Source: a virus. Taken from it: DNA of 40,200 bases. The first letter of the stretch is position 1. Every line of letters starts with the position of its first letter. The notes beneath the pieces were generated by a model. It ran no database searches, had not been told where the DNA came from, and was given only the letters and a program-made list of their open reading frames with translations. The stretch spans positions 1 to 40,200 of the IMG/VR virus record IMGVR_UViG_3300028920_000694. One strand, given 5' to 3'. The position numbers and the translations under genes were made by a program. This document shows, in pieces, positions 1-40,200 of the stretch.

Positions 1-13
1 AGGAGGATTGGAA

Positions 14-181
14 ATGATTAAAGAGTGTAACTTCAAAGATGGTAATCAATGCGACTTAACTAGATCATATCCAAGACAGAGAATAGAATGTCCTGGAGAA
101 GAGAACTGTATTCTGTATCAGATATACAAAAACACATTGATAGATGATAGTATTTGTTATAAGAATAGGATTCCAGTATGA
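14..181 (+). CDS. small Cys-rich hypothetical protein (55 aa; not in ORF track)
   Basis: Hand translation MIKECNFKDGNQCDLTRSYPRQRIECPGEENCILYQIYKNTLIDDSICYKNRIPV*; AGGAGG Shine-Dalgarno at 1-6; codon style matches neighbours. Confidence 0.6.
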   Translation: MIKECNFKDGNQCDLTRSYPRQRIECPGEENCILYQIYKNTLIDDSICYKNRIPV

Positions 182-216
182 TATACAGAAGACATAGATA
201 AAGAGGTGTATAAAGA

Positions 217-666
217 ATGAATATAATAGGAGCATTTGATAGAGGCAGAATAGAAACAATAGTACCGAGACCTAATAGTGTTCTCATAATGATTACTGGA
301 CATAGAGAGACATATCCAAAATCATCATCAAAATGGGAAGACATATTAAAATTAAAGTTTGATGATGTGGATGGTAGAGTTCATGATATAGGATCATCTG
401 ATAATGTGATGTCTATAGAACAAGCTCATAAGATATTAGATTTTGTGATAGAGAATATAAACTGTGATGTATTTGTGAGTTGCGATGCTGGAATGAGTAG
501 AAGTCCAGGTATAGTAGTAGCATTAGAACAGATATTCAACTCTAAAGATGTAAGTGATAGTTATAGACATCATAACAGATTTGTAAAAAATAGAATCCGT
601 GATGTCTGGTATAATATCATTTGGAAAGGTAATCAAACTAGATTATTAGAAAAGGAAGATATATGA
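217..666 (+). CDS. protein-tyrosine/dual-specificity phosphatase-like protein
   Basis: CX5R P-loop VSCDAGMSRS; upstream acid loop LKFDDVD; family common in phages. Confidence 0.8.
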   Translation: MNIIGAFDRGRIETIVPRPNSVLIMITGHRETYPKSSSKWEDILKLKFDDVDGRVHDIGSSDNVMSIEQAHKILDFVIENINCDVFVSCDAGMSRSPGIVVALEQIFNSKDVSDSYRHHNRFVKNRIRDVWYNIIWKGNQTRLLEKEDI

Positions 667-1565
667 TAGTAATTGCATGGGACAGTTTAAGATTAGATGC
701 AGTAGAACCTCTTAAGGGTATTTTAGGGGAGGAGAGTTGGACTGATATGCCATCGATAGATGGATTTACAGGTCCTATTTTACCATCTATAGTATGTGGT
801 AAAACTCCTGAAGAGTTAGGAGTTGCGAGAGATGATTCTGCTTTCTGGTCTGGAATAGATCCAAAGAAGATAGATGATACAATGTTTGACCACTTTGATT
901 CACATATAACTATCTCTAGATTGATAGGTAATCCAACAATGCCTCATCAGACTATGGTTCCATCAAGGAGAGGACAGTGGAAGTTCATGCCACCAATCAA
1001 ATGGAATGAAGTAAGTAACTGGGAGATAGACATATGGAGATATCTAGGTAGGAAATGGAGTATGGCTGACCCTTACTGGGTAGATGTCATATTCTTCTGG
1101 AGTTTCATAACACATGGAAACTTTAGTGTATATGATTCTCTAGGTGCACTTGAATCACCAGAGATTAAGAATGGTGGATTAGTTATGAAGAGACTAGCAG
1201 AATCAGACCCAGAGAAATTAAGAAAGCTCTATATGATGGGAGTATATAATGCAGCAGAGACTCTAAAGGGGTTGAATGAGATATGTGGTGGAAATGAATT
1301 AATCATTTGTTTCTCTGACCATAATGAAGCTCTGGGTGAAGAAGTCAATGGACAGAAGGTAGTTGGACACTTTAAAGATATGAATAAGATTCCAGGACTG
1401 GAGAATATCCCCTGCTGGATAAACAAGCCAGATGTGAAGTTTCCAGAGAATATGAGTCAGTTAAAGTTGAAGGATTTCATTGTTGATATGTATAAGAAAT
1501 ATGAAAAGAATAATCCAGAGTATCAGGCATGGAAGAAGAAATTGGCAAGAGAGCAAAAGAGCTAG
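663..1565 (+). CDS. alkaline phosphatase/sulfatase superfamily metalloenzyme
   Basis: N-terminal IVIAWDSLRLD, THG, FSDHNE...GH metal ligands; candidate Thr nucleophile (GFTGP); no CxPxR sulfatase motif. Confidence 0.7.
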   Translation: MIVIAWDSLRLDAVEPLKGILGEESWTDMPSIDGFTGPILPSIVCGKTPEELGVARDDSAFWSGIDPKKIDDTMFDHFDSHITISRLIGNPTMPHQTMVPSRRGQWKFMPPIKWNEVSNWEIDIWRYLGRKWSMADPYWVDVIFFWSFITHGNFSVYDSLGALESPEIKNGGLVMKRLAESDPEKLRKLYMMGVYNAAETLKGLNEICGGNELIICFSDHNEALGEEVNGQKVVGHFKDMNKIPGLENIPCWINKPDVKFPENMSQLKLKDFIVDMYKKYEKNNPEYQAWKKKLAREQKS

Positions 1566-1678
1566 ATTCTCAAGAGATTATCTACAGAATCAGAATCGGT
1601 CCAAGAACAATTAAAAGATTGATTATTGCAGTCTGTATATGGATTGCATTGGTATGTTTAATGTGTAAATATTTATAG
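1529..1678 (+). CDS. small putative single-pass membrane protein (49 aa; not in ORF track)
   Basis: Hand translation MEEEIGKRAKELDSQEIIYRIRIGPRTIKRLIIAVCIWIALVCLMCKYL*; fills the gap between neighbours; hydrophobic C-terminus. Confidence 0.5.
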   Translation: MEEEIGKRAKELDSQEIIYRIRIGPRTIKRLIIAVCIWIALVCLMCKYL

Positions 1679-1690
1679 GAGAAATGAAAT

Positions 1691-1879
1691 ATGAGAAGTA
1701 GAAGGTTTCAAGCACCAGGATATGGAAGGAATAGACAACCAAGTGGAGATAAACCAGGAAGTGGACCAGGTGGAAATTGTGTATGTCCAAGTTGTGGATA
1801 CACAACACCACATTCTAGATTGAGTCCATGCAACACTAGAAGTTGCCCCAAGTGTGGAGCAACTATGACTAGGGAATAA
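1691..1879 (+). CDS. small Gly-rich, Cys-rich metal-binding protein
   Basis: GPGGNCVCPSCG...PHSRLSPCNTRSCPKCGATMTRE, a motif I recognise from small proteins of anaerobic archaea/bacteria; AGGAG SD at 1677-1681. Confidence 0.7.
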   Translation: MRSRRFQAPGYGRNRQPSGDKPGSGPGGNCVCPSCGYTTPHSRLSPCNTRSCPKCGATMTRE

Positions 1880-1881
1880 AT

Positions 1882-2172
1882 ATGGAACTTAAAGAATTGT
1901 GTAAAGAATCACATAAGATAGCAAAGGAGAAAGGATTCTATGATAGAGATAGAGATATACCTGAACTCCTTATGCTATGTGTTTCTGAATTAGGTGAAGC
2001 GTGTGAAGCAGATAGACATGGTGATTGGGAGATGTTCAAAGAAGAGATAGCAGATACATTCATAAGGCTAGCTGATATGTGTGAATTTCTAGAAATAGAT
2101 ATAGAAGAAGAAATAGAAAGAAAATCTAAGATAAATAAGAAGAGACAGTATAGACATGGAAAGCGATACTGA
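1882..2172 (+). CDS. mazG: MazG-like nucleoside triphosphate pyrophosphohydrolase
   Basis: SELGEACEA...EEIADTFIRLAD...KINKKRQYRHGK, typical short phage MazG-like all-alpha NTP-PPase. Confidence 0.85.
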   Translation: MELKELCKESHKIAKEKGFYDRDRDIPELLMLCVSELGEACEADRHGDWEMFKEEIADTFIRLADMCEFLEIDIEEEIERKSKINKKRQYRHGKRY

Positions 2173-2347
2173 TAATGAGAGCATCTGGGAAAGATACTGG
2201 ATTCGATGCCCTAAATGTAGGAGCAAGGATGTTGAAGGAACAGAATTGTTCAAGGGACATTATCGTGCAGGTAATCCTTTAAAGAAAAGGAATCAACAAA
2301 AGTATGTATGTAAAGAATGTGGGAATGAATGGTGGTTAGAAATATGA
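2156..2347 (+). CDS. zinc-ribbon protein (TFIIS/InsA-like fold)
   Basis: RCPKC...KYVCKECGNEW. Confidence 0.65.
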   Translation: MESDTDNESIWERYWIRCPKCRSKDVEGTELFKGHYRAGNPLKKRNQQKYVCKECGNEWWLEI

Positions 2348-4533
2348 AATTAACTGATTCAGCAATTGATTTAATGAGACAGAGATACTGCAGTCATGGT
2401 GAGAAACCTAATGATGTATTTCCAAGAGTAGCGAAAGCTGTAGCATCTCAAATGAATAGCGATCCAGATGCTAAACAGTTTCTAAAGATAATGGAAGATT
2501 TAGATTTCTTACCTAATTCTCCATGCTTGAGAAATGCTGGATATTCTAATCAAGTGAAAGCTTGTCTAACTAAAGATACAGTAATCCATTGTGCTCATGG
2601 AGATTATACAATAAGAGATTTAATGGATTATGATGGTGAGTTGTATGTATTTAGTAGAGATATTCATAATGGAATAAGATGTGCTAAAGCTACTAAGCCA
2701 ATATTATCAAGAAAGAATGCACAAGTTATGAAGATTGTTTTAGATACTGGACAATCAATAAAGTGTACCAAAGACCATCTTATAATGATGAGAGATGGAA
2801 CATATAAGGAAGCTGGTAAAATACAGTTGGAAGATTCTTTAATGCCATTTACTTATCATAGAGATAAATCTGGTCATAGACAAATACTGAATGATAATTA
2901 TAAATGGATTCCTGGATATAGAATAGTACAAGAAGATATTAATGGAATACCAGAAGTAGATGACAATAAAAAGTATGATATTCATCATATAGATGGAAAT
3001 GGAAATAATGATTACCCAACAAATCTTAAATTCATGGAACACGGAGAACATGCATCTTTACATATGCAAGGAAATAAATTAGGAGCATTTAAACGAAGTG
3101 ATGAAATAAAACAAAGATATTTAAAGGGAATGAAGAAAGCACACAATCATAAAGTAGTAATGACAGAAGATTGTCCAAATGAAGATGTATATGATATAGA
3201 AATAGTTGAAAAGTATCATAACTTTGCAGCAAATGGAATATTTGTACATAATTGTTTCGTACTACCCATAGAAGATTCAATGGAGAGCATATTCAAAACA
3301 CTTCATCAATCAGCTTTGATATTTAAATCAGGTGGAGGAGTTGGATATAATTTTAGTCAGATGAGAGAGAAAGGAGCACCATTATCTCATGGTGGAACAT
3401 CATCAGGAATTATGCCATTCCTAGATTTATATAATTCATTAACAGAAGCAGTTAAACAAGGTGGATTTAGAAGAGGGGCATCTATGGGTGTTCTAGATAT
3501 AGACCATCCAGAGATACTTTCATTCATAAAGGAGAAAGTAACTCCAGGTTCAATGAATAACTTTAATCTATCAGTGATGGTAGATGATGAATTCATGAAA
3601 GGAATAGAAGAAGATGATAAGATTCTGCTTAGGAGTAGATTAGATAGAAGAGTAATCAAAGGCAAATTCAATTGCAGAGACTTGTTCAATATCATAACAT
3701 ATTCTGCTTGGTTGAATGGAGATCCTGGATTGTTATTCTTTGATACAATTAATAAAGATAACATCCTTTATCCTAAGAATGAAATTAATGCCACGAATCC
3801 GTGTGGGGAAGTTCCCTTGCTTCCATATGAGAGTTGTTGTTTAGGTTCAATCAATCTATCTAACTTTGTCACTAAAGATAAATCATTTGATGAGGATAGA
3901 TTTAATGAAATAGTCAGAATAGGAACAAAGTTCCTGATGGGTATGACTAAGATATGTGAATTCCCTATAGATGAATGCTACAAAGCACAGTTTGAATGGC
4001 AAAGACTAGGACTAGGAGTCATGGGATTTGCAGATATGCTAATGAAGATGGAAATTATGTATGATTCAGTTCAGACTTTGAATCTGATAGATAAGATAGG
4101 AAGAATTCTTCAAGAGTCAAAGAAGGTTGCACCCATGTCTGTAGCTACACTATCAATAGCACCTACAGGTAGTCTTTCTATATTAGCTGATTGTTCATCT
4201 GGTATAGAACCATGGTTTGCTAATCAATACACAAGACATTTAACTATAGGCAAAGTATCAGAGAAGAGAGAATCTAAATATCTAAGAACTGCACATCAGA
4301 TTTCACCAGAATGGCATCTGAAAGTGCAAGCTAAATGGCAAGAATATATAGATAATGGAGTATCAAAGACAATTAATCTACCAAGCACAGCAACTATCCA
4401 AGAGATAGCAAATATATATATGAGTGCATGGAAGATGGGATGTAAAGGAATCACAGTCTTTAGAGATGGATGTCTTGGAGATACAGGACAAGTTCTAAGA
4501 AGCACATGTGATGATGAACAATGTTATCTATAG
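2344..4533 (+). CDS. nrdJ: class II (adenosylcobalamin-dependent) ribonucleotide reductase, intein-containing
   Basis: LPNSP, RRGASMG, NFNLSV, GDPG, ATNPCGE (thiyl radical Cys), ESCCLGSINL, IAPTGS, SSGIEP, SKTINLP, KGITVFRDG (no class I YY pair), C-terminal CDDEQC; start placed at ATGA overlap 2344. Confidence 0.93.
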   Translation: MKLTDSAIDLMRQRYCSHGEKPNDVFPRVAKAVASQMNSDPDAKQFLKIMEDLDFLPNSPCLRNAGYSNQVKACLTKDTVIHCAHGDYTIRDLMDYDGELYVFSRDIHNGIRCAKATKPILSRKNAQVMKIVLDTGQSIKCTKDHLIMMRDGTYKEAGKIQLEDSLMPFTYHRDKSGHRQILNDNYKWIPGYRIVQEDINGIPEVDDNKKYDIHHIDGNGNNDYPTNLKFMEHGEHASLHMQGNKLGAFKRSDEIKQRYLKGMKKAHNHKVVMTEDCPNEDVYDIEIVEKYHNFAANGIFVHNCFVLPIEDSMESIFKTLHQSALIFKSGGGVGYNFSQMREKGAPLSHGGTSSGIMPFLDLYNSLTEAVKQGGFRRGASMGVLDIDHPEILSFIKEKVTPGSMNNFNLSVMVDDEFMKGIEEDDKILLRSRLDRRVIKGKFNCRDLFNIITYSAWLNGDPGLLFFDTINKDNILYPKNEINATNPCGEVPLLPYESCCLGSINLSNFVTKDKSFDEDRFNEIVRIGTKFLMGMTKICEFPIDECYKAQFEWQRLGLGVMGFADMLMKMEIMYDSVQTLNLIDKIGRILQESKKVAPMSVATLSIAPTGSLSILADCSSGIEPWFANQYTRHLTIGKVSEKRESKYLRTAHQISPEWHLKVQAKWQEYIDNGVSKTINLPSTATIQEIANIYMSAWKMGCKGITVFRDGCLGDTGQVLRSTCDDEQCYL
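2563..3252 (+). mobile_element. intein (230 aa) with HNH homing endonuclease inside nrdJ
   Basis: Block A KA|CLTKDT, block B CTKDHLI, block F DVYDIEI, block G HNFAANGIFVHN|C; HNH motif DIHHIDGNGNNDYPTNL...HASLH. Confidence 0.92.
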
Positions 4534-4545
4534 AGGAGCAAATAA

Positions 4546-4758
4546 ATGGATGATGAAGAAGAGTCTACACGAGAGTTAGGAGAGCAAATCGTTGATGTAG
4601 TAAAAGAATCAATAAATCCTAATCTAGTCACTAGGTCTATTCACATACAGACTAGGTTTGGAATCGTAGTCACAGTGACCAGTCAAGATGATGAAGAAGA
4701 TATAGACAAATTGAGGAAAGTTGCAGAGGAGTTGACAGATAAATATATAGAGAAATAG
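4546..4758 (+). CDS. acidic hypothetical protein
   Basis: 70 aa ORF with GAGGAG SD. Confidence 0.65.
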   Translation: MDDEEESTRELGEQIVDVVKESINPNLVTRSIHIQTRFGIVVTVTSQDDEEDIDKLRKVAEELTDKYIEK

Positions 4759-4769
4759 AGGTGATGTTT

Positions 4770-4964
4770 ATGAACTGTCCCAAATGTGGGAGTAGAAGTC
4801 ACATCACAAAGACATTTGATAAGAGAGATAAAGTAATTAGAAATAGAAGATGTAATGACAAGGAATGTAAGTTCAAATTCACAACCACAGAACTAATTAG
4901 CTATGGTTGGGAATATAGGTCAATTGTAAAGAAAGTAAAAGAACTCGTAAGAGATGTAAAATAG
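4770..4964 (+). CDS. NrdR-like N-terminal zinc-ribbon protein (no ATP-cone)
   Basis: MNCPKCG...IRNRRCNDKECKFKFTTTE resembles NrdR CPxC...RRREC..C..RFTTxE; GAGGTGA SD at 4758-4764 favours ATG 4770. Confidence 0.7.
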   Translation: MNCPKCGSRSHITKTFDKRDKVIRNRRCNDKECKFKFTTTELISYGWEYRSIVKKVKELVRDVK

Positions 4965-4977
4965 GAGAGTGATATGA

Positions 4978-5124
4978 GTGGAGATAGAATTTGAAGAATT
5001 GAAGAAGATACATGATGCAGTCAAGGATGCATCAGAAAAGTATGTAATCAAATCATTCAAGCCATGGGAATCAGAAGGAACTAATAAAGAGTTCATAACC
5101 ATTGTTCTGGCTAAGATTGAATAA
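4978..5124 (+). CDS. small hypothetical protein (48 aa, GTG start; not in ORF track)
   Basis: Hand translation VEIEFEELKKIHDAVKDASEKYVIKSFKPWESEGTNKEFITIVLAKIE*; fills a gap; typical codon style. Confidence 0.5.
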   Translation: MEIEFEELKKIHDAVKDASEKYVIKSFKPWESEGTNKEFITIVLAKIE

Positions 5125-5146
5125 ATGTATATATAGGAGAAAAAGT

Positions 5147-5386
5147 ATGCCAAGAAAAAAGAAAGAACAAGAAGAAAAGCATGAGAGTATGTATATTGAT
5201 ACACCACCAGATAAGATTCTAACAAGTAAAGGATTTCATGAAGGAGCAAGTAGAGGACCCACAAGCAAAGAGAAAATAGAAGGGCTTCTGTATAGTTCAA
5301 TTAGTTTACTTTCAAGAAACATAAGGAACAAAGAAAGGGCAATTGAAAATATCCATAAAGCAATTGAGTTATTGAAAGAGATATAG
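5147..5386 (+). CDS. hypothetical protein
   Basis: MPRKKKEQEE start preceded by AGGAG; part of the track ORF 5102-5386. Confidence 0.6.
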   Translation: MPRKKKEQEEKHESMYIDTPPDKILTSKGFHEGASRGPTSKEKIEGLLYSSISLLSRNIRNKERAIENIHKAIELLKEI

Positions 5387-5387
5387 A

Positions 5388-5792
5388 ATGTTTGATGATG
5401 ATGAGTGGGGTTGGATTCATAGAGTAGAGGATATCCTCAACAATAGTTTCACTGGTGGATTCACTTATAGATCACCAGATAATTATGGGGAGCATGAAGA
5501 TGGTGTTCTCTATGCTAGTAAGACTCTAGAAGTTCTAGACTTTGAGGATTATCTATCTATATCTATGGAACTAAGAAATGTATCTGAAGATGAACTGGAT
5601 GTTCATTGTGAGGAAGAGTTCATCTCAATTAAATATATGTTTGAAGGAATGTGGAGAGAAAGGCCTCTAAGACTTCCATTCAAAGTTAATCCAGATACAG
5701 CTAAAATCTCATTCAACAATTTCATTCTGGATATAGAATTGGAGAAGATGAAGGATGATGAAAGAATTCGAAAGCATATGCAAAGTTCTTGA
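5388..5792 (+). CDS. Hsp20/alpha-crystallin family small heat-shock protein
   Basis: LEVLDFEDYLSISMEL...LRLPFKVNPDTAKISFNNFILDIELEK alpha-crystallin pattern, similar in style to archaeal sHsps. Confidence 0.75.
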   Translation: MFDDDEWGWIHRVEDILNNSFTGGFTYRSPDNYGEHEDGVLYASKTLEVLDFEDYLSISMELRNVSEDELDVHCEEEFISIKYMFEGMWRERPLRLPFKVNPDTAKISFNNFILDIELEKMKDDERIRKHMQSS

Positions 5793-5958
5793 AGATAATG
5801 GATTTGAGGTATCTAGTAGATACAATGCAACTAAGACTATATATATGAATAAGGATAAGAACATTCATATAGTGGTTGAGGTAGATGAAGGACAATTCAC
5901 TGAAGCAGATGAAGAAAGAGTCAAAGAAAGACTCAGAGCACTGGGGTATTTGGATTGA
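5755..5958 (+). CDS. small hypothetical protein ending in ERLRALGYLD motif
   Basis: C-terminal DEERVKERLRALGYLD, a tail typical of many AlkP/sulfatase-family proteins. Confidence 0.65.
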   Translation: MMKEFESICKVLEDNGFEVSSRYNATKTIYMNKDKNIHIVVEVDEGQFTEADEERVKERLRALGYLD

Positions 5959-6392
5959 AAAGAAAGTATCATAAAGGATGTGTGGAAAATCTCAATGATC
6001 CAGGTCCATATACAAAAACACATCCAATATATCCAATGAAAGACAAAGTAGAAAAGCCTTGGGGTTCATATGAAGTTCTTCTAAGTGAACCTAAATATGT
6101 AATAAAGAGAATCATAGTCAAACCTGAACAGAGATTGAGCTATCAATATCATGGATATCGTGATGAGACTTGGGTATTAATAGAAGGTTGTGGTGATGTA
6201 ACCATAAATGGTGAAACAAGATATTTAGATTCTACAGAAAATCCAATACACATATTAAGAGGAGAATTACATAGAGTTACAAATACATTGAATGATAGGG
6301 ATTTAGTGTTCATTGAGATTCAGACTGGAGATAAATTAGATGAGGCAGATATCATTAGATTAGAAGATGATTATGGGAGAGCAGATAAATGA
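5955..6392 (+). CDS. mannose-6-phosphate isomerase type II C-terminal (cupin) domain protein
   Basis: KPWGSYEVL, KRIIVKP.QRLSYQYH..R.E.W, HR..N, FIEIQTG..L.E.DIIRLEDDYGR; start may be 6036. Confidence 0.9.
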   Translation: MKRKYHKGCVENLNDPGPYTKTHPIYPMKDKVEKPWGSYEVLLSEPKYVIKRIIVKPEQRLSYQYHGYRDETWVLIEGCGDVTINGETRYLDSTENPIHILRGELHRVTNTLNDRDLVFIEIQTGDKLDEADIIRLEDDYGRADK

Positions 6393-7078
6393 AAGCAATT
6401 ATAATGGCTGCTGGTAAAGGAACAAGGCTTGCTCCACTTACAGATACACAACCTAAATGTATGGTGAAAGTGAAAGAGATTCCAATGATTATAAGAACTA
6501 TCAACACACTCATCAATGGAGTAGGAATTCCAATATCAGATATCATAGTCATCACTGGATACATGCAAGGAATCATTCATCAGTATTGTGCCCTCATGGC
6601 AAGTAAAGGTCTCACTTTCATTACTCAATTCAGAGCAGATGGGACTGCAAATGCAATCAATCTAGCAAAGAAGCACATAAAAGAAGACTTTCTAGTTCTA
6701 TCTGGAGATATAGTCTACAATAAATGTGACCTGATGAAGTTGAGACAGTTGAAGAATTCTATTCTATATACAAAACAAGATGAGAAACTCTATGAGTATG
6801 GAACTCTAGATATATGTGGAGACAAAATCAAAGCAATTCATGAGAAGTCTACAGAGCCTACATCTCATTTTGTCAACTGTGGAACATATCATTTCACACC
6901 AGAAGTATTTGACTACATACCTAAGACATCTGTGGATGAGAGATTCAATGAAAGAATCATCACCAACACCATCAATCTAATGATTAAGGATGGAATTGAA
7001 TTCACTGGAATAAGAGTGAAGGAATTAAATGAGATAACTTATCCAGAAGATATAGAGAAAGTGGAGGGAAGATTATGA
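6389..7078 (+). CDS. sugar-1-phosphate nucleotidyltransferase
   Basis: MKAIIMAAGKGTRLAPLTDTQPKCM, GTANAI, VLSGD, EKS. Confidence 0.9.
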   Translation: MKAIIMAAGKGTRLAPLTDTQPKCMVKVKEIPMIIRTINTLINGVGIPISDIIVITGYMQGIIHQYCALMASKGLTFITQFRADGTANAINLAKKHIKEDFLVLSGDIVYNKCDLMKLRQLKNSILYTKQDEKLYEYGTLDICGDKIKAIHEKSTEPTSHFVNCGTYHFTPEVFDYIPKTSVDERFNERIITNTINLMIKDGIEFTGIRVKELNEITYPEDIEKVEGRL

Positions 7079-8013
7079 AGAAGAAGATAATAATAACAGG
7101 AAGTAGTGGATTCATTGGTTCTGCACTTGTGAAATGGCTGCATAGAAAGTATGAGATATATGGAATTGATAGAAGACCACCATCTGATGAACTATTTAAT
7201 ATAAAAGACTTCAGACATTATCAATATGATATAGTAGATAAACTACCTAATCTACAGATGAATGGGGAGATATATGCAGTGATACATCTAGCAGCCAGAC
7301 CTGGAGTTAGAGACTCTAGAGAGAACTTTGAAGGTGTATGTAGAGATAACATACTTGGAACTCAGAGAATTCTAGATAAATGTGTGGATGATTGGAAACC
7401 AGAGATGCTTCTACTTGCGAGTTCATCTAGTGTATATGGAGATAATGGAAGTGATGGACATCCTCTTAAGGAGACAGATGCAGTGAATCCAAGAAGTCCT
7501 TATGCTATGAGTAAGCTGGCTGATGAAATGTTGATGCATACATATATGAACTCTGGACTTCTAGATGGAATAGAATGTTCTGCACTCAGATTCTTCACTG
7601 TCTTTGGACCTAATCAAAGAAATGAACTATCCATTCGAGCATTCACTGATTGGATTCTTAGAGATGAACCAATCACTCTCTATGGAACAGGAGAGCAATT
7701 ACGTGATTTTACTCATATAGATGATATCTGCAGTGGAATAGAAACTCTCTTAGATGCGGATATAATTCCACATTTAAGTAGTATACATAACATAGGTTCT
7801 GGAGATTCACATTCAATCAATGAGATAATTCACTTCATAGGAACATATCTACAGAAAGAAGTCAAGATTAACTATCAACCTAGAAACATATTTGATGTAG
7901 ACAAAACACTTGCAGATACATATAGAATGAAAGATTTAGGATGGCATCCTAAAGTAGATTTCTGGGATGGACTGAGAGGACAGATTGAATGGCAGAAGGA
8001 GCAGATGAAATGA
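7075..8013 (+). CDS. NAD-dependent nucleotide-sugar epimerase (UDP-glucuronate 4-epimerase-like)
   Basis: TGSSGFIG, HLAARPGVRDS, ASSSSVYG, YAMSK, LRFFTVFGP, RDFTHIDD. Confidence 0.9.
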   Translation: MKKKIIITGSSGFIGSALVKWLHRKYEIYGIDRRPPSDELFNIKDFRHYQYDIVDKLPNLQMNGEIYAVIHLAARPGVRDSRENFEGVCRDNILGTQRILDKCVDDWKPEMLLLASSSSVYGDNGSDGHPLKETDAVNPRSPYAMSKLADEMLMHTYMNSGLLDGIECSALRFFTVFGPNQRNELSIRAFTDWILRDEPITLYGTGEQLRDFTHIDDICSGIETLLDADIIPHLSSIHNIGSGDSHSINEIIHFIGTYLQKEVKINYQPRNIFDVDKTLADTYRMKDLGWHPKVDFWDGLRGQIEWQKEQMK

Positions 8014-8270
8014 ACTGTCCAGAATGTGGAGCAGAATTAGAAGCAGGTACAGTAGACTTGAATACCATTGGCTGGTGTTGCTCTAAATGTGGAATTAAGA
8101 TATATAAGAAAAAGAGTGAATTAGATAGAGTGATTGAGAAGTGGGAACCTATCATAAAAGAAATGGCTGAACAATCAGAAAGAGATTTCTATGAGTTATC
8201 TAAAATAATCTTCACTGTAGCAATTCAAGATGCATATAAATTAGCAGATTCAATAGGATGGAAAGAATGA
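8010..8270 (+). CDS. zinc-ribbon hypothetical protein
   Basis: MNCPECG...WCCSKCG; ATGA-coupled on both sides. Confidence 0.65.
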   Translation: MNCPECGAELEAGTVDLNTIGWCCSKCGIKIYKKKSELDRVIEKWEPIIKEMAEQSERDFYELSKIIFTVAIQDAYKLADSIGWKE

Positions 8271-9166
8271 AATTTGATATATGTATGGCATTCGACAAGG
8301 CAGAGTATCTCAATCCAGAGATATATCTGATGCTAGATACATTGAAGAATAAGATAGATGATGATACAGTTCTTCATATAGTCACTAACAGATCTAAAGA
8401 TGATGAAATGAGGAAGTTCATTAAGGAGGACTTCAACAGCAAGATATACTATGTATCTAAAGACCTAGTGAATTCACTGGACTCCAGATGCAGATATATG
8501 CTGAACTGCTTCAAGATGAAGACAGATAAGGAATGGGTGATGAAGATAGAGGCAGATGTGTTGTTCCTGAAACATCTATCTGAATATGAATCTCTACTTA
8601 AGGATGATTTGGATTTGGTGATTGAACCAGAGAATAGAAAGATATTCCCAGATGAATTTGAGACTAGACTCTGGAGACTAATGTATAGAGCAATGAAGAT
8701 AAAGGTACCCACAGAGAAGATACAGTTTAGAGAGAATGGAGAGATGGGACTACCTTTATTTGGAACAGGCATATTCTTTGTGAAGAGTAAGCATCTAGAC
8801 ACAATCAATAAGAGATGGATGAAGTTGACTCAGATATGTGAGAGGTGGATGCATATGAATGTTCATCCTAATGAACAAGCATTCACTGGAATGGCTCTAG
8901 ATGAAGGCTGGAAGATACATCTGTATCATCCTAGATACAAGTTCAATCCCATCGGGCACTGGAGAAAGGATGCATTTCCATCAGTTGAATTGATTGATGA
9001 TTGTGTGCTTCCAGGAGATACAGTCTGCTTTGACTATCATAGACCAGAATGGTTAATGCATGTAGCAAAGTTCAATAAATCAATATCAGATATCGTATGT
9101 AGAAATGATAAATATATACCAAAAGAGTGGTGGAATCTAGGAATGGGAGATTTTCATGAAAGATAA
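8267..9166 (+). CDS. putative GT-A fold glycosyltransferase (GT8-like, divergent)
   Basis: IEADVLF (DxD-like), FGTGIFF, NEQAF, YKFNP, late His (DYHRP) in GT8-like order. Confidence 0.6.
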   Translation: MKFDICMAFDKAEYLNPEIYLMLDTLKNKIDDDTVLHIVTNRSKDDEMRKFIKEDFNSKIYYVSKDLVNSLDSRCRYMLNCFKMKTDKEWVMKIEADVLFLKHLSEYESLLKDDLDLVIEPENRKIFPDEFETRLWRLMYRAMKIKVPTEKIQFRENGEMGLPLFGTGIFFVKSKHLDTINKRWMKLTQICERWMHMNVHPNEQAFTGMALDEGWKIHLYHPRYKFNPIGHWRKDAFPSVELIDDCVLPGDTVCFDYHRPEWLMHVAKFNKSISDIVCRNDKYIPKEWWNLGMGDFHER

Positions 9167-9323
9167 GGTCGAGGATACCCTCGAAACATCAACGAGAAGG
9201 GGTCATAGAGCCACGCTGACTGCGAATCTCTTTTCACCAATGGTATTATACCACCCCCCTATTTGGAAACGCTTAGAATCCGTTTATGTAACGATGGTGA
9301 ATAAGGCAATTGCCGATAAATAG
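9167..9323. other. CpG-rich, palindrome-dense island; candidate structured RNA or cis element
   Basis: Inverted repeats TCGAGG/CCTCGA 9169-9184, TGGTAT/ATACCA 9241-9253, AAACG/CGTTT 9267-9285, TTCACCA/TGGTGAA 9233-9301, palindrome GGCAATTGCC 9305-9314; 9 CpG counted; also open as a 55 aa ORF 9156-9323. Confidence 0.45.
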
Positions 9324-9348
9324 AGAATGAAAATGGAGATATATATGT

Positions 9349-9795
9349 ATGAGAACTGCAATAGTTATACCTAATATAGGATTTAGTAGAAATCAGCAAG
9401 CAATATTAAGAACTGCAGAAGCATTTGGAGTGTCCGAAATATGTGTTCTTGGGGATATAAAATTATCTGGAAATAGAATATCTAGAGGAGCACAAAGACA
9501 TATTAAGATATCGCACTTCAAGAATGAAGAAGAATGTATTAATTACCTAATTAAAAATAGATATAAATTAATATCTATAGAGAATGATGATGATTCATAT
9601 TCATTACCAGGATTTAAATTTCCTGCTAGAGTAGCATTGATTGCTGGACATGAGAGACTTGGAGTTCCAAAAGAATTTCTAGATGCATCTAAGCATATAA
9701 GAATCCCTCAATTTGGATTGATGAAATGCCTCAATACATCTATAGCAACATCTATTGTATTATATGAAAGATTTAAACAAGGATTAAAGATATGA
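9349..9795 (+). CDS. SpoU/TrmH family (SPOUT) RNA 2'-O-methyltransferase
   Basis: N...ILRTAEAFG, GHERLGV, IRIPQFGLMKCLNTSIATSIVLYE. Confidence 0.88.
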   Translation: MRTAIVIPNIGFSRNQQAILRTAEAFGVSEICVLGDIKLSGNRISRGAQRHIKISHFKNEEECINYLIKNRYKLISIENDDDSYSLPGFKFPARVALIAGHERLGVPKEFLDASKHIRIPQFGLMKCLNTSIATSIVLYERFKQGLKI

Positions 9796-10700
9796 ATATA
9801 GGTCACTTTAATGCTAGAGGCTTTAATGATGTAGAGCACTGGTTCACTATAATCAATAGAGAACTGAGTTCTAGAGGTCATGAAGTTAGACATTTCAATC
9901 TAAGAGCTCAGAGACCACTGAAGTGGGATATAGAATGGATGGACTTTGGAGTGATGCATTTCAGTCAAGTAGCACACTTCTATAGAAAGATGGGAATTCC
10001 ATTCTGTGTGCTTCCATCAGCTAATGATTGTCTAGTAGATGATGGTAAGAGACTTAAAGAAGTCAGTGAGCATCCAAACTGTAAGTTCGTGACTTATCAG
10101 AGTGCATTCCATTTAAGGAAGTATAATGAATGGGGAATCAAGCCACCATATGTATATGTTCCAATGCCTGCTAGAGTAAACTTATTTCAGAGAGAGACTC
10201 CTCTAGGAAATAAGATAATTGCTGGTGGAAGACTAATTCCAAAGAAAGGACTACATCAATTGAAGGATGTGGAGAATCTAACCATCTTTGGAGATGGACC
10301 ACTAAAGCAGGAGCTAGAGAAACAACTACCCAATGCAGAGTTTGTTGGATGGTTAGATGGAAAGGAATTAAAGGAATTGATGGAAGATAGTTGGTTATTC
10401 TTATGTCCAAGTGTAATCACTTCTGATGGTGATAGTGAAGGGATTCCAAATACAATTAAGGAAGCGATGCTGATGAATCTACAGGTGATTGCTAGTCCTA
10501 TTGCAGGCATTCCTGAACTAGAGAACATTTGTTTATTGAGTGACTGGAATAGAATTAATGGATGCATAGATGTCACAGAAAGAAATCCTAATTGGAAAGG
10601 AATGAAAGAAATCACACATATGTATTCACCAGAGCATTGTGTGAATTTATTGATGGATGGAATTGAGAAATATGGGACATATAGGAAAAAGAAAGTTTAA
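9792..10700 (+). CDS. GT4 family glycosyltransferase (WcaL-like)
   Basis: GRLIPKKG, GDGPL, PSVITSDGDSEGIPNTIKEAM, GIPE. Confidence 0.88.
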   Translation: MNIGHFNARGFNDVEHWFTIINRELSSRGHEVRHFNLRAQRPLKWDIEWMDFGVMHFSQVAHFYRKMGIPFCVLPSANDCLVDDGKRLKEVSEHPNCKFVTYQSAFHLRKYNEWGIKPPYVYVPMPARVNLFQRETPLGNKIIAGGRLIPKKGLHQLKDVENLTIFGDGPLKQELEKQLPNAEFVGWLDGKELKELMEDSWLFLCPSVITSDGDSEGIPNTIKEAMLMNLQVIASPIAGIPELENICLLSDWNRINGCIDVTERNPNWKGMKEITHMYSPEHCVNLLMDGIEKYGTYRKKKV

Positions 10701-11265
10701 AGCAGAAACTATAGAAGGATTCAGTGACTTCAATAGATTAGGAACTATGCCATTGATGTCTGAACTTGAGACTAAAACCATAGTCAAATATCTAAAACCT
10801 GAATATGTGATGTTTGAATGGGGTTCAGGTGGATCTACAGTATACTTTCCACAGTTTGTCAAGAGATATTATTCAGTGGAGCATCAACCTCACTGGTTTA
10901 GAATAATTAGGAACAAATTAAGGCACATGCCAGAGATAAAGAAAAGAGTGAATATAATGTATAAACCCCAGAGTGCACTATTTGGATTTAAAGATAATGA
11001 TTTCAAGAGAGAATGGTTTATGGATTACATTGAATCTATAGGAATTGTGGGTGAGAAGAGATTTGATGCAATTCTAGTAGATGGTGAAAATAGAACTAGG
11101 AGATTCTGTGCTGAAGAAGCAAGAAAGTATATGGATGAAGATTCAGTATTGTTCATTCATGACTATGATGATAGACCAGACACTCATAAAGTAGAAGAGA
11201 TATATGATATAATAGAAAAGGTAGAGGATGATAATTCTCTGGTAGTTATGAAGGTGAAGAAATGA
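10657..11265 (+). CDS. class I SAM-dependent methyltransferase (putative glycan O-methyltransferase)
   Basis: FEWGSGGST, SVEH, FDAILVDG, FIHDY; start may be 10672. Confidence 0.78.
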   Translation: MELRNMGHIGKRKFKAETIEGFSDFNRLGTMPLMSELETKTIVKYLKPEYVMFEWGSGGSTVYFPQFVKRYYSVEHQPHWFRIIRNKLRHMPEIKKRVNIMYKPQSALFGFKDNDFKREWFMDYIESIGIVGEKRFDAILVDGENRTRRFCAEEARKYMDEDSVLFIHDYDDRPDTHKVEEIYDIIEKVEDDNSLVVMKVKK

Positions 11266-12131
11266 TTTGGGGAGTAGGAGCTAGAAGAACAGGAACTAAT
11301 CTGCTTCGGGCTATTCTGGGTGCACATTCACAAATAGTTGCTACACCTACAGATATAGATGTGTTCCTAATGCATCATGATATATCTAAATATGATTTCA
11401 ATAATGTTCTGGATAAAAGAACTATATATAAAGAACTGCTAGGTAATTCTCATCTGACTCGACCATACATCAGAGATGGATGGGATATTGACCTTAGGAA
11501 ATTAAAAACAGATATCAATAAGTGTAATGATGCATCATGTGTAATTGCTTCATTGTTTATCAACTTCTTTAGAAAGTATTCAGAACCTCACTGGTGTCAT
11601 GTTCAGCATTCATTTGAATATGCAAATGAACTAGAGGAGATATTTCCATCACCTAAATATATCTATATGTATAGAAATCCATTAGATGTAGCTGCATCTG
11701 CAAAAACACATGCAATGAAAAGAAGAAAGTTAAATTATAATAAGAATATCATTCTGGAATCATGTAGAGAAATAAATAGGTGTCATCAAGGATATCTTGA
11801 CATTGTAAATAAATATGATGATGATAGGATTCTTTATGTTAGATATGGTGATTTAGTATATAGCAAAGAATTAGAAATCAAGAGAATCACAGACTTTCTA
11901 GGATTGAAGTTTGAACCTAATCAGATGAAGTTCAATGAACACTATACAGTAAAAGGTGGACTTCCATATTATTCTAATTCATCATACAAATCAAAAAGAG
12001 ATAATAGCTGGGGCAAATACTGGAAGGAATACAAAGGAGAGGAATTAATATACAGTAGTTCTGTAGATAAATGGAAAGATATTCTTACTGATGAAGAAGT
12101 GGAGTTGGTGAAACGTGAAATTCACAGATAA
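11262..12131 (+). CDS. sulfotransferase
   Basis: 5'-PSB GARRTGTNLL, 3'-PB YRNPLDVAAS, VRYGDLV...ITDFLGLKFE, SVDKWK. Confidence 0.85.
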   Translation: MIWGVGARRTGTNLLRAILGAHSQIVATPTDIDVFLMHHDISKYDFNNVLDKRTIYKELLGNSHLTRPYIRDGWDIDLRKLKTDINKCNDASCVIASLFINFFRKYSEPHWCHVQHSFEYANELEEIFPSPKYIYMYRNPLDVAASAKTHAMKRRKLNYNKNIILESCREINRCHQGYLDIVNKYDDDRILYVRYGDLVYSKELEIKRITDFLGLKFEPNQMKFNEHYTVKGGLPYYSNSSYKSKRDNSWGKYWKEYKGEELIYSSSVDKWKDILTDEEVELVKREIHR

Positions 12132-12756
12132 GCAACTAAAACAAATGGCTAGCATATTCTACTATAAGAATCTGGTAGAGAGATATCGAGTCATGGAGAA
12201 ATATTTTGACATTCAAGAAGGGGACACTGTGATTGATTGTGGAAGTTTCTCTGGAGATATGCTAAATTACTTTAGCAAGAAGGTTGGAAAGACTGGAAAG
12301 GTATATTCTATTGAGGCATTGCCATCTAATGTTCAGCAGATAAAAAGATTATGTAGATATCAAATGATGAATAATGTAGAGATAGTTCCAATTGCTCTGT
12401 GGAATAAGAAAGAGAAAATAAAGTTCTATCTATCTAAATATCCAAATGCAGGAAGTGGAATCAAAGAGTTTAGGAAAGTTTCTGAAGACTATATAGAAGT
12501 AGATGCAGATGCTCTAGATAATTTAAATATAGAGAACCCTAAATGGTTATGGTCAAATATAGAAGGTGCAGAAGTAAAAGCCCTAGTTGGAGCAGAAGAT
12601 ATTCTCAAGAACAATGATATGCAGGTTTGTATCTCAACTCATAAAGTGACTGATGAATATTCAACTACTAGAGATGTATGGGATTATCTAGAATATTGTG
12701 GATATAAATGTGAGTATGTAAAGAATCATGGAATGTGGGTGTATGGCAAAAAGTGA
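12115..12756 (+). CDS. FkbM family methyltransferase
   Basis: GDTVIDCGSFSG, VYSIEA, ALWNK, LD...NIEGAEVKALVGA; GTG start. Confidence 0.85.
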   Translation: MKFTDKQLKQMASIFYYKNLVERYRVMEKYFDIQEGDTVIDCGSFSGDMLNYFSKKVGKTGKVYSIEALPSNVQQIKRLCRYQMMNNVEIVPIALWNKKEKIKFYLSKYPNAGSGIKEFRKVSEDYIEVDADALDNLNIENPKWLWSNIEGAEVKALVGAEDILKNNDMQVCISTHKVTDEYSTTRDVWDYLEYCGYKCEYVKNHGMWVYGKK

Positions 12757-12886
12757 TGTAGAGATAATTCAACAGATGGAAACATTAATAAATGCAATAG
12801 ATTACTATAGAGAAAAAGAAGATTGGATGCAAGTAGAATATCTACATGGTCAATTAAGTGCATTAGGTTGGGTGATATCTAAATGA
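12743..12886 (+). CDS. small hypothetical protein (47 aa; not in ORF track)
   Basis: Hand translation MAKSDVEIIQQMETLINAIDYYREKEDWMQVEYLHGQLSALGWVISK*; ATGA-coupled to next gene. Confidence 0.6.
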   Translation: MAKSDVEIIQQMETLINAIDYYREKEDWMQVEYLHGQLSALGWVISK

Positions 12887-13776
12887 AATATTGGGAACTT
12901 AAGCAGAAACAGTCACTTGATTTAGATTCAAAGATAATTATGTCTAAGAGAAGAGTCAGAGAGTTCTATGAAGAATTTGATGGTCAGGTATATATAGCAT
13001 TTTCAGGTGGAAAAGATTCAACTGTCCTACTTCATTTAGTAAGAAGCATTTATCCAGATGTTCCAGCAGTATTTTGTGATACAGGTCTTGAATATCCAGA
13101 AATAAAGAAATTTATAAAGACAATAAATAATGTTATAGTTATCAAACCAAAAATGGGATTCAAACAAGTAATTAAAACATATGGATATCCAGTCATTTCA
13201 AAGAAGGTAGCAAGACAGATAAGAGATTTACAAAACCCAACAAGTAAGAACATAAATACAAGAAAGCTATATCTTGAAGGAATAAAGAAAGATGGAACAG
13301 AAACTATTGGATTTAAATTACCAAAGAAATGGAAAAAATTAATTGATGCACCATTTAGAGTTTCTGAAAAATGTTGTGACATTATGAAAAAGAATCCAGC
13401 AAAACAATATGAAAAAGAAACAGGAAGACATCCATATATTGGAGTGATGGCATGTGATAGTAATCAAAGGGAGATATCATATCTGAAAACTGGATGTAAT
13501 TCATTTAATGGAAAGATACAGAGTAAACCTCTTTCATTTTGGATACAAGATGATATATGGGATTATATAAAGAGATTTAATTTAGAATATTCAAATATAT
13601 ATGATATGGGAGAGAAACATACAGGATGTATATATTGTATGTTTGGTGCTCATCTAGATAAGAGTCCAAATAGATTTCAACGAATGAAAAAGCATCATCC
13701 AAAATTATATAAATATTGTATGGAGAAATTAGGATTAAAAGAAGTATTGGAATATATAGGAATAGAATATGAATAA
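12883..13776 (+). CDS. PAPS reductase-family (PP-loop, Fe-S) protein, phage type
   Basis: AFSGGKDSTVL, DTGLEYPE, CC, TGCIYC; YGYPVISK...CCDIMKKNP pattern of phage homologues. Confidence 0.88.
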   Translation: MKYWELKQKQSLDLDSKIIMSKRRVREFYEEFDGQVYIAFSGGKDSTVLLHLVRSIYPDVPAVFCDTGLEYPEIKKFIKTINNVIVIKPKMGFKQVIKTYGYPVISKKVARQIRDLQNPTSKNINTRKLYLEGIKKDGTETIGFKLPKKWKKLIDAPFRVSEKCCDIMKKNPAKQYEKETGRHPYIGVMACDSNQREISYLKTGCNSFNGKIQSKPLSFWIQDDIWDYIKRFNLEYSNIYDMGEKHTGCIYCMFGAHLDKSPNRFQRMKKHHPKLYKYCMEKLGLKEVLEYIGIEYE

Positions 13777-14719
13777 GAAGATACTCTTAACTGGAACTAC
13801 TGGATTCATAGGTAAGCATCTTAGAGATGACCTAAAGGTTATGGGATATGATGTTTATTCACTAGAGAGATATGTGACTGGTAGAATAGGAAAGACTCTA
13901 CCATATGAAAAGAATACATACTTTACAGACCTAACAGATGTATATTCAATGAACAAGGCAATGCAAGATATCAAACCAGAGATAGTTATTCATCTAGGAG
14001 CAATGACTGCAGTGGCTTATTCATATGCTCATTACTGGGAGACATTGAACATCAACTTCATGGGAACAGCTAATCTAGCAGAGATATGCACTAAGATTCC
14101 TGAAGTAGAACAATTTATCTATGCATCATCAGCAGAGGTTTATGGTGTATCACCAAATCTTCTAAAGAAAGAGACAGATACTAATCTATCTCCAAATAGT
14201 CCTTATTCGGTATCTAAATATGCATCAGAACAATACTTGATGTATTTACACAAGGCATATGGATTTCCAGTGACTATATTTAGACCATTCAATTCCTATG
14301 GAAGAAAAGAAGATAGATGGTTTGTAGTTGAAAGAATCATTACTCAAATGTTATCTGGAGATAAATGCTATCTAGGAGATCCAGAACCCATCAGAGACTT
14401 CCTATACTTGTATGACCAGTTGAATGCATATGTTCATGCAATAGATAATCCAAAAGCGATTGGAGAGATATTTAATATATCTTCAGGTGTTGGTATATCT
14501 ATCAAAGACCTAGCAGACAAGATAAAGAATCTGATTGGATGGGATGGAGAAATTATCTGGCAATCTCTACCTAAGAGAGCACTAGATATACATACACTGA
14601 TTGGAGATAATTTAAAGATAAAAGATGTATTAGGAGTTCCAGAACCATACTCTCTAGATGATGGACTGGAACTGACAATAGATTATTGGAAGGAGAAATT
14701 AAATGTTAAAGATAGATAA
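13769..14719 (+). CDS. NDP-sugar 4,6-dehydratase-like NAD-dependent epimerase/dehydratase
   Basis: TGTTGFIG, ASSAEVYG, SPYSVSK, RPFNSYG, RDFLY. Confidence 0.88.
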   Translation: MNKKILLTGTTGFIGKHLRDDLKVMGYDVYSLERYVTGRIGKTLPYEKNTYFTDLTDVYSMNKAMQDIKPEIVIHLGAMTAVAYSYAHYWETLNINFMGTANLAEICTKIPEVEQFIYASSAEVYGVSPNLLKKETDTNLSPNSPYSVSKYASEQYLMYLHKAYGFPVTIFRPFNSYGRKEDRWFVVERIITQMLSGDKCYLGDPEPIRDFLYLYDQLNAYVHAIDNPKAIGEIFNISSGVGISIKDLADKIKNLIGWDGEIIWQSLPKRALDIHTLIGDNLKIKDVLGVPEPYSLDDGLELTIDYWKEKLNVKDR

Positions 14720-15071
14720 AGTTCATGAGGATGAGAGAGGAGAGATATATTCCATCACTGGAGACACTGGACCATTTGAAGAGTTTGTAATCCTGACTAC
14801 AAAGAAAGGATTTGCTAGAGGAGGATGTATTCATAATCTAAACAATGAGTATGGAATCATTCTTTCAGGTGAAGTAGACTATCAGATAGGTGAATACAAA
14901 CATGAGAAGTGCAAGGCTGGTGATAGAATGTTCATCAAGAAAGGAACTCCACATTACTTCTATGCTCAAGAAGATTCTATAGTGATGGAGTTTGGAGCAA
15001 CTACAGAAGAGAAGAAAGAAAAACATCCTGAATTTAGGAAACTGGTGGATATAATAAATAGGAGGAAATAA
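14703..15071 (+). CDS. cupin-domain protein (sugar epimerase/ketoisomerase-like)
   Basis: HEDERGEI, ARGGCIH...E...GTPHYF. Confidence 0.75.
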   Translation: MLKIDKVHEDERGEIYSITGDTGPFEEFVILTTKKGFARGGCIHNLNNEYGIILSGEVDYQIGEYKHEKCKAGDRMFIKKGTPHYFYAQEDSIVMEFGATTEEKKEKHPEFRKLVDIINRRK

Positions 15072-15072
15072 A

Positions 15073-15420
15073 ATGCATCAATATTTTCAATATTTTTATC
15101 CAGATGGTAGAAGTCCTAGAGGATATATATGGGAAGATAATAAACCTAAGAAGTGTGAATCTTGTAAGAGAGAGACTAATGAGCTATATTGCTGTCCAAT
15201 TGGGAACCATAACTGGAGATGTAGGCAATGTCAGATTAATCTGATAGAGCATATTGGATATGAAGATTGTCTAGAGAATCAAAACCAGTTATATAGCTAT
15301 CCTTTAATTCCTGATGGATATGTATCTCCTAACTTTGATAAAGAGAAATATGAACATAAGAAAAAGAGAGAGAAATCTCTTTGGTATCGTGTCTGGAACT
15401 GGAGGAAATCCACAGAATGA
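15073..15420 (+). CDS. hypothetical protein with Cys motifs
   Basis: CESC...CC...CRQC; ATGA-coupled downstream. Confidence 0.6.
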   Translation: MHQYFQYFYPDGRSPRGYIWEDNKPKKCESCKRETNELYCCPIGNHNWRCRQCQINLIEHIGYEDCLENQNQLYSYPLIPDGYVSPNFDKEKYEHKKKREKSLWYRVWNWRKSTE

Positions 15421-16121
15421 AAGAAGACTTTAATCCATGGCCTTGTGGTCATGTTCCAGAGAAATGGCAGAGACCAGAATGTAAATTAGTTAAGCAGAAA
15501 TATAATGTAGATGATATGGGAATCATTGATTTATTTGAGAGGAAGATAGCTAAGTTTGCAGGAAGCAAGTATGGAGTTGCAGTATCTAGTAACACCAATG
15601 GAATCTTCTTGGCCTTACAATATCTGAAATATACAGGAAAATTAAGAAGTGCAGGGGTAATAACTATTCCATCCAGAACATATATGTCAGTTCCTATGTC
15701 AATTGTGAATGCAGGATTCAAGGTTCAATTTGAAGATATGGAATGGAGTGGTATATATAGATTAGAACCAACAAACATAATTGATGGAGCAGGTAGATTC
15801 AAAAAAGGAATGTATGTTCCAGATTCACTTCATGTTCTTTCATTCCAATACAAGAAGAGACTTCCTATAGGTAGAGGTGGGATGATTCTTACAAATGATA
15901 AGGATGCATATGATTGGTTGATATCTGCAAGATTCAATGGAAGGAGTGTAGATAAGGATCAGTGGCATGATGAATTTAAAATCAGGGGATGGAATATGTA
16001 TATGACTCCAGATGATGCTGCAAGAGGCATTCTAATATTTGATGAGCTAGAGGATGAATATCCAGATAATCAATATTATGCTAACTATCCTGATTTATCT
16101 AAACAGAAGATGTTTCAATGA
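15417..16121 (+). CDS. DegT/DnrJ/EryC1/StrS family sugar aminotransferase (short form)
   Basis: FERKIAKFAG, VSSNT, DGA, SFQYKKRLPIGRGGMILT (PLP-Lys motif), GWNMYM. Confidence 0.87.
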   Translation: MKEDFNPWPCGHVPEKWQRPECKLVKQKYNVDDMGIIDLFERKIAKFAGSKYGVAVSSNTNGIFLALQYLKYTGKLRSAGVITIPSRTYMSVPMSIVNAGFKVQFEDMEWSGIYRLEPTNIIDGAGRFKKGMYVPDSLHVLSFQYKKRLPIGRGGMILTNDKDAYDWLISARFNGRSVDKDQWHDEFKIRGWNMYMTPDDAARGILIFDELEDEYPDNQYYANYPDLSKQKMFQ

Positions 16122-17041
16122 CAGGAATCCATTTAGGTAATCTGGATATCTATTATCAGACAACACTGATGATGGATGCATTTCAAAGAAGAATGAGATT
16201 CATTAATTTAAAAAATGAAACAGAAGAATCAGTTGAGAAGATAATCAAAGAAGTTAATCCAGATTATATTATAACTACACCATCTTATCCATTCAGGAAA
16301 TCACTAAGTAGATTTAAAGTTCCAGTGATTATTGGTGTTGGAGATATCTGGCAGAGACTCAATGATGATTCACTATATAAATTTGTGAGATATCATAGAA
16401 TTAAAGGAATAGAAGTAGACTGTAAATGTGCTATAGATGCATATAGATATTATCTTGATGGATTAGATTGTGATTTCTTCTGGAAGAAGTGGGGACTTGA
16501 TTTGAATGTCCTAAAAGATTATGGATTACCTAAAGTATATGATGTGATGTTCAGTGGAAAATTCTCTACATATGCATATAGAAGAGAATTAAATAAGAAG
16601 CTCTTACAAGCATATGACATTAGATTCAGAAATTATTTACCATATTCAGTATCTGAAATACCATATAATCACTATGCAAAGAACATAAACAGAAGTTGGA
16701 TTGGAATTGGTGGGATGGTTCAGAACAAGCAGAATCTATTCTGGAGAGGCAGATTCATAGGATATACATTTCCTAGAACACTGGAGATACCTGCTGCAGG
16801 AACTTGTCTAATCAACTGTCACTGGGGTGATGAGAAGGTTCTGGGATTTAGAGATGGTAAGAATTGTATCCTCTTCACAACAATTAAGGATGCAATGGAA
16901 AAGATAAGATATTATCTAGATGATAAAGAAGAGTTGAAGAAGATAACTAAAGCAGGATATGAATTGGTTCATAAGAATCATGATATATATGAGATTGTAG
17001 ATAAATATGTTAATGAGTTAGAGGATAAGTATGGAAGATAA
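16118..17041 (+). CDS. GT-B glycosyltransferase (CgeB/Glyco_trans_1_2-like)
   Basis: YDVMFSG...YRR, PRTLEIPAAGT, FRDG, KIRYYL...ITKAGYELV..NH. Confidence 0.8.
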   Translation: MTGIHLGNLDIYYQTTLMMDAFQRRMRFINLKNETEESVEKIIKEVNPDYIITTPSYPFRKSLSRFKVPVIIGVGDIWQRLNDDSLYKFVRYHRIKGIEVDCKCAIDAYRYYLDGLDCDFFWKKWGLDLNVLKDYGLPKVYDVMFSGKFSTYAYRRELNKKLLQAYDIRFRNYLPYSVSEIPYNHYAKNINRSWIGIGGMVQNKQNLFWRGRFIGYTFPRTLEIPAAGTCLINCHWGDEKVLGFRDGKNCILFTTIKDAMEKIRYYLDDKEELKKITKAGYELVHKNHDIYEIVDKYVNELEDKYGR

Positions 17042-17948
17042 GAAGATATTATTTGGAATATTCGGCAAGCAAGTTAGGATGAGGATGGGTGAATTTGTTG
17101 AGATGGTTCACTCATGCTACATTAAAGGAAAAGATTTAGGATATGCTGATGGAAACATGTTCTTTGAGTGGCCACATAGAATTGCATTCAATAGTGAATA
17201 TAGATATCCAACGTATAAGTTCATGCAATTTCCAGGATATTCTATTCTACCAATAGATTATGTAAAGAGAAACAATGTAAAGAAATCAGACTATGATGAA
17301 GTCTTTAATCTAAATAAGGCAGATATGTTCTATAAGGGCAGTCCAGCAATATACAATATAATTGATGGAAAGTTCACTAGGAATCACACTGGATTCATGA
17401 ACTATCCAAATATACACTACTTCAAGACAGGAGAGAAACCAATCATTAAGATACCTAAGGACAAACTAAAGAAACCATATATTCTTATACACACTAGACT
17501 TGCTAACTGGTCTGAATATAGAAATCCAAAGATAGAATCATATCATAAGATTCTGGATTTACTTGAACCTTATAGAGATACTTATGAGATATGGCAAACT
17601 GGTGAAAAATGTAAATCAGTAGAGAAAAGATGTGATAACACTGTTCCACCACATCCTGAAGATATAAATAAGTTTCTTAGAATTGTAAATAATTCATCTA
17701 TGATAATTGGATGTAATTCAGGACCAAACACTGCTGGTGATATGTTTAACATACCATATGTTGAATTAGATGTTCCAATCAAAAGAAATGGTAGACCTAC
17801 AGAAGCTACACTTGAGGGTTGGAAATTGAAGAGTGACATTGGAAACAGTTATAGAGATTATAGGATTAGGGGTGAAGATTTGCTTCAACTATGGCAAAAT
17901 GAACTTGATGAAGAAAAGTTCTTGAACTTCTGTAGGAGGAATTTATGA
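17031..17948 (+). CDS. putative glycosyltransferase (GT9-like C-terminal domain)
   Basis: YILIHTR...RN, IIGCNSGPNTAGDMFNIPYV resembles the GT9-type DSG loop. Confidence 0.55.
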   Translation: MEDKKILFGIFGKQVRMRMGEFVEMVHSCYIKGKDLGYADGNMFFEWPHRIAFNSEYRYPTYKFMQFPGYSILPIDYVKRNNVKKSDYDEVFNLNKADMFYKGSPAIYNIIDGKFTRNHTGFMNYPNIHYFKTGEKPIIKIPKDKLKKPYILIHTRLANWSEYRNPKIESYHKILDLLEPYRDTYEIWQTGEKCKSVEKRCDNTVPPHPEDINKFLRIVNNSSMIIGCNSGPNTAGDMFNIPYVELDVPIKRNGRPTEATLEGWKLKSDIGNSYRDYRIRGEDLLQLWQNELDEEKFLNFCRRNL

Positions 17949-18844
17949 AAGAAATAAGAGATAAATATAAATTAGATGAGATTCTGGAATGGTTAGATAA
18001 AATAAAAGACTTAAAGATGCTTGCTCTTGGTGAAACTATTATAGATATGTATCAGTTTGGAATTGCTCTAGGAAAGTCAAGTAAGGCTCCAATAGTTGCA
18101 TTTCAATGTACAACCAGTGAAACATATCGAGGTGGAATAATTGCTATAAATGAACACTTAGAGAGTTTCATAAATGATATAGATTGCTGGACTCCAGATG
18201 TGTGTGTAGTGAAAAAGAGATATATACAGAATGGACAGAAATTATTTGAAGTGTATAATAATGCTGAGAATCCATATTATTATGATGATAACGAATCACT
18301 TGATGTGAAAGAGTATGATATAATTCTAATAGCAGACTTTGGACATGGAATGTTCAATAGAAAAATAAGAGATGAGATATGTGAATTCTCTAATTTCATT
18401 TCTTTGAATTGTCAGATGAATGCTGGAAATATGGGATTGAACACAATAAACAAATATGAATCAGCAGACTATATATGTATATCTGAACATGAACTTAGAC
18501 TTGCATTCAGTGAACAATATGCTGAGTTATCAGATATTCTGCTAGAGAATATAGAAGATGGAATCACAGTTGCAATTACTCAAGGAAAGAATGGATGCAC
18601 TATATACAAAGATAGAAACTTCTATTACACTCCTGCATTTGAAGAACATCCAGTAGATTCAACTGGAGCAGGAGATGCATTTCTAGCAATTACAACTCCA
18701 CTAGTATATGTAGGAGCACCATTAGATATAGTAGGATTCATAGGAAGTTGTGCGGGTAGTTTGGCATGCTCTTGGCAAGGAAATAAGAAATCAGTCACTA
18801 AGAAAGAATTAATTGAATATATAAGGAAGATTTATGAAAGATGA
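17945..18844 (+). CDS. PfkB family sugar kinase (HldE/RfaE kinase-like)
   Basis: GETIID.Y, GKSSK.P, DFGHG, TQGKNG, VDSTGAGDAFLA. Confidence 0.85.
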   Translation: MKEIRDKYKLDEILEWLDKIKDLKMLALGETIIDMYQFGIALGKSSKAPIVAFQCTTSETYRGGIIAINEHLESFINDIDCWTPDVCVVKKRYIQNGQKLFEVYNNAENPYYYDDNESLDVKEYDIILIADFGHGMFNRKIRDEICEFSNFISLNCQMNAGNMGLNTINKYESADYICISEHELRLAFSEQYAELSDILLENIEDGITVAITQGKNGCTIYKDRNFYYTPAFEEHPVDSTGAGDAFLAITTPLVYVGAPLDIVGFIGSCAGSLACSWQGNKKSVTKKELIEYIRKIYER

Positions 18845-19880
18845 ATTCTTAATAGATAGACATAAGCTAAACTATCATCCAGAAGAAGTATCCTGCTGGT
18901 TAAAGAAAGAACCATTCTATCCTATCTATGTAGAGATAAGTCCAACCAATAGATGCAATCACAGGTGCATCTTCTGTGGATTTGGATACACTGAACATAA
19001 GAATCAAGACTTAGATACTGAATATTTATCTATTGCCATTCAATCTATGGCTGAGTGTGGAATTAAGGCAATCATGTTCTGTGGAGAAGGTGAACCTCTT
19101 CTTCATCCAGACATAGCAGATTTAATCAAGCTAGCTAAAGAATTAGGAATAGATGTATCACTAACTACTAATGGAGTTCTAATGAATGAAGAGTTCCTAA
19201 AGAATGCTCTACCTTATCTAGACTGGATAAAGGTTAGTGTTGATGGAGGAACACCTGAAACATATTCTAAAGTTCATGGATGCAAGAAGTCTGACTTCAA
19301 TACTCTGATGAAGAATCTAGAAACTGCAGTAGAGATTAGAGATAAGAATAACTATTCATGCACTATAGGAACACAATCAATTCTATTAGATGAGAACACT
19401 CTAGAGATATATGATTTAGCTAGAACATTAAAGAAGACAGGTGTAGATTACTTTGTCATTAAACCATATACACCACATCCATACAATAAAGATAATCTAG
19501 ATATAAATGAACTACAAGATGTTTGGAATTGGTTCGGAGACCAACGTGTGTTGGATTTAAAAGATGATAAATTTGATGTGATTGTTAGATACACTGCATT
19601 TGAGAATCAAGACTTAGAAAGAGAGTATCATGATTGTTATGCTAGTGATTTCTGGTGTTATATAGGATCTGATGGTGCAATATACATCTGTAATAACTAT
19701 CTAGGCAATTCAGACTATATCTATGGAAATATATATCAGAAGACATTCAAAGAAATATGGGACACCAGACCACATATAGATATTGATTTAAATAACTGTA
19801 GAAAGATATGTAGAATGAATGAGGTGAATAAGTACCTATGGAGAATGAAGAATCCACCAGCTCACAAGAACTTTATTTAA
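18834..19880 (+). CDS. radical SAM/SPASM domain protein
   Basis: CNHRCIFC, GEGEPLLHP, TTNG, C...DGAIYIC...GNI...CRKIC. Confidence 0.9.
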   Translation: MKDEFLIDRHKLNYHPEEVSCWLKKEPFYPIYVEISPTNRCNHRCIFCGFGYTEHKNQDLDTEYLSIAIQSMAECGIKAIMFCGEGEPLLHPDIADLIKLAKELGIDVSLTTNGVLMNEEFLKNALPYLDWIKVSVDGGTPETYSKVHGCKKSDFNTLMKNLETAVEIRDKNNYSCTIGTQSILLDENTLEIYDLARTLKKTGVDYFVIKPYTPHPYNKDNLDINELQDVWNWFGDQRVLDLKDDKFDVIVRYTAFENQDLEREYHDCYASDFWCYIGSDGAIYICNNYLGNSDYIYGNIYQKTFKEIWDTRPHIDIDLNNCRKICRMNEVNKYLWRMKNPPAHKNFI

Positions 19881-20596
19881 AGGCTAAACAAATCAGAAGA
19901 GATGCATTTGAATTAGGAGTAGAGTATAAGATAGGACACATAGCATCCTCTCTATCTACAGTAGAGATTCTAGTTGCTCTCTATTATGATATAATGAATG
20001 AAGATGATATATTCATTCTATCTAAGGGACATGGATGCCTTGCTTGGTATGCAGTCCTTAGAGATAAAGGATTGAATCCAAAAATCTCTGGACATCCTGA
20101 TATAGACATAGAGAATGGAATCCCATGCACCACTGGAAGTCTAGGTCATGGACTGCCTGTTGGAGTAGGAATGGCTCTAGCAAAGAAACTTAAGAGTGAA
20201 TCTGGTAGAGTATTTGTTCTCTGTGGTGATGGAGAATTCCAAGAAGGAAGTATGTGGGAATCCTTACTCATAGCATCTCATCATCAATTAGATAATCTAT
20301 TTATTTTTATAGATAGAAACAGATTACAATCATTAGATGAAACAGAAGAAATACTATCAGTGGAAGATTTATATACAAAGCTATGTGCATTCAATTGTCC
20401 AGTAAATGAAATAGATGGACATGATATAAAGAATATAAAATATATGATAGATACATATGAATTATCCAATCCAAGATGTGTGATTGCAAATACAGTTAAA
20501 GGTAAAGGAATCTCATATATGGAAGGAATCTCTAAATGGCATCATAGACTACCAAATGAAGAAGAATTAAGAATAGCCAGAGAGGAATTGAAATGA
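19838..20596 (+). CDS. transketolase N-terminal (TPP-binding) subunit
   Basis: GHIASSLS, LSKGH, GHP, TGSLGHGL, GDGEFQEGSMWE, NTVKGKG, WHH. Confidence 0.92.
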   Translation: MENEESTSSQELYLKAKQIRRDAFELGVEYKIGHIASSLSTVEILVALYYDIMNEDDIFILSKGHGCLAWYAVLRDKGLNPKISGHPDIDIENGIPCTTGSLGHGLPVGVGMALAKKLKSESGRVFVLCGDGEFQEGSMWESLLIASHHQLDNLFIFIDRNRLQSLDETEEILSVEDLYTKLCAFNCPVNEIDGHDIKNIKYMIDTYELSNPRCVIANTVKGKGISYMEGISKWHHRLPNEEELRIAREELK

Positions 20597-21072
20597 GAAG
20601 AGCATTCAGTGAATGGATAACGAATAAAGCATCTGAAGATGAGAAAATATATCTTCTGGTGAATGATATAGGATATGGATACTTTGATGAATTCAAGAAG
20701 AAGTTCCCAGATAGGTTCCTGAATCTAGGAATCACAGAGCAGGCAACTATGAGTATAGCAGCAGGTATGGCACTCTCTGGATTGAAACCATATGTGTATT
20801 CAATAACTCCATTTGTGACAGAGAGATGTCTGGAGCAAATAAAGGTAGATGTAGATTGTAATGAAGCTAATGTAGTGATTGTTGGATATGATGACTATCC
20901 AAATCAGGGACCAACTCATGCATCTTGTGGAGAAGGAGAGTTTATGTGTATGTTTCCAAACATAAATAGTTACTGGCCAATAAATGGAATGGAAGTATTT
21001 GAATGTTTAGATTATATATACGAATGTAATAGAGCAGGATTCTTAAGATTAAGGAGGGATAAAGATAGATAA
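20593..21072 (+). CDS. transketolase pyrimidine-binding subunit (lacks C-terminal domain)
   Basis: MRRAF, DIGYG, FPDRFLNLGITEQ, ERCLEQIK, GPTH; ends at FLRL. Confidence 0.88.
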   Translation: MRRAFSEWITNKASEDEKIYLLVNDIGYGYFDEFKKKFPDRFLNLGITEQATMSIAAGMALSGLKPYVYSITPFVTERCLEQIKVDVDCNEANVVIVGYDDYPNQGPTHASCGEGEFMCMFPNINSYWPINGMEVFECLDYIYECNRAGFLRLRRDKDR

Positions 21073-21079
21073 ATTTGGA

Positions 21080-22135
21080 ATGACTAGCTGTAAGTTAATC
21101 TATCATTTAGATAGACTACAGAAGTGGCTAGATGGAGAACACTTTCCACCGATACATATAGATTTAGGAATAACCACTGGATGCAATGCTAAGTGTAAGT
21201 TCTGCTATGGACAGTTTATAGGTCAGACTCCATTGAAGAATGCATATCACATGGATAAGTCGATAGCATTTAAATTATTCAATGAATCAAAAGTTGCAGG
21301 AATCAAATCAATCACTCTAATAGGTGAGGGTGAGAACACCATTCATCCAGACTTCTATGACATCATCAACTTTGGAAAGAGTATAGGAATGGATTTAGCT
21401 ATTGCAACTAATGGAATCTTCATCAAGAAGGAGAAAATGAAAGAATTCCTAGAAGCATTCACTTGGGTGAGGATTAGTCTCTGTGCATCTAATAAAGACT
21501 TGTATAAGAAGATTCATGGAGTGAATCAATTCAATGCAGTCTGGGAGAACATCAAAGAGTTAGTTAAGATAAAGAAGAAGTATAAATTAGATACCACAAT
21601 AGGAGTGCAGATGGTAGTCATCAAGGACAACATCTCTGACATAGAGAATATGGCTAGATTCTGTAAGTATCTGGGAGTAGATTATCTAGTGATTAAACCA
21701 TGTGCTGATACACCAGATAAGAAGTTCAAGATTCCATTCAGTAGATTAAAGAAACTGAATGCAGAGTTCAAGAAAGCTGAAGCACATTCAACAGATATGT
21801 ATGATGTAATCATCAAGAGAAATAAATTCAAAGCAGGAAACAAACATCCATTCAAGGTATGTTATGCTACACCATTTGCAATCTCTATGGATGCTCATGG
21901 AAATGTAGCTCCTTGTGGTCATCTGCTTGGATATAAGAGTAAGGAGTTTAATATGGGAAATATTCATAATCAATCAATGACAGAAATAATCAATTCAGAG
22001 AAATACTGGAACATTCACAAAAAAGTGGAATCTCTGGATTTAGATAAGGAATGTGAGACTAACTGTATGCAATGGAACATGTGTGTGTTTTTGGATGGTA
22101 TTAAGAAGAGGCCATCTCATCTGAACTTTCCATGA
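21080..22135 (+). CDS. radical SAM/SPASM domain protein
   Basis: CNAKCKFC, GEGEN, ATNG, C...GNVAPC...GNI...CETNC. Confidence 0.9.
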   Translation: MTSCKLIYHLDRLQKWLDGEHFPPIHIDLGITTGCNAKCKFCYGQFIGQTPLKNAYHMDKSIAFKLFNESKVAGIKSITLIGEGENTIHPDFYDIINFGKSIGMDLAIATNGIFIKKEKMKEFLEAFTWVRISLCASNKDLYKKIHGVNQFNAVWENIKELVKIKKKYKLDTTIGVQMVVIKDNISDIENMARFCKYLGVDYLVIKPCADTPDKKFKIPFSRLKKLNAEFKKAEAHSTDMYDVIIKRNKFKAGNKHPFKVCYATPFAISMDAHGNVAPCGHLLGYKSKEFNMGNIHNQSMTEIINSEKYWNIHKKVESLDLDKECETNCMQWNMCVFLDGIKKRPSHLNFP

Positions 22136-23247
22136 GTAAACTAATTCTAGATGGAACCAAGCTACCTTATCATATGGATAGGGTGAAGGCTTGGTTAGAT
22201 GGTGAGAGAGTTGCTCCAATCACTGTAGAGTGGGCACTCTCTAGAAAATGTACATATAGATGTAAGTATGATAACTATTGCTATACAGAGAAAGAGAGAA
22301 CACAGAATGATGTAATCACCAGAAGAGTTGCATATAGATTTCTAGAAGACTGTGCCGAAGTAGGAGTCAAAGGAGTTCCTTTAGGATGTGATGGGGAGAG
22401 TACTTGCAATCCAATCATCTATGATGTGATTCCTTATTCAGTAGAATGTGGTTTAGATACTGCTATGTCAACTAATGGATATCTTCTAGATGATGAGAAA
22501 CTACATAAGATACTTCCATATATGAAATATATACGATACAATGTATCTGCAGCAGAACCAGAACCTTATGGATATGTTCATGGATGTCATCCTAAATGTT
22601 TCAATAAGGTATACAATACAGTCAAGAGATCGGTAGAGTTAAAAGAGGAACTAGGATTAGATATAACTATAGGACTACAGATGGTTCTACTTCCACAGTT
22701 TGGAAGTCAGATAATTCCAATGGCTAAACTAGGAGAAGAATTAGGTGTAGATTACACAGTCATAAAGCATTGTTCTGATGATAGAATTAAAGGCATAGGA
22801 ATAGATTTCAATAAATATCATGAATTGACCCCATTACTTAAACAAGCAGAAGCAATGACTACAGATAAACATCGAGTAGTTATTAAGTGGTCAAAGTTAA
22901 TGTCTGGTGGAGAGAAAGAATATAAGTATTGCTATGGACCAATCTTTCTCCAGCAGGTATCCTCATCTGGAATCATTGGACCATGTGGAACATTCTTCAA
23001 TGAGAAGGATAAATGGTTCAATGTAGGCAACATAGTGAATCAGAGATATAAAGATATAGTGAAGAGTGACCATTACTGGGATGTGATGAATCGTCTAGCA
23101 TCAGATGATTTTGATAATAAGAAGTGTTGGTCTATGTGTTTCCAGCATAAGGTAAATCAATTCCTCTGGAAGTTGAAACAGGGAGAGATTAAGTTGGAAG
23201 ATGTGATACCGAAAGAAGAAACTACAGGACATGTGAATTTTATATGA
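22132..23247 (+). CDS. radical SAM/SPASM domain protein with atypical CX3CX5C motif
   Basis: CTYRCKYDNYC, DGES, STNG, CYGP...GPC...GNI...CWSMC. Confidence 0.88.
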   Translation: MSKLILDGTKLPYHMDRVKAWLDGERVAPITVEWALSRKCTYRCKYDNYCYTEKERTQNDVITRRVAYRFLEDCAEVGVKGVPLGCDGESTCNPIIYDVIPYSVECGLDTAMSTNGYLLDDEKLHKILPYMKYIRYNVSAAEPEPYGYVHGCHPKCFNKVYNTVKRSVELKEELGLDITIGLQMVLLPQFGSQIIPMAKLGEELGVDYTVIKHCSDDRIKGIGIDFNKYHELTPLLKQAEAMTTDKHRVVIKWSKLMSGGEKEYKYCYGPIFLQQVSSSGIIGPCGTFFNEKDKWFNVGNIVNQRYKDIVKSDHYWDVMNRLASDDFDNKKCWSMCFQHKVNQFLWKLKQGEIKLEDVIPKEETTGHVNFI

Positions 23248-24083
23248 AGATATTAGTGTTTGGCTCCACTGGAGCATTAGGAACTGCACTTGAAGAAGTG
23301 TGTGATGAGAGAGATGTAGAATATATAGGAATGTCTCATTCAGATGTAGACATCATCCATTCTAGAGCAGTTGAAGAAATCATAGATAAAGTCTCACCAG
23401 ATGCAATTATAAATACAGTTGCAATCATAGCTCCAAGAAATTGTCTACAGAGTATCAGATATTCAACTGAAGTGAACTCTCTGTTTCCTAATTTTCTAGC
23501 ATCACTATGTAATGCACTGGATATCACTCTAGTTCAGCCTAGCACACATTCTGTATTTGATGGATGCAAATATCTACCATATACAGAAAATGATATTCCT
23601 AATCCAATTAATATCTATGGAGCACAGAAACTGATTGCAGAATCTGCAGTTAGACATAATTGTAAGAAACATTATATCACAAGATTCCCAACTATGTTTG
23701 GACCTAGAAGAAATAAATCTCTAGGATTTGTAGATAAAATGATTCAGAGGATTCGGAATGGAGAAGATTTGATGGTTGCAGTAGATAAGATAGATTCACT
23801 TAGTTATACTATGGATGTAGCAGATAGATTGATTGATTTACTTGAGAATGAATATCCATATGGAATATATCATGTAGCTAACTCTGGAGTGACTAGTTAT
23901 TATGAATTTGTAGATGAACTAAGGAGACTCATGAATTCTGATGTGGTGGTTAAGAGAGCATTAGATTCAGACTTTCCATCACCAGAACCTAATCCAATCT
24001 ATACTGCACTTGAATCAACTAAGCTAGATTCAATTAGAGGATGGGAAGATGCACTTGAAGAATATGTAGTGGAGTATTTATGA
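23244..24083 (+). CDS. rmlD: dTDP-4-dehydrorhamnose reductase family protein
   Basis: GSTGALG, STHSVFDG, PYTE.D.PNPINIYGAQKL.AE, GIYHVANSG. Confidence 0.85.
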   Translation: MKILVFGSTGALGTALEEVCDERDVEYIGMSHSDVDIIHSRAVEEIIDKVSPDAIINTVAIIAPRNCLQSIRYSTEVNSLFPNFLASLCNALDITLVQPSTHSVFDGCKYLPYTENDIPNPINIYGAQKLIAESAVRHNCKKHYITRFPTMFGPRRNKSLGFVDKMIQRIRNGEDLMVAVDKIDSLSYTMDVADRLIDLLENEYPYGIYHVANSGVTSYYEFVDELRRLMNSDVVVKRALDSDFPSPEPNPIYTALESTKLDSIRGWEDALEEYVVEYL

Positions 24084-24829
24084 AGACAAGAATTAGAGAA
24101 AGGTGTGCTATCTGTGGAGAGAAGTTAGAGGAACCTCTAATCAAGTTGCCTAACTATCCACTTACAGAGAGATACTCAAAGAAGAAATCTAAAGGAATAT
24201 ATGTAGACCAAGGATTCTGCTATTGTAATAACTGTGGACATGGACAACTGAAGACTATCATAGATAAAGACATTCTCTATGGAAACTATGATTATAGAAC
24301 AACTACATCTACTGGTGGAGGTAGAGAAGGCATCAAGCATCTATTGCAATTTATGGATGAGAACATCAAAAAGAATTTCAATAAGATAGTAGAGATAGGG
24401 TGCAATGATGGATTTCTCTTGAGAACTCTACAGAATAGAGCAGACATCCTTATAGGAATAGATCCAACTATCAAAACAAGAAGAGAAGATGATATATTCT
24501 TCATAGGAGATTACTGGGAGAATACAGATGTAGATTTATCTGGTGCATTGGTATTATGTAATCATGTTCTGGAACATCTAGAAGAACCAAGATTCCTGAT
24601 TCAGAGTCTTCTATCTAGAGCAGATAAGAAAACTATATTCGTATTCAGTTTTCCTATTCTAGACTTCCTAGTAGAGGATATGAGATTTGACCAGATATTC
24701 CATCACCATCTACATTACTTCTCAATTGACTCAATGCTTTATCTACTTAATGAACTAGGATGCAATTTCTATTATGAATGTAATCCCAATTTCTGGGGTA
24801 GTATGTATATAATCTTCTGGAAAGCATGA
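24080..24829 (+). CDS. NDP-hexose C-methyltransferase, N-terminal Zn-binding and SAM domains
   Basis: CAIC...CNNCGHGQL, EIGCNDG, GIDP, HVLEH, FDQIFHHHLHYFS. Confidence 0.85.
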   Translation: MKTRIRERCAICGEKLEEPLIKLPNYPLTERYSKKKSKGIYVDQGFCYCNNCGHGQLKTIIDKDILYGNYDYRTTTSTGGGREGIKHLLQFMDENIKKNFNKIVEIGCNDGFLLRTLQNRADILIGIDPTIKTRREDDIFFIGDYWENTDVDLSGALVLCNHVLEHLEEPRFLIQSLLSRADKKTIFVFSFPILDFLVEDMRFDQIFHHHLHYFSIDSMLYLLNELGCNFYYECNPNFWGSMYIIFWKA

Positions 24830-25194
24830 TGAAAGAAAAAGAAATACTTGAACAATATATGAAGTTTCTGAAGCAGATGGAAAATATGCAACATTATTTA
24901 GAAGAACACAAAAATCAACCAGTGTATGCATATGGGGCTAGTTATCAACTACCGATACTGAATTACTATGTTCCTAGAATAGGAGCACAAGTGAAGTATG
25001 TTCTAGATGATGATGAGAATAAAAAAGGACTAAGATATCTTGGAATGAAACAAGAGATAATCCCTCCAGATGATGAACTTCCTTGGGATGCTAGTTATAT
25101 CTTAATCACTGCAATCAACTTCTCTAGACAAATACTTCAGAATGTAATTAAGAAACATCCAAAGAGAATATATCTACCATTGAATGGCATATGA
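24826..25194 (+). CDS. NDP-hexose C-methyltransferase C-terminal domain (separate gene)
   Basis: VYAYGAS, YVLDDDENKKG.Y.G...IIPP, ILITAINF. Confidence 0.75.
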   Translation: MMKEKEILEQYMKFLKQMENMQHYLEEHKNQPVYAYGASYQLPILNYYVPRIGAQVKYVLDDDENKKGLRYLGMKQEIIPPDDELPWDASYILITAINFSRQILQNVIKKHPKRIYLPLNGI

Positions 25195-25985
25195 AGAATG
25201 TAATGTATATATTAGCATCTGGACCATCTATAGCAGATATTACTGATGAGGAATGGAAATTCTTGGAAGATAAGAAAACATTAGGAATTGGTGGATTCCC
25301 ATATTCAAATAGAAAGACAACATATTATATGAATATAGAAACTCCAGAAATATGCAAACAATATATAGAAGTGATATATATGAATGGATTTATTGATACT
25401 ACATTGATATCCCCATATATAAAGTCAATGATATTGGCAAATGCATTAGGATTCAAGAAGTTCATACCAATAATAACTGGAACTGCCTTATTCATGCCAG
25501 ATAGAAAAGGATGGTTCATGGATGAAGAATATCCTCCACACAAATTCAAGAATTGCAGAGCAAATAAATTCTATCAACCACTATTCAGATTTAGAGGTTC
25601 ATTATCTGCAGCAATCAACTTGTCTTTATTACTCCATGCAGATGAAATAAGATTAGTTGGTGTTGATTTGGCATCACATGAGCATTTCTATAATGAAAAC
25701 ATAAATATATCAAAAGATAAATATGATAAGAGAATATCCAGTAGAAAATATTCATATGCTAAATCAGGATTTGATTTTGATGAGAAGACCATGCATTCAA
25801 CAGATATTCCATATAGAGATGTTAGCAGATGGGGAAATAGATTACTTAGACCAATTTCTGATGTGATTCAGTGGATGAATCAAGAATTACTGGAAGAGGG
25901 ACATAATGGAATATTTATCACTAGCAAGAAGAGTAAATTGTATATAGAAAATAAGTTAGAATATAAGTCAATTACAGATGAATAG
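25191..25985 (+). CDS. Maf/DUF115-like putative CMP-sugar (ulosonic acid) transferase, paralog 1
   Basis: YILASGPSI...SAAINL...ADEIRLVGVDL...HFY pattern. Confidence 0.55.
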   Translation: MKNVMYILASGPSIADITDEEWKFLEDKKTLGIGGFPYSNRKTTYYMNIETPEICKQYIEVIYMNGFIDTTLISPYIKSMILANALGFKKFIPIITGTALFMPDRKGWFMDEEYPPHKFKNCRANKFYQPLFRFRGSLSAAINLSLLLHADEIRLVGVDLASHEHFYNENINISKDKYDKRISSRKYSYAKSGFDFDEKTMHSTDIPYRDVSRWGNRLLRPISDVIQWMNQELLEEGHNGIFITSKKSKLYIENKLEYKSITDE

Positions 25986-26841
25986 AGTAATATATATACT
26001 CGGAACAGGCTTAAGCATTAATGACATATCAGAAGAAGAGTGGAAGTTTCTAGAAGATAAAGAAACTCTTGGCTTTGGAGGATTCTGCTATTCAGGTATC
26101 CCAACTAAATACTATATGACATATGAAAAGGTAAATAGACCATTATCAACATTAAGAAATAAGAAGATAAACTATGACAATAATTTCGATATCAAGTTAA
26201 GTGTGATAAATGAATATAGAAATACAGATACTCATATGTTCCTATTCTTTGAAGAAGATATAAGATATGCAATTAAATGTGGATTCAAAAAGATAACTCC
26301 AATAATCAGAAGCAGTGCACTCTTTCTACCTTCTAGAAGAGGATGGTTTATGAATGAGCCAGAACCACCACATACATTTATGCAAACAAGAGCACATTCA
26401 TCATTAGAGCCTCTATTTAGATTTAGAGGTTCACTTTCAGCCACTGTTAATATAGCACTCCTTTTACGTGCTGATGAGATTAGGCTTGTAGGAATTGATT
26501 TGCATCCACAGATAGATTTCTATCAAGATGATCCAGATAAGTGGATTAAGAATGAAGTAGTTAAAGAAGTGTTCATGAATGTGATTATGGATCAGAGAAG
26601 AAGAAAGAATAAATTCAAGACTAGAATACATGAAGAATATGATGTAGATGAGATGCACTTCACTAATGTTCCATATTATGATAGGAATAGATGGAGAGAT
26701 AATGCACTTCGACCTATGTCAGATGTAGTTGAATGGATGGATAAAGAAATGAGGAAAGAAGGAAAGGAAGGCATCTTCTGTACTAGCAAGAGAAGTGTTT
26801 TGTGTGATAGACTTGAATATAAAGGCATAATGGAGAAATAA
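25978..26841 (+). CDS. Maf/DUF115-like putative CMP-sugar transferase, paralog 2
   Basis: YILGTGLSI...ADEIRLVGIDL...FY; shares EEWKFLEDK and PLFRFRGSLSA with the upstream gene. Confidence 0.55.
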   Translation: MNRVIYILGTGLSINDISEEEWKFLEDKETLGFGGFCYSGIPTKYYMTYEKVNRPLSTLRNKKINYDNNFDIKLSVINEYRNTDTHMFLFFEEDIRYAIKCGFKKITPIIRSSALFLPSRRGWFMNEPEPPHTFMQTRAHSSLEPLFRFRGSLSATVNIALLLRADEIRLVGIDLHPQIDFYQDDPDKWIKNEVVKEVFMNVIMDQRRRKNKFKTRIHEEYDVDEMHFTNVPYYDRNRWRDNALRPMSDVVEWMDKEMRKEGKEGIFCTSKRSVLCDRLEYKGIMEK

Positions 26842-26884
26842 ATGCTACATAAAGCAATGTATAAGTTTATAAAGGATATACAGT

Positions 26885-27595
26885 ATGAAATTAGGAATTT
26901 CAAATATAGCAGTGGGTGATGATATAGGTGCAATCAATTCATTAGATTGTGATGGAATTGAACTGGCAGTTGGATTGATTCCTATAGGTGAGATAGAGAA
27001 AGAAGTGATTGGACTACATGCACTTATGTATAACAATGATTGGAATATCTTTAGAGATACAATACATATAAATGGATATATAGAACAGATATCCAGAATG
27101 TGCAATGATTTGAATGGAAAGTATCTAGTGTTTGGTTCTCCAAAAAATAGAAGAATAGATGGAATGTCTAGATTCAGATATAAGAATAGAGCAATCAAGT
27201 TCTTTAGGCAATGTGCAAAAACAGCAGAAGATTATGGACTCTACTTCCTAATAGAACCCCTACCTAAATCATTGACTAATTTCATTAATGATTCAGATAC
27301 AGCAGTCAGATTAATTGATAGAATACATCATGAACACTTTAGATTACATTTAGATATAGGAGCAATGCTAGAATCAAAGGAACATTATGGTAGAATATTC
27401 AATGCATATGGTGATTATATTAAACATGTGCATGTAAATGACTTCCTATTGAAACCCCCAATGAGTAAACTACATGAGCATGTTGGAGTGGAATTAAAAG
27501 AATCTGGATATGATGGATATGTATCTATAGAGATGAAGAAGGAATATGGAATGTTAGATGAAAGTATAGAGTATGTAAGAGAGTGTTATATATGA
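26885..27595 (+). CDS. sugar phosphate isomerase/epimerase (TIM barrel, ketose 3-epimerase-like)
   Basis: MKLGISNIA, LVFGSPKNR, IEP, LHLDIG, HVH, VSIEM metal ligands. Confidence 0.85.
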   Translation: MKLGISNIAVGDDIGAINSLDCDGIELAVGLIPIGEIEKEVIGLHALMYNNDWNIFRDTIHINGYIEQISRMCNDLNGKYLVFGSPKNRRIDGMSRFRYKNRAIKFFRQCAKTAEDYGLYFLIEPLPKSLTNFINDSDTAVRLIDRIHHEHFRLHLDIGAMLESKEHYGRIFNAYGDYIKHVHVNDFLLKPPMSKLHEHVGVELKESGYDGYVSIEMKKEYGMLDESIEYVRECYI

Positions 27596-28269
27596 GGATA
27601 TTAGTAGTTGGAGGCAGTGGAGATATAGGTCAAGGAATCCTTGATGTGATTCCAACACAAGAGCATTTAGTTGGTGCTCATTACTTTAAGAATAAGAAAT
27701 ATCACTATCAAGTGGAATGGTTCCAAGCAGATTTAAGAGACACAACTCAGAACATTCAATTAATTAAAGACTTTGTAGATTGGGCTGATGGAATAGATGT
27801 ATTGATTATTGCATCTGGTGGAAGATTCGAGAACTGGAAAGAAGATGTAGAATTGAATTTGATGTCTCCATACATTCTATCTAACTGGGCAATGAAGTTC
27901 ATGAAGAAGAATCATGAGTTAAATAAGATAATCTTTATAGGCACTGCATCTGCACTTCATGGTGCAGGAAATAAGAATATCTCTTATGGACTAGCAAAGG
28001 CTGGATTAGTCTCTCTAACTAAAGCAATGGCAAGAGATGGTTCTAAATATAATATCCTAGTGAATTGTATAGCACCTGGATACATAGAGACTAAATCACA
28101 GAAGAAGTGGAAGACAGAAGAGGAGATTAAGAAGAGGATAGAGATGATTCCTCTAGGTAGAGCTGGAACTACCAGAGATATAGGAGAACTAGTATGGTTT
28201 CTTGTATCTGAAAAGAACAGATTTATTAATGGGCAATATATTCAAATAGATGGAGGAGATTGGTTATAG
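27592..28269 (+). CDS. SDR family oxidoreductase (FabG-like)
   Basis: GGSGDIG, YGLAK, VNCIAPGYIET, IPLGRAG, FINGQ.IQIDGG. Confidence 0.9.
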   Translation: MRILVVGGSGDIGQGILDVIPTQEHLVGAHYFKNKKYHYQVEWFQADLRDTTQNIQLIKDFVDWADGIDVLIIASGGRFENWKEDVELNLMSPYILSNWAMKFMKKNHELNKIIFIGTASALHGAGNKNISYGLAKAGLVSLTKAMARDGSKYNILVNCIAPGYIETKSQKKWKTEEEIKKRIEMIPLGRAGTTRDIGELVWFLVSEKNRFINGQYIQIDGGDWL

Positions 28270-29103
28270 ATGTTTGATTTCTATTTTGGAACAGATGAAG
28301 AGATAGAAGCAGATGAAGAGAAGTATTTACTCTCAATTAAGAGGATGCTTCCTAAATGGTGCAATAGCATACCAGATTCTGAATACATAGCATTATTTAG
28401 ATTGTGTGAAGAAAGAGCTAGAGAATGTGCACCTCCAATAATTGTAGAGACAGGTGTTGGTGCAAGTACCATAGTTCTAGCATTCTGTGCTATGAAGCAT
28501 TTTGGAATTCTCTACTCATGGGACATCTCTGGAGAAAAGGGAAGTTATCTTAAGAGTGTGATGGTAGATACTATCTGCAAGTATTTTAAATTAGACATCA
28601 ATGAATTCTGGAAGTTCATTGCATATAATTCTGGTGATTCACATTTAGGAATTCCAGTTATTAAAGAACTAGAGATACAGATAGACTTCTCATTCCATGA
28701 CAGTAAACACACTCTACTTAACTTGATGAATGAGATTGATTTATGTTATGATTTATATGCTGATGGAGCAATCATAGCTATAGATGATGGAAGCTACACT
28801 AATTTCTATGAGAATTTCTCATACATAAATATCTTGAGGAAGAAACTAGGACTTGATCCAGTAGAGAATCCTGATGATAATATATGTGCACCATTTCATA
28901 TGGAAATAGAAGAATCTCTAAAACTTGACTGGGAATCTGTGGAACATATAGATGATGATTATAAGAAGATGTATAAGGAAGATATGTGGTTTAAATACTT
29001 TGCAAATGAATTTGATGAGAAAGTGAAATTTGGAATGGAAGTTCCAGATACACTTGAACATAGATTCGATGCATGGAGGGTAAATGGCAGAATCCAATTC
29101 TAA
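28270..29103 (+). CDS. class I SAM-dependent methyltransferase (Methyltransf_24-like)
   Basis: VETGVGAST, YSWD, IDFSFHDS.H, IAIDD. Confidence 0.7.
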   Translation: MFDFYFGTDEEIEADEEKYLLSIKRMLPKWCNSIPDSEYIALFRLCEERARECAPPIIVETGVGASTIVLAFCAMKHFGILYSWDISGEKGSYLKSVMVDTICKYFKLDINEFWKFIAYNSGDSHLGIPVIKELEIQIDFSFHDSKHTLLNLMNEIDLCYDLYADGAIIAIDDGSYTNFYENFSYINILRKKLGLDPVENPDDNICAPFHMEIEESLKLDWESVEHIDDDYKKMYKEDMWFKYFANEFDEKVKFGMEVPDTLEHRFDAWRVNGRIQF

Positions 29104-30100
29104 TTATCATAGATTCACAAAAGCAAATGTGTTTCATCACAGGAGACATAATAAAGAATTTCAAGAATATCGTAGAAGATGGCAAGTATATCCTTTAGAT
29201 CATATAGTTGGAGAATTTCCTATACATCTTGATATAGAATCTACATATAGATGCAATCTTAAATGTCCATTCTGTGCTAGGACATATACCGACTGGGGAC
29301 AGGAACCAGTAATTAAGGATATGGATTTCAATCTATATAAGAAAATTATTGATGAAGGTGTAGAGAATGGTCTATATGCAATCAAACTAAGTTTAAGAGG
29401 TGAACCATTGCTTCACAAGAGGATAGTTGATATGGTTGCTTATGCTAAAGAAAGAGGAATTATAGATGTGTACTTCAATACTAATGGTTCTTTATTAACT
29501 GAAAAATTAATCTATCAGATGATTGGTGCTGGACTAGATAGAATATCAGTATCGATTGATGGAATAGATAAACAATATTTTGAGAATGTAAGATATCCAC
29601 TTAAATATGATGATATAGTAAATAGAATAAAGAATATGCAACAGATAAAAAGAAGTGAAGGAGTAGATTATCCACAGGTGAGAGTTCAGACTGTTATTAA
29701 TGATGAGACAATGAAGGATATGGATGAGTATACAGAATTCTGGAGTGAAATCGCAGATGAAGTTGCTGGAATAGATATGAGAAGAGAGAGCCCTGAATAT
29801 TCATATAAAGAAGTGGATGCTGATTGGTGTTGTCCTTTCTTGTGGCAGAGAATGACTATTCTATGTGATGGAACTATACTACCATGTCTCTTACATGGAA
29901 TTGATGATTCAAATAGATATTCATTAGGAAATGCAAAAGATGTAGATATAAAAGATGCTTGGAACAATAGATTGATTAGGATGATGAGAGCAGTCAATAA
30001 GGCTGAATTAGGTCATCTAATATATCCATGTAGTGATTGTTCATATAGATCATCAGAATTGGAGAAGTTAGGATATGATAGTTGGTATATTGATAGGTAG
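29084..30100 (+). CDS. radical SAM/SPASM domain protein
   Basis: FPIHLDIEST..CNLKCPFC, RGEPLLH, NTNG, CPFLWQR...DGTILPC...CSDC. Confidence 0.9.
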   Translation: MAESNSNYHRFTKANVFHHRRHNKEFQEYRRRWQVYPLDHIVGEFPIHLDIESTYRCNLKCPFCARTYTDWGQEPVIKDMDFNLYKKIIDEGVENGLYAIKLSLRGEPLLHKRIVDMVAYAKERGIIDVYFNTNGSLLTEKLIYQMIGAGLDRISVSIDGIDKQYFENVRYPLKYDDIVNRIKNMQQIKRSEGVDYPQVRVQTVINDETMKDMDEYTEFWSEIADEVAGIDMRRESPEYSYKEVDADWCCPFLWQRMTILCDGTILPCLLHGIDDSNRYSLGNAKDVDIKDAWNNRLIRMMRAVNKAELGHLIYPCSDCSYRSSELEKLGYDSWYIDR

Positions 30101-30803
30101 AGAAGGAAGTGTTGGATTTCCTGGAAAGAATATCTGTCCAGTTCTAGGGGAACCATTGATGACTTATCCACTTAAAGCTGCATATCCAATCGTAGATGAA
30201 ATGGTTGTATCAACTGATTCAGATGAAATAAAAGAAATAGCAAAAAGATATAAATGTAGAATCATTGATAGACCACAGGAATTGTGTACTGAGACAGCTA
30301 GAGCAGAAGATGTGTTTATTCATGCATATGAATACATCAAATCTATTCCATATATTTCTATGCAATTGGAATATCTAGTATTATTAATGTGTAATGCACC
30401 GATGATTACATCTAAGATGATTGAAGAAGGAATAAAAGTTCTAAGAGAAAATCCAGAATATGATTCAGCAGTAAGTGTTTCTAGATACAATATGTTTAGT
30501 CCATTAAGAGCAAAGAGAATATCAGATGATGGACTGCTTCATCCATTTGTTGCTCATCAATATATCCCAGGAGAATTAGATAGTAATAGAGATACACAAG
30601 GAGATTGTTGGTTTGCAGATATGGGTGTATCTATAGTAAGACCTAAATGTCTAGAGAATATAGAAGAAGGAATACTACCACAGAAATGGATGGGACAGAA
30701 GATATATCCACTGAAACAAGAATGTGGATTTGATGTAGATTATGAATGGGAAATTCCTTTAGTGGAAAATTGGTTGAAGAAACATGGAATTCATAAGAGA
30801 TAA
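30075..30803 (+). CDS. CMP-ulosonic acid synthetase-like cytidylyltransferase
   Basis: GREGSVGFPGKN, VSTDS, IIDRP.EL, DVDYEW. Confidence 0.85.
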   Translation: MIVGILIGREGSVGFPGKNICPVLGEPLMTYPLKAAYPIVDEMVVSTDSDEIKEIAKRYKCRIIDRPQELCTETARAEDVFIHAYEYIKSIPYISMQLEYLVLLMCNAPMITSKMIEEGIKVLRENPEYDSAVSVSRYNMFSPLRAKRISDDGLLHPFVAHQYIPGELDSNRDTQGDCWFADMGVSIVRPKCLENIEEGILPQKWMGQKIYPLKQECGFDVDYEWEIPLVENWLKKHGIHKR

Positions 30804-31683
30804 TACTTATCCAAATAAAGTAGTTCTAGTAGATGGGTGTGGAGGTGCTGGAAAGATTCTAGTATCATCTATATTAGAGTGTCTAGAAGGAGCAGAAGCT
30901 GGTGTAGAAGATGAGAATTCTTTTCTGATATCTAGACTATGGAGAGCAAATAAACTAACTGAAGATGCAGCTATAGCCTATCTGAGACTAAATATAGACA
31001 GGAGAATCCACTATCTAATGATGGGTAGATGTTTGAACATCAAGAAAGGTGAATCTATATCAGTCAGAAAATATCCTAATCCACTGAAGTATCTTAAGAG
31101 ACATTTCAACAATGAGAAATATCTAGCTGAAGAAGAGGTATTTGAGAGAATGCCTATATTCCATACAATGACTCAGAATGCACTTACAGATATAGACTTG
31201 TATCTAAAAGCATTTGGTAGTAGATTAAGTGTGATATATATTCATAGAAGTTCAATTGATGTGATATATGACATGTATAAGAGAAAGTTCTTAGATGATA
31301 TAGGTATCATACCTAGTAATATTAGATTCACTATCAAGGATGAGGATGGATATATGGTTCCTCTGTTTGCAGCAGACTGGTCAGATGAATATATTGATAT
31401 GTCTGACATGGAAAAAGTATCTAGATGGATTCTTGAATCATATCAAGAAGATATGGATGCATTTGGGGATTTGCCTAAAGAACAACAGAAACAGATTATG
31501 TTCATAGACTTTGATGAACTAGTAACTAATCCATATCCTATATGTGAACAGATATCAGAATTCTTGGGTGTGAAATTCACACATCATCTAAATAGAGTTC
31601 TTAAGAGAGAGAACTGTCCAAGGAAGATAGATTATAAAGAAAGAAATCGAAGAAGGGAGTTCATAAATAATCATGCTAATTAA
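30784..31683 (+). CDS. divergent sulfotransferase-like P-loop protein
   Basis: VDGCGGAGKIL, IYIHRSSIDV, IDFDELVTNP...ISEFLG. Confidence 0.6.
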   Translation: MEFIRDNTYPNKVVLVDGCGGAGKILVSSILECLEGAEAGVEDENSFLISRLWRANKLTEDAAIAYLRLNIDRRIHYLMMGRCLNIKKGESISVRKYPNPLKYLKRHFNNEKYLAEEEVFERMPIFHTMTQNALTDIDLYLKAFGSRLSVIYIHRSSIDVIYDMYKRKFLDDIGIIPSNIRFTIKDEDGYMVPLFAADWSDEYIDMSDMEKVSRWILESYQEDMDAFGDLPKEQQKQIMFIDFDELVTNPYPICEQISEFLGVKFTHHLNRVLKRENCPRKIDYKERNRRREFINNHAN

Positions 31684-32596
31684 GAATCCCAAATCAAAAA
31701 GAGTGAATCCATTCAGAGATATATATGATAGTAAAGAATATAGAAATGCATCTAATCTAATCACTGACTTTCCATTCATTATAGATTTAGAATTAACTAA
31801 TGCATGTAATCTCAATTGTAGAATGTGTAGTAGGCAATTAATGGAAAGGGATGTTGGATACATGTCTAGAGAGATGTTTCAGAAAGTTCTAAATGAATGT
31901 TCAACACATTCAACTCCTATAAGAATGTCTAGATGGGGTGAACCATTTCTGCATCCACATATAATAGAATTCTGTAAACAAATAAAAGAAAAAGAACTCA
32001 TCCTACATATAACAAACAATGGGAATGTGATTTCAGAATCACATATGAAAGGATTGATAGAATGTGGATTAGATTCAATTATATTTTCAATGCAGGGTGC
32101 AACAGCTGAAGAATATGAGTATATGAGAAGAAGAGGAAGTTATAGTAAACTATATAATAATATAATGAAACTACTTGAATTAAGAGGAGATGAAGATAAG
32201 CCATTCATTAGAGTTTCTTCTACAATATCAGAGAGAGATTCAGATGAGAGTGTTCAAAAATTCATAGATTACTGGAAGAATATAGTAGATGCAGTTGGTA
32301 TTGGAAGGACAAATATGGTAAGAATTGATGGAAAGAAACCTAAATGGGCTAAATATAGTCCCTGCACAGAAGTATATCAGAAGTTGAGTGTTGATTATGA
32401 TGGTAAAGTATCTGCATGTTGTGGAGATTATGATAATCTTCTAACTATTGGAGATTTATCTGAACCATATTCTAGTCTATCCAAAATATGGGATGTTAAT
32501 TCTAAATTAACCTGGATAAGAAACACACTTAAAGAGATGAATCACAAGCAATTCACATTATGTAAAGATTGTTTTCATACCTATGAGGAATTTTAA
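31673..32596 (+). CDS. radical SAM/SPASM domain protein
   Basis: FPFIIDLELTNACNLNCRMC, WGEPFLHP, TNNG, CTEVYQKL..DGKVSACCGD...CKDC. Confidence 0.9.
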   Translation: MLIKNPKSKRVNPFRDIYDSKEYRNASNLITDFPFIIDLELTNACNLNCRMCSRQLMERDVGYMSREMFQKVLNECSTHSTPIRMSRWGEPFLHPHIIEFCKQIKEKELILHITNNGNVISESHMKGLIECGLDSIIFSMQGATAEEYEYMRRRGSYSKLYNNIMKLLELRGDEDKPFIRVSSTISERDSDESVQKFIDYWKNIVDAVGIGRTNMVRIDGKKPKWAKYSPCTEVYQKLSVDYDGKVSACCGDYDNLLTIGDLSEPYSSLSKIWDVNSKLTWIRNTLKEMNHKQFTLCKDCFHTYEEF

Positions 32597-33187
32597 ATGA
32601 TTTGTATAATACCAGCAAGAAAAGGAAGTAAGAGACTTCCAAATAAGAATAAGAAGATGCTATGTGGAAAGCCTATGATTGCATATACTATAGAAGCAGC
32701 AAAGAAATCCAAATATATAGATATTATTATAGTATCAACTGATGATGAAGATATAGCAAAGATTGCAAAAGACTATAAAGTATATGATTATAAAAGACCA
32801 TCAGAACTAGCAGGTGATAATGTTCCTATGGTGGAAGTATTAAGATATGTAATAAGGCAATTACCAATAGGTTATCCAAAAGATGGAAGAATAGTTGAAC
32901 TACTTCCAACATCCCCACTCAGGATAACTAAAGATATAGACAGATGTATAGAAGCATATATGTCTAGTGGATTCAGTTCAATCATCACAGCAACTAAATC
33001 AATTAACAATTCATTCAGGATGAATGGTTCAGTGTATGTAACTCATGTAAATATCATAGAGAACAATGATAAAGAGTGGGATGATAATGTAGGAATAGTT
33101 CTGATGCCAAATGAAAGGTCAGTTGATGTAGATACACAAGGAGATTTTGAAATGGCTGAAATGTTAATGGAGATGAGAAATGAATAG
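32597..33187 (+). CDS. neuA: acylneuraminate cytidylyltransferase
   Basis: IIPARKGSKRLPNKN, VSTDD, RP.ELA, PTSPLR, NGSVY, SVDVDT..DF. Confidence 0.88.
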   Translation: MICIIPARKGSKRLPNKNKKMLCGKPMIAYTIEAAKKSKYIDIIIVSTDDEDIAKIAKDYKVYDYKRPSELAGDNVPMVEVLRYVIRQLPIGYPKDGRIVELLPTSPLRITKDIDRCIEAYMSSGFSSIITATKSINNSFRMNGSVYVTHVNIIENNDKEWDDNVGIVLMPNERSVDVDTQGDFEMAEMLMEMRNE

Positions 33188-34133
33188 TTTTGATATAGAG
33201 AATGAGTTTTATCTCACATGTCATCCAGATAGAATAAAGAAGTTACTAGCCCAACACAGAATATATGAATGGACATTAGATGTAGAAGGAGATATAGTTG
33301 AATGTGGAGTGTTCAAGGGTGCATCTCTTTCTAGATTTGCTATGTTCAATAAGATACATAATCAGAAGAAAAAAGTGATTGGATTTGATACATTCACTAC
33401 ATATCCAATAGTTACTGATGAGGATGCTCCATTAAGGAATCACTTTGTCAAGGAAGCTGGAGATGGCATTCATGACCTAGTACTTAAGATGTATTGTGAT
33501 ATACGAGATTTGGATGTGGAACTAGTCAAAGGAGATATATGCAACACTGTTCCTAAATATATATCACAACATCCAAAGATTAAAATATCTTTAATCAACA
33601 TGGATTGTGATGTATATGAACCAACCAAGATAGCTATGGACTATCTGATTCCTAGACTATCTGATGGTGGAATCATCATCTTTGATAATTATGAAACATT
33701 CTATGGAGAGACAAAGGCAGTAGATATGGAATATGAGCCAGAGAGAATAAATGAATATATGGGACTGAATTATGTAGTTAAGCTCCCTAGTGATGAATAT
33801 CCAATGACATATATATTTGATATAGATGGAACTCTAAATGACCCAAATACTGAATATCTAGGAGACAATCAACCATATAAGTATAGAGATGTGATTCCAG
33901 ATGAGAATATGATTAAGATGGTGAATCATCTATATGAGCAAGGGAATGAAATAATTCTAATGACTGGTAGAGGCTCTACTAGCAAGATAGACTGGAGAGA
34001 GTTCACAGAGAATCAATTAAAGGAATGGGGAGTTAAATATCATAAACTAGAGATGGTAGATAAGCCACCTAGATATACATATGTAGATGACATGGCTGTT
34101 TCACCTAGAGAGTTTTGGGAGATAATAGAATGA
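33180..34133 (+). CDS. fusion: TylF/MycF-family O-methyltransferase plus HAD phosphatase (BcbF/EcbF-like)
   Basis: N-part GDIVECGVFKG, GFDTF, DCDVYEPT, GGIIIFDNY; C-part FDIDGTL, TGRG, WGVKYHKL...KP...YVDD. Confidence 0.85.
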   Translation: MNSFDIENEFYLTCHPDRIKKLLAQHRIYEWTLDVEGDIVECGVFKGASLSRFAMFNKIHNQKKKVIGFDTFTTYPIVTDEDAPLRNHFVKEAGDGIHDLVLKMYCDIRDLDVELVKGDICNTVPKYISQHPKIKISLINMDCDVYEPTKIAMDYLIPRLSDGGIIIFDNYETFYGETKAVDMEYEPERINEYMGLNYVVKLPSDEYPMTYIFDIDGTLNDPNTEYLGDNQPYKYRDVIPDENMIKMVNHLYEQGNEIILMTGRGSTSKIDWREFTENQLKEWGVKYHKLEMVDKPPRYTYVDDMAVSPREFWEIIE

Positions 34134-34804
34134 TAATAATAGCAGAAGCAGGAATTAATCATCATGGAAGTTTAGATGATGCAATGAAATTAGTGGATGC
34201 AGCTAAATATGCTGGAGCAGATGCAGTTAAGTTCCAGACATTTTGGAATATATATAGATTAAATGACTATGAACTAAGAACAGGTCAGTGGATAGCATTG
34301 AAGAATTATTGTGATGAACAGGAAATCACATTCTTATCTACACCACACACATTTCATGCAATCCATTTTCTAGAGGATATGGTTCCTATGTATAAGATAG
34401 CAAGTCAATTTCTATATAATCCTAACTTTCTGATGGAAGTAGCAAACAAAGGTAAACCAGTCATTCTATCTACAGGTAGTTTGAATCATATCAATGGTAT
34501 GGCCACAACAGAAGAGATAATGATGGCACTCAAATGGCTTCATGGAACTCCACAATTATCTCTACTCCAGTGTGTAAGTAAGTATCCATGTGAAGATAGC
34601 CATTCAGAAAGAATAGATGAGCTTAGGAAGATGTGTCTAAATGTAGGTCTATCTGACCACACAAAGAATCTAAAGCCAATGAAAGGATTATCTATATATG
34701 AGAAGCATCTGAAGTTAAGTGGAACTACACCTATAGATGATGAGGTATCTATTGATGAACATGAATTCAAAAGAATGGTAGAATATTTGAGGAAGAAGAA
34801 ATGA
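34130..34804 (+). CDS. neuB: N-acetylneuraminate (nonulosonic acid) synthase family, no SAF domain
   Basis: IIAEAGINHHG, GADAVKFQT, YKIAS, KPVILSTG, CVSKYP, GLSDHT, YEKH. Confidence 0.9.
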   Translation: MIIIAEAGINHHGSLDDAMKLVDAAKYAGADAVKFQTFWNIYRLNDYELRTGQWIALKNYCDEQEITFLSTPHTFHAIHFLEDMVPMYKIASQFLYNPNFLMEVANKGKPVILSTGSLNHINGMATTEEIMMALKWLHGTPQLSLLQCVSKYPCEDSHSERIDELRKMCLNVGLSDHTKNLKPMKGLSIYEKHLKLSGTTPIDDEVSIDEHEFKRMVEYLRKKK

Positions 34805-36540
34805 ATGTAATCGGTTTGTTTGGAGAAGGCCCTAATCCTGCAGCCTGTCTTATGATAGATGGAGAAATCATAGCTGCTGCAGAAGAAGAAAGGTTTGTAA
34901 GAGTAAAGAAAGCAAGTGCATATCAACCAATGAATGCAATAAAGTATGTTATGGATGTAGGAAATGTATCTCTAGAAGATATAGATAAAATAGTAGTTGC
35001 ATGGGATCATAGAAAATATCCTAAATGGATAAAGAAATACAATAAGAAGCACCTGAAGAATCGAGCTAGAATAGATTATCTAATAGAGGAGAATCATAAT
35101 CTGTTACATGACTATGAGTATCTTACATATAGATTAAGGATTAATTTAGGGAAGTTAGGATTCAATACAGATAAATACATGCCACCTGTTATATCTGTTC
35201 CTCATCATGAAGCACATGCATATTCAGCATTCTATAATTCAGGATTCAAAGAAGCAGGTGTATTGGTTCTTGATGGTTCTGGTGAAGAAAAGTGCACCAC
35301 ATTCTGGTCAGCAGATGAATATGGAATATCCAAAATAGATAAAGAATTCACTATCCCTAACTCACTAGGATGGATGTATGCTGCAGTGACAGAGTTCCTT
35401 GGATTTCGAGGGCATTCAGATGAAGGAAAGACTATGGGACTTGCACCTTATGGTAAATACAACCAGTGGGTGATAGATAAATTGAAGAAGATAATTCAAT
35501 ATGATGAAAAAGGAAACTATAAGATAAATCCATCATACATATACTTCAACAAGAGAACTAGAAGCACTAGATTCACAGATAAGTTTATGAAAGAGTTTGG
35601 TGAACCTCATATTTCAGGAACTCCATTTACAGAATTACATAAGGATATAGCATATGGAGTTCAATGGATTCTAGAAGATGTAGTCAAGAAATTAGTTAGA
35701 CAATTAATCAAAGAAACAGGATACAGTAATATTTGTATAGCAGGAGGTGTAGGGATGAACTGTAAATCTAATGGAGTGGTGAATCAGATGCCTGAAGTGG
35801 ATAATCTATTTGTATTTCCAGCATCTACAGATGAAGGAACTGCTATAGGTGCAGCAATGAGAGAATTCTATCCAGATTATTGGGAATCTATACAACCACC
35901 AACTAATGATAAATTAGTTAGCACTAGCTTTGGACCAGAGTTTTCAGATGAAGAAATTGAATCTGTTTTGAATGAATTGAAATTGAAATATAGATACTGC
36001 AGGAATATATATAAAGAAGTTGCAAAGAAACTAGCAGATGGAGAAGTAGTTGGATGGTTCCAAGGCAGAATGGAGTTTGGAGCTAGAGCACTTGGGAACA
36101 GAAGCATTCTAGCTGACCCTAGAGGAGCAGATAAGAAAGACTATATCAATGACCATGTAAAGCATAGAGAACCATTTAGACCTTATTGTCCATCACTTCT
36201 AGAGGAAGATAAGGATAAGTATCTAAAGAATGCAAAGGATGCTCCATTCATGATAGTTGCATATGAAGCACAAGATGGAGTTAAGGATAGGATTCCTGCA
36301 GTGGTTCATGTAGATAATACAGTGAGACCACAAACAGTGAATAAGCAAGTAAATCCACTCTACTGGAATCTAATCAATGAATTCAAGAAACTAACTGGAG
36401 AAGGAATTCTATTAAATACATCATTTAATGTAAGAGGAGAACCAATTGTATGTAAACCTATAGAAGCAATCAGATGTTTCTATGGCACAGGAATGGATAG
36501 TTTAGCAATAGGAAGTTATTTATTGGAGAAAGAGAAATGA
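34801..36540 (+). CDS. carbamoyltransferase (NodU/CmcH family)
   Basis: AAAEEERF.R.K, HHEAHA.SAF, DGSGE, EGKTMGLAPYG, AGGV.MNC, GRMEFGARALGNRSILADP, KHREPFRP, LLNTSFNVRGEPIV. Confidence 0.95.
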   Translation: MNVIGLFGEGPNPAACLMIDGEIIAAAEEERFVRVKKASAYQPMNAIKYVMDVGNVSLEDIDKIVVAWDHRKYPKWIKKYNKKHLKNRARIDYLIEENHNLLHDYEYLTYRLRINLGKLGFNTDKYMPPVISVPHHEAHAYSAFYNSGFKEAGVLVLDGSGEEKCTTFWSADEYGISKIDKEFTIPNSLGWMYAAVTEFLGFRGHSDEGKTMGLAPYGKYNQWVIDKLKKIIQYDEKGNYKINPSYIYFNKRTRSTRFTDKFMKEFGEPHISGTPFTELHKDIAYGVQWILEDVVKKLVRQLIKETGYSNICIAGGVGMNCKSNGVVNQMPEVDNLFVFPASTDEGTAIGAAMREFYPDYWESIQPPTNDKLVSTSFGPEFSDEEIESVLNELKLKYRYCRNIYKEVAKKLADGEVVGWFQGRMEFGARALGNRSILADPRGADKKDYINDHVKHREPFRPYCPSLLEEDKDKYLKNAKDAPFMIVAYEAQDGVKDRIPAVVHVDNTVRPQTVNKQVNPLYWNLINEFKKLTGEGILLNTSFNVRGEPIVCKPIEAIRCFYGTGMDSLAIGSYLLEKEK

Positions 36541-37334
36541 AGATATTAGTAGCAACATATCATAGAGCCTCTGATGGAGCACTCTCAAAGCTCATTCAGA
36601 AGATGAAAGATGAGGATTTGTATACAGAATATTATGAAGAAGCTGATTGGATACTTATTCCTGGTGATAGAGAGGAATCATTTGGAATGGCTCTCAAGGC
36701 ATTTAAAGACAACAAGAAAATGATACATCTATGGGCTGGAGAATATACACCAACGTGGGAGACTCACAATGATGTGTATAGGCATGCAATTACTCTAATG
36801 AGTCATATTCAACTATGCACCAATGATGAAGCAAAAGAAAGAGTTAAGGCACTCTGCAAGTCTGTAGGTAAACAATTCTTTGTAACTGTAGTTGGAAATG
36901 TTATGTTGGATAACATGGAAGATATAGATGAATCAGATGTTCCAGAAGAAGAATATGATTTAGTTCTATATAATCCACCAAGCAGACTATCTGAAGAGAA
37001 AGTAGAGAAAGACATCTCAATAATTAAAAGCATAGTCAACAAGAATCATATCTGGTTGCCTCCAAATGGAGATTTACATAGTCATCTAGTGATGCCTCAT
37101 GTGAATTCAGAGAATCTACCTAGACCTAAGTTTCTTGGGCTTCTAAAGAACTGTAAGAGATATCTAAGTAATTCATCTAATATATATTATGAAGCCACTC
37201 ACCTTCTGGAAGAGAATCAGATTGCAGTTATTGGATTAAGGAACAAATTCAGAGAATCTAGAACTGGAAATATGAGAATTCCAAATGCAAGTAAGAACAT
37301 CATGATGGTATTGAGGCAGTTGATAAATGAGTAG
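36537..37334 (+). CDS. neuC: UDP-N-acetylglucosamine 2-epimerase (hydrolysing, NeuC-like), shortened
   Basis: ATYHRAS, PGDREE, HLWAGE, YRHAITLMSH, VVGN..LD, PNGD, SNSS, IGLRNK.RE. Confidence 0.72.
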   Translation: MKILVATYHRASDGALSKLIQKMKDEDLYTEYYEEADWILIPGDREESFGMALKAFKDNKKMIHLWAGEYTPTWETHNDVYRHAITLMSHIQLCTNDEAKERVKALCKSVGKQFFVTVVGNVMLDNMEDIDESDVPEEEYDLVLYNPPSRLSEEKVEKDISIIKSIVNKNHIWLPPNGDLHSHLVMPHVNSENLPRPKFLGLLKNCKRYLSNSSNIYYEATHLLEENQIAVIGLRNKFRESRTGNMRIPNASKNIMMVLRQLINE

Positions 37335-37692
37335 ATTTAAGAATTGGAAGAAACCATTCTTTGATGATTATGGTTGGGCAAATAAATATAAAGATGTCTT
37401 GGAATTTGAAGGTCTCTATGGATGGAGATGTCAATATCCAGAGAATCTAACTCTAGGAGATAAAGTTGATATAGGATGCTTCACATATCTAAATGCTAAG
37501 TATGGAATAGAGATAGGAGACAATGTTCAGATAGGTGCTCATTGTGCCATCTATTCAGATAACACAGAGAATGAAACTCATGGAAAAGTAACTATAGGAG
37601 AGAATTCATTGATAGGTTCATATACACTGATTCTTCCAGGAGCAACTATTCCACCTAATTCAAAGATACCTGCAAGGAGCATAATCAAGTGA
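37327..37692 (+). CDS. left-handed beta-helix (hexapeptide repeat) acyltransferase
   Basis: LTLGDKVDIG, IEIGDNVQIG, VTIGENSLIG...ILPG. Confidence 0.87.
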   Translation: MSRFKNWKKPFFDDYGWANKYKDVLEFEGLYGWRCQYPENLTLGDKVDIGCFTYLNAKYGIEIGDNVQIGAHCAIYSDNTENETHGKVTIGENSLIGSYTLILPGATIPPNSKIPARSIIK

Positions 37693-38651
37693 AGAAAATA
37701 CTTGTAACAGGTGGAGCTGGATATTTAGGTTCAGTTCTTTGCAGAAAATTACTAGACAAAGGATATCAAGTCAGAGTGCTAGATAAACTTCTATTTAGTG
37801 ATGGAGGAATACAAGAACTTTATGATAACAAGAAATTCCAATTCATATATGGAGACATCAGAGATGCACCAACTATTAAAAAGGCAATCAAGAAAATGGA
37901 TGCAGTGATTCATTTAGCTGCAATTGTAAATGACCCTGCATCAGCAGTTAATCCAGAATTGACTGAAAAAGTTAATTATCATTCTAGTAGAGAACTTGCA
38001 AAGATGTGTTGGTCATCTGGAGTCAATAGATTCATCTATTCATCTACATGCAGTGTATATGGAGCAAGCAAATCAAGTAGACTTCTAACTGAGAAATCTA
38101 AATTAAATCCTGTATCCATATATGGAAAGACTAAATTGATGGCAGAGAAAGATATACTAGAGTTCTCTGATTATGGATTCTCACCAACTGTATTCAGAAT
38201 GGCTACCCTTCATGGAGTCTCACCTAGAATGAGATTTGATTTAGCAGTGAATGTGATGACAGCGATGGCTAAATATAAAAAACAGTTTAAAGTGTTTGGT
38301 GGAGAACAGTGGAGAGCATTCTGTCACATCCAAGATGCAGCAGATGCATATCTACAATGTCTAGAAACACCAACAGAGAAAGTGAATGGTGAGATATTTA
38401 ATATAGCAACAGAGAATCAGAAGATAATAGAATTAGGCAAACATATAGAGTTAGTGGTTCCAGATTCAAAGATGATTATTGATAAGAAGAATGTAGATAT
38501 AAGAAATTATAGAGTATCTGGAAAGAAGTTTGGACTTAGGAACAGATTCACCATATCTGATAGCATTCAAGAAATAATGAATGGTTCATATATGGACTTT
38601 GAAGATGACATATATCATAATTATAGAATAATGAAGGTGTTGAATGATTAA
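37689..38651 (+). CDS. NAD-dependent epimerase/dehydratase
   Basis: TGGAGYLG, GDIRD, HLAAI, SSTCSVYG, YGKTK, SPRMRFDL.VN; GTG start. Confidence 0.9.
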   Translation: MKKILVTGGAGYLGSVLCRKLLDKGYQVRVLDKLLFSDGGIQELYDNKKFQFIYGDIRDAPTIKKAIKKMDAVIHLAAIVNDPASAVNPELTEKVNYHSSRELAKMCWSSGVNRFIYSSTCSVYGASKSSRLLTEKSKLNPVSIYGKTKLMAEKDILEFSDYGFSPTVFRMATLHGVSPRMRFDLAVNVMTAMAKYKKQFKVFGGEQWRAFCHIQDAADAYLQCLETPTEKVNGEIFNIATENQKIIELGKHIELVVPDSKMIIDKKNVDIRNYRVSGKKFGLRNRFTISDSIQEIMNGSYMDFEDDIYHNYRIMKVLND

Positions 38652-39240
38652 ATATATAGAGTGGGATGAGGAGAAACTGCAGCAGTGGTTTAAAGATAAA
38701 TTCAGGAAGAGAGGCTTAGATATACGTGAGTATATCTTTCTAACCAAGTTCATTAGAGAGATAGAACCAGAGATAGTGATTGATGTAGGAACATTTCTAG
38801 GAGCATCTGGATATATACTAGGAACATCATCACCCAAATTAAAGAAACTATATGCTCTGGAACATCATCATGGATCTACATATTCAGGACCATATAAAGG
38901 ATTAGTTAAGACAGAAGACTATGGAAAGTATCTACCTGAGTATGCTATATTCAAAACAATTGGATATGAAATAGATTTAGAACCAATACTCAAAGAACAT
39001 GAAGGTGGAGATGTATTTATCTTCTTTGATTCAGGTAAGAATCCAATGAGAATCTTTCATCAAGTTCAGATGTGTTATCAGTATAAGATAAGATATGTTG
39101 CATTTCATGATACCAAGACACCACAGGTGAGAAGAGGAATCAAGAGAGTTAAAGAATTAGGATTATATAGAATACACAGTGAATGTTTAGATGCACCTGA
39201 TGAAGGTAAGAAAGGAGTGACTATTCTAGAACTATGTTAG
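38644..39240 (+). CDS. class I SAM-dependent methyltransferase-like protein
   Basis: VIDVGTFLGAS, IFFDS, VAFHD. Confidence 0.65.
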   Translation: MIKYIEWDEEKLQQWFKDKFRKRGLDIREYIFLTKFIREIEPEIVIDVGTFLGASGYILGTSSPKLKKLYALEHHHGSTYSGPYKGLVKTEDYGKYLPEYAIFKTIGYEIDLEPILKEHEGGDVFIFFDSGKNPMRIFHQVQMCYQYKIRYVAFHDTKTPQVRRGIKRVKELGLYRIHSECLDAPDEGKKGVTILELC

Positions 39241-40037
39241 TTATTTCAATTGATGGACTCAACTGGAAGTATGCATCTGAGATATATAAAGACTTATTCA
39301 AAACACAATCAAGTAGAATGATTAGATGTGATGTAAGGGTATTTTCAATGAGAGGAGTATCTGCAACCCCTATAGGATTAACATGTGCATGGTCTGGAGA
39401 AAGAATCAAGAATCTGCATCCATGTTTCTTCACTAGATTTGATGATAAATATAAGAAAGAATCATTCATCTGGAAAGATAAGAATGGAAATGATTTAGAT
39501 TTAGTCTGGAATCACTTCAAGCATCCTAAGTTCTTTGAGAAGGTTGTAGGTGATTCACCATATGCTGGAGAGCAGATATGGAAGTTCTATCATAGTCTAC
39601 CTAATGTGAAGAGGGTGCCTTGTGAGGAACTCTGTATCTTTGCAGAGGCTGCTAGAAAGGATTATGACTTGTTCTGGATACATTCATCTATAGTAAAAGG
39701 TGGAGTAATGTTTCCAGGTCCATATGAGCTAGGTAGACTTCCTGCACTGATTCCTTATGATGATATAAGAAAGGATAAACCATTAAAGAAAGATGTATAT
39801 CTATGTGGCATCCGTAGATATAAAGAAGTTATTAGATGGCTAGAAGAACTATCTGGTGGACAGACTATAGTAGTTACATCTGACCATGGAACACTGGTAG
39901 ATGTGAATGAACCACTAGCACCCCAGATAGATAATATACCCTTAATTGTAAATAGAAAAATAGATTTAGAGGAGGTACGGTTCCAATGGAACTTAAAAGA
40001 TTTAATTCTCAAGTTGAAAAAGACAGAAAATATATAG
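39234..40037 (+). CDS. alkaline phosphatase superfamily metalloenzyme
   Basis: LVISIDGL, SATP (candidate Thr nucleophile), YDLFWIH, VVTSDHG, IPLIV. Confidence 0.7.
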   Translation: MLVISIDGLNWKYASEIYKDLFKTQSSRMIRCDVRVFSMRGVSATPIGLTCAWSGERIKNLHPCFFTRFDDKYKKESFIWKDKNGNDLDLVWNHFKHPKFFEKVVGDSPYAGEQIWKFYHSLPNVKRVPCEELCIFAEAARKDYDLFWIHSSIVKGGVMFPGPYELGRLPALIPYDDIRKDKPLKKDVYLCGIRRYKEVIRWLEELSGGQTIVVTSDHGTLVDVNEPLAPQIDNIPLIVNRKIDLEEVRFQWNLKDLILKLKKTENI

Positions 40038-40045
40038 AAGATTGG

Positions 40046-40200
40046 ATGATTAGTTGGGATTACCAAGAAGAAAGAAAACAGCATGTAAAGTATCCAAATG
40101 AACACCCACAGAGTTTTGATACATATAATGGAATGGCAGATTTGATTAGATGGATGAACTGGATAGGTAAATATACATATCCTCACCAATTCCCAAAAAG
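40046..40200 (+). CDS. partial hypothetical protein running off the window
   Basis: Hand translation MISWDYQEERKQHVKYPNEHPQSFDTYNGMADLIRWMNWIGKYTYPHQFPK..., open to the end. Confidence 0.55.
   Translation, partial: MISWDYQEERKQHVKYPNEHPQSFDTYNGMADLIRWMNWIGKYTYPHQFPK

Follow-up and report, generated by a model that had tools for sequence, protein, structure and literature searches.

The first 40,200 nt of a 115-kb contig from an uncultured tailed virus of marine sediment (the whole stretch analysed, hereafter the window) open into a block of sugar genes that extends from position 5955 to contig position 45,444 (39.5 kb, 53 ORFs, 34% of the contig). A family of tailed viruses keeps this cluster, with varying content, fixed against the tail module and made up of a conserved core and exchangeable modules, and on balance we think it probable that the block builds a virus-specific, tailored O-glycan in the host cytoplasm which is put on the surface proteins of the virion (decoration and tail-tip/fibre proteins). 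An earlier note, made from the window alone, had described a glycan cluster of ~34 kb (5955-40037); the cluster is confirmed and is larger than was claimed, since it runs past the window.

Profile searches of the whole contig recovered the terminase, portal, HK97 capsid, prohead protease, tape measure and tail genes, with the Caudoviricetes hallmarks phrog_38 (E 5e-92), phrog_9232 (E 1e-20) and phrog_9427 (E 6e-17) and, in Pfam, PF05065 (E 9e-9) and PF10145 (E 3e-28). The contig is that of a tailed virus (Caudoviricetes), and the terminase, capsid and portal that the earlier note had proposed to look for are all there. The virus very likely infects archaea, which had been suggested with a "perhaps", judging from its archaeal-type information-processing genes: S17e, the single ribosomal-protein gene on the contig, scores above the NCBIfam cut-off (75 vs 72 bits), Alba, RadA, PolB and PriS are matched, each below its NCBIfam cut-off, and ERCC4 is matched as well, while family profile searches of the contig gave no match to a lysin or holin family. 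The host is perhaps a member of the Thermoplasmatota; one exported viral protein has Thermoplasmatota clusters as its neighbours in structure (TM 0.78 and 0.75). No archaeal genome carrying a related locus was found among 11 loci from one GTDB scan, and one relative sits in a bacterial genome bin; the binned contigs of relatives have 31-32% GC and are viral throughout the parts examined. The contig ends are collinear with relatives, which extend 0.4-4.7 kb there, and the five records searched are 49-87% complete by CheckV.

The block is tightly packed, with 49 of its 52 junctions overlapping or at most 10 bp apart, and its final stop codon lies directly against that of the last tail gene, which is on the opposite strand. 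Between 5955 and 40037 there are 45 plus-strand ORFs of at least 55 aa, in agreement with the "over 40" co-oriented, coupled genes reported before; 37 of 46 ORFs in this interval have a Pfam match at E <= 0.01, in 34 cases to enzyme kinds typical of glycan clusters. The features of the block and its surroundings are as follows (percentages are identities to relatives):

217..666, plus strand: DSP-like phosphatase upstream of the block (Pfam DSPc E 2e-5; 62/55/49% in G001/G002/G006)
663..1565, plus: alkaline-phosphatase/sulfatase-superfamily protein (ESM Atlas features 0.95 to sulfatase clusters; 74/74/75%, the most conserved gene of the system)
2329..4533, plus: ribonucleotide reductase with intein, flank outside the block (Ribonuc_red_lgC E 6e-102, Intein_splicing E 6e-16)
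5955..8013, plus: sugar-isomerase cupin, nucleotidyltransferase, NAD-dependent epimerase (Pfam); ORFs 6389 (nucleotidyltransferase, 33-49%) and 7075 (epimerase, 45-48%) are family core genes, compared in three relatives
8258..9166, plus: core transferase 1, GT-A protein of GT8-like fold (fold match, conservation)
9349..9795, plus: SpoU-type methyltransferase (Pfam E 2e-22), with no counterpart among the relatives compared
9792..10700, plus: core transferase 2, GT4-type (GT-B) (Pfam Glyco_trans_1_4 E 7e-14; 50-59% in three relatives)
10657..13776, plus: O-methyltransferase, sulfotransferase, FkbM methyltransferase (above NCBIfam cut-off), PAPS-reductase-family protein (phrog_424 E 1e-56) (Pfam)
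13769..16121, plus: 4,6-dehydratase/epimerase, cupin, small ORF, short DegT-type aminotransferase (246 aa) (Pfam; best NCBIfam matches LegB and PseC, both below cut-off)
16118..17948, plus: variable transferases, a Glyco_trans_1_2 protein (ORF 16118, Pfam E 2e-12) and a GT-B-like protein (ORF 17031)
17945..23247, plus: RfaE-like PfkB kinase (NCBIfam rfaE_dom_I E 3e-15, below cut-off), three radical SAM/SPASM enzymes, split transketolase pair (Pfam)
23244..25194, plus: RmlD-type reductase, C-methyltransferase in two ORFs (249 + 122 aa) (Pfam)
25191..26841, plus: two paralogous candidate CMP-nonulosonate transferases (CstII/Maf-like; weak fold match)
26885..34133 (part), plus: TIM-barrel isomerase, SDR, O-methyltransferase, two radical SAM/SPASM enzymes (Pfam)
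26885..34133 (part), plus: two CMP-sugar synthetases, sulfotransferase, TylF methyltransferase-HAD phosphatase fusion (Pfam; PseF is the best NCBIfam match, below cut-off)
34115..37692 (part), plus: short NeuB synthase (229 aa; Pfam NeuB E 2e-40), carbamoyltransferase (Carbam_trans E 3e-69)
34115..37692 (part), plus: short NeuC-like 2-epimerase (265 aa; Epimerase_2 E 3e-22), hexapeptide acyltransferase (Hexapep E 2e-11)
37689..40037, plus: epimerase (ORF 37689, Pfam E 9e-49), probable methyltransferase (ORF 38644, 26% to a G001 Methyltransf_24 protein), second probable phosphatase/sulfatase-superfamily protein (ORF 39234)
contig 39,986-45,444 (part; window 39986..40200), plus: methyltransferase, epimerase, HddA-like kinase
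contig 39,986-45,444 (part): GmhA-like isomerase, NDP-sugar dehydrogenase
contig 42,678-43,730: core transferase 3, GT2-like

The five radical SAM/SPASM genes, the split transketolase pair, the heptose-pathway genes and the extension past the window had gone unnoticed in the earlier note. The product of 663..1565 is a candidate sulfo- or phospho-transferase; the haloarchaeal Agl30/Agl31, described as sulfating N-glycans, belong to the same superfamily (PMC11980604). ORF 39234 has no family match and is 45% identical to a G001 protein adjoining phosphonate genes; its superfamily was assigned by eye and is probable.

Some of the block enzymes are short or split. The split C-methyltransferase is a single ORF in G001 and G002, and the split recurs without an indel in a second study's contig. 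Positions 20001-40000 are covered at even depth and without indels by two sequencing runs from two studies, so the block is not an assembly artefact. Its codon use resembles that of the virus's own genes (r 0.98 and 0.93), its GC is matched too, and the block genes are under purifying selection, 26 of 39 changed codons being synonymous against 20% by chance.

None of the 53 ORFs is polytopic in a hydropathy scan, which gave one marginal single segment in one ORF at a threshold of 1.8 and single-segment ORFs in 3 of 53 at 1.6. No Pfam match to Wzx, Wzy, ABC, AglB or initiating-transferase families was obtained for the 57 window ORFs or the 116 other contig ORFs (173 in total), and the only membrane protein on the contig is a small one of three segments. 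The earlier statement that the block lacks polytopic and export genes thus holds, also for the region just outside the window. With no flippase, polymerase, ABC exporter, initiating transferase or oligosaccharyltransferase (OST), the block is not a cellular O-antigen, capsule or S-layer locus.

The search for syntenic clusters that had been proposed placed the cluster at the same site in all five related contigs spanning the tail junction (this contig included), and its size in the four contigs measured ranges from 19.5 to >41 kb. Three core transferases (8258, 9792 and contig 42,678) are conserved in all four, and heptose, nonulosonate, phosphonate and radical-SAM modules are swapped between relatives. 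The G006 contig has the largest cluster, which holds three small hydrophobic ORFs, and it carries a clear GT29 (E 2e-26). No cluster-less relative was found, hence there is no within-family control.

The earlier count of about six transferases stands as six candidates within 5955-40037 (8258, 9792, 16118, 17031, 25191 and 25978), of which only 9792 and 16118 have a Pfam glycosyltransferase match; the others were called by fold or by motif. The fold match is good for 8258 (model pLDDT 78), whose neighbours LARGE1, XXYLT1, UGGT and LgtC (E 5e-10 to 4e-9) are mostly chain-extending enzymes; it superposes on LgtC with Z 16.5 and rmsd 3.4 over 232 residues, and has its fold in common with a PBCV-1 capsid transferase (Z 13.1). 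The fold is like that of GT8 at 9-14% identity, with no Pfam, NCBIfam or PDB profile match. Being 40-58% identical in three relatives and having 13 matches among 1.84 billion representatives, 8258 is by its sequence virus-family-specific. ORFs 25191 and 25978 (264-287 aa) have no Pfam match and a low-confidence model (pLDDT 61); their best fold rows are CstII (E 1e-3) and Maf (E 7e-3), none reaching E <= 0.001, and since they are absent from G001 they are not the core initiators. ORF 17031, with no family match and no significant PDB profile match, has paralogues in G002 and G006 and is presumably GT-B-like and heptosyltransferase-like, from a motif only. A conserved GT4 at contig 113,306 lies just behind the DNA polymerase and a dCMP deaminase; its closest PDB entry is chlorovirus B736L (E 1e-17), which according to the published account may act on an acceptor other than the capsid. 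Predicted soluble, virus-encoded transferases are therefore kept across the family, as in a virion glycosylation system.

Virion proteins had been named as the most likely target, and this is supported by a Ser-Gly bias in the outward-facing proteins. Ser-Gly, the dipeptide of proteoglycan attachment in animals, ranks first among dipeptides in the structural modules of G000, G001 and G002 (1.85, 1.68 and 1.72x), with Gly-Ser at 0.96-1.21 and Thr-Gly at 0.82-0.88, and reaches 0.87-1.19x in their non-structural genes and 0.93-1.33x in eight reference viruses. It is enriched in capsid-decoration (74 vs 31.7, 2.3x) and tail-tip/fibre proteins (514 vs 264, 1.9x) and not in the capsid (0.61x), tape measure (0.63x), protease (1.01x), neck/chaperone (1.06x) or tail tube (1.15x); the major capsid and tail tube proteins, which are glycosylated in mycobacteriophages, thus show no bias here. 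Among 239 soluble structural-module proteins Ser-Gly counts 1058 vs 634 and N-X-S/T 737 vs 784, and among eight proteins with an N-terminal hydrophobic segment 36 vs 26.7 and 144 vs 65.5, respectively. The attachment sites would probably be the serines of Ser-Gly pairs in decoration and tip/fibre proteins. The excess may also reflect no more than a turn motif of fibres rich in beta structure: in 14 fibre-like controls Ser-Gly is at 1.49x, Gly-Ser at 1.95 and Thr-Gly at 1.60, and two control loci reach Ser-Gly 1.48 and 1.58x. In G006 Ser-Gly is only 1.31x, inside its own shuffles, despite the largest cluster, and in G005 1.65x (17 proteins) is not above the shuffle maximum. The Ser of Ser-Gly is conserved at 0.57 vs 0.43 for other Ser; the Thr of Thr-Gly is conserved equally (0.57 vs 0.41), with the same replacements, so conservation does not single out serine.

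In the virion-glycan reading that we favour, host hexose phosphates would be converted into nucleotide-activated deoxy-, amino-, C-methyl, heptose and nonulosonate sugars, the transferases 8258, 9792 and contig 42,678, perhaps with the GT4 at contig 113,306, would lay a common core, and the variable transferases with the methyl-, sulfo-, carbamoyl-, acyl- and radical-SAM enzymes would give each virus its own outer structure. In sediment, such a coat could protect the particle against proteases and against unproductive binding, or it could modulate attachment; its variability would be akin to surface-antigen switching. Virus-encoded particle glycosylation has reported precedents in mycobacteriophages, STIV and chloroviruses. 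More tentatively, the contigs might represent a hitherto undescribed family of large archaeal tailed viruses with complete sequon-directed O-glycosylation, whose core transferases would recognise Ser-Gly in decoration/fibre proteins. Through exchangeable 20-41 kb modules, the coat of each virus would carry its individual set of sulfate, methyl, nonulosonate or phosphonate groups, in analogy to serotype variation and separate from host N-glycosylation of exported viral proteins.

Large sugar clusters are already known in cyanophages, pelagiphages and giant viruses; an archaeal tailed-virus family with such a cluster was not found in the literature searched. The earlier word "exceptional" for a prokaryotic virus therefore applies to the size and to archaea and not to multi-gene sugar clusters as such, which are described in cyanophages and pelagiphages. 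The P-SSM2 "LPS" clusters comprise 24 genes in two clusters, the main one of 15 (PMC1079782, PMC7824862), and these and the pelagimyophage host recognition cluster (PMC7029224) are likewise variable sugar-gene sets of tailed prokaryotic viruses, sharing epimerases, kinases, methyl-/carbamoyltransferases, glycosyltransferases and radical-SAM cassettes near tail-fibre genes. However, as those accounts describe them, they belong to T4-like bacterial viruses, are divided up or interspersed with fibre and other genes and are read as host-LPS modifiers, whereas the 53 ORFs of the present block form one uninterrupted unit, in a family of tape-measure viruses that is probably archaeal and has core transferases specific to it. 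The giant-virus clusters (Megavirinae 6-33 genes; CroV 38 kb, 34 ORFs; chlorovirus soluble transferases; PMC9614988) are reported to be alike in size, soluble enzymes, own nucleotide-sugar synthesis and clade-specific content, but have eukaryotic hosts, genomes several times larger and chemically shown glycans, the glycan of the present block being a predicted one. In mycobacteriophages (PMC12619734, PMC11256854), tailed viruses whose own glycosyltransferases modify particle proteins in the cytoplasm, a few transferases are described with capsid and tail tube as targets, against about 40 enzymes here, sugar synthesis included, and candidate sites in decoration and fibre proteins. Among archaeal viruses, glycosyltransferases such as STIV A197 (PMC10551542) are likewise GT-A enzymes, the STIV capsid being glycosylated, and methanogen viruses (PMC9723712) carry O-antigen-type sugar-pathway genes; the cited reports describe single or few genes, with sugar donors presumed to come from the host, and not a 20-41 kb family-wide block. 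Maf flagellin O-glycosylation, as described, offers a cytoplasmic, membrane-independent transfer of nonulosonic acids to Ser/Thr of an assembling surface structure, with NeuA/B/C-type genes beside Maf/CstII-like transferases as in the present block, but here the proteins resemble Maf only weakly, by fold, and have no G001 counterpart.

The main rival, which we consider rather unlikely, is that viral sugars and soluble transferases extend host lipid-linked glycans on the cytoplasmic face, and that host flippase and OST load them onto S-layer or membrane proteins, the virus's exported ones included, blocking superinfection or changing cell adhesion. This is the printed reading of cyanophage, pelagiphage and methanogen-virus sugar genes. 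As the host supplies flippase and OST, the lack of viral membrane genes is compatible with it, and the N-X-S/T-rich membrane-anchored proteins, the heptose, nonulosonate and sulfotransferase genes, whose kinds match cell-surface pathways, and the small hydrophobic ORFs of G006 fit as well. It leaves unexplained, however, the family-specific core transferases, the fixed tail-module junction and the Ser-Gly bias in soluble virion proteins, and an integrase in 0/5 records searched (all incomplete) does not indicate a long cell-associated phase.

It is improbable that the block, in whole or in part, serves to make a small molecule that is derived from sugar and stays free, be it a toxin, a signal or a solute. 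An idea of this sort has been put forward for a cyanophage cluster. The five radical SAM/SPASM enzymes, the carbamoyltransferase, TylF and the C-methyltransferases speak for it, being kinds that are found in natural-product clusters as well, but seven transferase candidates, two CMP-sugar synthetases and the sialyltransferase-like genes point to a conjugated glycan, and there is no exporter. It is quite improbable that the block hypermodifies viral DNA with sugars against host nucleases, as phage glycosyltransferases are reported to do (PMC13326640; bioRxiv 10.1101/2023.12.21.572611), although the position of the conserved GT4 and the presence of MazG, a PAPS-reductase-family gene and a carbamoyltransferase would suit it. 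Known routes require a hydroxylated base; thymidylate synthase (PF00303) was found in 0/5 records (49-87% complete), the control being matched in 10/14, C5-methylase (PF00145) gave a weak match in G002 only, and TET/JBP (PF12851) was matched nowhere, controls included. Two adenine-type methyltransferases and an Ocr-like protein are also retained by the virus. To our knowledge, forty enzymes with nonulosonate and heptose routes go far beyond the described DNA-modification systems. Finally, a cellular locus for surface polysaccharides, or a host island that was captured recently and is decaying, to which S17e, the bacterial bin and the short or split enzymes might point, is very improbable given the full virion module, the syntenic clusters, the matched GC and codon use, the purifying selection and the lack of export genes; an ordinary cellular locus is ruled out for this contig by the viral hallmarks, S17e being the only ribosomal gene beside them.

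Large sugar clusters of tailed prokaryotic viruses are usually read, without a test, as host-surface modifiers. This family allows a sharp one, with few virus-specific core transferases and a candidate acceptor motif restricted to proteins that face outwards. If the virion-glycan reading is true, archaeal tailed viruses in sediments would build glycan coats on the scale of giant viruses, spending up to a third of the genome. Either way, the clusters would be a source of unexplored sugar chemistry, with five predicted radical SAM/SPASM enzymes per virus, phosphonate/nonulosonate routes and a family-specific GT-A enzyme, and the sugar genes of sediment viromes that are tallied as metabolic "auxiliary" genes may have their role in the particle rather than in metabolism.

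The earlier note described a block of about 34 kb with more than 40 co-oriented, coupled glycan genes. Within 5955-40037 the plus strand carries 45 ORFs that reach 55 aa or more, and the block proved larger still. The window makes up bases 1-40,200 of a single contig (115,333 bp, 34% GC), and the block runs past it to contig position 45,444. In all it holds 53 ORFs and takes up 39.5 kb, or 34% of the contig; at 49 of the 52 junctions the neighbouring ORFs overlap or are separated by no more than 10 bp. Pfam gave matches for 37 of the 46 ORFs submitted from 5955-40037, 34 of them enzyme kinds typical of glycan clusters, as are six of the eight ORFs of the extension. The sugar-forming set comprises nucleotidyl transfer, five epimerase/dehydratase/reductase genes, a short DegT aminotransferase and a split C-methyltransferase; it is accompanied by nonulosonate-type genes (NeuB-type, NeuC-type and two NeuA-type) and by GmhA-, HddA- and RfaE-like genes, a HAD domain and a split transketolase that likely constitute a heptose route. 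Five radical SAM/SPASM genes, two sulfotransferases, a carbamoyltransferase, an acyltransferase and several O-methyltransferases would tailor the product. Since nearly all NCBIfam matches fall under the curated cut-offs, the exact substrates are putative. A Kyte-Doolittle scan gave one marginal segment in one of the 53 ORFs and no polytopic protein, and the Wzx, Wzy, ABC, AglB and initiating-transferase families had no match among 173 ORFs scanned on the contig. Ahead of the block, a ribonucleotide reductase gene with an intein lies at 2329-4533; the copy in the related viral record G001 has 503 aa and shares 79% identity with it across the part that aligns.

The stretch 20001-40000 is evenly covered and indel-free in two runs from two marine-sediment studies, one of the runs being possibly the source of the contig. 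The contig of the second study shows 88 differences there, and among the 40 places listed 26 of 39 changed codons are synonymous, vs 20% by chance. Those 40 differences are patchy and spare the interval from 22,335 to 26,409, a pattern that hints at strain recombination. An assembly error as the cause of the split C-methyltransferase was rejected, since the second study's contig is indel-free over this stretch. Codon use in the block correlates with that of the virus's own replication (r 0.98) and structural genes (r 0.93). A sigma-70 promoter scan returned 28 sites vs 49 in shuffles, the consensus being unsuited to an archaeal host. No RNA data set was listed as containing the block, which bears neither way on its expression.

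The viral nature of the DNA is borne out on the full contig, which carries genes for the large terminase, portal, prohead protease, HK97-type capsid and tape measure. It also encodes an S17e protein along with Alba, RadA, family-B polymerase, PriS-like and ERCC4 proteins, and because of these genes the host is very likely archaeal. Two of them are located as follows (L001 to L004 are stretches of the contig).

Contig 102,707-102,988 (L004:6707-6988): archaeal ribosomal protein S17e, with a Lys/Arg-rich tail, above its NCBIfam cut-off
Contig 80,063-80,404 (L003:3063-3404): Alba-like gene between terminase and portal, 42-59% identical in all relatives examined

The S17e gene has a homologue in G001 (38%); a homologue search gave four proteins, all without names, and the term is absent from the best literature matches in one search on the subject. 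The Alba-like protein is perhaps a packaged DNA-binding protein. When one domain of an exported viral protein was compared by structure, Thermoplasmatota clusters ranked first and second; the homologues of that protein bear no informative names. One GTDB scan yielded no archaeal genome that would link a provirus to its host, and its two close matches are viral contigs in bacterial bins. Contigs of this virus family (G006:C35, G006:C139 and L098) lie inside public bacterial bins of Actinomycetota and Saccharibacteria, probably through mis-binning. Among cultured phages none is closely related (the best terminase match stands at 27%; for PolB there are only three weak records). CheckV puts the completeness of the record at 68%, but in three relatives the stretch between the right-end GT4 and the left-end genes measures no more than 0.4, about 2.8 and 4.7 kb. 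The contig therefore probably lacks little, and this gene order in relatives is also what bears on a joining of its two ends. An Ocr-like acidic protein is encoded at contig 87,528-87,944 (L003:10528-10944; Pfam E 0.002, PHROG E 3e-5), and a small membrane-anchored protein with a collagen repeat lies among the replication genes at 97,078-97,749 (L004:1078-1749).

A terminase search of IMG/VR gave 11 relatives at 44-57%, and a terminase profile search 34 loci. The end of the tail module is reached in four of the ten relatives' records examined, and cluster genes are found there in all four; because the other six stop short of this junction, no cluster-less relative is known.

Clusters in the relatives
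G001: 19.5 kb, 27 ORFs
G002: 31.8 kb, 40 ORFs
G006: at least 41.5 kb, 52 ORFs, on two viral contigs in a bacterial bin
G007: cluster's end only

Three transferases are common to the four measured clusters (those of our contig, G001, G002 and G006), namely the ORFs starting at 8258 (40-58%), 9792 (50-59%) and contig 42,678 (33-46%), together with an epimerase and a nucleotidyltransferase. Just upstream lie four further conserved genes: a GT4 (61-65%), its neighbour (50-60%) and those for a DSP-like protein and a sulfatase-superfamily protein (74-75%). The remaining genes are swapped between relatives. Thus the G001 cluster has PEP mutase and other phosphonate genes (a PEP mutase-cytidylyltransferase fusion, a TPP enzyme and an Fe-alcohol dehydrogenase at G001 80,313-82,673, L082:4313-6670), WbqC and a GDP-mannose dehydratase, that of G002 heptose genes, NeuA/B and five radical SAM genes, and that of G006 a GT29 sialyltransferase, a formyltransferase and full-length NeuB/NeuC.

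TRANSFERASES

The ORF 8258 has only 13 matches among 1.84 billion representative proteins, and a direct IMG/VR search with it gave no match. Its model (pLDDT 78) has a GT8-like fold matching LARGE1, XXYLT1, UGGT and LgtC, with Z scores of 16.5 for LgtC, 16.4 for GlyE, 14.7 for glycogenin and 13.1 for a PBCV-1 capsid transferase; since most of these fold relatives extend chains, the fold does not name the initiator. The GT2-like protein at contig 42,678 matches chondroitin synthase (E 6e-6), and the pair 25191/25978, poorly modelled (pLDDT 61), has CstII and Maf as best rows (E 1e-3 to 7e-3). Chlorovirus B736L, itself without an assigned acceptor, is by far the nearest to the GT4 at contig 113,306 (E 1e-17). 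From its motif we take 17031 to be GT-B-like, the profile search being not significant. PDB profile searches identified none of 8258, 17031, 25191/25978 and contig 112,319, and a GtfA/GtfB-like pairing of contig 112,319 with 113,306, considered by analogy, was unsupported, as the two show no mutual profile similarity.

A Ser-Gly motif was first picked up while reading the virion genes. It ranks above all other dipeptides in the structural modules of our contig, G000 (152 vs 82), of G001 (312 vs 186) and of G002 (240 vs 140), where Gly-Ser stands at 0.96-1.21x, Thr-Gly at 0.82-0.88x and Asn-Gly at 0.62-0.65x; in non-structural genes Ser-Gly is at 0.87-1.19x. We pooled nine contigs, leaving out G003 and G008 (duplicates of G002 and G007) and G009 (little tail), and Ser-Gly exceeded the maximum of 300 shuffles in seven of them, the exceptions being G006:C35 (1.31x) and G005. 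With proteins classed by position and homology, the enrichment falls on the putative decoration (2.34x) and tip/fibre (1.94x) proteins, the other classes being tail tube (1.15x), neck/chaperone (1.06x), protease (1.01x), tape measure (0.63x) and capsid (0.61x). Control viruses gave 1.33 (HRTV-27), 1.12 (vir524), 1.21 (HVTV-1), 1.18 (T5), 1.30 (P-SSM2 fibres), 0.93 (psiM2), 1.23 (Che8) and 1.31 (HFTV1), and eight other control loci 1.09-1.58; 14 composition-matched fibre-like control proteins reached 1.49x, but with Gly-Ser at 1.95 and Thr-Gly at 1.60. Internal repeats were rejected as the source, unique contexts still giving 1.56-1.80x in G000-G002, and the excess is still 1.48x once Ile-Ser-Gly is removed. 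The bias is real and family-wide, and Ser-Gly pairs, as a candidate acceptor motif, may mark glycosylation sites; they may serve as a beta-turn motif instead. Orthologue alignments speak against the glycosylation reading: the Ser of Ser-Gly is conserved at 0.57 vs 0.43 for other Ser, but the Thr of Thr-Gly likewise at 0.57 vs 0.41, and both are replaced by the same range of residues. Two paralogous tail-tube-like genes lie at contig 68,196-69,149 (L002); G004 and G010 have four such genes, and almost every copy contains a single conserved [IVF]-Ser-Gly site. Small putative decoration proteins are encoded at contig 71,433-71,684 and 73,452-73,856, and genes of this kind are frequently duplicated too.

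The tail module also encodes membrane-anchored proteins.

Contig 60,495-62,588 (L002:2495-4588): membrane-anchored protein
Contig 56,603-58,054 (L001:17603-19054): membrane-anchored protein

N-X-S/T is abundant in the first of these and in its relatives, reaching 89 vs 33 in a G005 protein of 2196 aa, which suggests host N-glycosylation. Among the pooled proteins, the eight with an N-terminal hydrophobic segment have N-X-S/T at 144 vs 65.5 and Ser-Gly at 36 vs 26.7, and the 239 without one 737 vs 784 and 1058 vs 634, respectively. The virus's exported proteins appear to use host N-glycosylation and not the viral pathway.

On balance we favour a reading in which the block enzymes, working in the cytoplasm, would produce activated sugars and build a tailored O-glycan, the conserved transferases laying the core and the variable modules adding the outer part, and the glycan would be attached to outward-facing virion proteins. 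The assembly of tailed particles takes place in the cytoplasm and bypasses the host export route, in keeping with a pathway whose enzymes are all soluble. Remodelling of host-made surface glycans, the main rival, likewise needs no viral membrane genes and has an appreciable though clearly smaller chance of being correct; an integrase, however, was found in none of five records. A small-molecule product is improbable, and modification of viral DNA slightly more so, since a thymidylate-synthase homologue is found in none of five records (the control matched 10 of 14); a C5-methylase match is confined to G002 and weak, and a Tet_JBP (TET) search matched nowhere, controls included, and is thus uninformative on this route. 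That the block is a cellular or decaying locus is very improbable indeed.

The available portions of published accounts describe 24 'LPS' genes in two clusters in P-SSM2 (PMC1079782), the main one holding 15 genes by another account (PMC7824862), and, in pelagimyophages, a host recognition cluster of variable content that includes transferases and radical-SAM cassettes (PMC7029224), all interpreted there as host-surface modifiers. They likewise give 6-33 genes for Megavirinae clusters and 38 kb with 34 ORFs for CroV (PMC9614988), and report particle glycosylation in mycobacteriophages (PMC12619734, PMC11256854) and STIV (PMC10551542), O-antigen-type genes in methanogen viruses (PMC9723712) and sulfation of haloarchaeal N-glycans by sulfatase-superfamily proteins (PMC11980604). 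The words glycosyl, sugar, polysaccharide and glycan occur nowhere in the main text of an archaeal tailed virus survey (PMC8651126), and the available portions of PMC10541130, PMC13452462 and PMC13437554 hold nothing of comparable size. The family and its cluster are unreported in the best literature matches, among which subscription papers are underrepresented, and supplementary catalogues could already list the genomes. The glycan cluster is real, maintained, family-wide and of unusual size in these probably archaeal tailed viruses, and the cluster family pairs this size with a testable candidate acceptor motif.
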